A stretch of DNA of 64,000 bases from an uncultured bacterium (GTDB lineage: Bacteria > Patescibacteriota > Saccharimonadia > Saccharimonadales > 2-12-FULL-41-12), in contig CAWIAU010000001.1 of the NCBI GenBank assembly GCA_963834265.1, forward strand, positions 327,572-391,571. The letters are read 5' to 3'. The notes beneath the pieces are model-generated. The model saw nothing but the letters and a program-made list of their open reading frames with translations. It did no database searches and had not been told where the DNA came from. Below are positions 1 through 64,000 of this stretch, piece by piece; positions within the stretch are counted from its first letter, which is position 1, and every line of letters begins with the position of its first letter. The position numbers were made by a program, and so were the translations under genes.

Positions 1-100
1 AATTTACGGTTCCCGATTTTCATTCCGAACTGCACTCAAACGAATGAACTACAGGCCGGGGATGCTTGACCGGGTATGTAATAGCCTATAATCTTATGGT

Positions 101-364
101 ATGAAAGTACTTTTGTTGTATCGGCCGGCGTCGGAACATGCGAGTGCAATAGAGGAATTTATGCGTGAGTTCACCAGAGTCCATACAGGTCATAGTATAA
201 GTCTGTTAAGTGTTGATACACGCGATGGGGTGGCTACTGCTTCGCTTTATGACATCATGAGATATCCCGCCGTCCTGGCTCTGGCAGATGATGGTCAGCT
301 GATCAAGCTATGGGACGGTGATTATCTGCCGCTCATGAACGAAGTAGCATACTACGCTCACTAG
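101..364 (+). CDS. small hypothetical protein, thioredoxin-fold-like but without a CxxC motif
   Basis: 87-aa ORF with a beta-alpha-beta-like pattern and an RYPAVL (cis-Pro-loop-like) segment. It has no catalytic cysteines. It sits directly upstream of the ileS leader. Confidence 0.5.
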   Translation: MKVLLLYRPASEHASAIEEFMREFTRVHTGHSISLLSVDTRDGVATASLYDIMRYPAVLALADDGQLIKLWDGDYLPLMNEVAYYAH

Positions 365-415
365 GTTTCCCGCCATTAATGTATGGGAGATGAGGGACTC
401 GTGTATAATTAATAA

Positions 416-625
416 CAGATGCGTTTTGCCAGAGAGGCGAATGAGCGGCTATCAACCGTGAATGCACCGGGAAGAACACCTTCTGAAGAAGGTAAGTAAA
501 ACTCAGGCGGGCAGGCCCGTAACAGCCTTAACTAAGCGCTGAACGTCAGAGGTAACTCTCGTTTGGAAGTCAGATGGTACCATCCGCTTTGTAGCGGATT
601 CTGACATTCAGATGAGAGTTTTTAT
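416..625 (+). promoter_or_regulatory. T-box-like tRNA-sensing leader upstream of ileS
   Basis: TATAAT lies at 404-409. An AGAGA element is at 431-435 and AUC followed by A at 451-454. An antiterminator-like element is formed by helix GUCAGA 569-574 / UCUGAC 600-605, a 7-nt bulge UGGUACC 575-581, and helix AUCCGCU 582-588 / AGCGGAU 593-599. The stem extends further (554-568 pairs with 606-620) and is followed by a U-run at 620-624. Confidence 0.55.
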
Positions 626-656
626 ATATTTAAGACAAGAAAGCCCCTAAATTATT

Positions 657-3536
657 ATGAAATTCAATAAGAATACCCGCCGAAAGGCGATCGATTACGA
701 AAAAGATCTGGTTCAGTACTGGAAACAGAACAAAACATTTGAAAAATCAGTCAATAACCGGCCGGAAGGCAATAGCTATGTATTCTATGATGGCCCGCCT
801 TTCATCACAGGGGTGCCGCATCATGGTACGTTGCTGACATCTATCGTAAAGGATGTCGTCCCGAGATATTGGACCATGAAAGGCAAACGGGTGGAGCGTG
901 TCTGGGGCTGGGACTGTCATGGCTTGCCGGCAGAAGTATTTACGGAAAAAAAGCTGGGTATTGCTGACAAAAGGGATATCGGGACCAAGGTGAGTCTGGA
1001 GGAATATATAACTACCTGCCGTGGGAACATGGTGCAGACTGGGTCTCTCTGGGAAGATACAATTGATCGTATCGGTCGTTGGGTTGACTTCCGGGGTGCT
1101 TATAGCACAATGGACAAAGAATATATGGAATCGGTCTGGTGGGCCTTCAGGGAGCTCTATAACAGCGGGAAGGTCTATGAAGGGGAAAAGGTGCTTCTTT
1201 ATTGTACGCGCGATGCTACACCCATCAGCAAAGCCGAGGTGGCCATGGATAACAGCTATCAGGATGTAACAGATCCATCAGTTTATATTAAATTTAAGCT
1301 GATCGACGAAGATACTCATCTGTTGGCATGGACTACTACTCCTTGGACATTGCCAGCTAATACAGCCGCAGCGGTGAATAACAATATTGAGTATACAGAA
1401 GTTGAGCTGGACGGTGAGAAACTGATACTGGCAACTGAGCTGCTAGACAAAGTTCTGACTGATGAGAGGCATAAAATTCTTGATTATGTTGTCATTCGTA
1501 CAATGAAAGGCAGTGAACTGACAGGGAAGAAGTACCAGCCACTATTTAAAAATCAGGGTGAGAATGCTCACACGGTTTATCATGCTGATTATGTGAATCT
1601 GGAAGATGGAACCGGGATTGTACATTTGGCGCCGGCTTACGGCGAAGAAGACTTCGAGCTGGCAAAGTCAGAAGGATTTCCTGTTGTTTCCAATATTGAT
1701 GACAGTGGATTTTACAACAGCGGGGACTGGAAAGGAGCGTACGTCTGGGAGATAAATAAACAAATCGCTAAAGATTTATATGAACAAAAAGTTGTCTGGA
1801 AGATTGACTACATCCGGCACAGTTATCCGCACTGTCATCGCTGTGGTACCAAACTCATGTATCGTGCTCACCCCAGTTGGTTTATGGATATCGAGGGGCA
1901 GCGCACCAGAATGTTAGAAGAAAATAGTTCAATAAACTGGTTCCCTGAACATATCAAAAAGGGGCGATCTGAGAAGACCATACAAAGTGCACCGGACTGG
2001 AATCTCAGTCGCGACCGATTCTGGGCTACGGCTATGCCGGTGTGGAAGGGCACAGATGGTAAAGGTAAAGAACATGTGAAGGTGATTGGTAGCTACGCTG
2101 AACTCAAGGAGTTATCCGGCCGGGAATTAGAAGATTATCACCGCCCGTGGATAGACGATATTACGTTCGTGCTGGACGGGATAAAGTACAAACGAATTGA
2201 TAAAGTGCTGGATTGCTGGTTTGAATCGGGTTCTATGCCTTTTGCCCAATTTCATTATCCTTTTAAAAATACTGATAAATTTGAGAGTAATTTCCCTGGT
2301 GACTTCATCGTAGAGTATATTCCTCAGGTCAGAGCCTGGTTCTACTACATGAACGCAGTGAGTATCGGAGTGTTCGACAAACCGGCGTTCAAAACAGCTC
2401 TGGTGCATGGCACGATTGCCGGCAACGATGGCCGAAAGATGAGCAAGAGCTTCGGTAACTATACCGATCCAAATGAACTTATGGATACTTATAGCGCAGA
2501 TGCCCTGCGATTCCTGTTCCTGAGCTCTCCTCTGTTAAGTGGCGAAGATTATGCCATGAATGATAAAGATGTTGCCGATGTGGCGCGCAAACTCAGTATG
2601 GTGTGGAACATGTATGATTTCTTTACTCTGTACGCTGAAGTAGATAAGTGGGAGTGGAATGGTACAAACGAAGATCCTACCCCCGATCTTACAAATGTCC
2701 TGGACCAATGGATTGTATCCAGAGTCCATCAGCTATCTACAGAGGTGGATGAGCACATGCAGCGTTATGATCTGGCCGGAGCCGTCAAGCCGATTCTGCC
2801 ATTTATAGATGATGCTTCTAACTGGTATATTCGTCGTAGTCGCAAGCGTTTCTGGAAAAGTGACAATGATAGCGATAAAAATGACGCATATAAGACCCTG
2901 CACTATGTTCTGGTCCAGCTCAGCATGATTATGGCTCCTTTTACGCCCTTTCTGGCGGAGGAGCTCTACCGTAAGCTTACAGACGGTGAGTCGGTTCATC
3001 TTCTGGATTGGCCTGCGGCAGGGCACGTAAATGAGCAGCTGATCGACAGAATGGCCGTACTGCGTAAGCTCATCAGTAGTGGTCTGGAAATGCGGGCCAA
3101 AGAGGGAATTAAGGTTCGCCAACCATTATCTTCCGCCACACTGGAGTGGTCAAACGACTTCGGAGCGGAATTATTGGATATTGCCCGGGATGAGTTGAAT
3201 GTAAAAGAGGTGCAGTTTACAAAAGCAGGTGAAGATACTCACAAAATCAAACTGGTTACCAATATCACAGAGGAGTTGAAGCGGGAAGGCCTGGCGCGGG
3301 AAATTATCCGACAGGTTCAGAATGCCCGCAAGCTGGCAGATCTGAACGTAGATGACCGGATCATACTGGAGTTGAAGAGTACAGGCTCAGCTGTTACGGA
3401 GGCTATTCAAGAATTTGACCAGATTATTCGCGAAGAAACGCTCAGTAATACGATTGAGAGCGGGCTAAACACCTCTTACAAGACCACAGTAATGATAAAT
3501 GACGTAGAGTTACATATCCACTTACAACGTGCGTAG
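657..3536 (+). CDS. ileS: isoleucine--tRNA ligase (type 2-like)
   Basis: 959-aa ORF. It has a class I HIGH-region variant (PPFITGVPHHGTLL), a KMSKS motif (GRKMSKSFGN) and an editing-domain-sized insertion. Confidence 0.97.
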   Translation: MKFNKNTRRKAIDYEKDLVQYWKQNKTFEKSVNNRPEGNSYVFYDGPPFITGVPHHGTLLTSIVKDVVPRYWTMKGKRVERVWGWDCHGLPAEVFTEKKLGIADKRDIGTKVSLEEYITTCRGNMVQTGSLWEDTIDRIGRWVDFRGAYSTMDKEYMESVWWAFRELYNSGKVYEGEKVLLYCTRDATPISKAEVAMDNSYQDVTDPSVYIKFKLIDEDTHLLAWTTTPWTLPANTAAAVNNNIEYTEVELDGEKLILATELLDKVLTDERHKILDYVVIRTMKGSELTGKKYQPLFKNQGENAHTVYHADYVNLEDGTGIVHLAPAYGEEDFELAKSEGFPVVSNIDDSGFYNSGDWKGAYVWEINKQIAKDLYEQKVVWKIDYIRHSYPHCHRCGTKLMYRAHPSWFMDIEGQRTRMLEENSSINWFPEHIKKGRSEKTIQSAPDWNLSRDRFWATAMPVWKGTDGKGKEHVKVIGSYAELKELSGRELEDYHRPWIDDITFVLDGIKYKRIDKVLDCWFESGSMPFAQFHYPFKNTDKFESNFPGDFIVEYIPQVRAWFYYMNAVSIGVFDKPAFKTALVHGTIAGNDGRKMSKSFGNYTDPNELMDTYSADALRFLFLSSPLLSGEDYAMNDKDVADVARKLSMVWNMYDFFTLYAEVDKWEWNGTNEDPTPDLTNVLDQWIVSRVHQLSTEVDEHMQRYDLAGAVKPILPFIDDASNWYIRRSRKRFWKSDNDSDKNDAYKTLHYVLVQLSMIMAPFTPFLAEELYRKLTDGESVHLLDWPAAGHVNEQLIDRMAVLRKLISSGLEMRAKEGIKVRQPLSSATLEWSNDFGAELLDIARDELNVKEVQFTKAGEDTHKIKLVTNITEELKREGLAREIIRQVQNARKLADLNVDDRIILELKSTGSAVTEAIQEFDQIIREETLSNTIESGLNTSYKTTVMINDVELHIHLQRA

Positions 3537-3626
3537 AACTAAGTTCTGGACTTTAGGGGTCGCATCTGTTATGGTTGAATGAGTAAACTTGGCAAATAGC
3601 CAAAAATCAGGAGCTAAAGAGAGTAT

Positions 3627-3935
3627 ATGAAGAAAGCAGTTATAGCTACAGGTGGCAAACAATACCTTGTTTCAGAAGGTGAAACTATATCTGTTGAGCT
3701 TCTGAAAAGCACTAACAAAGATATTAAATTTGATGCGCTTTTGGTTATCGATGATCAGAAAGTAAGCGTAGGCTCACCTAACATCAGCGGTATATCAGTT
3801 AATGCAGAAATCGTTCAGGAAGATGTTCAACAGGACAAGGTTTCCTCTATACGCTACAAAGCCAAGAAGCGGGTACATACTGTTCGTGGCCATCGCCAAC
3901 ACCTGACGGTACTGAAGATAAACTCTATAAAATAA
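3627..3935 (+). CDS. rplU: 50S ribosomal protein L21
   Basis: 102 aa with the typical L21 N-terminus (AVIATGGKQYLVSEGETI) and a basic C-terminus. An AGGAG Shine-Dalgarno site lies upstream. Confidence 0.95.
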   Translation: MKKAVIATGGKQYLVSEGETISVELLKSTNKDIKFDALLVIDDQKVSVGSPNISGISVNAEIVQEDVQQDKVSSIRYKAKKRVHTVRGHRQHLTVLKINSIK

Positions 3936-3959
3936 CAGATCCCCGCTTCCATAATCGAG

Positions 3960-3981
3960 AGACAATTTTTATTGTCTGTTT
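3960..3981 (+). terminator. weak hairpin plus T-rich tail after rplU
   Basis: AGACAAT (3960-3966), TTTT loop, ATTGTCT (3971-3977), followed by GTTTC. The stem is AT-rich and therefore weak. Confidence 0.3.
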
Positions 3982-4044
3982 CGGGTTCAAAACAGTAAAA
4001 ATTGAGAAAATTATAGAGAAAAAGGGATTATCTCAAAATTGCGC

Positions 4045-4081
4045 TGTGGAAAAGATAACTAAAATTCAAAAGTTATCCACA
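4045..4081. promoter_or_regulatory. DnaA-box-like inverted repeat (TGTGGAAAA ... TTATCCACA)
   Basis: A perfect TTATCCACA 9-mer lies at 4073-4081. It faces TGTGGAAAAGATAACT at 4045-4060, and GATAACT/AGTTATC form a perfect 7-bp inverted repeat. Confidence 0.3.
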
Positions 4082-4210
4082 GTATATAATTAACTCAATA
4101 AAAAGTGATGCAAATTTTGCAACAGCTTTTTACTGTTATAATCAGTTTAGATAAAATAACGACCACAGTTTTTGTTGTATAAATAACTATAATATAATTA
4201 CATATTTTAA

Positions 4211-4252
4211 AATAATACTCACATTTTTACGAACAAAAATGTGAGTATTATT
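4211..4252 (+). terminator. perfect 18-bp hairpin (insulator/terminator or 5'-UTR structure) upstream of giant gene 1
   Basis: AATAATACTCACATTTTT (4211-4228), loop ACGAAC, AAAAATGTGAGTATTATT (4235-4252). The 3' flank is U-rich. Confidence 0.4.
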
Positions 4253-4371
4253 TGTATGCGGATTACTCTTGACCATCAGGGGTAGGAGTCGCCATAGTAA
4301 GACTCACTAAGCCAAAAATAAAACTTAGTAAAACAAACCAAACTAAAACCAAAGCAAACAAAACCAAACAA

Positions 4372-7300
4372 ATGTTTTCGCAAATAAAAAATACTTTGAT
4401 TAATATCGTCAGCCCTTTCAGGGGTCTTGCGTTTGGTTTGTTGGTGCTGCTTTCTCTGGTAGGTTCGGTATATAACATTACGCGCGTAAATAATCCTGCC
4501 TCTGTTCAAGCTGCCGCCAGTAGCACGATCAACTTCCAGGCCCGCCTCAGCTCTGCCAGCGGCCAGGTTGTCCCTGACGGCAACTACTTTATCGAATTTA
4601 ATCTGTATACTGCTGCCAGTGGTGGTACAAGTGTCTGGAGAGAAATATATCAGGGCAGTGCTTACACCTGTGCCTTCGGCAGTGCCACCGGTGCCACCAA
4701 CAACAAGGTCAGAGTAGTGAATGGTTATTTGACTGTTAACCTGGGTGAGCTCTGTACTTTCCCGTCTACCATCAACTGGGACCAGGAGCACTGGCTGACC
4801 ATGAACGTCGGCGGAAGTGGTGGTGCGGCACTCTACGACGGCGAGATGACACCACGATTGAAGCTGACCGCGGTGCCTTATGCCTTTGCGGCTGGGCAGC
4901 TGAGGAAACAGACCGGTGGGGCAAACTCCAGTGGAGTACTGGAATTCGCCACACTGACTGCTGATCGCAAGTTCATACTACCTGATACCAACCTGGCAAC
5001 TACCGCCAGTCCCGGCACGGTTTGCGTGTTCAACGGGGCAGTCAGCAACTGTCCGGCGGCAACTGGCTCGGCATCGTATATCCAGAACACTATCGGAGGG
5101 GCAACACCGCAGACAGAGGCGAACTTCAACATTCAGGCATATAACAGCGGTGCGGCAGGTACGGTGGGTGGCCGGATCCGCGGGGCGGCGAATGGGCAGA
5201 CAGCAGATCTATTCCAGCTTCAGGCTACGGACGGCACTATCCTTACTGCCTTTAACTCTTCAGGTCAATTGGTTTTTGGACCGAGTGGTGCGCAGGATAC
5301 TAACCTCTACCGCAGTTCAGCAAATATTCTTAAGACAGATGATGCCCTGGATGTTGGTTCAACTATTACGTCCGGTGATGCTTTGACTGTTTCTAACGGT
5401 ACCTCTGTGGGCAATATTGCTGTCTTTAGTGATGGCGCAACGCCAGTTGTTACCATCGCTGACGGCGGTTCGCTAACAGTTAACCCATCAGTTGCAGCAG
5501 CCACCATCACTGTCGGCGGCACCACCCAGACCGGTACCATAACCCTCGGTCAGGCCACCACGGCTGCCACCCAGCTCCTGAATATCCAGTCGGCTAACGG
5601 CACCGCTTCTACTCAGACTATAACCATCGGCGGCGGCACTTCCACTACTTCCGGCGGCAAGATAGTCAACATAGCCAACGGCACGCCCGGTGCCGGCACT
5701 ACCAACACTGTAGCCATTGGCAACGGCGGTACGACTACCGGTACAGTCGGTGTTACTCTCGGTAGCATAGGCGGAGCCGCCCACACGACTCTTATACAGG
5801 GTGGCAATGGTGCCTCTGCTGTATCTGTCCAGGCTGCGGCGTCGGGTACCATCAGTGTCGGTACCACCAACAATAACGTTATTAACCTCGGTACTGCTGC
5901 TGTTGCCGGCACCATCACTGTCGGCGGCACCACCCAGACCGGTACCATAACCCTCGGTCAGGCCACCACGGCTGCCACCCAGCTCCTGAATATCCAGTCG
6001 GCTAACGGCACCGCTTCTACTCAGACTATAACCATCGGCGGCGGCACTTCCACTACTTCCGGCGGCAAGATAGTCAACATAGCCAACGGCACGCCCGGTG
6101 CCGGCACTACCAACACTGTAGCCATTGGCAACGGCGGTACGACTACCGGTACAGTCGGTGTTACTCTCGGTAGCATAGGCGGAGCCGCCCACACGACTCT
6201 TATACAGGGTGGCAATGGTGCCTCTGCTGTATCTGTCCAGGCTGCGGCGTCGGGTACCATCAGTGTCGGTACCACCAACAATAACGTTATTAACCTCGGT
6301 ACTGCTGCTGTTGCCGGCACCATCACTGTCGGCGGCACCACCCAGACCGGTACCATAACCCTCGGTCAGGCCACCACGGCTGCCACCCAGCTCCTGAATA
6401 TCCAGTCGGCTAACGGCACCGCTTCTACTCAGACTATAACCATCGGCGGCGGCACTTCCACTACTTCCGGCGGCAAGATAGTCAACATAGCCAACGGCAC
6501 GCCCGGTGCCGGCACTACCAACACTGTAGCCATTGGCAACGGCGGTACGACTACCGGTACAGTCGGTGTTACTCTCGGTAGCATAGGCGGAGCCGCCCAC
6601 ACGACTCTTATACAGGGTGGCAATGGTGCCTCTGCTGTATCCATTCAATCAGCTACTTCCGGCACTATCGGCATAGGATCTTCCGGAGTAGCCAACACCG
6701 TCCAGATAGGTAACACCACTGGTGCGGTTACGCAGACTATTAATATAGGCAACAACACTACAGCCAGCTCAACCAATAATGTTGTCATCGGTTCTACAAT
6801 AGCCGGTACTACCACTCTCCAGAACGCTGCTACCATTAGTCTGAACTCTCCTGCCATCAACAGCAATGCCGCCACCCTAGCCTTATTCGCTACTCCGACC
6901 AACATTACACTGGGTGCGGCAGCCGCTACGTTCAACATCGGCCCGGCCGCTGCCGCTGCCGCCACCATCAACATTGCCGGCGGTTCGGGTGCGACTGGTT
7001 GTACGGTCGACGGGGCGACGGGGAATCTGGCTTGTTCCGGTACCATTACCGGCAGTGGCGGCACCGGCTTTTTGGGCAAGAACGTAGCCGACACTTCCAG
7101 CTTTGCCGTAACCGCAGCTAACTACCTCTACGGCTTCACTAACTCATCCAGTGCCGTAGCTTCCGGAGTCCTTAATATAGACAACGGCACTAATACCGGC
7201 AATGCTCTAAGAGTCACTACTGCCGGCAACCCGGGAGCCGGCAACGCTCTAATCTTCGCCAGCAACACCAATGCCAGCCCAAGCGGCAACCTATTAGATC

Positions 7301-10300
7301 TTCAGTCCGGCTCCAGTCCTACGAGTGTGTTTAGTGTGAATGCTGACGGACTCACAACGAGTGCCAGCCAAATAACATCCTATTACGGAGACAGCGGGCA
7401 AATAATTCTCACAAGAAATAATCCCGGAGGAGAAGCAAGAATAGTCCTTGGTAATAGCGGACAAGTTTATATTACTCACACGAATGCCAACGAGCTATCA
7501 GCGACGGGGAGTCTTATAATAGAGGGTGCCAGTTCCAACCTCACCGTCCAAGGCACGGGCACCAGTAATTTTGTTGGCAACGTAGATATAGCCGGCACCC
7601 TTAAGGCCGGAACAAGCGATGCCTTCCAAGTTGGTGCTACAGGAGTAGTTAATTATGTAGCCGGTTCAACCGATACCGCCGCCGCGGTTTGTCGTAATGC
7701 TGCTGGCCAGCTGGCAGGCTGCAACACCACCGGAAACGGTGCCGCGTTCATCCAGGGCGGCAATGCCTTCGCTGCTACTGCTGTACTGGGCACAACCGAT
7801 GCTAATGGTCTGCAGATTATCACTGGCAGCGGCGGTCCAAACGGCCGGGCATACTTCGACACCAGCAACAACTTATTCCTCGGCAATGCCGGAACTACCG
7901 GACTGGCTGCTGCTCCTAACGCCTTCACTATACAAGGCACTGGCAGCAGTGCGGCAGCTGGCGGAGCGGCTGGCGGCAACTTAACAATTAAAGCCGGAGT
8001 AGGAACGGCAACCGGCAGCGGTAGCGCCGGCGGAGTTCTGGCCTTAGCCGGCGGGGCGGCCCAAGGTAACGGAACAGTTGCCCGCAATGGAGGCGATTTA
8101 ACCCTAGATGGCGGTGCATTAATAGGAGCCGGTACAAAAGGCAATGTAATACTGCAGGGTAGCGGGGGCAATGTCGGCATAGGAATAGCCACTCCTGGCG
8201 CAAAGCTTGACGTCAAAGGTATCAATACCTCTAATTCTATCCTAGCTCTAAGCGTCGCTGGTTCGAGCGGTACTGGCTTACAGGTTTCAAACGCCAATAC
8301 TGTGAGTATAGGCGTTGCACCATTTGAGCATACTGCGCTTAGAATAACCAAAGACTTCGGTGCGCTTAACGCTAGTTTTGATGCAGCTATTGGTATTCAA
8401 GCAAATGTAACTGCCTCGGCTAATGCTGACGGCACAAGTGAAGTGGACGGAGTGATTGGTAACGCTATTCTGGCAGGATCAAACGCGCCAGCATACATTA
8501 TAGGAGGAGCTTTTTCTGGTATAAATGCGGCCACTGGCGCCGGCAACGTGCCGTTTGTATATGGGGTTACAGCCGCTACATCATCGACTGGATCCAAGTC
8601 AACAGATGATTTAATAGCAATCAAGGCTAGTAACCGGCTATCTTCCAGCGGTAATGCAACGCGGGCAACTGGCTTGTATGTCGACTCGCCAACAGCATTA
8701 AGCACCGGCCGGATAACCACTAACTACGGCATTTACATCAATACGCAGGCCACTGCAGCTGTTACGGGCAGTGCTTATGGGATTTATCAGCTCGGTGCTA
8801 GTGACCTAAACTATTTCGCGGGCAATGTCGGCTTAGGCGACACGGTTCCATCTACCAAGCTTTCTCTAGGCGGCACAGGCGTATCGAACGGCATAACTCT
8901 AGGTGACGACGCTGCCAGCCCGGTAAATCTTTATAGAAACGCAAACGATGAATTAAAAACCGACGACGCCTTCATTGTAGCCGGTCTCCTGACAGGCCAG
9001 GCCGGCGCTACTGTCTCCGGCGCAGCCATCAACCTCAACGCCTCCTCCAACTTCAACACCAGCATTAACACCGGCAACAGTACCGGTACCATAAGCATCG
9101 GCAATAGTGCTTCAACTGGTTTCACCCTAGAAAATGGTACGGGTACGGGAGTAAATGGAGTCAACCTCTTTAACGGCGCAACGGCACACACGATTCAGCT
9201 GGCTACCGGAGCGGCAGTCCAATCGGTTACTGTTGGTTCTACCAATACCACCAGCAGCCTAACCCTCCAAGCCGGCACCGGGCTCTTAAATATAGGCAAT
9301 GACAACGTAGCCAAGACTACCACCATAAACATCGGGGCTGAAGCTACCGGAGCAGACCTGATTGCTCTCGGATCTTCCAATGCCGGCTCTACGCTTACCT
9401 TGCTGGGCGGAACCGGTGCCGCTGCCATTCAGATAGGCAACAACGCCGCCTCTACCGGTATCCAAATAGGTAATGCCAACGGCGACAAAGACATCATCAT
9501 CGGCAACTCGCAGAACTCAGGTTCTACTATAAGCATAGAAGGCGGCACTGCCGCTACCGGCATACAGATAGGCAACTCAACAGCTGCCCATGGCATCCAG
9601 ATCGGTTCTAATGCCACCGGCGACAATGACATACTGCTGGGTGGCGCCAATGCCGGCTCTACGCTTATCCTAGAAGGCGGTACAGCCGCTAACGCCATCC
9701 AGATAGGCAACGGCGCAACCGCCCACGGCATCCAGATCGGCACCGGTGCTGCTGTTCAGACGCTGGTGATCGGTTCTACCAATACTACTTCAGCCACATC
9801 AATCCAGGGCGGCGTATCCGGCGCCATCAACATAGGCTCAGTCGGCTCATCTACGCTTTCATCTACTACTAATATAGCTAATACTTCCAATGCTACCGGC
9901 ACGCAGACTATTAACCTGGGTTCCAGCGCTAATGCGGCAAACGTTATTAACCTAACAGCTGGTTCCACCGGAGGAGTTAAGCTCAATACCCAGCTGGCTG
10001 CAACCGCTAACTCCCAGTACTTATGCCGCGACAGTTCGACCGCTATTCTTACAGCTTGTAACACCACCGGAAACGGTGCCGCGTTCATCCAGGGCGGCAA
10101 TGCCTTCGCTGCTACTGCTGTACTGGGCACAACCGATGCTAATGGTCTGCAGATTATCACTGGCAGCGGCGGTCCAAACGGCCGGGCATACTTCGACACC
10201 AGCAACAACTTATTTTTCGGCAATGCCGACAGCAGCGGCGTTAACACGGCTCCAACTGCGTTTAGCGTACGTGGTACGGGCAGCAACAACGTTGCTAATG

Positions 10301-13300
10301 CCGGCGGTGCGCTAACTGTCCAGGGCGGAGCCGGTGCTTCGACTACCACCGGTAGTGCCGGCGGCGCTATTACCATCCAAGGTGGTACCGCTGGCGGCAG
10401 CAACGCTAATAACGGCGGTGCCCTGAGCTTTACTGGTGGCGTGGCTTCAGCTACCGGTGTCGGCGGCGCCATAACTATCCTTACCGGTGCCGGCGGCGCT
10501 ACGTCCGGAGCTTCCGGTGCTCTCAGCTTACAGTCTGGCTCTACTACTAACGGTAACAGCGGTCTGGTTACCCTTCAGTCCGGCAGTTCTACTACCGGCA
10601 CCGCTGGTAACGTTGCCATAGATGTCGGTACTTCCAGTACCGGTACTTCAGCTATTAACATCGGTACTTCCACCAATTCGGCCGCTAAGACAATTAGTAT
10701 TGGCGGCTCCAATGGCACGGGTATAATAACGCTAGGTTCCTCCAGCGCTGCTCAGTCTGTCCTGATCTCCAACGGCACCGGTGCCTCAACAGTCAGTATT
10801 GCCAACGCCACTGTGTCCGGCGTAACTCTTAATATAGCCGGAGCTGCCAATACATCTGCCAACACCATCAACATCGCCAACGGAGCCAGCGCTGCCAACA
10901 CCAACGTCAGCATACTGTCCGGTGTCGGTACAGCCGGTGCTTCTACCTTGCTACTAGGCAACAACACCAGAGTTACCCAGATAGACCTCGGTAACATTGC
11001 AGCAGCGGCAGCCCGTACCATCAATGTCGGTACCGGTTCCAACGCTGTCGGCATCGATACGCTCAACATCGGCACCGGTGCTACCAGCGTAGCTGGTGGC
11101 AAGACTATTAATATCGGCAACACGGCACCAACCGGTGCCGGTACCAACCTCATCTCTATTGGCTCTACTACCAACGCTTCTACCACTAGCATCCAGGGTG
11201 GCACGGGCTCAACAGCTGTTAACATCCAGGCCGGTGCCGGTGGTAACATCAATGTCGGTACGGCTAGTAACAATGTTATTGCCATCGGCACTGCTTCTGT
11301 TGCCGGCACCATCACTGTCGGCGGCACGGGCACTACCGGCCAGATAACTGTCGGCCAGTCGACAGCTACCAATACCATCTCGATTGGCTCAGCCGCCGGC
11401 AACACCTTTACCCAGACCATTAACATCGGAACCAGCGCCACCGCTGGCTCAACTACTACTCTTAATATTGGTTCGACCGTCGCCGGTATTACTACTTTGC
11501 AGAGTGCGGGGGGAGTCAGAATCACCACTTTGGGTGCCGCTGACACCGACTCATATAATATTTGTCGGGATGCCTCTACCACCCAGCTGACTGCCTGCGA
11601 CGCTAACAACGCCACTGGACGAGCTTTCCTAAATGGCCTGAATACTTTCAGTGGTACGGCTACCCTCGGTACCAACAGCACCGGCGGCGGCGCCCTGCAA
11701 TTCCAGACCAACAGCGTGGCCCGGGCTATCTTTGACACTTCTAACAACTTATACCTGGGTAATGCCGACAGCAGCGGCGTTAACACGGCTCCGAATGCGT
11801 TTACAATAAGTGGTACGGGCAGCAGTGCAGCTGCAGGTGGAGCTGCTGGTGGTAACCTGACCATTAAAGCAGGTCTCGGTACCGCTACGGGTACGGGCAG
11901 TGCCGGTGGCGTATTAGCCCTTGCCGGTGGTGCGGCCCAAGGAGACGGAACCGTTAACCGCAACGGCGGCAACCTGACCTTAGATGGCGGCGCCAAAGTA
12001 GGTGCCGGCGGGACAATCGGCAATGTAATTTTGCAAGGCTCAGGAGGTAACGTAGGAATCGGAGTAACACCCATCACCACTGCTGGCAGCGGGGTATTAC
12101 AAGTTGGCGCTGCCTCCTCTACAACGGCAGGCCAGGGTATAAGCTTCGGCGGTGATACAGTAGCGAACCTTTACCGCTCCGCCGCGGGTACTCTCAAAAC
12201 AGACGGTGCTTTCCATATCCAAAACGACTCTACTACTGCTTTCCAGGTTCTGGAAGCGGACGGGGGAGCATTCTTTTCGCTCGATAGTATCAATAACTCC
12301 CTAAGGCTTGTTAGTAATACCGGCGGCGAAATAGTAGAAATCAGTAATGCTACCGGATTGTCGGTAGTATCTGACGCTAATACGGCATGGACAAACCTGG
12401 GAGCGAATACCGGTGCTGCTGCCGATATCCTGAATCTATATGATGAAAACGACGTTTTAGTAGGTTCTATTACAAAAACCGGTGACGCTCTCTTTAAATC
12501 ATCTACTAACTCCGCCACTGCATTGAGGATCCAGCAGGCAGGGGCAGGCGGCACGCTGTTTACTGCTGATACGTCTGCAATGAAAGTTAGTATCACAGGT
12601 ACTACTGACGCATCCTTGAGTGCTGGCGGCTATTTGCAGATCGGTACTACTGCCGCTACTAACCTGATATTTGACGACAATGAGATTATGGCGCGCAATA
12701 ATGGCGCAATATCTAACCTAAATCTCCAGCAAGACGGAGGCGGTCTATACGTAGGCTTCAGCACAGCAGCAACACTAGACATTAATAATGGACAATTTAC
12801 AGTAGGAACCACTGGTTCAGTAATTTCAAAAAATTCAAGTGATTCAACCACTGCCTTCCAGATACAGCGCGCCGGCGCAGGCGGCAACTTGTTTAGAGTG
12901 GATACTCTGAATTCTATGGTCAGTGTTGGTTCGGCCGCGCCTGCTACCAGCTTGCTGACTGTCGGCACCAACTCTACTACTTCAGCTGCGGGCGGTATTA
13001 GTTTCGGTACCGATACGAGTCTGTATCGCTCCGCGGCGAACTCGCTCAATACAGGCGGACTTTTCACAGCAAGCGGCAACATCACTTCATATACTAATGG
13101 AACAACATACTCCAGCTTGCAATCTAGTGGAGATGTTTACGCGACGGGTCGTTTAGATGTTGCTGATCTTACTACTGAAGAAGTAAATATTGGAGCCGTA
13201 GGCACCGGTAGCAAGTCCGGCATAGTCTTTGGCGCTGGCGGTGCTAACCCAGTTAACCTCTATCGTCCTTCCGCCGATGTCCTAATGACTGACGATAATT

Positions 13301-14574
13301 TGATCGTTACCCAAGCCACTACCTTGACGCAAGCGACAGCGAATACTTATGGGTTGCGCCTGATGGGATCGGTCGCTGGCTCAGAAGCTCTTACGTTTGG
13401 AGCAAATGGATCGAATGCATTCATACAGTCTTGGGGTAGTAGAACGCTGGAAATTAACAACCAAGGCAACCCAATATATTTCAGAAGTGCAACTTCTACT
13501 GGGAATGCAGTTTTCGTCGGCACTACAGCTGATCTTTACGAGTCCTCTGCCAATACGCTCAGTACTAGCGGAACGTTAACAGCTGGAAGCTACATTGCCG
13601 CGTTTAATGGCTTTGCGGCTAAAGTTACCTTAGGTGATGTAGGCAGCAGCCAGGCTGGTATCTTCTTTGGATCAGGCAACGATACCAATCTATATCGTTC
13701 TACTACGGACACCCTTACAACAGATAGCAATCTGATAATTAACAATACCAACGCGGCGGCCTTTAAGGTACAGTCTGCTGCCGCAGCCGACGTTATGTTC
13801 AACATTGACACCAACGGTAACTCCATAAAAGTAGGGAACAACACCGGTACAACTACTGCCACAACCCAATTCGTCCTAGATACGGCCACCACCGCACCGT
13901 CAGCAGACGGCGCCGGTGTTAACGGCGCGATGTACTACGACAGCACCCTCGGCCGCGTCCAGTGCTACGAAAGCGGCAGCTGGGGAAGCTGTAGTACGCT
14001 TGATCAGTCGGTCACTTTGATACCTGAATATTCAGGTGCGGTAATGACTGGGGATGGCTCTAATAACACCGGTACTATGACATCTGATTTATGCAGTGGT
14101 ACAACAGCTCCTCGACTAAATCTTAACCCTACCATTTGCGGTGCAACAGAAGAACACAGCTACTACTCCTGGACCGCCCAGGCCACTAACGATTACGACA
14201 TCTATATCAGATACCAGCTGCCAAGCGACTTCGCCGGCTTTAGCAGTACAACATCGCTCAAGATGTTTGGCTGGCGCTCAACTGCTACGGAAAAAGTACA
14301 GATGAGCGTGTATAACGCTTCGGGTGACCAGTGTGGCGACAACCCTACATTCGTAGCGGACGGCAACATCGCTTATGGTACCACTGTCAGTACTTCTAAT
14401 GCAGCCTGGACCCAGACTTCTTTGGGAGGTGTGTCGGGGGATGCTGACTGTGACGCGACTGCCGGCAACATGGTACCTGGAAGTATCATGCTTGTCCGCA
14501 TACATATGACAGTCGGTACTAATAACAGCTTTGCCCGCGCTGGTGCTATAACGTTTGATTATAAGAGTAAATAA
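4372..14574 (+). CDS. giant surface fibre-like repeat protein 1 (3400 aa)
   Basis: An uninterrupted 10.2-kb ORF with an N-terminal hydrophobic segment (aa ~17-40) and G/T/A/S/N-rich composition. It contains identical-looking 408-bp repeats and the recurrent motifs GNVGIG..P..KL.V.G and NLYRS..L.TDD. The C-terminal 230 aa form a distinct Cys-containing domain. Confidence 0.9.
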   Translation: MFSQIKNTLINIVSPFRGLAFGLLVLLSLVGSVYNITRVNNPASVQAAASSTINFQARLSSASGQVVPDGNYFIEFNLYTAASGGTSVWREIYQGSAYTCAFGSATGATNNKVRVVNGYLTVNLGELCTFPSTINWDQEHWLTMNVGGSGGAALYDGEMTPRLKLTAVPYAFAAGQLRKQTGGANSSGVLEFATLTADRKFILPDTNLATTASPGTVCVFNGAVSNCPAATGSASYIQNTIGGATPQTEANFNIQAYNSGAAGTVGGRIRGAANGQTADLFQLQATDGTILTAFNSSGQLVFGPSGAQDTNLYRSSANILKTDDALDVGSTITSGDALTVSNGTSVGNIAVFSDGATPVVTIADGGSLTVNPSVAAATITVGGTTQTGTITLGQATTAATQLLNIQSANGTASTQTITIGGGTSTTSGGKIVNIANGTPGAGTTNTVAIGNGGTTTGTVGVTLGSIGGAAHTTLIQGGNGASAVSVQAAASGTISVGTTNNNVINLGTAAVAGTITVGGTTQTGTITLGQATTAATQLLNIQSANGTASTQTITIGGGTSTTSGGKIVNIANGTPGAGTTNTVAIGNGGTTTGTVGVTLGSIGGAAHTTLIQGGNGASAVSVQAAASGTISVGTTNNNVINLGTAAVAGTITVGGTTQTGTITLGQATTAATQLLNIQSANGTASTQTITIGGGTSTTSGGKIVNIANGTPGAGTTNTVAIGNGGTTTGTVGVTLGSIGGAAHTTLIQGGNGASAVSIQSATSGTIGIGSSGVANTVQIGNTTGAVTQTINIGNNTTASSTNNVVIGSTIAGTTTLQNAATISLNSPAINSNAATLALFATPTNITLGAAAATFNIGPAAAAAATINIAGGSGATGCTVDGATGNLACSGTITGSGGTGFLGKNVADTSSFAVTAANYLYGFTNSSSAVASGVLNIDNGTNTGNALRVTTAGNPGAGNALIFASNTNASPSGNLLDLQSGSSPTSVFSVNADGLTTSASQITSYYGDSGQIILTRNNPGGEARIVLGNSGQVYITHTNANELSATGSLIIEGASSNLTVQGTGTSNFVGNVDIAGTLKAGTSDAFQVGATGVVNYVAGSTDTAAAVCRNAAGQLAGCNTTGNGAAFIQGGNAFAATAVLGTTDANGLQIITGSGGPNGRAYFDTSNNLFLGNAGTTGLAAAPNAFTIQGTGSSAAAGGAAGGNLTIKAGVGTATGSGSAGGVLALAGGAAQGNGTVARNGGDLTLDGGALIGAGTKGNVILQGSGGNVGIGIATPGAKLDVKGINTSNSILALSVAGSSGTGLQVSNANTVSIGVAPFEHTALRITKDFGALNASFDAAIGIQANVTASANADGTSEVDGVIGNAILAGSNAPAYIIGGAFSGINAATGAGNVPFVYGVTAATSSTGSKSTDDLIAIKASNRLSSSGNATRATGLYVDSPTALSTGRITTNYGIYINTQATAAVTGSAYGIYQLGASDLNYFAGNVGLGDTVPSTKLSLGGTGVSNGITLGDDAASPVNLYRNANDELKTDDAFIVAGLLTGQAGATVSGAAINLNASSNFNTSINTGNSTGTISIGNSASTGFTLENGTGTGVNGVNLFNGATAHTIQLATGAAVQSVTVGSTNTTSSLTLQAGTGLLNIGNDNVAKTTTINIGAEATGADLIALGSSNAGSTLTLLGGTGAAAIQIGNNAASTGIQIGNANGDKDIIIGNSQNSGSTISIEGGTAATGIQIGNSTAAHGIQIGSNATGDNDILLGGANAGSTLILEGGTAANAIQIGNGATAHGIQIGTGAAVQTLVIGSTNTTSATSIQGGVSGAINIGSVGSSTLSSTTNIANTSNATGTQTINLGSSANAANVINLTAGSTGGVKLNTQLAATANSQYLCRDSSTAILTACNTTGNGAAFIQGGNAFAATAVLGTTDANGLQIITGSGGPNGRAYFDTSNNLFFGNADSSGVNTAPTAFSVRGTGSNNVANAGGALTVQGGAGASTTTGSAGGAITIQGGTAGGSNANNGGALSFTGGVASATGVGGAITILTGAGGATSGASGALSLQSGSTTNGNSGLVTLQSGSSTTGTAGNVAIDVGTSSTGTSAINIGTSTNSAAKTISIGGSNGTGIITLGSSSAAQSVLISNGTGASTVSIANATVSGVTLNIAGAANTSANTINIANGASAANTNVSILSGVGTAGASTLLLGNNTRVTQIDLGNIAAAAARTINVGTGSNAVGIDTLNIGTGATSVAGGKTINIGNTAPTGAGTNLISIGSTTNASTTSIQGGTGSTAVNIQAGAGGNINVGTASNNVIAIGTASVAGTITVGGTGTTGQITVGQSTATNTISIGSAAGNTFTQTINIGTSATAGSTTTLNIGSTVAGITTLQSAGGVRITTLGAADTDSYNICRDASTTQLTACDANNATGRAFLNGLNTFSGTATLGTNSTGGGALQFQTNSVARAIFDTSNNLYLGNADSSGVNTAPNAFTISGTGSSAAAGGAAGGNLTIKAGLGTATGTGSAGGVLALAGGAAQGDGTVNRNGGNLTLDGGAKVGAGGTIGNVILQGSGGNVGIGVTPITTAGSGVLQVGAASSTTAGQGISFGGDTVANLYRSAAGTLKTDGAFHIQNDSTTAFQVLEADGGAFFSLDSINNSLRLVSNTGGEIVEISNATGLSVVSDANTAWTNLGANTGAAADILNLYDENDVLVGSITKTGDALFKSSTNSATALRIQQAGAGGTLFTADTSAMKVSITGTTDASLSAGGYLQIGTTAATNLIFDDNEIMARNNGAISNLNLQQDGGGLYVGFSTAATLDINNGQFTVGTTGSVISKNSSDSTTAFQIQRAGAGGNLFRVDTLNSMVSVGSAAPATSLLTVGTNSTTSAAGGISFGTDTSLYRSAANSLNTGGLFTASGNITSYTNGTTYSSLQSSGDVYATGRLDVADLTTEEVNIGAVGTGSKSGIVFGAGGANPVNLYRPSADVLMTDDNLIVTQATTLTQATANTYGLRLMGSVAGSEALTFGANGSNAFIQSWGSRTLEINNQGNPIYFRSATSTGNAVFVGTTADLYESSANTLSTSGTLTAGSYIAAFNGFAAKVTLGDVGSSQAGIFFGSGNDTNLYRSTTDTLTTDSNLIINNTNAAAFKVQSAAAADVMFNIDTNGNSIKVGNNTGTTTATTQFVLDTATTAPSADGAGVNGAMYYDSTLGRVQCYESGSWGSCSTLDQSVTLIPEYSGAVMTGDGSNNTGTMTSDLCSGTTAPRLNLNPTICGATEEHSYYSWTAQATNDYDIYIRYQLPSDFAGFSSTTSLKMFGWRSTATEKVQMSVYNASGDQCGDNPTFVADGNIAYGTTVSTSNAAWTQTSLGGVSGDADCDATAGNMVPGSIMLVRIHMTVGTNNSFARAGAITFDYKSK
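5503..6642 (+). repeat. in-frame tandem repeat, 408-bp (136-aa) unit, ~2.8 copies, no differences seen
   Basis: Unit starts at 5503, 5911 and 6319. The antisense ORFs 5613..5948 and 6021..6356 have identical translations. Confidence 0.9.
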
Positions 14575-14576
14575 CA

Positions 14577-14774
14577 ATGAAGAACGATAATACTCACCAA
14601 GTCAAACTAGCCAGAATAAGAAAATCGCACAAAGCGGCTTATACTGATATTCTGGTCATCCCGGAAGTTGTCGAAGATAACATGCGGCGTATTGCCGATA
14701 ACCCTCCGCGCCGCCGTCGCCGGATAAACTATGCCAAAAAGATTATGAATGACACATTCCTCATGAACGCTTGA
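14577..14774 (+). CDS. small basic hypothetical protein (65 aa), possibly translationally coupled to giant gene 1
   Basis: The ATG lies 2 nt after the giant-gene stop. The protein has an Arg-rich segment (PPRRRRR). I see no Shine-Dalgarno site and recognise no homology. Confidence 0.3.
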   Translation: MKNDNTHQVKLARIRKSHKAAYTDILVIPEVVEDNMRRIADNPPRRRRRINYAKKIMNDTFLMNA

Positions 14775-14913
14775 AGCCTATAAAATCTGGATAATGAACA
14801 GATGATTAATTATTATTCTCACCAATCGTTTTCTTCAATTTTTAAGTTTACAGGGACGGGGCCTGGAAACAAGTTTAAAATAAGCGTTTTACTTGGTAAG
14901 ATGTCTGTAGGAT

Positions 14914-17640
14914 ATGAGGGTACAAAAGAAATCCCGGGATATGCAAAAAATAAAGACTGCTAAGAAATTGCTGATATGGTTCAAGATGCAGACATTTGGG
15001 CGACGGGGCTTGGTTGCTATCATGTGTTTGGTTCTGCTTGCACCGATTATTATTCTGCCACCACAGAAAGCCCATGCGGCGATTGCCTATAGATCTTCTT
15101 CTACACTTGCCAACTCAGCCAATGGCACCACGGCTACTATTACGAAACCTGCGTCAGTAGCATCCGGAGATGTCCTGATTGTGACAATTGCATCGTATGG
15201 AGGACCCAATAATTACTGTGACGGTACGCTGACTGGCTGGACAACCATTAATTACGTAAGCCAGATAGGCGGCGGCGCTATGTGCTCTAAAACCATGTGG
15301 CGCGCAGCTGGAGGCAGCGAGCCTGCAAGCTATGTCTTTAATTTTGTCGCTTCAGGTGCAAACCGAACCCTGGGCATGTCGGCTTACACAGGTGTTGATA
15401 ATACCAATCCCATAGATAATAACGGCGCTTCCGAAAGTATTAACTCAGGTTTAGGAGGCACTACAGCCACAGCAACAGGATTCACCACAGTTGCACTTAA
15501 TACTATGCTGGTCGCATCTTTTGTGGGTGCTTCTAACACTGCGAATGGCACAGGCTCGCCGAGTATGACAGAACGATACGATGTAAGCGGAACGGGCGTT
15601 ACAGTGTCGTCTAATAGCCAAGCGCTGGCGAGCGCTGGTGCCACCGGTAACAAGACCTCTACTGTAACGGGTACTATTGGCTGGGCTGGGGACATGGTCG
15701 CGTTGGCTCCTGTCAGACCTGGTTTGGAACAGTCTGCTTATAGGTTTTCGGTAAATGCCGATAATAACACCCCGGCATTTATAGCTGACAACCTTAGTGC
15801 TGCCGATGATACAGCGCGCGGCACTGCCTTCGACCCTGTAAACAGCATGTTTTTTACGGTTGGAGACAACGGCACCAACTGGGTTATAGAAAAACGACGC
15901 ATAGCGGACGGCGCTCTGTGCACTTCAACTAACTGCGGAACAACTTTTGGCACAGCGGGAAGAGTTACGCATGATATAGCTTCCAGCGCTACGGAGAAAG
16001 CTTATGATTTGGATATAGACCCCGCGGGAGGTTTTATATATATAGTCGGCATGGATAATGCCGCAGGGGCAGGCCAATGGCATATTCAAAAGCGTGACAT
16101 GATGTCCGGCGCGCTTATAACCAGCTTTGACGGAGATGGTAGTGTAGTATCAAATCCTTCTTCAGGTTTAGACGAAGCGACAACCCTACAACTAGATACC
16201 ATCAATAATTACCTCTATGTTGGCGGGTACGATAATATTGGCGCTAACGATAACTCATGGAGCTTGCGAAAATACAGGACGGATAATGGAGCTATTTGCA
16301 CAGCAGCAAATTGCGGTATTTTATTTGGTACGGCCGGTTCTTACACCTTTGATCCCAGTAATAAGGATGACAGAATATCCGCGATTGAAACTGACCCCAC
16401 TAACACGTATCTTTATTTAGCTGGCTACACTACAGCGCCCAGCGGAAGAACTGACTGGAAAATGCAAAAAATGCTGGCTTCTAGTGCGGCCCTTTGTACG
16501 GCAGTAAACTGCGGAACCGAGTTTGGGACAGCGGGAACTTATACGAGCGATCCTACGGCAAGAGACGATCAAATACTTGCTTTGCAAGTTGATTCGGCTT
16601 CAGGTGCTATCTATATCAGCGGATTCGAGCAAGATACGACTAACAGCAAACAGTGGCGTATAGAGAAAATTACTCTTGGTGCAGGAACATTAGTTGCCGC
16701 TTTTGGAGGGAGCGGCTGTACTACTAACATTGCCGGCGCAATATGCCAAAAATTTACGACTAACGGCGACGATAAGATATTCAGCATGGAACTGGATGGC
16801 GCCGGAGGGTTTATATATGTTTTGGGTATCAAGGATGAGGCGGGCTCTAATTCAGAATGGCGGGTCCAAAAACGCAACCGTAGCGACGGCTCGCTGGTTA
16901 CTGCCTGGGCTACAAGCGGTACTGCCACGATAAATCCCAGCGTAAATAAAGATTTGCCTGCAAGTATTGTAATTGATGTCGAAAGAGGCCTGATGTGGGC
17001 GGTAGGCGGAGACCGCACACTGGGCACAAGCAATATGCAGTGGTACTTTACGCAGCTGCAGCTAGATACAGGTACTTTGTGGCTGGCTCCACAAGACACT
17101 GTAGCAGGGGCCAGTACGAGTATTACTTTCCGCTTAAGGCTGCTTTTGCATATAAGCGTGGTTGACCTAATAGCTGGCGAAGAACTATTTAAGCTGCAAT
17201 ATGCGCCAAAGGTAGGGACCTGTGACACAGGATTTGTAGGTGAATCTTATGCTGATGTGTTAACTAGCGGAAGCGGCGAAATAATTTTCCATGACAACCC
17301 CTCTAATTCAGATGCCATCGCTGCCGTCACGCTAACCGGCGACCCAACTCACAGCAGCGATACCAAAGTCTTGCAGACCATCGAAGAAGCTAATAACTTT
17401 ACCAATACGGCGAACGTTTTAAATGGCCAGGACGGATTGTGGGATTTTGTATTGAAAGATAATAATGCTTTCGGTGCATACTGCTTTAAAGTAGTATATA
17501 GCACAGGGGTAAACCTGACTACATACTCGGTAATGCCGGAAGTGACTTTCTGTAAAGACGATCCCAAAACAAGCGCCTTGCTTCGCCACGGCACCTTCTT
17601 CTGCGAAGGAATAAAAAAGTCTTTCTTCTGGACGCAGTAA
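14914..17640 (+). CDS. secreted/anchored beta-propeller-type (delta-60-like repeat) protein, 908 aa
   Basis: An N-terminal hydrophobic segment ends in AHA. About 7 repeats of ~60 aa follow the pattern (K/R)R..DG.L...(NCG..)FGTAG ... D ... IY..G ... W. The N- and C-terminal beta-rich domains are distinct. Alternative starts at 14941 or 14986 are possible. Confidence 0.85.
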   Translation: MRVQKKSRDMQKIKTAKKLLIWFKMQTFGRRGLVAIMCLVLLAPIIILPPQKAHAAIAYRSSSTLANSANGTTATITKPASVASGDVLIVTIASYGGPNNYCDGTLTGWTTINYVSQIGGGAMCSKTMWRAAGGSEPASYVFNFVASGANRTLGMSAYTGVDNTNPIDNNGASESINSGLGGTTATATGFTTVALNTMLVASFVGASNTANGTGSPSMTERYDVSGTGVTVSSNSQALASAGATGNKTSTVTGTIGWAGDMVALAPVRPGLEQSAYRFSVNADNNTPAFIADNLSAADDTARGTAFDPVNSMFFTVGDNGTNWVIEKRRIADGALCTSTNCGTTFGTAGRVTHDIASSATEKAYDLDIDPAGGFIYIVGMDNAAGAGQWHIQKRDMMSGALITSFDGDGSVVSNPSSGLDEATTLQLDTINNYLYVGGYDNIGANDNSWSLRKYRTDNGAICTAANCGILFGTAGSYTFDPSNKDDRISAIETDPTNTYLYLAGYTTAPSGRTDWKMQKMLASSAALCTAVNCGTEFGTAGTYTSDPTARDDQILALQVDSASGAIYISGFEQDTTNSKQWRIEKITLGAGTLVAAFGGSGCTTNIAGAICQKFTTNGDDKIFSMELDGAGGFIYVLGIKDEAGSNSEWRVQKRNRSDGSLVTAWATSGTATINPSVNKDLPASIVIDVERGLMWAVGGDRTLGTSNMQWYFTQLQLDTGTLWLAPQDTVAGASTSITFRLRLLLHISVVDLIAGEELFKLQYAPKVGTCDTGFVGESYADVLTSGSGEIIFHDNPSNSDAIAAVTLTGDPTHSSDTKVLQTIEEANNFTNTANVLNGQDGLWDFVLKDNNAFGAYCFKVVYSTGVNLTTYSVMPEVTFCKDDPKTSALLRHGTFFCEGIKKSFFWTQ

Positions 17641-17799
17641 TTAAGGACCCTCGGAGAGAATCAAAACAGGCACCTTATAAATATAAGTAAAATTCTTGTA
17701 TATACGGTATAAGTTTTCACGAGGGAAAATATGTACAATACTAAAAAATAAAATGGATTTTAAAACGGCTAATATCTCTCAGACGCCGTATAAGAGTGA

Positions 17800-18110
17800 A
17801 AAATGTGTCGGTTGTATACGTGTCCGCAGAAGAATCAAATAATTTTGCTAATTCGACAAATACGGTGATGTATGGCAAGAATGGAGTATGGGGTTATGTG
17901 CTTAAAGACGTGGGTACCTTCGGTGCTTGCCGTTTCCGGGTAGTAAAAGTGACAGTAAATCGATAGCTGCTCCATAAATTGTCCCAGATATAATTTTATG
18001 CCATGATGAACCTGGTACTGAAAATTTGCTCAGGGGCATAGCCTACTTCTGCGAGAACGCCGAAAGTTCTTTTTTTTGGCTAAAGAACTTTAATAGAAAT
18101 ACAGACTGAA
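17800..18110 (+). pseudogene. frameshifted, stop-containing remnant of a paralogue of the 3' end of the 908-aa gene
   Basis: Translation gives EESNNFANSTNTVMYGKNGVWGYVLKDVGTFGACRFRVVK, then a stop and a frame change, then IVPDIILCHDEPGTENLLRGIAYFCENAESSFFW. The parent gene reads EEANNFTNTANVLNGQDGLWDFVLKDNNAFGAYCFKVVY ... VMPEVTFCKDDPKTSALLRHGTFFCEGIKKSFFW. Confidence 0.6.
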
Positions 18111-18117
18111 AGTAAAA

Positions 18118-18864
18118 TCAATTTTCGAATGTTTTTTGAAGATTTGACAAAGACTTTTCAAGCGAGGCTATGCCAATCGTATTATTCCAGAAATAACTGC
18201 GGGCGTTTAGAAAATTGACCTGGTGATCCTCAATTTTTCGCGCTAATTCATTAATTTTAGCATTATCAACAGAGGTTTCTTGAAGTTTCTGTTGTAACTC
18301 CTGCAACAGCATTAATTGCTCTGGAATCGCAGGATCATTGATAGGATCTGATTTTAACTCTTCAAGTGCGGATTTGCTGGTTTTTAAGATGCCTTCAACT
18401 TTAGGAAGGTTATCTTTGCTTTGCAGTGAAGAAGCGGGATAGAGCAAAAAGTTCTTGCTGGCGCTTGATTGCTTGCGGGCATAAATCGTGACTTTATCGA
18501 GGTCCTTGCATAATTCATCAGCCGGCTCGGTACGCGGTTTAAGAGAATTAAGTTTCGGATCATCCTTTGTTTTTTTGATCTCTGTGCGTACTTCACTGCA
18601 CGTGTTTACAATACTTGATAGTGTGTTGTCATATTTTTCTATTTGATCCTGTAAAGGATTTTGCTTATTTTCTCGTGCATTTAGCGAGTTTATAGTTTGC
18701 ACATGTGTTTTTAGCCGGGATAATTGACTGAAATAATATTTTGTTCTGGATTGTTCAGAAGTATCTCTGTTACTGATAAATAAAAAGCCACTCGCTAATA
18801 GTGAACTAATAGCGAGAGTAAGTATCAGTAGACTGCGTCGCTTGATTGAAATTCTTATGGTCAT
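18118..18864 (-). CDS. N-terminally anchored alpha-helical (coiled-coil-like) hypothetical protein, 248 aa
   Basis: I take the start at the internal Met (MTIRISIKRRSLLILTLAISSLLASGFLF), which gives a signal anchor. The longer 337-aa ORF would overlap the divergent gene. The gene is AT-rich and the protein is rich in K, E, Q and L. Confidence 0.65.
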   Translation of the reverse strand: MTIRISIKRRSLLILTLAISSLLASGFLFISNRDTSEQSRTKYYFSQLSRLKTHVQTINSLNARENKQNPLQDQIEKYDNTLSSIVNTCSEVRTEIKKTKDDPKLNSLKPRTEPADELCKDLDKVTIYARKQSSASKNFLLYPASSLQSKDNLPKVEGILKTSKSALEELKSDPINDPAIPEQLMLLQELQQKLQETSVDNAKINELARKIEDHQVNFLNARSYFWNNTIGIASLEKSLSNLQKTFEN

Positions 18865-18894
18865 AAGTGATATACGGTAGTATACAATGGTTTT

Positions 18895-19761
18895 ATGGCA
18901 AATAAGCAGGTAAAGAGGAGAGCTGTAGACTCGCTGAGTAGTATAGCGCCTCCGAAAAGTTCCGATGCCAATACGAAGCATTCTACTAACAACTATTCCC
19001 GTTTTTCTGACCCAAAAAGTGCTTCTCAGCCCGTCAGGCACTCTAAAAATATGCCTTCTGTAAAAGAAAGTACGCATAAATCTCTGAATCACCATCAAAA
19101 AGGATATGAATGGAAAGGCCCCCGAAGGCATAAATCAGATAAAAACAGAGAGAACTATCTAGGTATAGAACCATTACCGCCCGAACCAAAAAAACGAAAG
19201 GATCCAAAAGTAATCTCATTTGAATTAAAAGTTCCAAAGATCAAAAAGACCGATTTTCCATATAAACCTATTGCGAAAATAATGCCGTGGGCTCTAGTCG
19301 GCATATTCTTGCTTATAGCGATTATACTCGGCGTAAAGCACTACGATAATCCGCGCTCTACATCTGGGGTTGTCGAGGAAAATCTGCCTGCCTCTCCTGC
19401 GTTCGAGACACTGGTACCGGAGACTGCTAAGAAAGTCGAAGATAAGCCGGTTAGCTATGATCCGGAAAAGCAGGTTGCCAGCTTCAAAGATAAGATTACA
19501 GGGGTTGACGTCACAATCAGTCAGCAGGCACTGCCGGATACTTTCAAAGCAAATCCGGAGCAGGAGGTCGAAAAACTGGCCAAAAACTTCAATGCCAATA
19601 AGATTATCTATGCCGGTGAAGTTAAGGCTTTCTCAGGAATATCATCTGAAGACAAAACTCAAACAGTAGTATTCACTAAGAAAAATTTACTAATATTCGT
19701 CCGTGCGGTCAAAGAGCTGGATAAGGATGGTTTAGTGCAATATATTATTAATTTAGAGTAA
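18895..19761 (+). CDS. single-pass membrane protein with a ~130-aa basic N-terminal tail, 288 aa
   Basis: The ORF has a Lys/Pro/Ser-rich N-terminus, one TM helix (MPWALVGIFLLIAIILGV) and a ~135-aa C-terminal globular part. The start codon is uncertain. Confidence 0.65.
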   Translation: MANKQVKRRAVDSLSSIAPPKSSDANTKHSTNNYSRFSDPKSASQPVRHSKNMPSVKESTHKSLNHHQKGYEWKGPRRHKSDKNRENYLGIEPLPPEPKKRKDPKVISFELKVPKIKKTDFPYKPIAKIMPWALVGIFLLIAIILGVKHYDNPRSTSGVVEENLPASPAFETLVPETAKKVEDKPVSYDPEKQVASFKDKITGVDVTISQQALPDTFKANPEQEVEKLAKNFNANKIIYAGEVKAFSGISSEDKTQTVVFTKKNLLIFVRAVKELDKDGLVQYIINLE

Positions 19762-20066
19762 AAATCTGTAATTGATCTGCTTAAAATCCGACTATTGTAA
19801 AAAAAGCTTCAATGAACACATTTTTTATACCTTGATTCAAGGGGTAATCAGGCAGATATATATAATCTGAAAACAATATTTTACGTTGTAATTTATACTT
19901 GTATTTAGAGATTATTTTGTATATTAACAGTTATTAAACCTTCGGAGGATAAGCTACTGTCGCGCTAATTTCCGGGTATATTATTTGCTCTGTTATAAGA
20001 ACTACTCTAGAATTGTTATGGGATAAATCAAACTAAAAATTTCCCAACAACAAAAACAATAAAATT

Positions 20067-23000
20067 ATGCAAAAAGATTCGACCTCTGTGTCGGACAACA
20101 CAACTGACGTGCATCCGAACGTCAACAGGGCTGATATTTATAATTCAGTCGGTAATTCTGCGTCCGTTACTAATGTTTATTCGTCTCAATCCATGGAAGT
20201 GCGGGATCCGGAACAAGCGGAAAATTATGTCCGGAACTCTATTGAAAGTTCTCAGTTGGACGAGAGTGACGGAATTGCTGATTATACTGATGCTCAGTTT
20301 CACAATCCTGACGAGAGCCCCAAAAAAGCTGTACTTTCTTTGTCGACTAAGAAAGCTACGGTTGTTTCATCGATCATTACGGCTATAGTTCTAATTTTGG
20401 TTACTGGTACATCGATACTTCTGTCGCACAATCAGCGTATCTCCGACCAAAACCGTCACCAGGCCCCCTCCCAGCAGATAGATATCAAAGTAACTAACAA
20501 CGAATCTACTCCTCCTGAACTCACCGGAGCTCAGGAATCTCTCCTCGTCAGCGGTGACATTATCACCAAAGGTAACTTCAAGGTCAGTAGCAAAGGCTAC
20601 ATCACCATCCTGAGCCCTGACAACCTGACAGCTGATCAGGCCTATACACTACCAGACTCTTCCGGAGTCTTCTGTCTCAGCAGTAACAACTGTAGCTATG
20701 GTGGTCTGGCAGAACTCACCAAAGCTCAGGCAGATATTGCCGGTCTGCAGAACAGTCTGGGGCAGATTGTTATCCCGTCTGCCCAGACTTTTCCGGCTGT
20801 TCCGCCCTCCAGTCTAATCAACAATCAACGGGGAGCTGTAAGCATACAGGGTACCTCCAATCAGATCTCAGTCACGACAGGTAGTGGTGTCATAACACTG
20901 GCTACTCCCCAGGATCTGGCAACTGTCAGCTCCCCCGGCTTTGCCAGCCTGTTCCTGTCCGGCAATCTCACCGTCAACGGCAACCTGACTTTACCTCTGA
21001 ACTGTAGCACCAGTGCCAATGGCGGTACTCTGACCACCACAGCAGGAGGACAGGTTATCTGTGCCGATGATGACGGGGGAGCTGGCAGTTCTATCAGCGG
21101 TTCCGGCACTGTCGGCGCGATTGCCGTCTTTACCGGCGCCCAGACGATCGCTGATTCGATTATCTCCCAAGCTCTTGGCATTGTCACAATTAGCGGCGCC
21201 CTGAACGTCACCGGCGCGCTCTCAGCCGCCAGCCTGAGCCTGAGCACGCCGCTCAGCGTGCCGAATGGCGGTACCGGCGCCACGGCTTTTGCCGCTAACG
21301 GTCTATTGCTGGGCAACGGCGCCGGAGCCGTCGCGACAGTAGCTGCACCGGCCAGCGGTCAGATACTGCTCGGCAACGGCACAACTCCCGTCTTTACCAC
21401 TGTAAGCGGCGACGTGGCCGTTAACGGCACCGGTATTACTACCATCCAGGCCAATTCTGTAGATTTAGGAGTTGATACCACCGGAAACTACGTAGCGAGT
21501 ATTACGGCCGGCAACGGCCTCAGCGTTGGCGGCGCGGCCGGCGAGGGCAGCTCCCATACCCTCAGCGTCATCTACGGCTCGGCCGCTAACACAGCAGTAC
21601 AAGGAAATACAACGCTTACGTGCCCTAGCGGAACGGGCAACCTGAGCGGCGGCGGCAACAGCGTTGTTTTTGGAGCCGGCGGCGCCTGCACTGACTTGTC
21701 TGTGGTCAGCGCCCCGACCTTCGCCGGCCTGCTGAGTGCCAACGGCGGCTTAACCGTCGAAGCGGGGGATACCTTTACGGTCAACGGCGACGTTTTCACT
21801 GATCTGACCGGCACCGGTTTATCAATACTGTCCGGTGTGCTCAGCCTGGCCAACACCGCCGTTACGCCCAGCACTTACGGTAACAGCACCTCTGTCGCCC
21901 AGTTCACAGTTGACCAGCAGGGCAGGATAACCAGCGCATCTAACGTAGCGATTACCGGCCTGGACAGCTGTTCGTCCTGCGCGCCTGCCTCGGGGGGCAA
22001 CTACATCGCCAAGAATGCCCAGGACACCTCCAGCGCCTCCTTCCTGGGCAGCCTGCTGTCCCTAACCAACAGCAATACCGGTGCGGCCGGCGTCCTCGGC
22101 CTGACCAGTTCCGGCACCAGCTCGGCGCTCCGGGTCACCCAGTCCGGCAACCCGACTGCCGGCCAGGCCCTGATACTGGCCAACAACACCAACGGCACCC
22201 CGACCGGTAACTTACTTGATCTTCAGACCAACGGTACCAGCCGGTTCAGCGTTAATGCCGCCGGCACCGCTACCGCTGTAGCTTTCTCCGGCAACGGCTC
22301 GGCCGTCACCAACGTCGACGCCGCTCTGCTAAACGGCCAGGCTGGTAGTTATTACCGCAATGCCACCAATATTAATGCTGGTACGCTCGGCGTCGGCTTC
22401 GGCGGCACCGGTACTACCAGCCTGACAGCTAACGGCGTATTATTCGGCAATGGCGCCGGCGCCATCGGTGCCACGGCAGCCGGCACCACCGGGCAATGCC
22501 TGCTGGCCAACACCGGGGCCGCTCCGACCTGGGGCGCCTGCACCGGCGCCGGCGGGGTTGCCAGCCTGGAAGGCATGACCGGCGCGATTCTTATTGACAA
22601 CGCCACCGGCCTGAGCGGCGTGGTTACCATCGACAATGCCAGCACGACCGCCAAGGGTATAGCCAGCTTTAACTCCAGCCACTTCAGCACGAGCGCCGGC
22701 GCCGTCAGCCTGGCCAACACCGCCGTTACGCCCAGCACTTACGGTAACAGCACCTCTGTCGCCCAGTTCACAGTTGACCAGCAGGGCAGGATAACCAGCG
22801 CATCTAACGTAGCGATTACCGGCCTGGACAGCTGTTCGTCCTGCGCGCCTGCCTCGGGGGGCAACTACATCGCCAAGAATGCCCAGGACACCTCCAGCGC
22901 CTCCTTCCTGGGCAGCCTGCTGTCCCTAACCAACAGCAATACCGGTGCGGCCGGCGTCCTCGGCCTGACCAGTTCCGGCACCAGCTCGGCGCTCCGGGTC

Positions 23001-26000
23001 ACCCAGTCCGGCAACCCGACTGCCGGCCAGGCCCTGATACTGGCCAACAACACCAACGGCACCCCGACCGGTAACTTACTTGATCTTCAGACCAACGGTA
23101 CCAGCCGGTTCAGCGTTAATGCCGCCGGCACCGCTACCGCTGTAGCTTTCTCCGGCAACGGCTCGGCCGTCACCAACGTCGACGCCGCTCTGCTAAACGG
23201 CCAGGCTGGTAGTTATTACCGCAATGCCACCAATATTAATGCTGGTACGCTCGCCAATACTTATCTAGTAAACGCCGGAGCCCTAACCGTTACGGCTGGC
23301 GGCGGCTTAATTAACGGCGGTTCGGTAGCTTTAGGAGCCAGTACCGCCCTTAACATCGGAGCAGGCGATGGTATAACAGTTAACACCGATGACGTAGCAG
23401 TTGACGCCTCAGTCTGCCGCACATCCGGCAACTGCGCTGGTGTAGGCGGTACCGGCGACGTGCTGCAAGGCGGCAACAGTTTTGTCTCAACTGATTTAAC
23501 TCTTGGTACCAACAACGCCCAAAGCCTTCAGTTAGAAACCAACAACGTTACCCGTCTGACTATTAATACCAGCGGACTGCTTAACTTAAGCGCTTACGGC
23601 AGCGGCGGACAAAACTGTGTTGGCCTGGGCAATAGCGGCAAGCTAACTACTGATGCTTCCGGCAATGTAGTCTGCGCAACTGACGTTGGCGGAGCTGGCG
23701 GTACGATCGGCGGTTCAGGTACAGCCGGCGCGCTAGCCAAGTTCACGGGCGCTAATACTATTGGCGATTCCATTATTACCGAATCCGGCGCTACTGTTAC
23801 CGTAGCTGGTACTCTGGTTGCAACCGCCCTGCAAGGCAACGGCAGTGCCATAACTAACTTAAACGGTAGTAGCATTTCTTCCGGCACAGTAGCTAATACT
23901 TATTTAGTAAATGCTGGGGCTCTAACCGTCTCGGCAGGTACCGGTCTGAGTGGCGGAGGTAGCGTAGCTCTGGGCGGCAGCGCCACTCTAAGCCTGGCCA
24001 ACACCGCCGTTACGCCCAGCACTTACGGTAACAGCACCTCTGTCGCCCAGTTCACAGTTGACCAGCAGGGCAGGATAACCAGCGCATCTAACGTAGCGAT
24101 TACCGGCCTGGACAGCTGTTCGTCCTGCGCGCCTGCCTCGGGGGGCAACTACATCGCCAAGAATGCCCAGGACACCTCCAGCGCCTCCTTCCTGGGCAGC
24201 CTGCTGTCCCTAACCAACAGCAATACCGGTGCGGCCGGCGTCCTCGGCCTGACCAGTTCCGGCACCAGCTCGGCGCTCCGGGTCACCCAGTCCGGCAACC
24301 CGACTGCCGGCCAGGCCCTGATACTGGCCAACAACACCAACGGCACCCCGACCGGTAACTTACTTGATCTTCAGACCAACGGTACCAGCCGGTTCAGCGT
24401 TAATGCCGCCGGCACCGCTACCGCTGTAGCTTTCTCCGGCAACGGCTCGGCCGTCACCAACGTCGACGCCGCTCTGCTAAACGGCCAGGCTGGTAGTTAT
24501 TACCGCAATGCCACCAATATTAATGCTGGTACGCTCGGCGTCGGCTTCGGCGGCACCGGTACTACCAGCCTGACAGCTAACGGCGTATTATTCGGCAATG
24601 GCGCCGGCGCCATCGGTGCCACGGCAGCCGGCACCACCGGGCAATGCCTGCTGGCCAACACCGGGGCCGCTCCGACCTGGGGCGCCTGCACCGGCGCCGG
24701 CGGGGTTGCCAGCCTGGAAGGCATGACCGGCGCGATTCTTATTGACAACGCCACCGGCCTGAGCGGCGTGGTTACCATCGACAATGCCAGCACGACCGCC
24801 AAGGGTATAGCCAGCTTTAACTCCAGCCACTTCAGCACGAGCGCCGGCGCCGTCAGCCTGGCCAACACCGCCGTTACGCCCAGCACTTACGGTAACAGCA
24901 CCTCTGTCGCCCAGTTCACAGTTGACCAGCAGGGCAGGATAACCAGCGCATCTAACGTAGCGATTACCGGCCTGGACAGCTGTTCGTCCTGCGCGCCTGC
25001 CTCGGGGGGCAACTACATCGCCAAGAATGCCCAGGACACCTCCAGCGCCTCCTTCCTGGGCAGCCTGCTGTCCCTAACCAACAGCAATACCGGTGCGGCC
25101 GGCGTCCTCGGCCTGACCAGTTCCGGCACCAGCTCGGCGCTCCGGGTCACCCAGTCCGGCAACCCGACTGCCGGCCAGGCCCTGATACTGGCCAACAACA
25201 CCAACGGCACCCCGACCGGTAACTTACTTGATCTTCAGACCAACGGTACCAGCCGGTTCAGCGTTAATGCCGCCGGCACCGCTACCGCTGTAGCTTTCTC
25301 CGGCAACGGCTCGGCCGTCACCAACGTCGACGCCGCTCTGCTAAACGGCCAGGCTGGTAGTTATTACCGCAATGCCACCAATATTAATGCTGGTACGCTC
25401 GGCGTCGGCTTCGGCGGCACCGGTACTACCAGCCTGACAGCTAACGGCGTATTATTCGGCAATGGCGCCGGCGCCATCGGTGCCACGGCAGCCGGCACCA
25501 CCGGGCAATGCCTGCTGGCCAACACCGGGGCCGCTCCGACCTGGGGCGCCTGCACCGGCGCCGGCGGGGTTGCCAGCCTGGAAGGCATGACCGGCGCGAT
25601 TCTTATTGACAACGCCACCGGCCTGAGCGGCGTGGTTACCATCGACAATGCCAGCACGACCGCCAAGGGTATAGCCAGCTTTAACTCCAGCCACTTCAGC
25701 ACGAGCGCCGGCGCCGTCAGCCTGGCCAACACCGCCGTTACGCCCAGCACTTACGGTAACAGCACCTCTGTCGCCCAGTTCACAGTTGACCAGCAGGGCA
25801 GGATAACCAGCGCATCTAACGTAGCGATTACCGGCCTGGACAGCTGTTCGTCCTGCGCGCCTGCCTCGGGGGGCAACTACATCGCCAAGAATGCCCAGGA
25901 CACCTCCAGCGCCTCCTTCCTGGGCAGCCTGCTGTCCCTAACCAACAGCAATACCGGTGCGGCCGGCGTCCTCGGCCTGACCAGTTCCGGCACCAGCTCG

Positions 26001-29000
26001 GCGCTCCGGGTCACCCAGTCCGGCAACCCGACTGCCGGCCAGGCCCTGATACTGGCCAACAACACCAACGGCACCCCGACCGGTAACTTACTTGATCTTC
26101 AGACCAACGGTACCAGCCGGTTCAGCGTTAATGCCGCCGGCACCGCTACCGCTGTAGCTTTCTCCGGCAACGGCTCGGCCGTCACCAACGTCGACGCCGC
26201 TCTGCTAAACGGCCAGGCTGGTAGTTATTACCGCAATGCCACCAATATTAATGCTGGTACGCTCGGCGTCGGCTTCGGCGGCACCGGTACTACCAGCCTG
26301 ACAGCTAACGGCGTATTATTCGGCAATGGCGCCGGCGCCATCGGTGCCACGGCAGCCGGCACCACCGGGCAATGCCTGCTGGCCAACACCGGGGCCGCTC
26401 CGACCTGGGGCGCCTGCACCGGCGCCGGCGGGGTTGCCAGCCTGGAAGGCATGACCGGCGCGATTCTTATTGACAACGCCACCGGCCTGAGCGGCGTGGT
26501 TACCATCGACAATGCCAGCACGACCGCCAAGGGTATAGCCAGCTTTAACTCCAGCCACTTCAGCACGAGCGCCGGCGCCGTCAGCCTGGCCAACACCGCC
26601 GTTACGCCCAGCACTTACGGTAACAGCACCTCTGTCGCCCAGTTCACAGTTGACCAGCAGGGCAGGATAACCAGCGCATCTAACGTAGCGATTACCGGCC
26701 TGGACAGCTGTTCGTCCTGCGCGCCTGCCTCGGGGGGCAACTACATCGCCAAGAATGCCCAGGACACCTCCAGCGCCTCCTTCCTGGGCAGCCTGCTGTC
26801 CCTAACCAACAGCAATACCGGTGCGGCCGGCGTCCTCGGCCTGACCAGTTCCGGCACCAGCTCGGCGCTCCGGGTCACCCAGTCCGGCAACCCGACTGCC
26901 GGCCAGGCCCTGATACTGGCCAACAACACCAACGGCACCCCGACCGGTAACTTACTTGATCTTCAGACCAACGGTACCAGCCGGTTCAGCGTTAATGCCG
27001 CCGGCACCGCTACCGCTGTAGCTTTCTCCGGCAACGGCTCGGCCGTCACCAACGTCGACGCCGCTCTGCTAAACGGCCAGGCTGGTAGTTATTACCGCAA
27101 TGCCACCAATATTAATGCTGGTACGCTCGGCGTCGGCTTCGGCGGCACCGGTACTACCAGCCTGACAGCTAACGGCGTATTATTCGGCAATGGCGCCGGC
27201 GCCATCGGTGCCACGGCAGCCGGCACCACCGGGCAATGCCTGCTGGCCAACACCGGGGCCGCTCCGACCTGGGGCGCCTGCACCGGCGCCGGCGGGGTTG
27301 CCAGCCTGGAAGGCATGACCGGCGCGATTCTTATTGACAACGCCACCGGCCTGAGCGGCGTGGTTACCATCGACAATGCCAGCACGACCGCCAAGGGTAT
27401 AGCCAGCTTTAACTCCAGCCACTTCAGCACGAGCGCCGGCGCCGTCAGCCTGGCCAACACCGCCGTTACGCCCAGCACTTACGGTAACAGCACCTCTGTC
27501 GCCCAGTTCACAGTTGACCAGCAGGGCAGGATAACCAGCGCATCTAACGTAGCGATTACCGGATTCCAAGCCAGTGATTCTACTTTGACGTCATTAGCCG
27601 CCTACAATACAAATGGAATTCTGGTACAAACCGCACCTGATACATTTACGGGCCGGACAATAGTCGCGGGTTCTACAAAGTTAAGCGTAATTAATGGAGA
27701 TGGTGTAGCCAGTAATCCGTCACTAGACGTGATTGAAGCAAATCTGGTTCTGAATAATATAGGCGGAACTCTCAATGTCAATAAAGGCGGTACAGGAGCG
27801 GTTAGCTTTGGTGCGAATGGTGTTCTATACGGCAATGGTACCGGCGCGATCACCGCTACGGCTGCTGGCGCAAATGGGCAATGTTTGCTAGGTAATACCG
27901 GTTTGGCGCCAACGTGGGGCAACTGTACCGGCTCGGGAGCTGTTAACAGTATAACCGGCACGGCTGGCGGTTCTGTGGCCGCTGTCGGAGCTATCACAAT
28001 TAACGATGCCCTAACCACTAGTTCAGCGATAACTATCAATAACGCTACTACTACAACTAAAGGCATAGCCAGTTTTAATACTTCTGACTTTAGCTTAGCA
28101 TCCGGGGCGGTTAGTCTGGCGGCAGTAGTTACCAAATTAGGGTCGATGATCGAATCTTCCGAAATAACTGATGGAACAATAGCAAACGTAGATTTAGCCA
28201 ACAGCTCGGTTAATTTCGGGGGAGTCAGTGTTGCTCTTGGCGCCAGCGATTTAACTCCTGCTTTTGATCTTACAGATGCTATTAACCTTAATATATTAAC
28301 AGGTACGACCGGCACACTGACGGTCGCCAGGGGAGGTACAGGGGCGACTTCTTTCACCGCGGGTGGAATACTCTACGGTAATGGTACGGGTGCGATCACC
28401 ACTAGCGGCATTTTGGCAAACGGACAACTCTTAATCGGTGATGGCAGCGGCGCCCCTACAGTCGCAACATTAACCCAAGGCACAGGAATCATTATCACTA
28501 ATGGAGCTGGGAGTATAATGGTAGAAGTAGATAGCAGTACGGTCTGTATGTATGGGTTCTTCTGCGGCGGCGGCGGAAGTGACCCGGATTTAGCCACTAT
28601 CGAACTGGACAACTTGAGCAACGTAGCTATTAACACTAGCCTCCTACCTGATATAGCCGGAGCTATTAGCCTGGGCTCATCCGCTAAACCGTTCGCTAAT
28701 CTCTATATAGGCTCTGCCGCTACTAATAATATAAGAATCACTGGTACAGCCGCTGCAGCTAGGGTCTATACTATTCCTGACGTAGGCGGCAATTACGACT
28801 TCTGCTTGACTAGCGGCAACTGCGCTGGCTCTGGTAGCGGTCTAACCGGATCAGGCACAAACGGCAAGATTGCTAAATTCACAGGCACCGGATCACTAGG
28901 CGACTCTATTTTGACTGAATCGGGCAGCGTTATCAGCTTAGCTGGCACATTGAGCGCTACAACTATTCAAGGAGATGGCAGCGGCTTGACTAACCTGGAT

Positions 29001-32000
29001 GCAGGCGATATTAATAGCGGCATACTTGGCGTTGCCCGAGGAGGTAGCGGAGCAGGAACCTTTACGGCTAATGGCGTTTTGTTTGGTAACGGTACAAGCG
29101 CATTAGGTGTTACAGCCGCCGGAACAACCGGCCAGTGTTTGCTGGCTACCACAAGTGCAGCTCCGAGCTGGGGCACTTGCACAGGAGTTGGTAGTGGTGT
29201 TACCAGCATAGATGGCCAGACTGGTGCGGTCAGTATTAATAATGCCACCGGCACAGGCGCCGTTATCACAATTGACGATGCCACTACTACAACTAAGGGC
29301 ATAGCCAGTTTCGCGTCGGCTGACTTCGATGTTTCAGCCGGTGCTATTACCTTGGATACGGTCGTAACAAAGCAGGGCAACACCTTTAACGGTGTTAGCC
29401 AACTCATTCAAACAACTGCCGCCGGCGCTTTCCCAGCACTAAGTGGTGTTAATATTACTAACCTAAACGGAACCAATGTTAACAGTGGCCTTGTAGGTGT
29501 GGCATATGGTGGAACGGGTATTTCTACGGTGCCAACCAACGGGAAACTCCTCATCGGTAATGGTACCGGTTATGCTTCGGCTAACCTGACATCGTCTAAC
29601 TCCAGCGTTACGATCACTAACGGCGCTGGCACAATCGACCTCGTTGTGCCTGGCGCCGGTACTTGTGGCTCCTGTGTAGCTCTGAAAGCTACTACTCCGG
29701 ATACTGCTCAGACCGGACATATCAATGTTTCCGGGACTATTATCGCCGGATTCTTCCAAGGTAATGGTAGCAACCTGACTAACCTGGATGCTGGTGATAT
29801 TAACAGCGGCATTCTCCTGGTGGGTCGCGGCGGCACAGGTATTACTACAACTCCTACCAACGGCCAGCTTCTTATAGGCAATGGCACTAATTATACCGCC
29901 GCTAACCTTACTTCAAATGACTCGACAGTGGTCATAACTAATGGTTCCGGCACTATTAACCTGAGCGCTCCAGGTTCAGGTACTTGCGCCGCATGTGTTT
30001 CGTTGCAACCTACCACCGGATCTCCACAGACAGGCCACATTAACGTTAGCGGTACTGTTACTGCTGGTAACTTCAGCGGTGTCGGCACTAATTTAACATC
30101 TCTAAATGGCTCAAGCATCAGTAGTGGCACGGTCATAGCAACCGTAGGAGGTACCGGTCATACTACCTATGCTATAGGCGATCTTCTGTATGCCAATACC
30201 ACAACTTCACTTGCCCGCAGGGCCGCCGTAGCCATAGGCTCATGCCTAATCTCACAAGGTGTCTCAACTGCTCCTATCTGGGGTAGTTGTGGCAGTGGCG
30301 TAAACGCTATCGGGACCTTCGACAGTAATGGTTCCGGTGCCCAAGGCGCGACCATTAGTGGTAGCAGCTTATTTTTGCAAAGCGCCACTGCCAGCGTACC
30401 TGGGTTGGTAAATACTAGTGGCACTCAGATTTTTGGTGGTATTAAGACATTCAACGGAATCATTAATGCCAACGCCACAGGCAAAACAGCCATCCAGATC
30501 GCTGACTCAGGCGGGCAGAGCTCAGGAATAACTATTGGCGGGGATACTAATTTGTATCGTTCAGCTGGTAGTACCTTAAGAACGGACACCACTTTTACTG
30601 CAGGAAATAGCATTGTTTCGTATCAAGGAACAACTGCTCAAATATCACTTCAAAATAATATTCCTACACCCGGTTTACCCACAATTTATTTCGGCAACGC
30701 CCAAGACACTAACCTTTATAGATCAGGAGGTGGCACCCTAAAAACCGATGGTAACTTCGAAGCAAACAATATACTGCTTCCTAGCGGAGGCATATTGCAA
30801 AGTACTGGCTACTTACAACTTATTTCTGGTGCTACGAATGACCAGATACTGTTTAAGTCGAATGGAGGGACTGTTGAAAACGCACGATTTAATAGCTCGG
30901 GTGTGTTCGTTTTGGGCCCGACAAATCAAATTGGTTGGAGCGCTTCAGGTGGCTCGGGTACACCAGACACTAATCTCTATCGGGCAGCGGCGGGCAATTT
31001 GCTGAAAACTGATGACAGTTTTGAAGCTATCGGTACCATTAACTCTGTCGGTGGTTATCAAGCCAACGGGGTTTCGGGCATATCCGCGACTTGCGCTGCC
31101 GGGGAAGCTTTGCAGGGGGCTACGATCAGCGGGGGCATAGTTACGGCCGGTACATGCGTAAGTAATGCCGATGCCAGTGCGCGGGTAACGCATAATGCCA
31201 GCCAATCAGTGAACTCTACTCTCGCTGCTTTAGTTTTCAACACAGAAACATACGATACTAATAATCTCCATTCTACTTCAAGCAACACCTCTCGCCTTAC
31301 CGCGCCGGTCGCTGGTACCTATGTGATTTCCGCTGGAGTTACCTTCAGTGATGGGAACGAGGATAGAAACTTGCAGATTAGGCTAAACGGCACTACAACC
31401 TACATATCAAAAGACTCTTTGGATTCTCAGGCCTCAGGCTCAATGACAACAACGACTACTTATTACTTGAACGCGAATGATTACGTAGAAGTTATGGCTT
31501 CTTCAACAGGTCTCAGCGAAACTGTAGCCGCTAACTCCGTCTCTCAACCACTTTATTTCTCTATGACTAAAGTTGGCAGCAGCAGTGGCGGCGGTGGCGG
31601 CGGCGGCGATCTTCAAGCTGCTTATAACTTATCTGGTTCACCGGCAACTATCGCCACTACTTCTACGCTAAAAGATATTATATTTAAATCTGGCGTTGGC
31701 TTCGATGCTCCCAACTTCTTCCGTATACAAAATGGTGCTGGCGTAGAGTTCTTTAGCGCCAACTCTACTAACGGACGAATAGGGTTGGGTACGATCAGTC
31801 CATCCATGAGATTACATATTCAAGGAAACGACTACCTGTCATCTTCATTAATGTTAGACAGGTCATCATCAGACGATCTTTCCTCAGAAATTAGATTCCA
31901 TAAATCAAGGGGAACGCCCACTTCTCGAACCGATGTTTTAGCTAATGATTTGGTTGCTCGTATGACAGGCTATGGATATAAAGACGGTGCTTATCGAGAT

Positions 32001-33200
32001 GTCGGGTATATTAATATAAATGCTGAGAGCACGGGCACGAACGAAGTTGGCGGAAAGTTTAGCGTAACGCTTTATGATCCTGTAGATAATGTTATGTATG
32101 ACAGGTTGAATATACGTCAAAACGGTAGAGTAGGAATAGGAACTGTTAATCCTGGTTCTCGCCTTGAAGTTTACGCGTATGACGCAGGTTCGACTGCGGA
32201 TGCCTTTATAATCTCCACCGATGTTGGTGGAGCACAAGACAAAAAGTTCAAGGTTCGTGGCGACGGTAACGTATATGCCGACGGCTCGTACAACTGCGGT
32301 TTAGGCGGTAGTTGCTTTAACTCTGGTATTGGAGCTGATGTTGCTGAGAAATACCGTAATCATGACGGATCGGAACCCGGCGACGTTCTAGTATTTAGCA
32401 GTAAAGATACGGTAGTAAAGAGCAGTCAGCCTAAACAAGTAAGGTTGGCCGGTGTTGTATCAACAACCCCAGGAGTAGTTTTGGCAAGTGACACCGAGGG
32501 TGTAGCTCTGGCATTATCGGGCCGGGTTCCTGTAAAAGTCACTAATGAGGGAGGTCCGATCCTGCCCGGTGATTACCTGACTAGTTCATCAACTCCAGGC
32601 AAGGCAATGAAAGCTATCGGAACCGGACAAGTCATAGGCCAAGCGCTAGAAGGACTTTCCGGTGCGTCGGGTACAATCGAAATGTTTGTAAACAACACGT
32701 ATTACAATCCTGCCAGCGCTCAAGAACTACAAGGCGGAGGAGAAGGAAACTTTACTGGTTTGAACGTTAGCGGCTTAACCACGCTAGAAGACCTTAAAGT
32801 AACCGGAACAGCAACAGTCGGAACATTGGTGGTTACAGGAAACGCAACCTTTAAGGGAAATATAATTATCGAAGGCCACATTATTACATCCGGAACTACT
32901 CCTGCCGGAAATGTGCTGGGCGCAGCGGGTGTTGGTGGATCAGTTAGCATAGAAGGTAACGATACGGCTGGAACCATTACCGTAACCACTGGCTCAGCTC
33001 CATCTGCAGGAGAATTAGCTAACGCTGTATTCAGCAAGACTTTTGGTAAAAAGCCGAACATTAACCTTACTCCCGTTTCCGAAGCAGCTGCCGCAGCAGA
33101 TTACTACTACACATCAACTCCCCAGGACTTCAAGCTCAAATTCAGCAGCCTGCCACTACCGAACACAGTGTATGTATACTCATATTTCACAGTTGAATAA
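20067..33200 (+). CDS. giant surface fibre-like repeat protein 2 (4377 aa), type II anchored
   Basis: An uninterrupted 13.1-kb ORF. It has a ~95-aa polar N-terminal tail followed by a TM segment (aa ~98-119). It carries an 864-bp tandem array, a C1q/TNF-like jelly-roll-type segment, a Gly run and a C-terminal module shared with giant 3. Confidence 0.9.
20437..21086 (+). repeat. 650-bp dispersed repeat, identical to 34654..35303 (5' region of giant gene 3)
   Basis: I compared the nucleotide lines directly at several points. The encoded 216 aa are identical in both ORFs. Confidence 0.9.
21841..23253 (+). repeat. tandem repeat block A, 864-bp (288-aa) unit, ~1.6 copies
   Basis: Unit starts at 21841 and 22705. 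The second copy is truncated at 23253 by a 737-bp unique insert. Confidence 0.9.
23991..27562 (+). repeat. tandem repeat block B, the same 864-bp unit, ~4.1 copies, no differences seen
   Basis: Unit phase at 23989, 24853, 25717, 26581 and 27445. Antisense ORFs at 24149, 25013, 25877 and 26741 are identical. Confidence 0.9.
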
Positions 33201-33369
33201 AGCAGTATAGATTACAACAAAATCTCAAATATATATCAAAATTCAGAGAGTACAAATTTTGCTTTGATAAATCTGAATGGTAGTTAAACCCTAACAATCT
33301 GCTGTAGCTCTTGCCAAGCTAGAGTACTCATATCATACTGATAAACGAAAGCACTATGCAAAAACGCTC

Positions 33370-34194
33370 ATGCGGTACAAAATAACGCTCAAACATACAG
33401 TTCTTCCGTTACTGTTATTTTCTATTACAGCTGCGATAATAATTGTCAGTATATCAGCACATGCAATAACCAGGGGTTATTTATCAGATGATGACGGGTT
33501 GCAACCGGGCATGCTGGTTAAAATAAGTGACGATAGCAATCCTGATACGCCTAAAGTCGAACGGGCTACGCTCGATCAAGCCGATAAAATCATTGGTGTG
33601 GCCACTACCACCGGTGAAAGCACAGTTACAATAGCTTCAGCTGATCAGTCGGTATATGTAGAAACTACCGGAGAAGTTAATGCTTATGTTTCTGATATGT
33701 TCGGGGAAGTAAAAGAAGGTGATTTATTAGTGGTCTCGCCGCTAAATGGCGTAATGGCGAAATATACAAGTGGCGCAGCAGTTATATTCGCGCTGGCGCT
33801 GGAAGATTCTGCGCCCAAATCCGGCGACTCGTACGAAATCCAAACTCCGGAGGGCAAAAAAAACACAAAACTTAGTCTGATAAAGGTTAACTTGGATCAA
33901 AAGGGCTCGGATGGATTGAGTAAAGTCCCCACATCATTGGAAAAACTTGGCAAATCTATTACAGGCAAAGAAGTTAACGAGTTGCGAGTAATTGTGGCTT
34001 TGCTTATATTTATTATTGTTTTGATCGTTGAGGGGGCAATATTGTATGGGTCTATCTCCAGTGCGGTTACCTCGATAGGACGAAATCCGTTGGCTAGCAA
34101 GGTAATTAGGCGAGAACTTATCAAGGTCATGACAATCGCATTCCTGGTTATGTTGATAGGGCTGGGCTCTATCTATCTTGTTCTGTGGGTATAA
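33370..34194 (+). CDS. membrane protein (N-terminal anchor plus 2 C-terminal TM helices) carrying the module found near the C-termini of giants 2 and 3
   Basis: 274 aa. The segment GMLVKIS...IGVATT...GEVNAYVSDMFGEVKEGDLLVVSPLNGVMAKY...ALALE aligns with GDVLVFS...AGVVSTTPG...[32 protein letters not shown]...GQALE of giant 2. Confidence 0.8.
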   Translation: MRYKITLKHTVLPLLLFSITAAIIIVSISAHAITRGYLSDDDGLQPGMLVKISDDSNPDTPKVERATLDQADKIIGVATTTGESTVTIASADQSVYVETTGEVNAYVSDMFGEVKEGDLLVVSPLNGVMAKYTSGAAVIFALALEDSAPKSGDSYEIQTPEGKKNTKLSLIKVNLDQKGSDGLSKVPTSLEKLGKSITGKEVNELRVIVALLIFIIVLIVEGAILYGSISSAVTSIGRNPLASKVIRRELIKVMTIAFLVMLIGLGSIYLVLWV

Positions 34195-34217
34195 AGGTAA
34201 AACCAGTATAATTTAGC

Positions 34218-34228
34218 TGTGGATAACT
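34218..34228 (+). promoter_or_regulatory. DnaA-box-like 11-mer TGTGGATAACT next to TATAAT (34206-34211), upstream of giant gene 3
   Basis: A perfect TGTGGATAA 9-mer. The extended 11-mer equals the reverse complement of 4071-4081, upstream of giant gene 1. Confidence 0.3.
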
Positions 34229-34352
34229 TTGATGATATTATTGTTCAAAAGCTTGCTCATATCTTATATATTGCTTAAAATTCGAATGGGAAATTCCAGC
34301 AAATAACTGGTAAAACAAAAATTTCTAAAATATAAAAATAAAATAAAAAACC

Positions 34353-37300
34353 ATGAAAACAGATTCGGCCTTTGGGTCGAACGTAAAACATGACGTTTCC
34401 GGCAACGTTATTCGGGCTGATATATACGAATCGGTTAGTGATTTGACGACCCAAAAGTATCCGGAAACGGATTCGCTGGAAGTTCACGACCTAAACCAGA
34501 ATACACGATACTCATATCCGCAGGATGATGCTCAAATTTCTACGAAGCAACTTATGGCCATATCGCCAAAAAGGGCTGTCCTGATAGCCACGATCATTAC
34601 GGGTATTGTTCTGGTTATTACAGTTTTTTCCTCTATCTTACTTGGCCGTAACAGTATCTCCGACCAAAACCGTCACCAGGCCCCCTCCCAGCAGATAGAT
34701 ATCAAAGTAACTAACAACGAATCTACTCCTCCTGAACTCACCGGAGCTCAGGAATCTCTCCTCGTCAGCGGTGACATTATCACCAAAGGTAACTTCAAGG
34801 TCAGTAGCAAAGGCTACATCACCATCCTGAGCCCTGACAACCTGACAGCTGATCAGGCCTATACACTACCAGACTCTTCCGGAGTCTTCTGTCTCAGCAG
34901 TAACAACTGTAGCTATGGTGGTCTGGCAGAACTCACCAAAGCTCAGGCAGATATTGCCGGTCTGCAGAACAGTCTGGGGCAGATTGTTATCCCGTCTGCC
35001 CAGACTTTTCCGGCTGTTCCGCCCTCCAGTCTAATCAACAATCAACGGGGAGCTGTAAGCATACAGGGTACCTCCAATCAGATCTCAGTCACGACAGGTA
35101 GTGGTGTCATAACACTGGCTACTCCCCAGGATCTGGCAACTGTCAGCTCCCCCGGCTTTGCCAGCCTGTTCCTGTCCGGCAATCTCACCGTCAACGGCAA
35201 CCTGACTTTACCTCTGAACTGTAGCACCAGTGCCAATGGCGGTACTCTGACCACCACAGCAGGAGGACAGGTTATCTGTGCCGATGATGACGGGGGAGCT
35301 GGCGCAGCAATCAATGGTTCCGGCACTGTCGGCACTCTGGCGGTCTTTACTGCCGCCCAGACAATTGCCTCACTGACCGGTCCGTCTGACGGCCAGATCC
35401 TCCTCGGCAACGGCACTACACCGACATTCACTACCATCGGCGGTGACGCAACTGTCAGCGGGGCGGGAACAGTCACCATTCAGGCCAATGCTGTGGCCTT
35501 GGGAGTCGATACAACAGGGAATTACGTAGCAGACATTACCGCCGGCAACGGTATCAGTGTCACCGGCGGAGCAGCAGAAGGCAGTACGCCTACAGTAAGC
35601 GTGGTCTACGGCTCAGCCGCTAACACAGCAGTACAGGGTAATACTGTTCTGACCTGTCCGGCCGGATCCGGCAATCTGACGGGAGGAGGTAATAACGTAA
35701 CCCTAGGAGCGGGGGGCTCCTGCGGAGCTTTGAGTGTAGTGGGGAGTCCTATGTTTAGCGGTACATTAGCCGTTCAGGGTGCAACGATAACAATTGGAAC
35801 AGCTGCACAGCAGGGAACTCTAATACTTAATGACGGGTCTTCGAATACAGGGAGCCTGGCAGTATCAGCCTTGGGGCAGGATACGTTATATACTTTGCCG
35901 GATGCCGGCGGAGGCACAGCTACAATATGTCTGAGTACCGGCAACTGTCTGGGTGGTGGTGCCGGCGGTGCGAATACCGCTCTCAGCAACCTTACCAGCG
36001 TAGCAATCAACACCAGCTTATTAAGTGGTTCGGCTACTATTGATCTTGGCTCACAGACTAATCCGTTCCGCGATTTGTATCTCGGTGGCACAGGTACCAA
36101 CAATTTTCGCATTACCGGCACAGCCACTGTGCCGAGGACTATTACGATACCTGACGCTACAGGAGATATATGTCTGAGTAGTGGCAACTGCGCCGGCGTA
36201 GGTGGTACCGGAGATATAGTTGGTAATGGCACAAGCGGTACTATCGCCCGATTTAGTGGCACCAAGAGCATCGTAGACTCTATTATTACGGAATTAGGCA
36301 ATACTATTACAGTGACAGGTACTCTCAATGCGACAACTGCGTTACAAACGGCCGGTACAACTCGTATTACCAGCGGAGGTGTATTACAAAATGTCAGCAA
36401 TGCCGACGCTTCCAACTTCTTTACCGGTGGAGCTCTGTCTGTTGCCCGCGGCGGTACTGGGACAGGATCTACTCCTACCAACGGACAACTATTGATAGGG
36501 AATGGCACCGGCTATACGCTCGCTACTCTGGCTTCCGGTGATTCCACAGTAACTATTACCAATGGTTCAGGCACGATTGATCTGAGTGTTCCATTGGCCG
36601 GTACCTGCGCCGCCTGCGTAGCATTGCAGGGCGCGACGCCGGGAATTGCTCAGACTGGGCATATTAATATTACCGGCACTATTATTGCCGGCTTCTTTAG
36701 CGGCAACGGTACTTCCCTGAATAACCTGGCAGCTGGTGCTATCACGACCGGTACACTCAACGACACTCGTCTCAGCGGCAATGTTTCATTACTTGGCCAG
36801 ACTATCGGGCTCGCCGAGCTGGAAGCTGACTCCGTCAATGGCAGCAAGGTTGTCGATGGCTCCATTGGTAATATCGATCTGACGAATCCCGGCCTGAGTG
36901 TTTCGGCTGGCGGAGGATTGATTAACGGCGGCCTAGTGAATCTCGGCGCATCCGTCACTCTTAATATAGGAGCAGGTGATGGAATCACGGTCAATGCTGA
37001 TGACGTGGCTGTCGATGCTACCGTTTGCCGCACGACAGGCAACTGTCTGGGTGGACCGGGTGGTGGAGCGAGTGTTTCATTATCCAATCTAGCTTCCGTA
37101 GCCATTAACACCAGCCTGCTGTCCGGCTCAGCTACAATTGACCTTGGCAGCAATACCAATCCGTTCCGCGACCTCTACGTAGGCGGTACTGCTACCAATA
37201 ACATCCGTATCACCGGCACATCAGCCGGAGCCCGTGTCTACACCCTGCCTGATGTCGGCAGTGCCGCTGATTTCTGTCTGAGCACCGGCAACTGCGTCGG

Positions 37301-40300
37301 TGGGGCAGGTGGCGCACCAAATAGCGCTGCTTACTTAACTATTGGCAACAATGCTACATTAACCGGTGAACGAGCTATTACAGCCGGCACCAACCTCAGT
37401 GCGGTAGATGGCGGCGCTGACGGCGCCTACACCCTGAATGTCGTAAACAACCCGACGTTCTCCGGTCTTATTACCGCCCAGGCCGGCATAAGCGTCACTG
37501 CCGGCCAGACCCTGACCGTCAACGGTGACGCCTTCACCGATCTGACCGGCACCGGCCTGACCATTACCGGCGGAGCACTACAGGCCAGTCTCGGTACCAG
37601 TGTAGACCTTACAACAGAAGTTACCGGTACTTTACCGGTAACAGGCGGCGGTACCGGCCAGACCAGCTACACTGACGGCCAGCTGTTGATTGGTAACAGT
37701 GTCGGCAATACTCTCAGCAAAGCTACCTTAACCGCCGGTGTCGGCGTCAATATTGTCAACGGCAACGGTACAATCACTATTAGTTCTCCCGGCTCCGGTA
37801 CCTGTGCTGCGTGTGCGAACACCTCTCTGAGTAACCTCGCTTCCGTAGCCATTAACACCAGCCTGCTGTCCGGCTCAGCTATAATTGACCTTGGCAGCAA
37901 TACCAATCCGTTCCGCGACCTCTACGTAGGCGGTACTGCTACCAATAACATCCGTATCACCGGCACATCAGCCGGAGCCCGTGTCTACACCCTGCCTGAT
38001 GTCGGCAGTGCCGCTGATTTCTGTCTGAGCACCGGCAACTGCGTCGGTGGGGCAGGTGGCGCACCAAATAGCGCTGCTTACTTAACTATTGGCAACAATG
38101 CTACATTAACCGGTGAACGAGCTATTACAGCCGGCACCAACCTCAGTGCGGTAGATGGCGGCGCTGACGGCGCCTACACCCTGAATGTCGTAAACAACCC
38201 GACGTTCTCCGGTCTTATTACCGCCCAGGCCGGCATAAGCGTCACTGCCGGCCAGACCCTGACCGTCAACGGTGACGCCTTCACCGATCTGACCGGCACC
38301 GGCCTGACCATTACCGGCGGAGCACTACAGGCCAGTCTCGGTACCAGTGTAGACCTTACAACAGAAGTTACCGGTACTTTACCGGTAACAGGCGGCGGTA
38401 CCGGCCAGACCAGCTACACTGACGGCCAGCTGTTGATTGGTAACAGTGTCGGCAATACTCTCAGCAAAGCTACCTTAACCGCCGGTGTCGGCGTCAATAT
38501 TGTCAACGGCAACGGTACAATCACTATTAGTTCTCCCGGCTCCGGTACCTGTGCTGCGTGTGCGAACACCTCTCTGAGTAACCTCGCTTCCGTAGCCATT
38601 AACACCAGCCTGCTGTCCGGCTCAGCTATAATTGACCTTGGCAGCAATACCAATCCGTTCCGCGACCTCTACGTAGGCGGTACTGCTACCAATAACATCC
38701 GTATCACCGGCACATCAGCCGGAGCCCGTGTCTACACCCTGCCTGATGTCGGCAGTGCCGCTGATTTCTGTCTGAGCACCGGCAACTGCGTCGGTGGGGC
38801 AGGTGGCGCACCAAATAGCGCTGCTTACTTAACTATTGGCAACAATGCTACATTAACCGGTGAACGAGCTATTACAGCCGGCACCAACCTCAGTGCGGTA
38901 GATGGCGGCGCTGACGGCGCCTACACCCTGAATGTCGTAAACAACCCGACGTTCTCCGGTCTTATTACCGCCCAGGCCGGCATAAGCGTCACTGCCGGCC
39001 AGACCCTGACCGTCAACGGTGACGCCTTCACCGATCTGACCGGCACCGGCCTGACCATTACCGGCAACGCCCTGGCCAGCACTCTCGGCACCTCCGTCGA
39101 TCTGAACAGTGCCGAAGTAACCAACACCCTGCAGCTTGGTAACGGCGGCACCGGCGCCACCACCTCCCAGGCGGCGATTAACAATATCTCCCAGCTGACC
39201 ACGGAAGGTGATCTCTTATTCAGAAATGCTACCAACTCTACCCGGCTGGCCCGGGGCACCAACGGCCAGTGCCTGACTTCCAATGCCACGACTGTCGTCT
39301 GGGGTACCTGCCAGCCCGGCGGTTCCGGCGTCACAACCATCGGCGCCCTAGACGGCGGCACGGCCAACGCCAACGGCGCGACCATCAGCGGCGTCAACCT
39401 CTTCCTCCAGAGCGCCGACGCCTCCTTCGCCGGCCTGGTCAACACCGGCACTCAGACTTTTGCCGGTGCCAAGACGTTCACCGGCAACGCTATCCTGCAG
39501 GGCGATACGACCATCGGCGACGCCGGTACTGATCTCCTGACTATTAGCGCGACTATACAGGGAGCTAACCCGTTAGTCTTTGAAGGCGCCACAGCCGACG
39601 GCTTCGAAACCACTCTGGCTATAGCAGATCCGACGGCTGACGTTACCTACCGGTTCGCGTCGACTACCACCGGTACCTACGACATTTGTACTACTACCGG
39701 CAACTGCGTCGGCGCTGGAGGCGGAACGGCTCCCAATAACGGCGAGTACATTACCTACAGTGCTAATGCCACCTTGTCAGCCGAGCGGGTACTGACCGGC
39801 GGCAGTAACATCAGTGCCATAGATCTCGGTACGCCCGGTCAGGCTATTATTAATGTCGCTAGCGCCCCAACCTTCACCGGCCTGCTAAGTGCCAACGGCG
39901 GCTTAACCGTTGAAGCGGGGGATACCTTTACCGTCAACGGTGACGCCTTCACCGATCTGACCGGCACCGGCCTGACCATTACCGGCAACGCCCTGGCCAG
40001 CACTCTCGGCACCTCCGTCGATCTGAACAGTGCCGAAGTAACCAACACCCTGCAGCTTGGTAACGGCGGCACCGGCGCCACCACCTCCCAGGCGGCGATT
40101 AACAATATCTCCCAGCTGACCACGGAAGGTGATCTCTTATTCAGAAATGCTACCAACTCTACCCGGCTGGCCCGGGGCACCAACGGCCAGTGCCTGACTT
40201 CCAATGCCACGACTGTCGTCTGGGGTACCTGCCAGCCCGGCGGTTCCGGCGTCACAACCATCGGCGCCCTAGACGGCGGCACGGCCAACGCCAACGGCGC

Positions 40301-43300
40301 GACCATCAGCGGCGTCAACCTCTTCCTCCAGAGCGCCGACGCCTCCTTCGCCGGCCTGGTCAACACCGGCACTCAGACTTTTGCCGGTGCCAAGACGTTC
40401 ACCGGCAACGCTATCCTGCAGGGCGATACGACCATCGGCGACGCCGGTACTGATCTCCTGACTATTAGCGCGACTATACAGGGAGCTAACCCGTTAGTCT
40501 TTGAAGGCGCCACAGCCGACGGCTTCGAAACCACTCTGGCTATAGCAGATCCGACGGCTGACGTTACCTACCGGTTCGCGTCGACTACCACCGGTACCTA
40601 CGACATTTGTACTACTACCGGCAACTGCGTCGGCGCTGGAGGCGGAACGGCTCCCAATAACGGCGAGTACATTACCTACAGTGCTAATGCCACCTTGTCA
40701 GCCGAGCGGGTACTGACCGGCGGCAGTAACATCAGTGCCATAGATCTCGGTACGCCCGGTCAGGCTATTATTAATGTCGCTAGCGCCCCAACCTTCACCG
40801 GCCTGCTAAGTGCCAACGGCGGCTTAACCGTTGAAGCGGGGGATACCTTTACCGTCAACGGTGACGCCTTCACCGATCTGACCGGCACCGGCCTGACCAT
40901 TACCGGCAACGCCCTGGCCAGCACTCTCGGCACCTCCGTCGATCTGAACAGTGCCGAAGTAACCAACACCCTGCAGCTTGGTAACGGCGGCACCGGCGCC
41001 ACCACCTCCCAGGCGGCGATTAACAATATCTCCCAGCTGACCACGGAAGGTGATCTCTTATTCAGAAATGCTACCAACTCTACCCGGCTGGCCCGGGGCA
41101 CCAACGGCCAGTGCCTGACTTCCAATGCCACGACTGTCGTCTGGGGTACCTGCCAGCCCGGCGGTTCCGGCGTCACAACCATCGGCGCCCTAGACGGCGG
41201 CACGGCCAACGCCAACGGCGCGACCATCAGCGGCGTCAACCTCTTCCTCCAGAGCGCCGACGCCTCCTTCGCCGGCCTGGTCAACACCGGCACTCAGACT
41301 TTTGCCGGTGCCAAGACGTTCACCGGCAACGCTATCCTGCAGGGCGATACGACCATCGGCGACGCCGGTACTGATCTCCTGACTATTAGCGCGACTATAC
41401 AGGGAGCTAACCCGTTAGTCTTTGAAGGCGCCACAGCCGACGGCTTCGAAACCACTCTGGCTATAGCAGATCCGACGGCTGACGTTACCTACCGGTTCGC
41501 GTCGACTACCACCGGTACCTACGACATTTGTACTACTACCGGCAACTGCGTCGGCGCTGGAGGCGGAACGGCTCCCAATAACGGCGAGTACATTACCTAC
41601 AGTGCTAATGCCACCTTGTCAGCCGAGCGGGTACTGACCGGCGGCAGTAACATCAGTGCCATAGATCTCGGTACGCCCGGTCAGGCTATTATTAATGTCG
41701 CTAGCGCCCCAACCTTCACCGGCCTGCTAAGTGCCAACGGCGGCTTAACCGTTGAAGCGGGGGATACCTTTACCGTCAACGGTGACGCCTTCACCGATCT
41801 GACCGGCACCGGCCTGACCATTACCGGCAACGCCCTGGCCAGCACTCTCGGCACCTCCGTCGATCTGAACAGTGCCGAAGTAACCAACACCCTGCAGCTT
41901 GGTAACGGCGGCACCGGCGCCACCACCTCCCAGGCGGCGATTAACAATATCTCCCAGCTGACCACGGAAGGTGATCTCTTATTCAGAAATGCTACCAACT
42001 CTACCCGGCTGGCCCGGGGCACCAACGGCCAGTGCCTGACTTCCAATGCCACGACTGTCGTCTGGGGTACCTGCCAGCCCGGCGGTTCCGGCGTCACAAC
42101 CATCGGCGCCCTAGACGGCGGCACGGCCAACGCCAACGGCGCGACCATCAGCGGCGTCAACCTCTTCCTCCAGAGCGCCGACGCCTCCTTCGCCGGCCTG
42201 GTCAACACCGGCACTCAGACTTTTGCCGGTGCCAAGACGTTCACCGGCAACGCTATCCTGCAGGGCGATACGACCATCGGCGACGCCGGTACTGATCTCC
42301 TGACTATTAGCGCGACTATACAGGGAGCTAACCCGTTAGTCTTTGAAGGCGCCACAGCCGACGGCTTCGAAACCACTCTGGCTATAGCAGATCCGACGGC
42401 TGACGTTACCTACCGGTTCGCGTCGACTACCACCGGTACCTACGACATTTGTACTACTACCGGCAACTGCGTCGGCGCTGGAGGCGGAACGGCTCCCAAT
42501 AACGGCGAGTACATTACCTACAGTGCTAATGCCACCTTGTCAGCCGAGCGGGTACTGACCGGCGGCAGTAACATCAGTGCCATAGATCTCGGTACGCCCG
42601 GTCAGGCTATTATTAATGTCGCTAGCGCCCCAACCTTCACCGGCCTGCTAAGTGCCAACGGCGGCTTAACCGTTGAAGCGGGGGATACCTTTACCGTCAA
42701 CGGTGACGCCTTCACCGATCTGACCGGCACCGGCCTGACCATTACCGGCAACGCCCTGGCCAGCACTCTCGGCACCTCCGTCGATCTGAACAGTGCCGAA
42801 GTAACCAACACCCTGCAGCTTGGTAACGGCGGCACCGGCGCCACCACCTCCCAGGCGGCGATTAACAATATCTCCCAGCTGACCACGGAAGGTGATCTCT
42901 TATTCAGAAATGCTACCAACTCTACCCGGCTGGCCCGGGGCACCAACGGCCAGTGCCTGACTTCCAATGCCACGACTGTCGTCTGGGGTACCTGCCAGCC
43001 CGGCGGTTCCGGCGTCACAACCATCGGCGCCCTAGACGGCGGCACGGCCAACGCCAACGGCGCGACCATCAGCGGCGTCAACCTCTTCCTCCAGAGCGCC
43101 GACGCCTCCTTCGCCGGCCTGGTCAACACCGGCACTCAGACTTTTGCCGGTGCCAAGACGTTCACCGGCAACGCTATCCTGCAGGGCGATACGACCATCG
43201 GCGACGCCGGTACTGATCTCCTGACTATTAGCGCGACTATACAGGGAGCTAACCCGTTAGTCTTTGAAGGCGCCACAGCCGACGGCTTCGAAACCACTCT

Positions 43301-46300
43301 GGCTATAGCAGATCCGACGGCTGACGTTACCTACCGGTTCGCGTCGACTACCACCGGTACCTACGACATTTGTACTACTACCGGCAACTGCGTCGGCGCT
43401 GGAGGCGGAACGGCTCCCAATAACGGCGAGTACATTACCTACAGTGCTAATGCCACCTTGTCAGCCGAGCGGGTACTGACCGGCGGCAGTAACATCAGTG
43501 CCATAGATCTCGGTACGCCCGGTCAGGCTATTATTAATGTCGCTAGCGCCCCAACCTTCACCGGCCTGCTAAGTGCCAACGGCGGCTTAACCGTTGAAGC
43601 GGGGGATACCTTTACCGTCAACGGTGACGCCTTCACCGATCTGACCGGCACCGGCCTGACCATTACCGGCAACGCCCTGGCCAGCACTCTCGGCACCTCC
43701 GTCGATCTGAACAGTGCCGAAGTAACCAACACCCTGCAGCTTGGTAACGGCGGCACCGGCGCCACCACCTCCCAGGCGGCGATTAACAATATCTCCCAGC
43801 TGACCACGGAAGGTGATCTCTTATTCAGAAATGCTACCAACTCTACCCGGCTGGCCCGGGGCACCAACGGCCAGTGCCTGACTTCCAATGCCACGACTGT
43901 CGTCTGGGGTACCTGCCAGCCCGGCGGTTCCGGCGTCACAACCATCGGCGCCCTAGACGGCGGCACGGCCAACGCCAACGGCGCGACCATCAGCGGCGTC
44001 AACCTCTTCCTCCAGAGCGCCGACGCCTCCTTCGCCGGCCTGGTCAACACCGGCACTCAGACTTTTGCCGGTGCCAAGACGTTCACCGGTCTCCTGACCG
44101 GCCAGGCCGGCGCTACTGTCTCCGGCGCAGCCATCAATCTCAATGCTTCCTCCAACTTTGATACCAACATCAATACCGGTACCAGTACGGGAACGGTCAG
44201 TATTGGTAATGCTTCAAATGCTAACAATACCGTCACTCTTCAGGCGGGAGCCACCGGAGGTATCAACCTTAACTCTGCTTCCGTCAATAGCAATGCCGCA
44301 ACTTTGGCCCTCTTCGCTAGTCCGACTAGCATTACCTTGGGAGCGGCTGCAGCTACGTTCAACATCGGACCAGCGGGTGCTAGTGCGGCCACGATCGCTA
44401 TTGCTGGCGGCTCTGGGGCTACTGGCTGTACCGTAGACGGAGCTACCGGCAACCTAGTCTGTACCGGAACAATTACCAGTACTGCCGGTACGGCCGCCGT
44501 TGGTTACTTCACTCGCTCAGGTACTACACTCCAACCAGCTACAGCAGGCGATAGCATTCAAACTTCTGGTAACTTAGCTACTACGGGTACAGGGACAATC
44601 ACTGCCGCCGGCATCCTAAACGCCAGTGCCACTGGCAAAACTGCAATCACAGTCGCTGATTCAGGAGCTCAGAACTCAGGAATTACTATAGGTGGCGACA
44701 CCAACCTCTATCGCAGTGCCGCTGATACGCTTCGTACTGACGACAATTTCAAAATCCAAACACTTACGAACTCCACCACCGCCTTCCAGATCCAGAATGC
44801 TAATGCTTCATCTAATCTCTTTACCGCTGATACTGTCAACAGTCGGATCGGTATAGGAACGGCCACCCCCACGAAACTATTGGATATTGCATATGGCAAC
44901 CTCAACTTTACTACAGTTCCGGCTCCGGGTGCGCTAACTGCCACAGTTAGTGCTACCGCCGGTAACCTAAACGGCACATATAAATACTGGGTTACTTATG
45001 TGACAGAAGACGGTGAGACTAACCTGGGTACGGCCTCCGCTACCGTCTCTCCCGCAAGCAAGCAGGTTAACCTCACCAACATTCCTGTCAGCGGGCTCTC
45101 CCGAGTGACCGCTCGCAAGATTTACCGTACTGATGGGGTTATTAACTATAATGCTTATTTCCTAACTACTCTTAGCGACAATACCACCACGGTATATACG
45201 GATAACATTGCTGACGGTTCGTTGCCACCGACCCTTTATCAAATCCGGGGCAATACTACCAGTGGCCGACTGTTTGTTGACAATGACCAAGTCTTTTATT
45301 CTGAACCCACTACAATAAGCCTCGGTGTCGGTAGGGGTGCGCTAGGTGTTAACCTCGGTCGGCACAACGTGGCAGTTGGGCCGAACGCTCTGGGGCAAAA
45401 TACCACCGGCGAATTTAACAGTGCCGTAGGCTCGGGTGCCCTCTACGGAACCACCACCGGTTACTATAACAATGCCTTTGGCTATCAGTCGCTGCAGAAT
45501 AACACCGTTGGCTACGAAAACAGTGCCTACGGCTATGGTTCGATGATAAATAATGTCAGCGGTTTCCAGAATACCGCCATCGGTAACTATACCCTCGTCA
45601 ACACCACCGGCTCCAAAAATACCGCTCTTGGCTACAAAGCAGGCGAAACTTCTGTCGGTGCCAACGCCAACACCACTGGCACCGGTAACACATTTGTTGG
45701 TCACAACTCTGGTCCAGGTGTTGTTTCTGCCTCTAGCCTTCAGAATGCCACTGCCATAGGCATTAACTCTGTTGTTTCCCAAAATGACTCATTAATTCTC
45801 GGTTGCATCAATGGACTAAATGGCTGTACAGCTACTACAAAAATCGGTATTGCAGATGCCGTACCCTCAACCTTACTATCTCTTGGTGGCACCGGCGTAG
45901 CAAATGGTATAACGCTTGGAGATGACGCGGCTCAATCAGTAAACCTTTATCAGGCTGGCAGCAATTTATTGCAAACAGATGACGATTTTATTGTAGGAGG
46001 CGATGATTTTTACCTTGGCTCAACAAGTGGGATCCGTCTAAGCCGCGAAAATAATGATGAACTTAGGCTTTATACTTCTGCTGGCGAGCAACTTCGTATT
46101 AATGCAACCAATATATACGCACTGAATAATAATATTCTTGCTAATAACGCTGGCACGGGCTTCGCTAAAGTGGCTGTCGCGACTGACGATACTAATAAAG
46201 TGGGTGTTGCAATCCGAGGTGAAGCTGGCCAGACTGCCGACCTATTGCAAGTTCAAAACAGTGCTGGAACAGTATTAGGCGGCTTTAGCGCCCTCGGCCG

Positions 46301-48200
46301 GCTTGGGGTAGGTACGGCGCCGAATTCTAGCCCAAGTAACGACGGTATCCTGCTGGGAGGTAGCAGCGATTATTCACGCATAACTAACCTTGGCTATGGT
46401 ACATCAATAGATTTTGGCTATGTTCCCGCAACCGGTATGGCGGCCGGCGATATGAGCCTTATTGCTGGCAATGTCGGTACCTCCATGAGCGTGGGTGTCT
46501 CCTTAAACTACACGGGAGCCTCCTTCAAAGTTATTCAAAATGCTGCATCGGCCACTACTCCGGTAACAATTATAAAAGGCGGAGCTACGCCAGGTGGGGG
46601 CAGCGACCTCTTACAGTTCCAAAATTCCGCCGGTACTATCCTCACTGCTTTTCAGACGGACGGCAAGCTGGTTTTTGGTCCTTCCGGTAACCAAGATACA
46701 AACTTATATCGTTCAAACTCAAACATTCTCAAAACCGATGATTCACTTACAGTTGCTGGTGGACTGACAGTTAGCAGTTTGGCTAATTGTACTAGCGTTC
46801 AGACAAATGCCAATGGTGACTTTTCTTGCGGAAGTCCTGCTCTTCCTGATACAGCCGCTTTTGTCGACTCTACTTCTGATACGCTTAACGACAGTAGCCA
46901 ATCCCTCTGGGACGGTACCCAGCCTAACATTACGCCTACGGCTAGTTCACAAACAGTGCTTGTATCGGTATCTATCAAGATAGATTCGGCCGGCACAGAT
47001 GACGAAGTCAACCGATTCCAGATATATCGCAGCACTACTGGCTCCGATGCTACCTGTTCCAGCACTGCCGTAGGTGGGACGTTTGGTGCCCGTACTACGG
47101 ATAATGCGAATCAATTCGACAACGCCACGGTTACATTCCTAGATAGTCCGGGCGTTGCTAGCCAAGTTCGCTATACGGTTTGTGAAAGCACAGAATCAAC
47201 AGCTGCAGGTGCCGTCAATAATACTACTCCCCAAATTGATTTCAGCCTTGTAGCACTTGGCGCTGACTTGGCTGAGAACTATTACACAACCGACAATAGC
47301 CTTTCAGCCGGACATGTGGTCAGCCTGGATACAGGACTTCCTGCCGGAGTAAAGAAAAGTGGTAGCGCTTACGATCAAGCCATTGGAGTAGTTTCAACAA
47401 CGCCTGGATATGTCCTTGATGACCGAATAGGCGAAGGATTTGGCCGTCCGGTACCTATCGCGCTTGCGGGACGCGTGCCGGTAAAAGTTTCGGACGAGGG
47501 CGGAGCGATACGAGCGGGTGATTATCTAGTAGCTTCATCTACGCCCGGAGTAGCTATGAAAGCCACCCAGCCAGGCCGAATTATTGGTACAGCCATGAGT
47601 GACTTTAGTGGATCTGGCGAAGGGCAGGTAATGATATTTGTACACACCGGGTACGCAGACCCCAATAGCAATGCTGGGATTAACGATATACAAGGTAATT
47701 CTACTATATCCGGAAATCTGGATGTTCTGGGAATTGCTACCTTTGAATCACTAAATGTAAGTGGTCATACAACTTTGGAGAGCCTGAGCGTGACTGGTAA
47801 TGTGTCCGTTGGAGGCAATCTGACCGTTGCGGGAGACACAAGTTTCAAGGGTAATATAATCGTCGAGGGACATATTGTTTCTGCTGGCAATGCACCAGTA
47901 GCAATGGTCCTAGGTGATAATTCAGCAGGTGCAGTAATTACGATAGAGGGCAACGATACGGCAGGGACTATCACGATTAAAACGAGTACTGGCAGCATAA
48001 TTTCTGGCGAGTTGGCTAAAGTAATCTTTAATAAGCCATTTAGTAGTGCGCCTAGAATAATTCTTTCAGGACAAGACGCTAAAACCCTTGACGCCAAAAT
48101 ATTCCCTAGTCAGAAGACAGCTGACAAATTTGTACTAAAAACAGCGGAGGTGTTGCCCGCTAACACTATAATAACGCTGGACTATTTTATCCTAGAATAG
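34353..48200 (+). CDS. giant surface fibre-like repeat protein 3 (4615 aa), type II anchored
   Basis: An uninterrupted 13.8-kb ORF with a ~75-aa N-terminal tail followed by a TM segment (aa ~75-97). It carries 747-bp and 921-bp tandem arrays, a YadA-head-like 14-residue repeat region and a C-terminal module shared with giant 2. Confidence 0.9.
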   Translation: MKTDSAFGSNVKHDVSGNVIRADIYESVSDLTTQKYPETDSLEVHDLNQNTRYSYPQDDAQISTKQLMAISPKRAVLIATIITGIVLVITVFSSILLGRNSISDQNRHQAPSQQIDIKVTNNESTPPELTGAQESLLVSGDIITKGNFKVSSKGYITILSPDNLTADQAYTLPDSSGVFCLSSNNCSYGGLAELTKAQADIAGLQNSLGQIVIPSAQTFPAVPPSSLINNQRGAVSIQGTSNQISVTTGSGVITLATPQDLATVSSPGFASLFLSGNLTVNGNLTLPLNCSTSANGGTLTTTAGGQVICADDDGGAGAAINGSGTVGTLAVFTAAQTIASLTGPSDGQILLGNGTTPTFTTIGGDATVSGAGTVTIQANAVALGVDTTGNYVADITAGNGISVTGGAAEGSTPTVSVVYGSAANTAVQGNTVLTCPAGSGNLTGGGNNVTLGAGGSCGALSVVGSPMFSGTLAVQGATITIGTAAQQGTLILNDGSSNTGSLAVSALGQDTLYTLPDAGGGTATICLSTGNCLGGGAGGANTALSNLTSVAINTSLLSGSATIDLGSQTNPFRDLYLGGTGTNNFRITGTATVPRTITIPDATGDICLSSGNCAGVGGTGDIVGNGTSGTIARFSGTKSIVDSIITELGNTITVTGTLNATTALQTAGTTRITSGGVLQNVSNADASNFFTGGALSVARGGTGTGSTPTNGQLLIGNGTGYTLATLASGDSTVTITNGSGTIDLSVPLAGTCAACVALQGATPGIAQTGHINITGTIIAGFFSGNGTSLNNLAAGAITTGTLNDTRLSGNVSLLGQTIGLAELEADSVNGSKVVDGSIGNIDLTNPGLSVSAGGGLINGGLVNLGASVTLNIGAGDGITVNADDVAVDATVCRTTGNCLGGPGGGASVSLSNLASVAINTSLLSGSATIDLGSNTNPFRDLYVGGTATNNIRITGTSAGARVYTLPDVGSAADFCLSTGNCVGGAGGAPNSAAYLTIGNNATLTGERAITAGTNLSAVDGGADGAYTLNVVNNPTFSGLITAQAGISVTAGQTLTVNGDAFTDLTGTGLTITGGALQASLGTSVDLTTEVTGTLPVTGGGTGQTSYTDGQLLIGNSVGNTLSKATLTAGVGVNIVNGNGTITISSPGSGTCAACANTSLSNLASVAINTSLLSGSAIIDLGSNTNPFRDLYVGGTATNNIRITGTSAGARVYTLPDVGSAADFCLSTGNCVGGAGGAPNSAAYLTIGNNATLTGERAITAGTNLSAVDGGADGAYTLNVVNNPTFSGLITAQAGISVTAGQTLTVNGDAFTDLTGTGLTITGGALQASLGTSVDLTTEVTGTLPVTGGGTGQTSYTDGQLLIGNSVGNTLSKATLTAGVGVNIVNGNGTITISSPGSGTCAACANTSLSNLASVAINTSLLSGSAIIDLGSNTNPFRDLYVGGTATNNIRITGTSAGARVYTLPDVGSAADFCLSTGNCVGGAGGAPNSAAYLTIGNNATLTGERAITAGTNLSAVDGGADGAYTLNVVNNPTFSGLITAQAGISVTAGQTLTVNGDAFTDLTGTGLTITGNALASTLGTSVDLNSAEVTNTLQLGNGGTGATTSQAAINNISQLTTEGDLLFRNATNSTRLARGTNGQCLTSNATTVVWGTCQPGGSGVTTIGALDGGTANANGATISGVNLFLQSADASFAGLVNTGTQTFAGAKTFTGNAILQGDTTIGDAGTDLLTISATIQGANPLVFEGATADGFETTLAIADPTADVTYRFASTTTGTYDICTTTGNCVGAGGGTAPNNGEYITYSANATLSAERVLTGGSNISAIDLGTPGQAIINVASAPTFTGLLSANGGLTVEAGDTFTVNGDAFTDLTGTGLTITGNALASTLGTSVDLNSAEVTNTLQLGNGGTGATTSQAAINNISQLTTEGDLLFRNATNSTRLARGTNGQCLTSNATTVVWGTCQPGGSGVTTIGALDGGTANANGATISGVNLFLQSADASFAGLVNTGTQTFAGAKTFTGNAILQGDTTIGDAGTDLLTISATIQGANPLVFEGATADGFETTLAIADPTADVTYRFASTTTGTYDICTTTGNCVGAGGGTAPNNGEYITYSANATLSAERVLTGGSNISAIDLGTPGQAIINVASAPTFTGLLSANGGLTVEAGDTFTVNGDAFTDLTGTGLTITGNALASTLGTSVDLNSAEVTNTLQLGNGGTGATTSQAAINNISQLTTEGDLLFRNATNSTRLARGTNGQCLTSNATTVVWGTCQPGGSGVTTIGALDGGTANANGATISGVNLFLQSADASFAGLVNTGTQTFAGAKTFTGNAILQGDTTIGDAGTDLLTISATIQGANPLVFEGATADGFETTLAIADPTADVTYRFASTTTGTYDICTTTGNCVGAGGGTAPNNGEYITYSANATLSAERVLTGGSNISAIDLGTPGQAIINVASAPTFTGLLSANGGLTVEAGDTFTVNGDAFTDLTGTGLTITGNALASTLGTSVDLNSAEVTNTLQLGNGGTGATTSQAAINNISQLTTEGDLLFRNATNSTRLARGTNGQCLTSNATTVVWGTCQPGGSGVTTIGALDGGTANANGATISGVNLFLQSADASFAGLVNTGTQTFAGAKTFTGNAILQGDTTIGDAGTDLLTISATIQGANPLVFEGATADGFETTLAIADPTADVTYRFASTTTGTYDICTTTGNCVGAGGGTAPNNGEYITYSANATLSAERVLTGGSNISAIDLGTPGQAIINVASAPTFTGLLSANGGLTVEAGDTFTVNGDAFTDLTGTGLTITGNALASTLGTSVDLNSAEVTNTLQLGNGGTGATTSQAAINNISQLTTEGDLLFRNATNSTRLARGTNGQCLTSNATTVVWGTCQPGGSGVTTIGALDGGTANANGATISGVNLFLQSADASFAGLVNTGTQTFAGAKTFTGNAILQGDTTIGDAGTDLLTISATIQGANPLVFEGATADGFETTLAIADPTADVTYRFASTTTGTYDICTTTGNCVGAGGGTAPNNGEYITYSANATLSAERVLTGGSNISAIDLGTPGQAIINVASAPTFTGLLSANGGLTVEAGDTFTVNGDAFTDLTGTGLTITGNALASTLGTSVDLNSAEVTNTLQLGNGGTGATTSQAAINNISQLTTEGDLLFRNATNSTRLARGTNGQCLTSNATTVVWGTCQPGGSGVTTIGALDGGTANANGATISGVNLFLQSADASFAGLVNTGTQTFAGAKTFTGLLTGQAGATVSGAAINLNASSNFDTNINTGTSTGTVSIGNASNANNTVTLQAGATGGINLNSASVNSNAATLALFASPTSITLGAAAATFNIGPAGASAATIAIAGGSGATGCTVDGATGNLVCTGTITSTAGTAAVGYFTRSGTTLQPATAGDSIQTSGNLATTGTGTITAAGILNASATGKTAITVADSGAQNSGITIGGDTNLYRSAADTLRTDDNFKIQTLTNSTTAFQIQNANASSNLFTADTVNSRIGIGTATPTKLLDIAYGNLNFTTVPAPGALTATVSATAGNLNGTYKYWVTYVTEDGETNLGTASATVSPASKQVNLTNIPVSGLSRVTARKIYRTDGVINYNAYFLTTLSDNTTTVYTDNIADGSLPPTLYQIRGNTTSGRLFVDNDQVFYSEPTTISLGVGRGALGVNLGRHNVAVGPNALGQNTTGEFNSAVGSGALYGTTTGYYNNAFGYQSLQNNTVGYENSAYGYGSMINNVSGFQNTAIGNYTLVNTTGSKNTALGYKAGETSVGANANTTGTGNTFVGHNSGPGVVSASSLQNATAIGINSVVSQNDSLILGCINGLNGCTATTKIGIADAVPSTLLSLGGTGVANGITLGDDAAQSVNLYQAGSNLLQTDDDFIVGGDDFYLGSTSGIRLSRENNDELRLYTSAGEQLRINATNIYALNNNILANNAGTGFAKVAVATDDTNKVGVAIRGEAGQTADLLQVQNSAGTVLGGFSALGRLGVGTAPNSSPSNDGILLGGSSDYSRITNLGYGTSIDFGYVPATGMAAGDMSLIAGNVGTSMSVGVSLNYTGASFKVIQNAASATTPVTIIKGGATPGGGSDLLQFQNSAGTILTAFQTDGKLVFGPSGNQDTNLYRSNSNILKTDDSLTVAGGLTVSSLANCTSVQTNANGDFSCGSPALPDTAAFVDSTSDTLNDSSQSLWDGTQPNITPTASSQTVLVSVSIKIDSAGTDDEVNRFQIYRSTTGSDATCSSTAVGGTFGARTTDNANQFDNATVTFLDSPGVASQVRYTVCESTESTAAGAVNNTTPQIDFSLVALGADLAENYYTTDNSLSAGHVVSLDTGLPAGVKKSGSAYDQAIGVVSTTPGYVLDDRIGEGFGRPVPIALAGRVPVKVSDEGGAIRAGDYLVASSTPGVAMKATQPGRIIGTAMSDFSGSGEGQVMIFVHTGYADPNSNAGINDIQGNSTISGNLDVLGIATFESLNVSGHTTLESLSVTGNVSVGGNLTVAGDTSFKGNIIVEGHIVSAGNAPVAMVLGDNSAGAVITIEGNDTAGTITIKTSTGSIISGELAKVIFNKPFSSAPRIILSGQDAKTLDAKIFPSQKTADKFVLKTAEVLPANTIITLDYFILE
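34654..35303 (+). repeat. 650-bp dispersed repeat, identical to 20437..21086
   Basis: See the partner copy. The offset between copies is 14217 bp. Confidence 0.9.
37092..39065 (+). repeat. tandem repeat, 747-bp (249-aa) unit, ~2.6 copies (one SNP at 37145)
   Basis: Unit phase at 37087, 37834 and 38581. Antisense ORFs 37667..37906 and 38414..38653 are identical. Confidence 0.9.
39009..44089 (+). repeat. tandem repeat, 921-bp (307-aa) unit, ~5.5 copies, no differences seen
   Basis: Unit starts at 39009, 39930, 40851, 41772, 42693 and 43614. Five identical 177-aa antisense ORFs are spaced 921 bp apart. Confidence 0.9.
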
Positions 48201-49232
48201 GTGAAATAGAAAATACAGATAACTCTCAGAGTAACCTATAGCTGGACTTTTACAGAAGTATAACCAGAATATCTGGTAAATTTATTGGGGCCGACAATAT
48301 AGTCTATGTAAAATTGATTATGACTAGGTAAATATGTAAGTTTAGCTATACCACCCAAACTGTTACCATACGAATATGCCTTCTCCGGCTCGGAATATTT
48401 GGAATACCGGTGCCTGTGTCCAAGTGGCATATTGCGATTTTATTACTGTGATTAGTAATAGCGGATAATATTTATATTTGACCCGAAATTGAGCGAATAT
48501 TGTTGCCAAAGACATTTGGTATTGGTGAGTTCAACATTTTCATCTCCTATAACGTCCCGTCTGCCACTTATTGGTATGTCCCTTGTTTGATTCCCCGCAA
48601 GAAAAAGCTTCCGAGGGCAGTACCTGTATATAGTTGATCCGCTGCTGCCGGCAACGCTATCCACGTACTGCTTATGACGGCTTGGAGCTCAGAGGACGAT
48701 GGATCAAAAGCTTTAATATTTTATTTCAATTGTTCTGGCCTGGTTATTAAGGCACATATGGCAGGTCCTGTAATAATTCTTTATCGATTGTTTATACTTT
48801 TGATCTGGGTTATTAATCTAAAAAAATTTGGATAAAACGGCAATAACTACAGTTAGAGCTGAAATAATGGCCAACTAATTAAAAAAGGATACAAGCTGTT
48901 TGTACTCCCCCACATTCAATGTATACAATACATTCCAGAACCATAAATATAACCATACAAAAAAGAGCAACAAATTCCCGCTCTAAGGATATATCATATA
49001 AATAAGCAACAATTACAAATCGGGCAGGCTTAAGGCCACTAAGTAGTGCAAACAACACAACAAGCTCCGGTTTTCAGTCTCGTCAACCATTTACTGATGT
49101 ATTCACTAGCTAAAACGTGGGTAATGGTGTTAGTAAAATAAGAGTAGTATTATACGGCTAGTAACAGATACGTTCAATGATTTACGTCACAACTATTTCG
49201 TGCTAGGATGAGGGCTATAGGATGTACTGACA

Positions 49233-50003
49233 ATGAAGCAAACATCAACCATAGCTATATTGAATCAGAAGGGTGGGGTAGGTAAAACAACCACTACTAT
49301 TAATATTGCCGCATATCTGGCCAGACAAAAGAAGAAAGTTTTGGTAGTTGATTCTGATCCTCAGGGAAATGCGACAAGTGGACTCGGCATAGATAAAACA
49401 AAACTTGAACTAACATTGTGCGACGTACTAGTTAGTGGAGTAGAGCTGACAAATATAGTACATACTACAAAAGTTGAAAATGTATTTTTGTTACCAACTG
49501 ATGCGCGACTGGCAAGTGCAGAACTGGAACTGGCCAGTGCTCATAACAGGGAAGCAAAGTTAAAGAATGCCTTAAGATCCGCAAATTATGATTATATATT
49601 AATTGATTGTCCGCCGGCACTAAGTTTGCTGACAATCAATGCGCTTACTGCATCTGATCTAGTACTAATCCCGGTACAGGCCGAATATTATGCGCTCGAA
49701 GGATTGAGCCAGTTACTCCAAGTGATGAATCAGGTAAAAACGAGCTATAATCCGGAACTGGAACTATTGGGAGTAGTCATGACTATGTACGACAAAAGGA
49801 CTTCGCTTGCTGAACAGGTGTATAAAGAAGTTGAAAAACATTTTGGTGATAAGTTATTCAAGACAGTGATCCCGCGTAATGTCCGACTGGCCGAAGCGCC
49901 CAGCTTCGGCCAGCCAATATCCGAGTACGACAAATGGAGTAAGGGCGCGCGGGCGTACAAAAAATTATCGGGTGAGGTGGAGGAGCGAATACATGGTAAA
50001 TAA
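49233..50003 (+). CDS. parA: chromosome partitioning ATPase ParA/Soj
   Basis: 256 aa with the deviant Walker A motif NQKGGVGKTTTT and the typical ParA length and motifs. Confidence 0.95.
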   Translation: MKQTSTIAILNQKGGVGKTTTTINIAAYLARQKKKVLVVDSDPQGNATSGLGIDKTKLELTLCDVLVSGVELTNIVHTTKVENVFLLPTDARLASAELELASAHNREAKLKNALRSANYDYILIDCPPALSLLTINALTASDLVLIPVQAEYYALEGLSQLLQVMNQVKTSYNPELELLGVVMTMYDKRTSLAEQVYKEVEKHFGDKLFKTVIPRNVRLAEAPSFGQPISEYDKWSKGARAYKKLSGEVEERIHGK

Positions 50004-50862
50004 AAAGGGAGGCCTCGGCAAAGGTTTCGGCAGTTTACTGCCAGATAACTTCGACGAGTCAATATTAACAGATAAGAAAGACCGGGTACAAAAGTTGCTC
50101 ATTAGTGATATCCTGAAAGATCCGCAGCAGCCCCGCAAAAGATTCGATGCTACAGAAATCGACGAGCTAAGCCAATCGATAAAGAGGTTTGGTATCCTGC
50201 AGCCCATTGTAGTAAGACCGCATATGGATACTTATATGATCGTGGCCGGCGAACGCCGCTACCATGCCGCAAAAAAAGCCGGACTCACACACTTGCCTGC
50301 ACTGGTCCGTACACCGCTGGAACTTGAGCGCCTGGAAATCGGACTTATAGAAAACATGCAAAGGGTTGACCTGTCATCTATGGAGCAGGCAATCTCTATT
50401 GCCAGGCTAAACCAACAATTTAATATCAGCTATCAGGATATTGCCAAACGTCTTGGCAAGGCCCACACCACTGTAATAAATATTGTCCGATTGTTACAGT
50501 TGCCCGATACAGCCAGCAAAGCCTTAGAGCAAAACCAGATAACCGAGGGCCATGCCCGGGCAATTCTGGCACTCAAAGAAAATCAGCCAAGCCAGGAAAA
50601 ACTGCTTGCGAACATTATCCGTAATAAATGGTCAGTCCGGCAGGCTGAACAATTTGTATCTGCCCAAAGGTCTGTTACGGACAAAAATCGCGATACTGCC
50701 AAAAAACACATGCGAATTAAAAATCCCGAAACCAGACGCCTGAGTAAACAACTTCATGCCGATGTGACAATAGCCCGTACAGCCAAAGGTGGCCGATTAC
50801 AGATTGCCTTTTCGTCCGATGATGAGTTAAATCGTATACTCGTAGAATTGCTTAAATCCTAG
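49993..50862 (+). CDS. parB: chromosome partitioning protein ParB/Spo0J
   Basis: I take the start at the internal ATG at 49993 (MVNKKGGLGKGFGSLLP), which overlaps the parA stop by 11 nt. The protein has a ParB N-terminal box, a helix-turn-helix region and GERRYHAAK. Confidence 0.92.
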   Translation: MVNKKGGLGKGFGSLLPDNFDESILTDKKDRVQKLLISDILKDPQQPRKRFDATEIDELSQSIKRFGILQPIVVRPHMDTYMIVAGERRYHAAKKAGLTHLPALVRTPLELERLEIGLIENMQRVDLSSMEQAISIARLNQQFNISYQDIAKRLGKAHTTVINIVRLLQLPDTASKALEQNQITEGHARAILALKENQPSQEKLLANIIRNKWSVRQAEQFVSAQRSVTDKNRDTAKKHMRIKNPETRRLSKQLHADVTIARTAKGGRLQIAFSSDDELNRILVELLKS

Positions 50863-50965
50863 AAAATCAAATTTGGTTTTGTCACAAAAAATGAACGATC
50901 GGCTAACTTTTGTGTCGAATATATATTATTGGAAAGTTGGTCGGCGCATTCCACAGAAATATTGT

Positions 50966-51634
50966 TCAGAATGTTTTCTTTTGGTCCAAAGGCAGGATCC
51001 GGACAGCAAGTCGTCCTACTATATCGCTGCTTGATACTGGTCCGAAGACTCTGGAGTCAAGAGAGTTGCCACGGTTGTCACCCAGTACAAATACCTGGTC
51101 CGCACCGACAACCTCATTTACTTCGCCCTGCGTGCTCGTTATAGCGCTTACCTGAGGTCCTACTTTGTCCGGATTGAATCCGGCAGGGTAAGCATTATTA
51201 AATATAGTAACAATGCCGTCTTTGATGACTACCCTGTCGCCCGGAATCCCGATAACGCGCTTAATCAGCTGTTTTTGCGAAGGTGTACCAGAGTTAGCTA
51301 TGGAGATTTCCTGTCGGTTGAAGACTATAATATCATTGCGATCAGGTACATAGGCGTGTCCCGTAATTTTCGACCATGTCTTTGCTATTTTTACGACAAT
51401 GAGACGGTCTTTATTACTAAGAGTTGATTCCATACTAGGTCCTTCAACTTCATAGGACTGGAAAACAAAAGCCACGATAGTCAGTGCAATTAGAGGAGCA
51501 GCAACTATGACGGCAAGCGTAGACAGCAGATCTTTCCGGCTCTTTTTATTGTCTGACGGGGGATTGAGATCGCCGTCCGGCATTTCCCGTACAGTTTCCT
51601 TTGGTGGCTTGGAGGTGTCGGAGTTAGAATCCAT
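50966..51634 (-). CDS. lepB: signal peptidase I
   Basis: 222 aa with a TM anchor, the catalytic Ser box GPSMESTL, the Lys box KRVIGIPGD and GDNRGNSLDSR. The stop codon is TGA. Confidence 0.93.
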   Translation of the reverse strand: MDSNSDTSKPPKETVREMPDGDLNPPSDNKKSRKDLLSTLAVIVAAPLIALTIVAFVFQSYEVEGPSMESTLSNKDRLIVVKIAKTWSKITGHAYVPDRNDIIVFNRQEISIANSGTPSQKQLIKRVIGIPGDRVVIKDGIVTIFNNAYPAGFNPDKVGPQVSAITSTQGEVNEVVGADQVFVLGDNRGNSLDSRVFGPVSSSDIVGRLAVRILPLDQKKTF

Positions 51635-51778
51635 TCAAACAGATTAACACATAACGGATGCAGAAGCCGTTTTATATAGTCCGAGGGGGGGTGACAAGAG
51701 GTACGAAAGCCCTTATACTATATCCTTGTCCAGGTGGCATATTGCTGATGCCGCCGACCATAGATTTATAACAGACTT

Positions 51779-53449
51779 ATGCATGATATTAATGACAAAA
51801 AAAACAAGCCAAAATCTACCGTTGTTTCAATAGACGGACTCAGTCGTCCGGCACATCGACCTAACCCGTTAACCGGCAGTATTGATTTTAAAAAGCCTGC
51901 TCAGAATTTTTCCCGTAGAACTGCGATTGATAATTTTCACCGTCCAGATGGCTATTCTGCCAATAACAGTAGTAATCTGAACAATGTTATTGCCAAAGCT
52001 CCTGCGCCCGCAAGACAACCCGTATTATCTAAGCCGGAGAAAAAATTTCCGCGTTTGGGTCGGCGGAGGCGGGACACAAATACTAATGGAGCACTCCACC
52101 AGCGCAAGCGCAAACTACCGCTACGCAAAAAAATTCTCCGGGGTTTAGCAATATTAGTGCTTATCCTGTTGCTTATCGGTGGTTTTTTGTTTGCGAAGGG
52201 TTATATTAATTTGAACAAAATTTTCAAAGGTGGCGGCAGTGCGGCGGCTCTTCAGCAGAATGTAGATCCCTCTAAGCTTAACGGCGAGGGCGATGGACGC
52301 GTAAATATTCTGGTACTGGGACGGGCAGGTGACGGACATCCCGGGGCAGATCTGACGGATACTATTATACTGGCCAGTATTGATCCGATCAGCAAAGATG
52401 CGGCACTACTCAGTATCCCCAGAGATCTCTATGTTAAGGTACCCGGCGAAGGTTCTATGAAGATCAATGCCGCATATGCGTCCGGGAAAAGCGGCATACT
52501 CGGAAAAGCCGGCCGGATAACTTCGGACGTCAAAAAGGAGGCCGAAAATGCCGGATTCAAAACAGTCGAAGATGTAGTGCAGAGCACATTGGGTATACCC
52601 ATCCATTACCATGTTATGATTGACTTTACCGGATTCGAAAAAGCAATTGATACTGTCGGCGGAATAAATTTCAATGCGCCACATAAGGTTGTTGAAAAAA
52701 TGAATATTAATGGCCGGATATATACTCTGAATGTTCAGCCGGGCCAGCAACATTTCGATGGTTTCAAAGCGCTGGCTTACGCCCGTTCCCGCTACACCAG
52801 TCCGCGAGGCGATTTTGACAGGGCCGAACGCCAGCGACTGATCATTGTTTCTTTGAAAGAAAAGATACTTAGTGCCGGCACTTACTCCAACCCTGCCAAG
52901 GTATCACAGTTATTCGACGCGTTTGGTGAACACGTTCAGACCAATTTCAGCACCGGAGACATCAGCCGTCTATATGACATAGCCAAGGAGATTGATAAGA
53001 GTAAAATTACCTCAATCGCTTTAGTTGACCCACCCAACGATTTCCTGACAATCAGTAATATCAACGGTCTTTCAGTCGTAATTCCCAAAGCCGGAGCGGG
53101 TAACTATGCAGCTATTCAGTCATATTTGCGCAATACGCTAAAGGATAGTTTCCTCAAGGACGAAAACGCTTCGATCATGGTGCTTAACGGGACGACCAGG
53201 GCGGGACTAGCGACCACCAAAGCCGAGGAGCTCAAATCATTCGGATATAATATTACCAAAATTGATAATGCGCCGGGCAATAACTATACCAAAAGTGTAT
53301 TAGTTGATATGAGGGGCGGTGCCAAGAAGTATACACAGCATTATCTCGAACAGCGGTTCAAGACTAGCGCTGTCAGCAAAATGCCCGATAACCTGATTCA
53401 ACCAGGGACCGCCGATTTTGTTATAATAGTTGGTAATGACCAACTCTAA
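51779..53449 (+). CDS. LytR-CpsA-Psr (LCP) family cell-envelope glycopolymer transferase with a C-terminal LytR_C-like domain
   Basis: 556 aa. A basic N-terminal tail and a TM helix are followed by the LCP core VNILVLGRAG...DTIILASIDP...LSIPRDLYV. Confidence 0.9.
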   Translation: MHDINDKKNKPKSTVVSIDGLSRPAHRPNPLTGSIDFKKPAQNFSRRTAIDNFHRPDGYSANNSSNLNNVIAKAPAPARQPVLSKPEKKFPRLGRRRRDTNTNGALHQRKRKLPLRKKILRGLAILVLILLLIGGFLFAKGYINLNKIFKGGGSAAALQQNVDPSKLNGEGDGRVNILVLGRAGDGHPGADLTDTIILASIDPISKDAALLSIPRDLYVKVPGEGSMKINAAYASGKSGILGKAGRITSDVKKEAENAGFKTVEDVVQSTLGIPIHYHVMIDFTGFEKAIDTVGGINFNAPHKVVEKMNINGRIYTLNVQPGQQHFDGFKALAYARSRYTSPRGDFDRAERQRLIIVSLKEKILSAGTYSNPAKVSQLFDAFGEHVQTNFSTGDISRLYDIAKEIDKSKITSIALVDPPNDFLTISNINGLSVVIPKAGAGNYAAIQSYLRNTLKDSFLKDENASIMVLNGTTRAGLATTKAEELKSFGYNITKIDNAPGNNYTKSVLVDMRGGAKKYTQHYLEQRFKTSAVSKMPDNLIQPGTADFVIIVGNDQL

Positions 53450-53457
53450 ACAGTATT

Positions 53458-53510
53458 CAGTATTCAGTAACCAGTTATCAGTGCGGAAAACTGGTTTTTT
53501 ACTGAATACT
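53458..53510 (+). terminator. rho-independent terminator after the LCP gene
   Basis: AACCAGTT (53469-53476), a 12-nt loop, AACTGGTT (53489-53496), then a T-run to 53500. An outer AGTATTCAGTA/TACTGAATACT pairing extends the stem. Confidence 0.7.
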
Positions 53511-53544
53511 AATTACTGTTCGCTGATTACCTCAAACCGAAGGT

Positions 53545-54315
53545 ATGCCTGTGGTTAAGATGATTATTAATCGCATGCGACCGGGGCGCGGCTTTGCTCA
53601 TATTTTTCACCTGAGTCTGGTGGCAATTCTGCCGATCATAATGTTCATATTGGTTCGTATGGAGTTCGAGGGCATTGCTCTGGCAGTCCTTCTTCTTAGT
53701 AAGTGGCGCATGTTTGCTGTGCGTCCTCATCACTGGGCTGCTCATATAAGAACTAACGCTGTTGATATTATTGTCGGAGTCAGTATTCTGGCATGCATGT
53801 CATATGCAGATGAAGCCAGTACCCAGCTGTTCTGGGCAGCGATTTATGAAATATGGCTGCTTGTCATCAAACCCGGCTCAAATGTTCTGATGATATCAAT
53901 GCAGGCAATCATTGCTCAATTTTTGGGCCTGACTTCATTATTTCTGGCATTTCCTGACACGCACAATACTCCTCTGGCATTATATGTAGTTGGTTTCTGG
54001 ATGATTACTTACTTTTCGGCTCGCCACTATTTCGGCAGTTTTGATGAGCCGCAGGCAAGATTGCTTTCAGCTGTCTGGGCCTTTTTTGGCGCGAGTCTTA
54101 TGTGGGTGTTGGGCCACTGGCTGCTCTTTATCGGACCCGTGGCCCAGCCGGCAATATTATTGTCAGTGCTGGGATACGGCTTGGCAGGGCTTTATTATCT
54201 GGACGAGACGGACAGATTATCGACTCTGGTGCGGCGGCAGATTATTGTAGTTATGTTCGCTATCGTAACGGTAATGATACTGTTCTCAGATTGGGGCGAC
54301 AAAGCTCTCAGCTAA
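53545..54315 (+). CDS. polytopic integral membrane protein, function unknown
   Basis: 256 aa with about 6-7 hydrophobic helices. I recognise no family motif. Confidence 0.7.
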   Translation: MPVVKMIINRMRPGRGFAHIFHLSLVAILPIIMFILVRMEFEGIALAVLLLSKWRMFAVRPHHWAAHIRTNAVDIIVGVSILACMSYADEASTQLFWAAIYEIWLLVIKPGSNVLMISMQAIIAQFLGLTSLFLAFPDTHNTPLALYVVGFWMITYFSARHYFGSFDEPQARLLSAVWAFFGASLMWVLGHWLLFIGPVAQPAILLSVLGYGLAGLYYLDETDRLSTLVRRQIIVVMFAIVTVMILFSDWGDKALS

Positions 54316-54340
54316 TGCTATTTCCTGTATAATAGTAAGC

Positions 54341-55546
54341 ATGGCGTTGCGAAACTATTCCGAATTCAGTTCCCCTGGCGATTCGCCACCACGTAAATCT
54401 ACGGGCATAAATTCCCGCATAGCTGCTGTACTGTTACTGTTTATAAGTAGTACCAGTGCCGGCTTTTTGGGTGGCTATTTCGGAGGCAAAAGCGCGATAG
54501 AAGACAGCGGTCAGCAAAGTCAGGTTATCAATCAGCAGATTGTAGGTAGCGAAAGCAAGCTCATTACTCAGATCGTCAAAGATACTGGTTCCGGCGTTGT
54601 ATCGATCAATGTCATCAGTGATGCCGTACGTGACACTGTATTTGGTCCGCGTGCCATAACTCAGCAAAGTGCCGGTACAGGTTTCATCCTGAACGAAGAC
54701 GGCATCATTATAACCAACCGCCACGTTATTCCGAAAGAATCTACGCAAGTCAGTGTTACGCTTTCGGATGGCACAGAGTTGACCGATGTAGAAGTCATCG
54801 GCCGTACTTCAGATACTGATCCGCTTGATGTCGCATTCTTGAAAGTGAAGGACAAAAAAGGTAAGGACCTTAAGCCGGTTAAGCTGGGCGATTCTACTCA
54901 GGTGGAAGTGGGGGAGAAGGTTATAGCTATCGGCAATGCCCTTGGACAGTTTCAAAATACAGTAACCAGCGGCATTATCTCGGGCTACGGACGCAGTGTT
55001 GAAGCAGGTAATGAATCAGGAAGCAGCGAAACACTGCAGAATCTTTTCCAGACAGATGCCTCGATCAACGAAGGTAATTCCGGCGGTCCGTTGGTCAACG
55101 CGCGGGGAGAAGTCATTGGCATCAATACAGCTATAGCGGGCAATGGCGCCGAGAATATAGGCTTCGCTATACCAATCAGCGACGTGCAGGGAGTTATCAA
55201 AAGCGTACTCAAAGACGGCAAGCTGGAGCGACCGTATCTGGGCGTGCGCTATATTACACTGACAGACGACATTGCATACCAGCTCAATTTGAGCGTCAAG
55301 CGCGGTGCTTATCTGGCTCCCGGCCGGGGCCAATCTGTAACTGTTCCCGGCAGCCCTGCCGAGAAGGCCGGACTCAAAGAAAAAGACGTTATCATAAAAG
55401 CCAATGACACATCTATTGACGAAAAAAACAGCCTGTCATCAACACTTGGCAGGTTCGGCGTGGGAGATAAAGTAACATTGACAATTATACGCGACGGCAA
55501 AGACATGAAAATCGATGTGACGCTGGAGGCTATGCCGGGGAGTTAG
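54341..55546 (+). CDS. htrA: HtrA/DegP-family serine protease with a PDZ domain
   Basis: 401 aa with an N-terminal anchor, the His (TNRHV), Asp (DVAFLKV) and Ser (GNSGGPLVN) triad context, and a C-terminal PDZ-like region. Confidence 0.93.
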   Translation: MALRNYSEFSSPGDSPPRKSTGINSRIAAVLLLFISSTSAGFLGGYFGGKSAIEDSGQQSQVINQQIVGSESKLITQIVKDTGSGVVSINVISDAVRDTVFGPRAITQQSAGTGFILNEDGIIITNRHVIPKESTQVSVTLSDGTELTDVEVIGRTSDTDPLDVAFLKVKDKKGKDLKPVKLGDSTQVEVGEKVIAIGNALGQFQNTVTSGIISGYGRSVEAGNESGSSETLQNLFQTDASINEGNSGGPLVNARGEVIGINTAIAGNGAENIGFAIPISDVQGVIKSVLKDGKLERPYLGVRYITLTDDIAYQLNLSVKRGAYLAPGRGQSVTVPGSPAEKAGLKEKDVIIKANDTSIDEKNSLSSTLGRFGVGDKVTLTIIRDGKDMKIDVTLEAMPGS

Positions 55547-55550
55547 CGTT

Positions 55551-55713
55551 TTAAAGACAAAACTTACCGACCTGCCCCAATCTGCCCGCCCCAGCCGGCT
55601 AAAACAATTTTTCGTTCGTTCACCGTATCTACGTATATGGCTCGGTCGCGAAAAATCGTTTAGCCCGGCGATAATCGGCCAGCTTTAGTGGCATCCCGGA
55701 ATGTTTTGTCTTT
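55551..55713. other. nested inverted-repeat element between the convergent genes htrA and prmC
   Basis: The outer perfect 12-bp inverted repeat is TAAAGACAAAAC (55551-55562) / GTTTTGTCTTTA (55702-55713). The inner imperfect ~19-bp stem pairs 55593-55613 with 55648-55668. Confidence 0.4.
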
Positions 55714-56551
55714 ATCTTCTGAAAAGCTGTACCAAAACTTTAGTTTTCACAAGAGTATAACCGGCTACGGACGCAAGTTTTTCCATTTCCACATGCTGAC
55801 TAACTAAAGATTCTGTCAAAACATACTTCGTTCGTACAAATTGCGAGTTATTCGCAATTTGTTGCCAGAACTTCCGATAATGATCCATACCATCCGTGCC
55901 CGAAAAAAGTGCTACCGGTGGTTCTTGTTTGATCTCGGGACTGGTAATCAGATTATCGGGAACATAAGGCAGGTTGGCAAGGAGGATAGCTGGTAGCTGG
56001 TAGTTGGTATTTTGCAGGGGTTCGAGCAGGGAGCCACGGAGAAACTTTATCTCAACTTTATGATTCAAAGCATTTTTTTTGGCTATTATTAGTGCACCGG
56101 CGCTAAGATCGGTTGCCAGGACTTCGATTTCCGGCCACTCCAGCTTTGTAGTTATCGCAAAAGCTCCTGAACCGGTTCCTATATCAACAAGTGTCGTATT
56201 GCTGTCCATTGCCCATTGCCCACTGTCTACTAAATCCTTCAAAAGTTCAATAAAGCTTTCCGACTCGGGGCGGGGGATCAGAACCCGTGGATTCACATCA
56301 AAAAATCGCTTATAGAACCAGGCTTTGCCGCGGATATAGGCCAGCGGCTCCCGTTTCATTCGTCTGGCGATCAGGCTATCCAATGTTTTCAGTAGTGACG
56401 GGTCTAATTTATGTTCGGGATGGGCCAGGACCCACGACCTGTCTTTATGCACTGTATCTTCCAGCAGAACCAGCGCGTCCCGCCGCGGAGAATCCACACC
56501 CGCATCTCCCAGCTTAGCCATAACCCCAAACAACCATTCCGCAACCGTCAT
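55712..56551 (-). CDS. prmC: release-factor glutamine N5-methyltransferase (PrmC/HemK)
   Basis: 279 aa with the SAM-binding motif VDIGTGSGA. Motif IV reads NLPY instead of the canonical NPPY. The gene lies in the conserved prfA-prmC context. Confidence 0.88.
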   Translation of the reverse strand: MTVAEWLFGVMAKLGDAGVDSPRRDALVLLEDTVHKDRSWVLAHPEHKLDPSLLKTLDSLIARRMKREPLAYIRGKAWFYKRFFDVNPRVLIPRPESESFIELLKDLVDSGQWAMDSNTTLVDIGTGSGAFAITTKLEWPEIEVLATDLSAGALIIAKKNALNHKVEIKFLRGSLLEPLQNTNYQLPAILLANLPYVPDNLITSPEIKQEPPVALFSGTDGMDHYRKFWQQIANNSQFVRTKYVLTESLVSQHVEMEKLASVAGYTLVKTKVLVQLFRR

Positions 56552-57060
56552 TTTATATGTCTCATTATTTCCGTCACTACCTTACGAACAGGCTGAGTAG
56601 AATCAATAGCAATACATTTATCACTGTTTAGCAAGTCGGCCTGAACTTTCTGCCTTATATTTTTCATCCGGGCACGTTCTTCCGGATGTTTACCAAAATC
56701 GTTTGTGTCCCGATTAGCTAACCTTTGAAGCATCGTATCTTCGTCTATTGTCAGCACAAAAATCTTATCAAACAAATTATAAAACTCGTACTGAGTGCTA
56801 GACAGGCCGCAGATTAGCACGGGTTCCTTACTACTCAATAGTTCTTTGATTTTATCCGGATCCCAGGCCCAATAATGGCTGAGTTTCCACTCAGCAGATG
56901 CATTTTTTGGCACAACTACCGGTTTTTTTGTAATCTGGTCCACAAATCTGCTGGCGCCAGGAGTTTCATCGGTACTATAGGCGTTAAAACCTGCTTTTTG
57001 TAGCTCAACAGCAATGGTTGACTTACCGCTCCCGGGGAATCCGGTAACTAAATACTTCAT
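56548..57060 (-). CDS. small P-loop NTPase / kinase-like protein
   Basis: 170 aa with the Walker A motif GFPGSGKST. Its stop overlaps the prmC start (ATGA), and its start overlaps the prfA stop by 1 nt (TAATG). Confidence 0.8.
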   Translation of the reverse strand: MKYLVTGFPGSGKSTIAVELQKAGFNAYSTDETPGASRFVDQITKKPVVVPKNASAEWKLSHYWAWDPDKIKELLSSKEPVLICGLSSTQYEFYNLFDKIFVLTIDEDTMLQRLANRDTNDFGKHPEERARMKNIRQKVQADLLNSDKCIAIDSTQPVRKVVTEIMRHIK

Positions 57061-58121
57061 TAATCTGATTTTATTAATTCACGTTCGGCTTCGTGTAGTT
57101 TTTCGATCAAATCGTCGATGTCGCCGGCCAGAGCGGCGGGGATATTGGATCTACTGTAGCCGATGCGGTGATCAGTGATGCGGTCCTGTGGCATGTTATA
57201 TGTGCGGATTTTTTCACTGCGGTCACCGGATCCGATGAGCTTTTTCCGTGCATCAGACAATTCTTTTTGTTCGGCTTCGATTTTGGCTGCCAGCAGGCGA
57301 GAGCGTAGTACGCCCATAGCTTTTTCTTTATTTTTAATCTGAGATTTTTCGTCCTGGCATGTGACTACAGTATCGGTCGGCAGGTGAGTGATGCGCACTG
57401 CAGAGTCGGTGGTGTTGACGCTCTGACCGCCGTGCCCGCCGGAACGGAAGACATCAATCCGCAGGTCCTCGGCCCGTATTTCCATATCTGTTTCTTCGGC
57501 TTCCGGCATGACGGCTACTGTAACGGTGCTGGTATGCACGCGTCCCTGCGACTCTGTAACGGGTACGCGCTGTACGCGGTGCACACCAGCTTCGAACTTG
57601 AGATTGCGAAAAGCCTGATCGCCTTTAATTTCGAATACAACTTCTTTGAATCCGCCGGTATCGTTGGCACTGTCACTAATATGCTCGCTTTTGAAACCAT
57701 GATTCTCAGCCCAGCGGATATACATACGGTATAACTCAGCAGCGAAGATGCTGGACTCGTCACCACCGGCCGCGGCACGGATCTCGATGACTGCGTTGCG
57801 GCCATCATTCGGGTCTTTTGGTGTCAGCAATTCCTCCAGCATCTTCTCAGTTTCGGCTTTATCGCGCTCAATTACTGCCAATTCCTCGATCGCCATAGCT
57901 GACATCTCCGGATCGCCATCCCTGGCCAAATTCTGAGCCTGAGTTTCCTGTTTTTCGATCTGTTTCAGCTTGTCAATCAAACTAATTACTTCTTTCAACT
58001 CGCTGGCACGCCTGGCAAGTCCGGGATAATTTTTATCATTATAAATATCCGGATTCCGCAGCTTCTCCTGCAATTTTGCATATTCTTTCCGTAGTGAATT
58101 TGCTTTATCTTCCATATTCAA
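57060..58121 (-). CDS. prfA: peptide chain release factor 1
   Basis: 353 aa with the GGQ motif ([12 protein letters not shown]) and an RF1-type PVT tripeptide ([10 protein letters not shown]). Confidence 0.96.
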
Positions 58122-58179
58122 TCCTTAGAATAACAAAAATCACTCCTAAAACTGAAGTGATTTGTAATATCCTGCGTAG

Positions 58180-58506
58180 CTAGCCGAGTTTTTGAGATTC
58201 TTCTTTACGGACTTTTTCAGTTTTGGCGGCTTTGGCATTGACTGATTCGCGGGCTTTTTTGGCAGCCGCAGTGCGCGCCTTGAACTTATCTACGCGTCCC
58301 TCAATATCGAGCATCTTTTCCTGGCCGGTAAAGAACGGGTGGGATGCGCTGGAAATGTGAACTTTTACCAGAGGATATTCCTTACCATCCTCTAATTTGA
58401 TAGTTCCTTCAGTGGCAGCCGTAGAGCGCGTCAAAAATGTGACATTATTGCTAAGATCCTGGAAAACGACAGGTCGATAATTTACCGGGTGAATATCCTT
58501 TTTCAT
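58180..58506 (-). CDS. rpmE: 50S ribosomal protein L31 (type B, no Cys zinc motif) with a Lys/Ala-rich tail
   Basis: I take the start at MKKDIHP (ATG 58504-58506). The protein contains HPFFTG. Confidence 0.92.
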
Positions 58507-58636
58507 AGTCAGTTGCTTAGTATACCTCAAAGTGTTACAATTTGTAAACCATTAATTAATCAGCTGGGAGTATTTCCTCCAAAACGTATGCCGTGCAGGC
58601 TCGTGGCGGTTCCCATGCGAAGCGAAAGGATAATAC

Positions 58637-59428
58637 ATGTCTGTAGACATTGATATTAAGAAATTATTAGAGGCGGGGGCGCACTTTGGCCACAAAACCA
58701 GTCGCTGGCACCCTAAAATGGCGCCTTATATTCACAGCAAACGTGACGGCAGTCACATTATTGACCTGACCAAAACTGTTGAAGGTCTGGAAAACGCTCT
58801 GGCATTCCTGGAAGAAACAGCTGGTGCGGGCAAGCAGGTTTTGCTGACAGGCACCAAGCGACAAGCCAAAGAAATTATCAAAAAAGCAGCCGATGACACT
58901 GGCATGCCCTATGTCTGTGAGCGATGGATTGGTGGCATGCTAACCAATACGACAACTATGAATGGCCGTATCAAGCACCTGATAGACCTGGAGACACGCA
59001 TGGCATCCGGTGCTCTGGATATCAAGTACAATAAGCTCGAAGTCCAGCGGTATCAGGAAGAAATCGACCATATGAACTTCCAATACGGCGGAATCAAATA
59101 TATGGCTAACCGTCCCGGAGCAGTATTTATCATAGATGTTCCTAGCGAGATGAACGCAGTACGTGAAGCCCGCAAACTTGGTATACCAACGGTGGCAATT
59201 GTTGATAGTAATGCTGATCCGAGCCTGATAGATTATCCGATTCCGGCCAATGACGATGCTATTAAAGCTATCCAGCTGATTACAGATTACGCTGTACAGG
59301 CGATTACCAGTGGTAAGCAGCAGCACGCTAAAAAAACCGTCAAACCAGACAAAGCCGAAACTACCGGCGCTGAAGCCTCGGCGCAACCCACCCGGGCAGC
59401 AGAAAAACCTGTAACAATAAGCGCCTGA
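58637..59428 (+). CDS. rpsB: 30S ribosomal protein S2
   Basis: 263 aa with LLEAGAHFGHKTSRWHPKM. Confidence 0.97.
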   Translation: MSVDIDIKKLLEAGAHFGHKTSRWHPKMAPYIHSKRDGSHIIDLTKTVEGLENALAFLEETAGAGKQVLLTGTKRQAKEIIKKAADDTGMPYVCERWIGGMLTNTTTMNGRIKHLIDLETRMASGALDIKYNKLEVQRYQEEIDHMNFQYGGIKYMANRPGAVFIIDVPSEMNAVREARKLGIPTVAIVDSNADPSLIDYPIPANDDAIKAIQLITDYAVQAITSGKQQHAKKTVKPDKAETTGAEASAQPTRAAEKPVTISA

Positions 59429-59459
59429 ACATCATCGCACGACTGAAAGGAGTCAATAC

Positions 59460-60059
59460 ATGGCAGAAATAACAATAGAAGACATCAAGCGTCTGCGCGA
59501 ATTAACCGGTGTCGGAATCACCGATGCCAAAAAAGCCCTCGAAGAGTCTACCGGCAACTTCGACAAAGCACTGGAAGCAATGCGAAAGAAGGGGCTTACC
59601 AAAGCCGAGAAACGCGGGGAGCGCGAAGCCCGTGCCGGAATTATCGGCACCTACAATCACGACAGCCGTATAGGTGTATTGGTAGAAGTAAACTGCGAGA
59701 CAGACTTTGTCGCCCGCAACGAATTATTTACCGGTTTGGTCAAAGATATTGCTATGCATATTGCTGCATCGGCTCCGTTGTATGTAAGCATGGAGGATAT
59801 TCCTGAAGCAGACCGTGAAATGGCTAAAACAGAGTTTAGTGAAAAAGCCAAAGACGAAGGCAAACCGGAAAATATGCTTGAGAAAATTGTCGAAGGAATG
59901 CTAAGCAAATATTTCGCTGAGCGCTGCCTGCTGGACCAGCCATTTGTCAGAAATCCCAATCAAACAGTAGGTGACTATGTAAACGAACATAACGCCAAAC
60001 TTGGCGAAAATATCGTCGTTCGCCGTTTTTCCCGCATAGCCCTGGGGGAGATTTCTTAA
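59460..60059 (+). CDS. tsf: elongation factor Ts (short form)
   Basis: 199 aa with the N-terminal UBA-like segment IKRLRELTGVGITDAKKALEE and the downstream TDFVARN motif. Confidence 0.95.
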   Translation: MAEITIEDIKRLRELTGVGITDAKKALEESTGNFDKALEAMRKKGLTKAEKRGEREARAGIIGTYNHDSRIGVLVEVNCETDFVARNELFTGLVKDIAMHIAASAPLYVSMEDIPEADREMAKTEFSEKAKDEGKPENMLEKIVEGMLSKYFAERCLLDQPFVRNPNQTVGDYVNEHNAKLGENIVVRRFSRIALGEIS

Positions 60060-60095
60060 CTGTTATCTGTAAGCTGTATACTGTAAACTACTATT

Positions 60096-60660
60096 ATGAC
60101 TCCGCAGGATATAGTCACTCAGGCAAAAAGCAAGCTGGAAGCAGCCGTCAATCACTTTGAAGAAGAAGCCAAAAAACTCCGCACGGGCCGTGCGACATCC
60201 CGGTATGCTGGACGGCATCACTGTAGAGGCTTATGGTCAGCCAATGCCGCTCATTCAGGTAGCTACTATCACAACTCCGGAACCGCAATTACTCCAGTTG
60301 ACACCCTTTGATCCGAATAATCTGCAGGCCATCACTGCTGCTATTCGCGATAACCAATCTCTGGGCATGAATCCCATGGATGACGGGCGTGTAATCCGTG
60401 TGCCGGTCCCGCCTCTGACAGCCGAACGTCGCCAGCAAATTGCAAGACAACTGAGCGAAAAGGTAGAAGATTGCCATGTAGCGATGCGCGGGGTGCGGCA
60501 AAGTGCAATGAAAGATGTTGACTCAGCCAAAAAAGATAAAGATATAGGCGAGGATGAGCACAAAAGACTCAGTAATCAAATCGACCAGCTAATGACGCTG
60601 TACAAGAACAAAATCGAATCCATAGCCGCTGCTAAAGAAAAAGAAATCCTGACCATCTAA
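60096..60660 (+). CDS. frr: ribosome recycling factor, reading frame broken by one extra nucleotide near 60195
   Basis: The N-terminal 33 aa (..KKLRTGRA) are in the frame of 60096. The remainder (HPGMLDGITVEAYG...LTAERR...) is in the frame of 60157. Removing A60195 restores RTGRAHPGMLDGI, which matches the conserved RRF pattern. Confidence 0.9.
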
Positions 60661-60677
60661 TGCTAGAATGAAATAAG

Positions 60678-61799
60678 ATGTCTGCAATTCTTTTTATTCT
60701 GGGTATTGTGCTTTTTATCAGTTTGGTAGTAGTCCATGAGTGGGGACATTTTATTGTCGCGCGTCGTGGGGGAGTGGAAGTTGACGAGTTCGGTATAGGC
60801 TTTCCTCCCAGGGTCTGGAGCAAAAAGGTCAGGACCAAAAAGAGTAAGTTTCTTTTTACAATTAATCTCCTGCCATTAGGTGGCTTTGTCCGGCTCAAAG
60901 GCGAGAGTGATGATGCCACCGCGAAGGGCAGCTACGGCGCCGCACCATTGTCAGTCAAGATTAAGATAATGCTGGCGGGTGTCGGGATGAATCTGGTCGT
61001 AGCCTTCGGCCTGCTGACCATCGTAGCTTTGATAGGGACGCCAACACTCGTTCCGAACCAGTTTACCGTTGCTAACGATACTAATATAACCCGGGAAGTA
61101 GAAAATAAGGGCTTGGTTACCATAGCCAAAGTAGGTGAGAATACACCGGCATACAAGGCAGGGCTTAAGGAAAATGACCAGATTCTGGCCATAGCCGGCC
61201 AAACGATCGACCGCGCAGAAAAGGTCGGAGAAATTATTAGCCGGAATGCCGGAAAAACGGTAGAGATTCAAGTCAAACGTGATGGCCGGCAGCAGAATCT
61301 GACAGCCAGCCTGAACGCGCAGAATGACGGTAGCGGCCTGCTTGGAATATCGAGCCAATCCGGAGAAGAAGGCATACAACTGAGACAATCTACATGGTCG
61401 GCACCAGTCGTTGCCGGAGGAATGATAGCGCAGTTTACCGGGCTTACATTCGAGGGCTTAGGTAAGGTTTTTAGTAGTCTCTCCGAAGGCGACACAAAAT
61501 CAGCCAGCGAGCAAGTAACTGGCCCAATCGGAATATTCAAAATCATGGAGGCCGGCAGCAAAGTCGGAATTAACTTCGTACTGATGCTTACTGCAATTAT
61601 CTCGCTTAGCCTGGCAATTATGAATATCCTGCCTATACCCGCATTAGATGGCGGCCGGCTATTCGTAACACTGTTGTTCAGGGCAATCAAAAAGCCGCTT
61701 ACCAAAAGCCGTGAAGAGTGGATTCATGGAACCGGGTTCGTAGTGCTTATACTGCTGATGATCCTGATATCAGTCGTTGACTACAAAAGATTCTTTTAA
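60678..61799 (+). CDS. rseP: RIP site-2 zinc metalloprotease (RseP/M50 family) with a PDZ domain
   Basis: 373 aa with HEWGH (the HExxH motif), NILPIPALDGG and a central PDZ-like segment. Confidence 0.9.
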   Translation: MSAILFILGIVLFISLVVVHEWGHFIVARRGGVEVDEFGIGFPPRVWSKKVRTKKSKFLFTINLLPLGGFVRLKGESDDATAKGSYGAAPLSVKIKIMLAGVGMNLVVAFGLLTIVALIGTPTLVPNQFTVANDTNITREVENKGLVTIAKVGENTPAYKAGLKENDQILAIAGQTIDRAEKVGEIISRNAGKTVEIQVKRDGRQQNLTASLNAQNDGSGLLGISSQSGEEGIQLRQSTWSAPVVAGGMIAQFTGLTFEGLGKVFSSLSEGDTKSASEQVTGPIGIFKIMEAGSKVGINFVLMLTAIISLSLAIMNILPIPALDGGRLFVTLLFRAIKKPLTKSREEWIHGTGFVVLILLMILISVVDYKRFF

Positions 61800-61805
61800 G
61801 ATCTA

Positions 61806-62624
61806 ATGCGTATCAGGAATAAATTATCGATTGCGAAATCCCGGCAGGATCATGCAGTCATAGTCATGCCGTCTGACAAGAAAAAGGTAACGTATGGTGC
61901 TGCAGCTGCAGTTATCGTAACAATTCTGGCCTATTTTGGTTCACAGTTGTTAGGCGGAGTAATTATAGGTTCTATAGCCGGACTGATGGGGTACGATGAA
62001 GCTCGTATCAAGGCAGTTTTTGAGAGCTCAACAAGCTGGCAGTTTGCATTTTACCTGATAGTTCAGATTCTGACGCTCTTGATTGTGTGGTGGTTCATAA
62101 ATCGTCGCAAAATCCCGCTGAAAGTAATCGGACTGGGCAGACGGCCGGAGCCACGGGACGTAGGTTACGCTCTGATCACAGCTGTTATTTACTTCGCATT
62201 GCTTATAGCTGTAATGTCGGCTGTTCTGGCTCTTCTGCCGGGGCTTGATGCAGATCAGAAGCAACAGTTCGGGTTCGAATCAGCCTCTGGTACGGGACCA
62301 CTGTTTCTGGTATTTGCAGCACTGGTTATTATGCCGGCTATTGTAGAAGAGATTGTGGTTAGAGGGTTTTTATATACCGGACTGAAATCTGCAATGCCAT
62401 ATATTACAGCCGCAATTTCGACAAGCTTACTGTTTGCTGTTGCGCATTTGCAGCTCGGCAGCGGAGCACCGCCTTTGTGGATCGCGGCTATCGATACTTT
62501 TTTGTTATCAATGGTCCTTATACACCTGAGGGAAAAGACAGGTGCATTGTGGTCAGGGATGCTTGTACACGGTCTCAAAAACAGTGTCGCTTTTCTGGGG
62601 CTGTATATCTTTGCATTTGTATAG
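61806..62624 (+). CDS. CPBP-family intramembrane glutamic endopeptidase (CAAX protease-like)
   Basis: 272 aa with EEIVVRGF, FAVAH and HGLKN motifs in TM helices. The start codon is uncertain. Confidence 0.85.
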   Translation: MRIRNKLSIAKSRQDHAVIVMPSDKKKVTYGAAAAVIVTILAYFGSQLLGGVIIGSIAGLMGYDEARIKAVFESSTSWQFAFYLIVQILTLLIVWWFINRRKIPLKVIGLGRRPEPRDVGYALITAVIYFALLIAVMSAVLALLPGLDADQKQQFGFESASGTGPLFLVFAALVIMPAIVEEIVVRGFLYTGLKSAMPYITAAISTSLLFAVAHLQLGSGAPPLWIAAIDTFLLSMVLIHLREKTGALWSGMLVHGLKNSVAFLGLYIFAFV

Positions 62625-62773
62625 GAGTTACAGTATTTGCATTATAACTCACGACATGATATACTTATGAACATGGTTTTTAGTAAAAATTACAGTCTGA
62701 TTATCCCGCCAGCCCCGATATGTCACCGGAGGCTTGGCTAGAATTTACTAAAATTAATGAGAATCAGCACAAG

Positions 62774-62793
62774 CGGCCTCCGGGCCGTTTTTT
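62774..62793 (+). terminator. intrinsic terminator hairpin plus T6, 25 nt upstream of the next gene's start codon
   Basis: CGGCC (62774-62778), loop TCCG, GGCCG (62783-62787), TTTTTT (62788-62793). An alternative pairing exists between CCGGAGGC (62726-62733) and GCCTCCGG (62776-62783). Confidence 0.6.
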
Positions 62794-62817
62794 ATTGCGC
62801 TGATTTAAGGAGATGAA

Positions 62818-63267
62818 ATGAGTAAAAGAGAATTAGAAGTACATGCATCCGGAGATAATTATTGGAATGAAGGCCTGCAAATGCTGGACCAGCAAGTTGA
62901 TTTAAGTTTTCACGATGTAGTCGGACAGTATTGCCGGACGATGGTGATAGGATTTGCCCTGGGAGAATACAGGCTTGAGGAAATACGCAAAGTAACCCAA
63001 TGGGCAGGCAAGCTGGATGGAGAAGCAAGTAGATTGTCCCGGGAACAAGAGTTAACCGGCGATGATCTAATAGAATTTCGGGCCAGGCGACTAGCTCACC
63101 ATTCAATTAGGGCTGCCAGGAATGTGGTTAGCTCTGATGAATCTATAGACATCTATGTTGACCGTCGGGACGAGGAGCTGGTTCAGGCTTACCAGATGCT
63201 AAAGAGCAGAAGACATAAGGTGGGAGTTCGGAGAAGATATAAGCATGACAGTGGTACAATAAACTAA
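62818..63267 (+). CDS. hypothetical protein (149 aa)
   Basis: The ORF has a good Shine-Dalgarno site (AAGGAG, 7 nt upstream). I recognise no motif. Confidence 0.6.
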   Translation: MSKRELEVHASGDNYWNEGLQMLDQQVDLSFHDVVGQYCRTMVIGFALGEYRLEEIRKVTQWAGKLDGEASRLSREQELTGDDLIEFRARRLAHHSIRAARNVVSSDESIDIYVDRRDEELVQAYQMLKSRRHKVGVRRRYKHDSGTIN

Positions 63268-63284
63268 GTCTCTGGAGAAAAATA

Positions 63285-64000
63285 ATGAAACTATCAAAAC
63301 TATTTACTAAAACAACCAAAAATGTTCCCGGGGACGAGACCGCCCGTAATGCGCAGTTGTTGATTCAGGCTGGCTTTGTACACAAAGAAATGGCTGGTGT
63401 TTACAGCTTTCTGCCACTTGGACAAATAGTCCTCAATAATATTACAGCGATAATACGTGAGGAAATGAATGTTATAGATGGACAGGAATTGCTTATGCCT
63501 GCTTTGCAACTCAAAGAACGATACGAACTGACCGGTCGCTGGGACGACAAGGTTGTCGACAACTGGTTTAAAACAAAGCTCGCGAATGGTACTGAAGCAG
63601 GTTTAGGTTTCTCACATGAAGAAAATCTCGTACCAATTGTTAAGAACTTTATAAATTCATATAAAGACTTACCGATCGCACCGTACCAGATACAGACTAA
63701 GTTCAGGAATGAGCTCAGGAGCAAGAGCGGGTTGATGCGCGGACGTGAGTTCCTGATGAAAGACATGTATTCGTTTAGTCTGAACGAAGCGCAGCATGAC
63801 GAATTTTATGCCAGAGCGCAGAATGCGTACGTTCGAGTGTACGAACGGCTGGGCATTGGCGATCGTACTTTCATGACCTTTGCCAGTGGCGGCAGTTTCA
63901 GCAAATATAGTCATGAATTCCAGACACTCAGCGATGCAGGAGAGGATACTATTTATCTGAGCCGCGAAAAAAAGATTGCCATCAACAAAGAAGTCCTGAC
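63285..64000 (+). CDS. proS: proline--tRNA ligase, 5' part (runs off the window end)
   Basis: My own translation gives MKLSKLFTKTTKNVPGDETARNAQLLIQAGFVHKEMAGVYSFLPLG...YQIQTKFRNELRSKSGLMRGREFLMKDMYSF, which contains class II motif 2. The ORF is absent from the supplied track because it has no stop in the window. Confidence 0.93.
   Translation, partial: MKLSKLFTKTTKNVPGDETARNAQLLIQAGFVHKEMAGVYSFLPLGQIVLNNITAIIREEMNVIDGQELLMPALQLKERYELTGRWDDKVVDNWFKTKLANGTEAGLGFSHEENLVPIVKNFINSYKDLPIAPYQIQTKFRNELRSKSGLMRGREFLMKDMYSFSLNEAQHDEFYARAQNAYVRVYERLGIGDRTFMTFASGGSFSKYSHEFQTLSDAGEDTIYLSREKKIAINKEVL

Follow-up and report, generated by a model that had tools for sequence, protein, structure and literature searches.

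Organization of the rplU–parA island

The window, i.e. the whole 64,000-nucleotide stretch of DNA that was analysed, comes from a tiny Saccharibacteria-type bacterium with a reduced genome and contains an island of ~45 kb between rplU (3627-3935) and parA (49233-50003). Three intact + strand ORFs in the rplU–parAB interval encode the giant fibre-like proteins G1 (3400 aa, 4372..14574), G2 (4377 aa, 20067..33200) and G3 (4615 aa, 34353..48200), which add up to 37.2 kb. These ORFs had been listed in an earlier note made from the letters of the sequence alone, and they were confirmed at these positions. The description of their central parts as G/T/A/S/N-rich and poor in charges also holds when composition is taken per 200-aa bin: G, T, A, S and N sum to ~60%, and D, E, K and R make up 0-10% of each bin in the central parts. 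All three giants are mosaic and have tandem cassettes inside. A motif scan recovered the punctuation and Cys-loop motifs that had been reported. NLYRS..L.TD[DGS] is common to all three proteins, G[R][VI]G[IL]GT..P..[KR]L.[VI] was found in G2 and RIGIGT in G3, and Cys loops of the types C[LT][ST].GNC and GTC[AG][AS]C are present. The giants share cassettes, too. The membrane-proximal module of G3 (residues 102-327) is 99% identical to that of G2 (residues 125-350), including a 650-nt exact run, and residues 783-902 of G1 are 66% identical to residues 3275-3384 of G3.

Full-length scans of all island proteins against Pfam, NCBIfam and PHROG returned only sub-threshold scraps such as BppL_N, SH3_2 and TBP-TOTE, and neither Pfam nor NCBIfam recognised a carbohydrate- or protein-binding domain above threshold in the window. 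A beta-helical fibre fold of the giant bodies received no sequence support from Pfam, NCBIfam, PHROG or the PDB. PDB sequence searches with G2 3600-4090, with G3 3250-4303 and with the G3 C-terminus as a single sequence gave nothing relevant. In the intergenic regions, scans for promoters and terminators did not rise above shuffled controls, no tRNA or Rfam match lies within the window, and the 1-kb gap upstream of parA contains no parS-like site or repeats.

The neighbours of the island are housekeeping genes, the rplU or parAB flanks are the same in relatives, and five or more independent assemblies share the chromosomal position and the gene order. Genes for capsid, tail, baseplate or integrase proteins or for tRNAs are absent from the island. 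Since the neighbours are housekeeping genes, the flanks are conserved and loci with the C-terminal module described below occur in species-representative genomes, the giants are cellular and not prophage genes. A prophage remnant was rejected because of the absence of other phage genes together with the conserved chromosomal position.

G1 and its neighbours

G1 begins with a hydrophobic signal or anchor (aa 9-33), which is followed by a possible A-x-A cleavage site (...VQA/AAS). Its N-terminal domain is 60% identical to that of the G1-type giant of a related island (L082). A tandem array with a 408-nt (136-aa) unit, repeated 2.8 times with 100% identical copies, extends over 5503..6642 (+). 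G1 is devoid of a C-terminal chaperone module and ends in a conserved domain (aa 3150-3400, 13819..14571, +), for which tblastn gave identities of 56% in L163, 56% in L165, 50% in L164 and 39% in L082. This domain is kept in every related island, with fibre bodies that range from ~1.7 to 6 thousand residues.

Directly downstream of G1 lies the gene of A908 (14914..17640, +), an exported accessory protein of 908 aa. It consists of a signal or anchor helix, a beta-sandwich (residues ~58-265), a 7-bladed beta-propeller (~290-720) and a C-terminal beta-sandwich, and the AF2 model has a pLDDT of 80. In the earlier note A908 figured as a delta-60-like propeller protein. The propeller fold is borne out by the seven blades of the model. 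The delta-60 part is not, since no family and no delta-60 repeat model in NCBIfam or Pfam matched A908 at E<=0.1, and the label was dropped for lack of model support. When the fold was compared with the PDB, only generic WD40-type propellers matched. The N-terminal domain is common to MshQ/DUF6701-type proteins, and 22 full-length orthologues show 46-68% identity. Further downstream (17814..18085, +) tblastn revealed a pseudogene remnant in which the final ~90 residues of A908 recur in degenerate, frame-shifted form, as two HSPs in different frames (50% and 42% identity).

The next gene, on the - strand, has a maximal ORF of 337 aa that reaches 19131. Because its homologues in L082, L163, L164 and L165 (242-261 aa, 23-44% identity) align only from residue ~97 or ~125 of this ORF, the actual gene is probably 18118..18864, encoding a small single-pass membrane protein of 248 aa with a TM-like segment and a coiled-coil-like body. 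It is followed by a lysine-rich single-pass membrane protein on the + strand (18895..19761). The maximal ORF of the latter comprises 288 aa, the annotation of the source record gives 236 aa from 19051, and a homologue with 37% identity occupies the same position in L163.

The order G1-type giant tip, A908, small membrane protein is conserved in L082, L163, L164 and L165, and A908 invariably lies directly 3' of the G1-type giant in related islands. Since the G1 C-terminal domain always travels with both, A908 and the small membrane coiled-coil protein are probably partners of G1.

Architecture of G2 and G3

G2 and G3 each possess one strong hydrophobic helix behind a polar N-terminal tail. In G2 the tail comprises 93 aa and the TM helix ~aa 94-118 (20346-20420, +); in G3 the tail comprises 72 aa and the helix ~aa 73-97 (34569-34643, +). 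NV.RADIY.SV is located at residue 18 of both proteins, and the anchor region is 53-61% identical in L081 and L082. A type II topology, as proposed in the earlier note, is consistent with this sequence arrangement, in which G2 and G3 would be membrane-anchored by the N-terminal TM helix.

The bodies are built from cassettes of 288 aa in G2 (21843-23252 and 23991-27563, +) and of 249 aa (37077-39065, +) and 307 aa (39009-44090, +) in G3. G3 additionally contains a 17-residue repeat block (45360-45722, +) and a C-terminal region between these repeats and the predicted cleavage site. The block (residues 3670-3790) had been taken for YadA-like 14-residue repeats. Its period is 17 residues, and no Pfam model of the YadA head or YadA anchor matched the giants of the window. 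A C1q/TNF-like jelly roll fared no better, as neither C1q nor collagen models of Pfam matched them at E<=0.1. Both labels were dropped for want of model support. Peptidase_S74 (Pfam) gave no match at E<=0.1 in any giant of the window either.

Tandem repeats and length variation

The tandem arrays are nucleotide-perfect in G1 (408 nt x2.8), G2 (864 nt x4.1 plus a second block) and G3 (921 nt x5.5), and near-perfect in the 747-nt x2.7 array of G3, with 9 mismatches between the first and second copy. Perfect repeats span 3.5-5 kb, and their copy number is assembly-dependent. The giant ORFs stay open over 10-14 kb. The source sample, whose short-read run is ERR12037361, has also been assembled from short reads. 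This independent assembly is broken within the giants, but it has the non-repeat parts, including both ends of each giant and all intergenic genes.

G1-type orthologous giants in relatives measure >=1741, 3527 and 6044 aa. Together with the perfect tandem cassettes this supports the idea of length-variable fibres. A comparison of the rplU-parA interval across relatives, which the earlier note had suggested, showed fixed flanks, a preserved order of G1, A908 and membrane protein, and variable giants. What varies is giant length and the G2/A274/G3 part; what is kept is the G1-type giant, the propeller and the small membrane protein. In the L163 island the place of G2/G3 is taken by a giant of 4,334 aa, which has a match to Peptidase_S74. 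CBM_4_9, Kelch and NosD/beta-helix matches also occur in giants of relatives.

The C-terminal module of G2 and G3 is related to phi29 gp12

G2 and G3 both end in a ~135-aa module with the pattern G-A-D-[LV]-A-E-x-Y ... ALAGRVPVKV ... PGxAMKA. Counted from the predicted autocleavage site to the end of the protein, the C-terminal part comprises 287 aa in G2 (from Asp4091, GA/DVAEKY; 32337..33197, +) and 311 aa in G3 (from Asp4305, GA/DLAENY; 47265..48197, +). Profile, fold and motif all link this terminal module to the intramolecular chaperone/autocleavage domain (Peptidase_G2) of the phi29 tail-spike protein gp12.

A set of 385 homologues defines a ~135-aa core with invariant Asp16 and Glu19, corresponding to D4091 and E4094 in G2 and to D4305 and E4308 in G3. 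All 36 aligned homologues have both residues where gp12 is cleaved. When the module profile was compared with the PDB, the best match, though marginal (E = 0.0037), was 3gqh, the cleaved C-terminal fragment of phi29 gp12. The alignment starts at residue 1 of 3gqh, with 'DFAEYF' opposite 'DLAENY', so that the invariant Asp of the module aligns with the first residue of the cleaved fragment. Asp and Glu are reportedly the catalytic residues of gp12-type self-cleavage, a role said to go back to Xiang et al. in 2009 and to be listed in MEROPS under G2.

Measured against the gathering score of Pfam PF11962 Peptidase_G2 (25 bits), the C-terminal fragment of G3 stays below the cut-off (14.9 bits, E = 0.017), and the full-length giants gave no match at E<=0.1. 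Three homologues (P0052, P0082, P0089) pass it with 25.9-33.1 bits, and 16 of the 36 alignment members match at E<=1. The AF2 model of the G3 module (pLDDT 90) consists of a phi29-gp12-like core followed by a short beta-helix and, at the end, a beta-sandwich. With this model the top PDB match in Foldseek was 3suc, the pre-mature phi29 gp12 (E = 7.5e-4, 173 columns). Since the overlap is limited to the core, the TM-scores stay low (0.28). In BFVD, preneck appendage and tail-fibre proteins matched with 26-36% identity. The fold also matches phage capsid cement/decoration proteins, which do not cleave, and lactococcal phage receptor-binding proteins, and the tail of G3 has a faint H_lectin match (E = 0.22).

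The gp12-type module has been known solely from phage tail spikes and fibres, which are trimeric. Its presence at the end of G2 and G3 gives real support to the proposal that the giants are trimeric fibres, which is the best reading of their sequences. The earlier note also saw no assembly gene and expected novel export and assembly. No such novelty is needed, since an assembly device would be built into the C-terminus of G2 and G3 and export requires just Sec and a signal anchor.

Distribution of the module

Phage tail-fibre genes end in the module by the hundred, as it occurs at no fewer than 533 loci in IMG/VR. Inspection of 44 of these loci showed it, without exception, at the end of a long ORF (up to >3,400 aa), beginning with D[LVFM][AG]E ~125 residues ahead of the stop. 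Species-representative genomes contain 574 module loci, mostly from Patescibacteria and spread over its classes. The ORFs of these loci have a median length of 1,879 aa, at least 13 exceed 3,300 aa, and many have an N-terminal hydrophobic segment. Of 80 genome loci, 79 have the motif D.[AGS]E, and tblastn matches of the module begin invariably at the Asp/Glu motif. The piece after the Asp has a median of 474 aa in Patescibacteria versus ~125 aa in phages, and behind the core some module homologues show H-type-lectin-like, K1-lyase_C or SH3 (SH3_3) Pfam matches.

A274, a membrane protein with the same fold

Between G2 and G3 lies the gene of A274 (33370..34194, +), a membrane protein of 274 aa. 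It comprises a signal peptide, a beta-domain and, at its end, a pair of TM helices with an invariant G-R-N-P loop between them. The beta-domain belongs to the fold family of the giants' module but lacks the conserved Asp/Glu pair, and A274 is 30% identical to G3 4306-4411. The earlier note regarded A274 as the giants' C-terminal module on a membrane anchor. This is correct for the anchor and for the N-terminal subdomain, which is the only part of the module common to both. The missing Asp/Glu pair and the existence of a separate large family speak against the remainder. This family has 596 cluster representatives at E<=1e-10, nearly all of 255-300 aa. A weak Pfam match to XM1_gp53_minor_capsid was noted, and a scan of the genome collection with the A274 sequence alone gave no match. 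In L082 an A274 homologue lies directly upstream of a G2/G3-type giant gene, and at the P0222 locus upstream of an untyped 2365-aa ORF.

Comparison with known systems

Like G2 and G3, phi29 gp12 (PF11962; PDB 3GQ7, 3GQH, 3SUC) has a C-terminal module with a D-x-A-E start and the same beta-rich core, which terminates a beta-rich fibre or spike. In contrast, gp12 is a soluble part of the virion with 854 aa, whereas G2 and G3 are chromosomally encoded, membrane-anchored and 4,400-4,600 aa long. Their post-Asp piece is about twice as long with a different ending of beta-helix and beta-sandwich, and the module sequences of the window lie below the Peptidase_G2 threshold of Pfam.

The closest cellular analogue of the giants are the mosaic adhesive trimer (MAT) fibres of Bdellovibrio bacteriovorus, a predator living on other bacteria. 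These cellular, phage-tail-fibre-like proteins of ~1,000 aa have a signal peptide, a conserved ~130-aa beta-rich N-terminal domain and an S74 (SDxxxK) chaperone on a trimeric beta-helix or beta-prism; a self-cleaving C-terminal chaperone is found in some members, others have alternative, non-S74 tips, and paralogues swap parts (PMC10769870). Cellular, mosaic and tail-fibre-like, with several paralogues that have exchanged parts, the giants resemble them, but are 3-4.5 times longer, and G2 and G3 rely on a predicted TM signal anchor behind a cytoplasmic tail, and on a G2-type (D..E) module in place of S74. Due to the 72-93-aa polar tail and the TM helix, the N-terminal architecture of G2 and G3 is, compared by description, unlike that of MAT fibres.

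In long tail fibres and tail spikes of phages with S74 (T5 pb1, K1F endosialidase) the trimer is put in register by the chaperone, which is afterwards lost through autoproteolysis (PMC4690869). The logic of a C-terminal chaperone is the same as proposed for G2 and G3, and the L163 giant with its S74 match adds to this likeness. The chaperone fold and the catalytic residues differ (Ser/Lys versus Asp/Glu). YadA-family, BclA and C1q filaments are likewise long, repetitive and, as the giants probably are, trimeric, and the N-x-A-x-G repeats of G3 and beta-sandwiches near the tip are further similarities. They are set apart by the Pfam models and the repeat period discussed above. In addition, the C-terminus of G2 and G3 is a gp12-like module and their anchor an N-terminal helix, not a C-terminal beta-barrel as in the YadA family. 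Patescibacteria are not known to have an outer membrane that could hold such a barrel.

Omnitrophota giant proteins exceed 30,000 aa and have many TM helices and SecA-DEAD or dockerin-type domains (bioRxiv 10.1101/2023.11.21.568195). They are similarly very large, envelope-associated and found in ultra-small host-dependent bacteria, but have no tail-fibre chaperone. Hence, with an architecture that differs, this type of giant was rejected.

Proposed mechanism and alternative explanations

On balance we favour the view that the giants of the rplU-parA island are cell-surface fibres that follow the building plan of bacteriophage tail fibres, with a C-terminal chaperone in G2 and G3. As judged from their sequences, G2 and G3 would keep a short N-terminal tail in the cytoplasm, with a single TM helix serving as signal anchor, and Sec would export the ~4,200-residue ectodomain. 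The phi29-gp12-type (MEROPS G2-like) module may then put three chains in register, so that the fibre folds from the C-terminus towards the membrane. Homology of the module to phi29 gp12 is shown, and a chaperone function would follow by analogy. The Asp/Glu pair is predicted to cut the chain at the Ala-Asp bond before Asp4091 (G2) or Asp4305 (G3). Either the C-terminal piece of 287 or 311 residues would be shed, leaving the pre-cut region as the distal tip, or it would remain bound. G1 would represent a second fibre type without a chaperone module. Gain and loss of nucleotide-identical cassettes of 136-307 residues might tune fibre length, which we estimate, scaling from the Bdellovibrio Bd2133 tip, at roughly 150-200 nm. 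The most likely role of such putative fibres would be to reach and bind the surface of a host bacterium.

The likeliest alternative concerns the fate of the module. It is conceivable, if unlikely, that it is no disposable chaperone but is either not cleaved or cleaved yet bound. Its beta-helix and beta-sandwich would then form a receptor-binding tip, and the gp12-like core a structural 'decoration-protein-like' knob. The long region behind the motif argues for this (287-311 aa here and the Patescibacteria median of 474, compared with ~125 aa in phages), as do the H_lectin, K1-lyase_C or SH3_3 matches behind the core of homologues and the faint H_lectin match in the tail of G3 itself. Shedding of lectin-like, lyase or SH3 domains after the cut would be odd. 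The fold matches to non-cleaving cement/decoration proteins and to lactococcal phage receptor-binding proteins point in the same direction, and A274 uses the same fold without catalytic residues. Against it stands the Asp/Glu motif, kept in all 36 aligned homologues, in 79 of 80 genome loci and in all 44 phage loci, exactly where tblastn matches always begin. Such invariance at the gp12 cleavage position is hard to account for without catalysis.

It is rather improbable that the giants, instead of being host-attachment organelles, form a general coat or spacer layer on the surface, whether as an S-layer-like or protective structure or as biofilm matrix. Extreme G/T/A/S/N richness, few charges and identical cassettes are typical of structural spacers, and no binding domain rose above threshold in the window. 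Moreover, the essential adhesins of Southlakia epibionticum according to Tn-seq are of another kind, i.e. VCBS, dockerin and FN3 proteins (PMC10633639). However, the closest analogues, phage fibres and Bdellovibrio MAT fibres, all recognise targets (PMC10769870). Giant content turns over between relatives at fixed flanks, a pattern expected of specificity determinants, and the CBM_4_9, Kelch, NosD/beta-helix and Peptidase_S74 matches in giants of relatives also speak against a mere coat. We regard it as extremely improbable that the island is a degraded prophage or tailocin fibre locus or that the giant ORFs are repeat assembly artefacts. The terminal module is of phage origin, perfect repeats of 3.5-5 kb exist, and the short-read assembly breaks within the giants. 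Yet other phage genes are absent as described above, G2 and G3 carry N-terminal membrane anchors, and position and gene order recur in at least five independent assemblies. The ORFs are open for 10-14 kb, and their non-repeat parts were recovered independently.

Going beyond the favoured reading of tail-fibre-like surface fibres, Patescibacteria could, as a group, have domesticated the tail-fibre genes of phages, giving rise to a dedicated organelle of giant fibres anchored in the membrane, a scenario that is speculative as a whole and that we consider quite unlikely. Here the G2-type module may be retained in the working tip. The A274 family, with a catalytically dead fold on a two-helix hairpin with GRNP loop, may be a membrane docking or assembly partner. 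The trio of G1 tip, propeller and coiled-coil protein may constitute a second anchoring complex. Cassette expansion and swaps of tips and chaperones at the rplU-parA hotspot may set the host range.

Novelty and implications

The island had been put forward as an undescribed system. As a concept this is not new, because MAT fibres of Bdellovibrio already show tail-fibre-like fibres on cells (PMC10769870), and the cellular reuse of the tail-fibre plan is thus known. What is new is the breadth, the different chaperone type and the giant membrane-anchored form. A literature search found no description of membrane-anchored giant proteins with a G2 chaperone in Saccharibacteria or Patescibacteria. 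The way in which Patescibacteria, ultra-small and dependent on hosts, locate and hold on to these hosts is largely an open question, and the known players in host contact are only Type IV pili and a few adhesins (PMC10633639, PMC12206443). If the giants are host-recognition fibres, they offer a handle on host range that can be read from sequence, and show how cells can take over phage receptor-binding hardware wholesale. The module-bearing giants suggest that use of phage parts is widespread in Patescibacteria, to which most of the 574 loci in species-representative genomes belong. The predicted self-cleavage at the Ala-Asp bond provides a simple biochemical entry point. In the 720-kb contig, the three giants take up ~5% of the length, a share of the contig and not necessarily of the genome.

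The giant proteins and their cassettes

ORF calls confirmed the three plus-strand giants that the earlier note had placed between rplU and parAB. G1 (4372-14574, 3400 aa), G2 (20067-33200, 4377 aa) and G3 (34353-48200, 4615 aa) are uninterrupted ORFs. Genes for a class I aminoacyl-tRNA synthetase and RplU precede them and parA/parB follow; further downstream, the window encodes signal peptidase S26, LCP and HtrA. In agreement with the described composition, G/T/A/S/N residues account for ~60% of each giant, and in stretches of 200 residues from the central parts charged residues drop to 0-10%. A motif search found all of the punctuation motifs and Cys loops and, in G2 and G3, NV.RADIY.SV as well as the single hydrophobic helix behind a polar tail (72-93 residues).

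The giants had also been described as mosaics with whole cassettes in common, and this proved real. Residues 125-350 of G2 and 102-327 of G3 are 99% identical (226 codons with 7 mismatches), and one cassette is common to G1 and G3 with 66% identity. Since an exact run of 650 nt (20437-21086 and 34644-35293) lies just past the TM helices of G2 and G3, whose cytoplasmic tails differ, the sequences suggest recent gene conversion of the membrane-proximal module. Every giant contains tandem cassettes that are identical or near-identical at the nucleotide level: 408 nt x2.8 in G1, 864 nt x4.1 plus a second block in G2, and in G3 a perfect array of 921 nt x5.5 and a second one of 747 nt x2.7 with 9 mismatches between copies 1 and 2, where the copy number of perfect cassettes rests on the long assembly. 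GC content is 55-64% within the arrays versus 38-48% elsewhere. The accessory proteins match a 720,390-bp contig in NCBI and ENA with 100% identity and are also found on short contigs of the Logan assembly of run ERR12037361, which start and stop inside the giants. These short contigs give independent support for the gene order and for the two ends of every giant.

The otherwise divergent cytoplasmic tails of G2 and G3 have a short S-[LM]-E-V-[HR]-D motif in common (aa 41-47 in both, SMEVRDP in G2 and SLEVHDL in G3). It is also present in a JGI homologue (SLEVHD; L081:10001-11722) and could be a docking or sorting signal. Between G3 and parA lies a 1-kb AT-rich stretch (48201-49232, about 40% GC) in which no convincing ORF, tRNA, Rfam family, parS-like site or repeats were found; it may be a promoter, lie close to an origin or represent a decayed gene.

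The C-terminal module of G2 and G3

Scans of the giants with standard libraries (Pfam, NCBIfam, PHROG) gave almost no matches. With the final 516 residues of G3 as query, a search retrieved 385 relatives, mostly hypothetical proteins of Patescibacteria, the best of which are labelled Candidatus Saccharimonadales or Saccharibacteria. Common to the relatives is a core of ~135 residues (G-A-D-[LV]-A-E-x-Y ... GVVST.PG ... ALAGRVPVKV ... GDYL.SSS.PG.AMKA), with an Asp and, three residues on, a Glu that are both invariant in the alignment. A catalytic role of the Asp/Glu pair is reportedly described by Xiang et al. 2009 and for MEROPS family G2.

Three relatives pass the gathering score of Pfam Peptidase_G2, which represents the 'IMC autoproteolytic cleavage domain' in gp12, the pre-neck appendage protein of phage phi29, and 16 of the 36 aligned members match the model at E<=1; the C-terminal fragment of G3 itself is below threshold (14.9 bits vs 25). 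Against the PDB, the best match of the alignment profile was 3gqh/3gqk (E = 0.0037), the gp12 C-terminal fragment crystallised in its already cleaved form. An AlphaFold2 model of G3 4290-4615 (pLDDT 90) has pre-mature gp12 (3suc) as best PDB fold match, followed by cement and decoration proteins from phage capsids, which have this fold too. Among predicted viral structures it matched 'preneck appendage', 'major tropism determinant N-terminal domain' and 'tail fiber-like' entries with 26-36% identity. From these Pfam, profile, fold and viral-structure matches we concluded that G2 and G3 presumably end in an intramolecular chaperone module of the gp12 type.

The module is a common terminus of phage tail fibres. 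IMG/VR holds at least 533 loci with it, and all 44 loci that were looked at have it at the end of a long ORF (median 730 aa, several >3,400 aa), starting with D[LVFM][AG]E ~125 residues before the stop. One-genome-per-species sets of bacteria and archaea contain 574 module loci. The best 80 of these belong mostly to Saccharibacteria, Microgenomates-type and Parcubacteria-type lineages; 79 of the 80 have the D.[AGS]E motif, many ORFs begin with a hydrophobic segment, and the median length is 1,879 aa when complete, with at least 13 ORFs exceeding the 10-kb flank (>3,300 aa). Many records (L088, L089, L094, L101, L111 and others), including contigs of 1.3-1.6 Mb, are titled 'uncultured Gammaproteobacteria', 'Pseudomonadales' or 'Bdellovibrionales'; either these MAGs are mislabelled or the module extends further outside Patescibacteria.

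Mature gp12 stops at residue 691, its C-terminal domain being removed after folding (PMC6542822, PMC3357383, PMC4690869). The alignment with 3gqh/3gqk starts at chain residue 1, with 'DFAEYF' opposite 'DLAENY'. We propose that G2 and G3 would likewise cleave themselves ahead of the module Asp, at the predicted scissile bonds Ala4090-Asp4091 (G2) and Ala4304-Asp4305 (G3), and that the region just before the cut would be exposed as the distal tip. A rival explanation is that the piece after the Asp is kept as the working tip. This rival is kept in view mainly because the piece differs from that of phages: among the best 80 of the 574 loci its median length is 474 aa, as against ~125, and in homologues it can bear H-type-lectin-like, K1-lyase_C or SH3_3 matches.

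The island in related genomes

Comparison with related assemblies shows the island to be a conserved cellular locus in which the giants vary. In L082 (GCA_051005235.1) a G1-type giant is followed by a homologue of A908, the propeller protein downstream of G1, then by a small minus-strand membrane protein, by a homologue of A274, the membrane protein between G2 and G3, and finally by the N-terminus of a G2-type giant. In L163 (ENA ERZ25039476 contig_7400, 1.19 Mb) the series starts with a giant of 3,527 aa and continues with homologues of A908 (45% identity), of the minus-strand protein (248 aa, 44%) and of the AT-rich plus-strand ORF p288 (37%), up to a second giant of 4,334 aa that matches collagen and Peptidase_S74. 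This second giant, at the G2/G3 position, also has MerR/HTH_17 matches (L163:19187-22688), unexpected for a surface fibre, which may be spurious or due to a fused gene call. The giant of L165 (GCA_964460855.1) is 6,044 aa long, matches CBM_4_9 and Kelch, and is accompanied by a homologue of A908 and a minus-strand protein of 242 aa. On a JGI contig the order is aminoacyl-tRNA synthetase, rplU, A274 homologue, a giant of 2,365 aa, a protein of 204 aa and a further giant. In L164 (GCA_034680565.1) a giant and a homologue of A908 come before a minus-strand protein of 261 aa and a protein of 931 aa, which are followed by the same flank as in the window (parA with 63% identity, parB, S26, LCP, HtrA), without G2, A274 and G3.

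The C-terminal ~220 residues of G1 are 39-56% identical in all four relatives with a G1-type giant, while body length varies 3.5-fold. From the gene orders and this conservation it follows that the G1 tip, A908 and the small membrane protein are a stable core, and that the remaining rplU-parA interval is a hotspot exchanging giants, lengths and even the chaperone type (G2 vs S74). The comparison of this interval proposed in the earlier note found the core kept, but G2, A274 and G3 missing in L164.

The flank of parA, parB, S26 (minus strand), LCP (LytR_cpsA_psr), a 250-aa protein and HtrA (49233-55546) is kept in L164:10259-16238. It could be, but need not be, a coincidence that a signal peptidase and a quality-control protease adjoin giant proteins that are exported.

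Accessory proteins

The A908 model (pLDDT 80) comprises a signal/anchor helix, a beta-sandwich of a kind common to MshQ/DUF6701-type proteins, a 7-bladed propeller and a second beta-sandwich; its PDB fold matches are generic propellers. The expected propeller is therefore supported by the model, but not its delta-60-like character, since no delta-60 model matched in the Pfam/NCBIfam scan. Directly downstream (17814-18085, plus strand), two tblastn HSPs in different frames (50% and 42%) reveal a degenerate, frame-shifted copy of the last ~90 residues of A908, which looks like a duplication remnant. A908-like segments (33-40% identity, part of A908) also occur a few kb downstream of a module giant in several distant Patescibacteria (L100, L101, L102, L127, L128, L136, L141), which hints at a wider association.

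The family of A274 (33370-34194) is large: it counts 859 cluster representatives, of which 596 reach E<=1e-10, and their length is nearly always 255-300 aa. A signal peptide precedes a beta-domain related to the giants' module. A274 had been described as this module on a membrane anchor; the domain and TM helices agree with this only in part, as the Asp/Glu pair is missing (ITRGY in place of DLAENY). The C-terminus (aa ~200-274) forms two TM helices with an invariant G-R-N-P loop between them and a conserved Glu in helix 1. This arrangement resembles F-type ATPase c subunits with their hairpin and R-N/Q-P loop; the Pfam scan of A274 gave no match to these. Both AT-rich ORFs have one TM-like segment each, as predicted for single-pass proteins. 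The minus-strand one (18118-18864) is probably 248 aa long, and p288 is annotated as 236 aa.

Comparison with known systems and proposed mechanism

At the molecular level, phi29 gp12 is the nearest relative of the defining module. In biological terms, the system comes closest to the Bdellovibrio MAT superfamily of cellular, mosaic, phage-like trimeric fibres, which have about 1,000 aa, a signal peptide, a conserved N-terminal domain and an S74 chaperone or alternative tips (PMC10769870). The gp12 chaperone and phage-like cellular fibres are thus known already, whereas the giants differ in size, phylum, the TM signal anchor with cytoplasmic tail, the G2-type module with its long extension, and the associated A274 and A908 genes. 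Giant proteins of Omnitrophota (bioRxiv 10.1101/2023.11.21.568195) are of a different kind. In Southlakia epibionticum, the adhesins found to be essential are of the VCBS, dockerin and FN3 types (PMC10633639), and for Mycosynbacter pili and a lance or tube are described from cryo-ET, but no fibres of this type. Our literature search found no paper on this giant-fibre family, so that the system appears undescribed as had been claimed, except that MAT provides a precedent for phage-like cellular fibres.

What the analysis shows is the homology between the module and a tail-spike auto-chaperone, where the module sits and that its Asp/Glu pair is conserved, the N-terminal hydrophobic anchor, the conserved synteny and the cassette identity. 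Beyond that, we propose that the giants would be exported by Sec with N-in, C-out topology and that trimers would fold C-to-N, seeded by the module. Fibre length may be tuned by recombination between identical cassettes, and A908 and the small membrane protein would be partners of the conserved G1 C-terminal domain. By analogy with phage and MAT fibres, host binding would be the most likely use. Scaled from the tip of Bdellovibrio Bd2133 (150 Å for ~370 residues; PMC10769870), an ectodomain of ~4,200 residues would be roughly 170 nm long.

Follow-up and report, generated by a model that had tools for sequence, protein, structure and literature searches.

How two tandem arrays built from different units came to lie back to back in one reading frame, and what joins them, is the question raised by giant gene 3 in the window, by which we mean the whole stretch of 64,000 nucleotides that was analysed. 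On the evidence of its genes, the source is a Saccharimonadales-like member of the Patescibacteria with a small chromosome. The chromosomal neighbours of the giant genes encode IleRS, ParA/ParB, signal peptidase, LytR, HtrA, RF1, S2 and EF-Ts, and the names and loci of homologues are those of Saccharimonadales or Patescibacteria. The order giant gene, parA, parB, SPase, LytR and HtrA is the same in a distant Saccharimonadales MAG. The features of the locus are collected in Table 1.

Table 1. Giant genes, arrays and junction features, in positions of the window
Feature	Position	Strand	Description
Giant gene 1	4372..14574	+	3400 aa
Giant gene 2	20067..33200	+	4377 aa; paralogue of giant 3
Giant-2 core-like segment	21708..21833	+	R4-type; R4 homology stops within the core, past GTG(L)
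Giant-2 array	21832..27570	+	864-bp units, 6-7 copies; unit cores 100% identical; one unit enlarged to 1284 bp
Giant gene 3	34353..48200	+	Single ORF, 4615 aa, Thr/Gly/Ala/Ser/Asn-rich, both arrays in frame (ORF list, translation, composition)
Predicted N-terminal membrane anchor, giant 3	34557..34652	+	aa 69-100, AVLIATIITGIVLVITVFSSILL; sole strongly hydrophobic segment
Older diverged R3-type module pieces	35919..36616	+	60-67% identity to R3 units (sensitive self-blastn, repeat search)
Array R3	37092..39065	+	747-bp (249-aa) unit, 2.64 copies, 1974 bp, one difference (lag-747 identity, repeat search)
R3 polymorphism, the sole one	37135	+	C/T; copy 1 reads ACA (Thr928), copies 2 and 3 read ATA (Ile)
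R3 part homologous to R4	38031..38426	+	Versus 39696-40096 and repeats, 66.5% identity, perfect 57 bp embedded (self-blastn, codon-level alignment)
Junction core copy	39009..39065	+	R3-type upstream, R4-type downstream (four-way alignment); 19 residues encoded
Array R4	39009..44089	+	921-bp (307-aa) unit, 5.52 copies, 5081 bp, no differences
Segment at R4 3' end	44086..44188	+	88% identity to giant 1 8981-9083 (inter-gene blastn, border peptides)

Giant genes 1-3 are adjacent and encode 12,392 aa in total, which takes up ~37 kb of the ~720-kb chromosome (~5%). The product of giant 3 is identical to database protein P0101. The three genes form a mosaic: the N-terminal region of giant 2 (20437-21145) is 98% identical to giant 3 (34654-35362) over 709 bp, and a segment 88% identical to giant 1 starts exactly at the R4 end. 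Giant 1 has an array of its own, an exact 408-bp repeat in 2.8 copies (5502-6641). A Kyte-Doolittle scan with a threshold of at least 1.6 called one hydrophobic segment in giant 3, and hydropathy also gave one N-terminal hydrophobic segment each in giants 1 and 2. Pfam, NCBIfam and PDB sequence searches of the giants were essentially blank. By Pfam, the giants contain no LPXTG, Rib or other adhesin repeat domains, and neither they nor their neighbours contain the HemolysinCabind or T1SS families of an RTX/T1SS adhesin. An AlphaFold (AF2) model had low confidence (pLDDT 57.6) and was too poor for a fold search, and all six window proteins tested were singletons at 90% identity. The giants are predicted to be N-terminally membrane-anchored extracellular proteins, rich in Gly, Thr, Ala, Ser and Asn and made of paralogous modules, and they may function as surface fibres.

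Self-comparison of giant 3 at a lag of 747 bp is exact from 37092 to 38318 bar one mismatch, and at a lag of 921 bp all 4160 positions from 39009 to 43168 match. Each period is divisible by 3, and ORF 34353-48200 is open through both arrays. A chance origin of the arrays is excluded because the repeats are exact over kilobases and because of the codon identity of the core described below. The R3 and R4 module types have a common homologous part of ~130-180 aa and are ~55-66% identical outside the core. Exact-match search revealed that the overlap of R3 and R4 is precisely the 57-bp core (39009-39065). This 57-mer occurs exactly 8 times, with starts at 37515, 38262, 39009, 39930, 40851, 41772, 42693 and 43614, and identity between the unit types begins and ends abruptly at both of its edges. 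The original prediction that R3 passes into R4 inside a 57-bp segment, that every copy of both unit types carries this core and that R4 copies do not differ thus agrees fully with the counts. The wider common peptide that it described (PTF.GL...LGTSVDL) is likewise present in both unit types, and the homology is in fact wider than this peptide, at ~400 bp with 66.5% identity. A single Thr/Ile SNP in R3 had also been correctly recognized, but it lies at 37135 and not at 37145.

R3 and R4 use the same codon at all 19 core residues, compared with 28 of 78 (36%) at identical residues outside the core (P ~3.5e-9). Across genomes, the third codon positions of the core are free, with a majority frequency of 0.47 versus 0.89 at the first and 0.98 at the second position, in a survey of 44 distinct core DNA versions from ~30 other loci. 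Since the synonymous sites vary between genomes, the motif is kept by selection on the protein and not as a DNA site. Since all of them match within giant 3, peptide constraint alone does not account for the core, and recent homologous exchange at the DNA level is indicated. A hairpin test of the core gave a weak result (z -2.2 and -2.0; +0.27 in the R4 context).

The core is found once in giant 2, eight times in giant 3 and not at all in giant 1. The giant-2 segment is 84.9% identical to R4 over 21712-21830 and 91.8% over 21708-21817, and only 69-73% identical to R3. A version of the core had been placed at the start of the 864-bp giant-2 array, which is correct, although the identity of 88% given for it is replaced by these two span-dependent values; the array starts at 21832-21841, 4-7 codons past the giant-2 GTGL. 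Switches of module type 2-7 codons past GTGL recur independently in giant 2, L029/P0100 and L011. L029/P0100 contains a 1035-bp alternative module between 119-bp identical core repeats, and an 853-bp 100% repeat in L011 ends at ...GTGLVI. The comparison carries an ascertainment bias, since it was a search for the core that led to the loci with core-edge junctions. The 5' border of R3 (37092) falls inside an (A)LSNL..VAIN motif and the 3' border of R4 (44089) after QTFAGAKTFTG, where the match to giant 1 begins; neither is a core. Nor are the 3' border of the giant-2 array, the borders of its 420-bp insertion or both borders of the giant-1 array. The 99% identical 239-aa array of P0108 has its start at IDxxEITNGT and not at the core, and P0100 is the only one of the 17 related proteins with internal repeats scanned to have borders at the core. 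The non-core border motifs are LSNL, KTFTG, GRIT...ITG and EITNGT, so that breakpoints lie at short conserved motifs, as in mosaic tail fibres. Because other borders, including the outer R3 and R4 borders, fall at other conserved motifs, the core is, from the loci compared, one favoured homology patch and not a universal array seed, and its special status is a matter of degree. The original proposal that it acts as a recombination joint is supported by the identity of all 19 codons and the recurrent switches past GTGL, but its extension to the seeding or bounding of arrays in general is not, with most borders elsewhere.

Could an invariant peptide explain the identity of the core, with the arrays neighbours by chance and no recombination at the core? 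No other peptide motif of the family is as conserved as the core, which varies extremely little across Patescibacteria giants, and its presence in every R3 and R4 unit means that any R3/R4 boundary lies near a core. This explanation is nevertheless highly unlikely in view of the codon contrast inside and outside the core, the abrupt edges of identity, and the free variation at synonymous sites in the giant-2 paralogue and in the 44 versions from other genomes. An assembly artefact, either a chimeric R3-R4 join via the 57-mer or copy numbers and identity produced by assembly and polishing, or both, is very unlikely as well. The joint does lie exactly in a k-mer-sized stretch common to both units, where the frame would be kept whether or not the join is real, and the complete identity of the R4 copies at all compared positions would suit such an origin. 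The giants are also recorded only from NCBI/ENA, whereas neighbouring housekeeping proteins occur in Logan short-read assemblies too. However, faced with 5.5 identical 921-bp units, short-read graph assemblers collapse and do not expand them; with such collapse expected, a 720-kb contig with its arrays intact implies long reads. Small differences (the R3 SNP and variant edges of giant-2 units) are retained in the assembly, and the same architecture of long near-identical arrays and a core-edge switch is found in the independent assemblies L029 and L011.

Four loci switch modules within the same few codons, which might instead suggest programmed site-specific cassette switching (shufflon-, DGR-like or integrase-driven) with the core as its recognition site. 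Some module homologues carry Mtd_N (PF18454), the domain at the N-terminus of a phage protein whose variation is driven by a diversity-generating retroelement. We consider such switching exceedingly improbable, as no recombinase or reverse transcriptase was found in the Pfam-scanned window ORFs (flanking and inter-giant), the repeats are all direct and none inverted, the DNA of the core varies from genome to genome, and self-comparisons gave no template/variable repeat pair with adenine-specific differences. A minor but real possibility, compatible with recent amplification and exchange, is that the R4 unit, the giant-2 864-bp unit and the core were imported by HGT from a higher-GC relative, recombined at motifs and then amplified. 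GC3 reaches 0.72 in R4 and 0.73 in the giant-2 array, whereas the remaining parts of the same genes stand at 0.41-0.49 and housekeeping genes at 0.39-0.52. Codons ending in C have a share of 0.6-0.75 versus 0.2-0.4. Inside R3, the core has R4-like codon usage and its flanks are more A/T-ending. Cultivated Saccharibacteria are naturally competent (PMC10633639), which also favours import. Against this, the searches gave no donor-like DNA: the metagenome contigs searched lack the exact 57-mer, and blastn showed no similarity to L030 or L031. Translation genes are mildly biased in the same direction, so that translational selection is possible, and the analogous L029 array has no GC3 shift. Rather unlikely, in our estimate, is the broader proposal that the conserved motifs, the core above all, are joints of a cassette system that re-assorts and amplifies tail-fibre-like fibre modules in epibiotic Saccharibacteria, including modules taken up by natural competence. 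The amplified units would then have a foreign-looking GC3 because the modules come from other lineages. If this proposal were true, changes in fibre length and host specificity would be the cellular counterpart of phage tail-fibre host-range switching.

We consider it probable that giant 3 arose by recent tandem amplification of modules and exchange at the core, giving variation in a surface fibre. The R3 and R4 module types were each amplified in tandem very recently, presumably as long identical units underwent unequal homologous recombination or slipped during replication. A recent crossover or gene-conversion tract, whose direction and place in the order of events we infer, would have run through the core. 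Protein constraint would keep the core similar among modules and so maintain a recurrent homology patch that joins module types, and LSNL..VAIN, QTFxGxKTF, TVDxxGRIT and IDxxEITNGT may have an equivalent joining role at other borders. The outcome would be a surface fibre of varied length and module composition, plausibly for host-cell attachment. Zero divergence among copies, together with the differing periods and ages of arrays in relatives, makes it reasonable to infer that giant 3 gains and loses units. The amplified units also show a strong bias to C-ending codons, which the model of amplification and exchange leaves unexplained.

A core profile was searched against 1.84 billion representatives. 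It matched 265 proteins, including giant 3 itself (P0101), many of them 2000-5400 aa long with 3-21 matched stretches, and nearly all of the 18 core-bearing genome loci are from Saccharibacteria or Patescibacteria MAGs. By this motif, giant 3 is a member of an unnamed, rare family of Patescibacteria giant proteins that is defined here. Arrays in relatives have other periods and ages (624-1761 bp, 70-100% identity). Contig breaks inside the L031 giant gene and at L013 are a practical warning that these giant loci are exactly where short-read MAGs break or collapse.

Surface proteins such as the alpha C/Rib family of group B Streptococcus, Esp and Bap contain long identical tandem repeats and gain or lose whole units by recombination. 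Giant 3 resembles them in that a single ORF, predicted to encode an exported surface protein, holds in-frame, near-identical tandem units of hundreds of bp. Unlike them, it has no sequence relationship to these proteins and no Rib or adhesin repeat domains in Pfam, its predicted anchor is an N-terminal membrane segment and not LPXTG, and it joins two unit types back to back in 4615 aa, known here from one assembly. Mosaic phage tail fibres are a second point of comparison. Sandmeier is said to have described mosaic tail-fibre genes in 1994, and Tetart and colleagues reportedly proposed in 1998, as the 'conserved motif' model for T-even gp37/gp38, that short conserved motifs are recombination points at which adhesin segments are swapped. 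The giants likewise consist of diverged modules split by short conserved motifs with breakpoints at motif edges, and some R4 sub-motifs, such as the BppL_N-like QTFAGAKTF, show weak, partial similarity to tail-fibre or baseplate proteins. The BppL_N match is weak (whole-protein E 3.4e-7, no single stretch passing), tblastn with the R4 unit matched Pelagibacter phage baseplate and tail-fibre proteins (E 1e-6 and 1e-4) over 16-23% of the unit only, and the C-terminus of giant 2 has a weak PHROG tail-fibre match (2.5e-5). Unlike phage tail fibres, the giant genes are chromosomal and bacterial, adjoin parAB and housekeeping genes, and have modules tandemly amplified to kilobase arrays. A search of 50,697 phage genomes for the core motif found nothing, and IMG/VR yielded a single match. 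Among CPR/Patescibacteria epibionts, Vampirococcus lugosii has ten membrane proteins of 1392-4163 aa that bear WD40, PKD, integrin and fibronectin domains and have a proposed role in host recognition and attachment (PMC8080830). The giants are similar to these in being very large, predicted membrane-localised proteins of a tiny genome, and differ in having almost no Pfam-detectable domains, in belonging to a rare motif-defined family (265 representatives) and in their exact long arrays.

Patescibacteria depend on host-cell attachment, and to our knowledge little is known of their adhesins apart from type IV pili. Here, ~5% of a ~720-kb genome is given to three giant, recombining, Pfam-blank predicted surface proteins, and the core peptide motif provides a concrete identifier for their rare family. 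The recombination pattern, in which units are amplified and joints lie at conserved motifs, is already familiar, and the arrays represent a familiar mode of surface-protein evolution in an uncharacterised protein family. Should strains differ in the length of the arrays or the order of the modules, the giant genes would be candidate sources of host-range or antigenic variation among epibionts.

Two back-to-back tandem arrays lie in giant 3, the third of the adjacent giant genes for putative surface proteins, and the 2.6 copies of a 747-bp unit (R3) and 5.5 copies of a 921-bp unit (R4) of the original prediction agree with the measured values in the table. R4 showed zero mismatches in a lag-921 self-comparison (39009-43168), so its copies are without differences, as had been claimed. 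R3 is exact but for one position in the lag-747 self-comparison (37092-38318). This sole SNP, Thr928 vs Ile, was correctly read as a Thr/Ile change; its position is corrected from 37145 to 37135. Each period is divisible by three, and a single ORF spans both arrays. R3 and R4 overlap by exactly the 57-bp core, a segment encoding 19 residues (containing GTGL) that is common to both unit types and occurs eight times at the predicted spacing. In a four-way alignment the junction copy is R3-type 5' to the core and R4-type 3' to it, which, together with the lag comparisons, bears out the passage of R3 into R4 inside the core. The version of the core expected in giant 2 is also present and is of the R4 type, although its identity, proposed as 88%, depends on the interval (see table). 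On the minus strand, a GTG-start ORF lies opposite every R4 unit and is most likely a side effect of the repeat's GC richness and codon bias, not a gene.

Positions of the giant genes, their arrays and shared segments in the window
Feature	Position	Size or unit	Remark
Giant 1 ORF	4372-14574	3400 aa	
Giant-1 array	5502-6641	408 bp x 2.8	exact; 136-aa unit
Giant 2 ORF	20067-33200	4377 aa	
Giant-2 core version	21712-21830		84.9% identity
Giant-2 core version, shifted interval	21708-21817		91.8% identity
Giant-2 array	21831-27569	864 bp	
Region with the enlarged giant-2 unit	22397-23980	1284 bp	
ORF between giants 2 and 3	33370-34194	274 aa	
Giant 3 ORF	34353-48200	4615 aa	
Giant 2/giant 3 stretch	20437-21145 / 34654-35362	709 bp	98% identity
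Older R3-like copy	35919-36616		60-67% identity
R3	37092-39065	747 bp x 2.64	
ORFs opposite R4 units	38921-44056	176-177 aa	minus strand
R4	39009-44089	921 bp x 5.52	
Giant 1/giant 3 segment	8981-9083 / 44086-44188		88% identity

The R3 and R4 units share 66.5% identity across ~400 bp and align over ~130-180 residues at the protein level. They are paralogous modules, not unrelated repeats sharing merely 57 bp, and an older R3-like copy lies upstream. R3 and R4 have the same codon at all 19 positions of the core, vs 28 of 78 codons at identical residues elsewhere in that alignment (P ~3.5e-9), and the paralogous core of giant 2 has several synonymous differences. Because of these two observations, the 57-bp identity is taken to be the footprint of recent homologous exchange (a crossover or conversion tract), with core codon usage being R4-like. 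Constraint on the peptide alone fails to explain the identity, as it is contradicted by this synonymous-site test. Within a rare family, the core peptide, (T) plus 14 residues, is the element most strongly conserved. A core-profile search retrieved only 265 proteins among 1.84 billion representatives, giant 3 included, many of them 2000-5400 aa long with several core copies each and with differing sequence context before and after the motif. Among 44 distinct DNA versions of the core, the majority-base frequency is 0.89, 0.98 and 0.47 at codon positions 1, 2 and 3, respectively; with third positions this free, a sequence-specific recombination site is excluded. The exact 57-mer had no matches in metagenome contigs, and a degenerate 12-aa motif retrieved 9 metagenome loci and 1 IMG/VR locus, none a close relative. 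We also considered a DNA hairpin in the core that stalls replication, for which support was only borderline, with z of -2.2 and -2.0 for the 57-mer and -2.7 for the junction context but +0.27 for the R4 context.

The core had been proposed to seed or bound arrays. In favor of the core as a preferred joint, the module type switches 2-7 codons past GTGL at four places independently: where R3 meets R4; in giant 2, at the passage from R4-type sequence into the 864-bp unit; in a JGI contig locus (L029, protein P0100) whose array has a 1245-bp unit in ~5 copies, 99.6% identical, the first copy being set apart by a different module of 1035 bp with 119-bp identical core repeats on each side; and in a Saccharibacteria MAG (L011), where the two copies of an 853-bp repeat are 100% identical up to its end at ...DLTGTGLVI and then diverge. 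Against it, other conserved motifs occupy the outer ends of R3 and R4, both ends of the giant-1 array and the remaining borders in giant 2, and the near-identical 239-aa array of the database protein P0108 begins at IDxxEITNGT. P0100 alone had repeat borders at the core in a protein-level scan of 17 related proteins, a count that is weak either way, since most borders were the fuzzy decay of old repeats. In older arrays (L006, L008, L022) the core lies inside diverged units. The core is partly a preferred joint. It is a better generalization to place joints at the edges of short motifs under protein constraint, these being the only places where diverged modules keep enough DNA identity, and to regard the core as the strongest such motif. 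Indels, probably long-read errors, divide the L029 giant gene (9694-18552; JGI 3300056759, Ga0558719_07138) into several called genes (P0100, P0005); the giant gene adjoins a 2155-aa Kelch/beta-propeller-like protein.

The three giant ORFs, mosaics of one another, lie within 44 kb (window 4372-48200), with ~37 kb coding, ~5% of the 720,390-bp source contig. Despite differing at their extreme N-termini, giants 2 and 3 have a 98% identical stretch in common near their 5' ends, just past the predicted membrane anchor. This stretch points to a recent gene conversion or partial duplication involving the two paralogues. The segment shared by giants 1 and 3 starts exactly at the 3' end of R4 (peptide LLTGQAGATVSGAAINLNASSNF) and is a further mosaic junction, placed after a QTFAGAKTFTG motif. 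The core motif is absent from the array of giant 1. One unit of the giant-2 array owes its larger size to an alternative segment of 420 bp, which is flanked on either side by 100% identical sequence; the switches fall after a 10-residue peptide and before SLANTAVT. Pfam-blank ORFs of 908, 288 and 274 aa separate the giants. The last of these has a weak match, below the cut-off (E 0.002), to the phage XM1 gp53 minor capsid protein family, which is also on record for P0249, a homologue of the giant-3 C-terminal region.

Each giant has one hydrophobic segment close to the N-terminus and is otherwise rich in Gly, Thr, Ala, Ser and Asn. Sequence searches of Pfam, NCBIfam, PHROGs and the PDB assigned no meaningful domain, those of Pfam, NCBIfam and the PDB being essentially blank. 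A few sub-motifs resemble phage tail-fibre and baseplate proteins: a BppL_N-like QTFAGAKTF, a PHROG tail-fibre match at the giant-2 C-terminus, and matches to Pelagibacter phage baseplate and tail-fibre proteins. From these sequence features we infer that the giants may form N-terminally anchored surface fibres. An AlphaFold2 model of giant 3 residues 1520-1934 (33-row alignment; pLDDT 57.6, pTM 0.26) was too poor for a structural reading or fold search. A promoter and terminator scan across giant 3 gave nothing above shuffled expectation. The C-terminal 466 residues of giant 3 have hundreds of homologues, mostly hypothetical, whose named sources are Patescibacteria bar a few; homologue names and 18 genome loci indicate Saccharimonadales and Patescibacteria. 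A cluster search found no relative at 90% identity for the six window proteins compared; housekeeping proteins encoded on the source contig also turn up in a Logan assembly of an SRA run. The flanks hold ordinary chromosomal genes (IleRS, ParA/ParB, signal peptidase, LytR, HtrA, PrmC, RF1, S2, EF-Ts and RRF). A distant Saccharimonadales MAG (L031; JBATSO010000062.1, 1-11982; 41-58% protein identity) conserves the gene order of window 44000-56600, namely the giant gene, parA, parB, signal peptidase, LytR, a 250-aa ORF, HtrA and PrmC. Its contig breaks off within the giant gene, as would happen if repeats interrupt short-read assemblies.

The amplified units have a strong bias for C-ending codons, with GC1 and GC2 unchanged. 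GC3 is 0.72 in R4, 0.73 in the giant-2 array and 0.59 in R3 (37092-39008), compared with 0.41-0.49 outside the arrays in these genes and 0.39-0.52 for housekeeping genes. Translational selection, biased conversion and import are all possible causes. That modules came from a higher-GC lineage, a possibility that would not exclude the other explanations, is suggested by the GC3 of R4 and the giant-2 array set against the rest of the genes. No donor was found, and the parallel L029 array lacks the shift (GC3 0.30, flanks 0.32-0.35). The L029 array likewise speaks against GC-biased conversion being typical of such arrays in general. L030 encodes a peptide ~85% like part of R4, yet neither it nor L031 has DNA similarity to the arrays, and both were rejected as donors of the high-GC3 modules. 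That the arrays and their joint are an assembly artefact is unlikely, considering the length of the arrays, the small variants retained in them and the parallel cases that arose independently in L029 and L011. For a programmed switching system, whether site-specific or retroelement-driven, the window ORFs scanned encode no enzyme, and both a DNA site and repeats of the inverted or template kind are missing.

Behind the exact arrays, the exchange tract at the DNA level, the recurrent junctions at core edges and the mosaic paralogues, we envisage units being amplified through unequal homologous recombination, or through slippage, between long identical copies. Before R3 was last amplified, units of the R3 and R4 types would have been fused or homogenized by a crossover or conversion within the core, given that all three R3 copies share the core and differ by one SNP. 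Ongoing gain and loss of units, as originally proposed, is plausible from the zero divergence among copies and from the many periods and ages of arrays in relatives, and may have consequences for fibre length or specificity. Taken together, the original observation is confirmed and its interpretation partly supported. The locus is a new example, in an uncharacterized Patescibacteria protein family, of two known phenomena: long tandem repeats that have become homogenized within genes for surface proteins, and the joining of modules at conserved motifs, as likewise occurs in phage tail-fibre genes. The shift in codon bias and a possible role in host attachment are the aspects that merit further attention.
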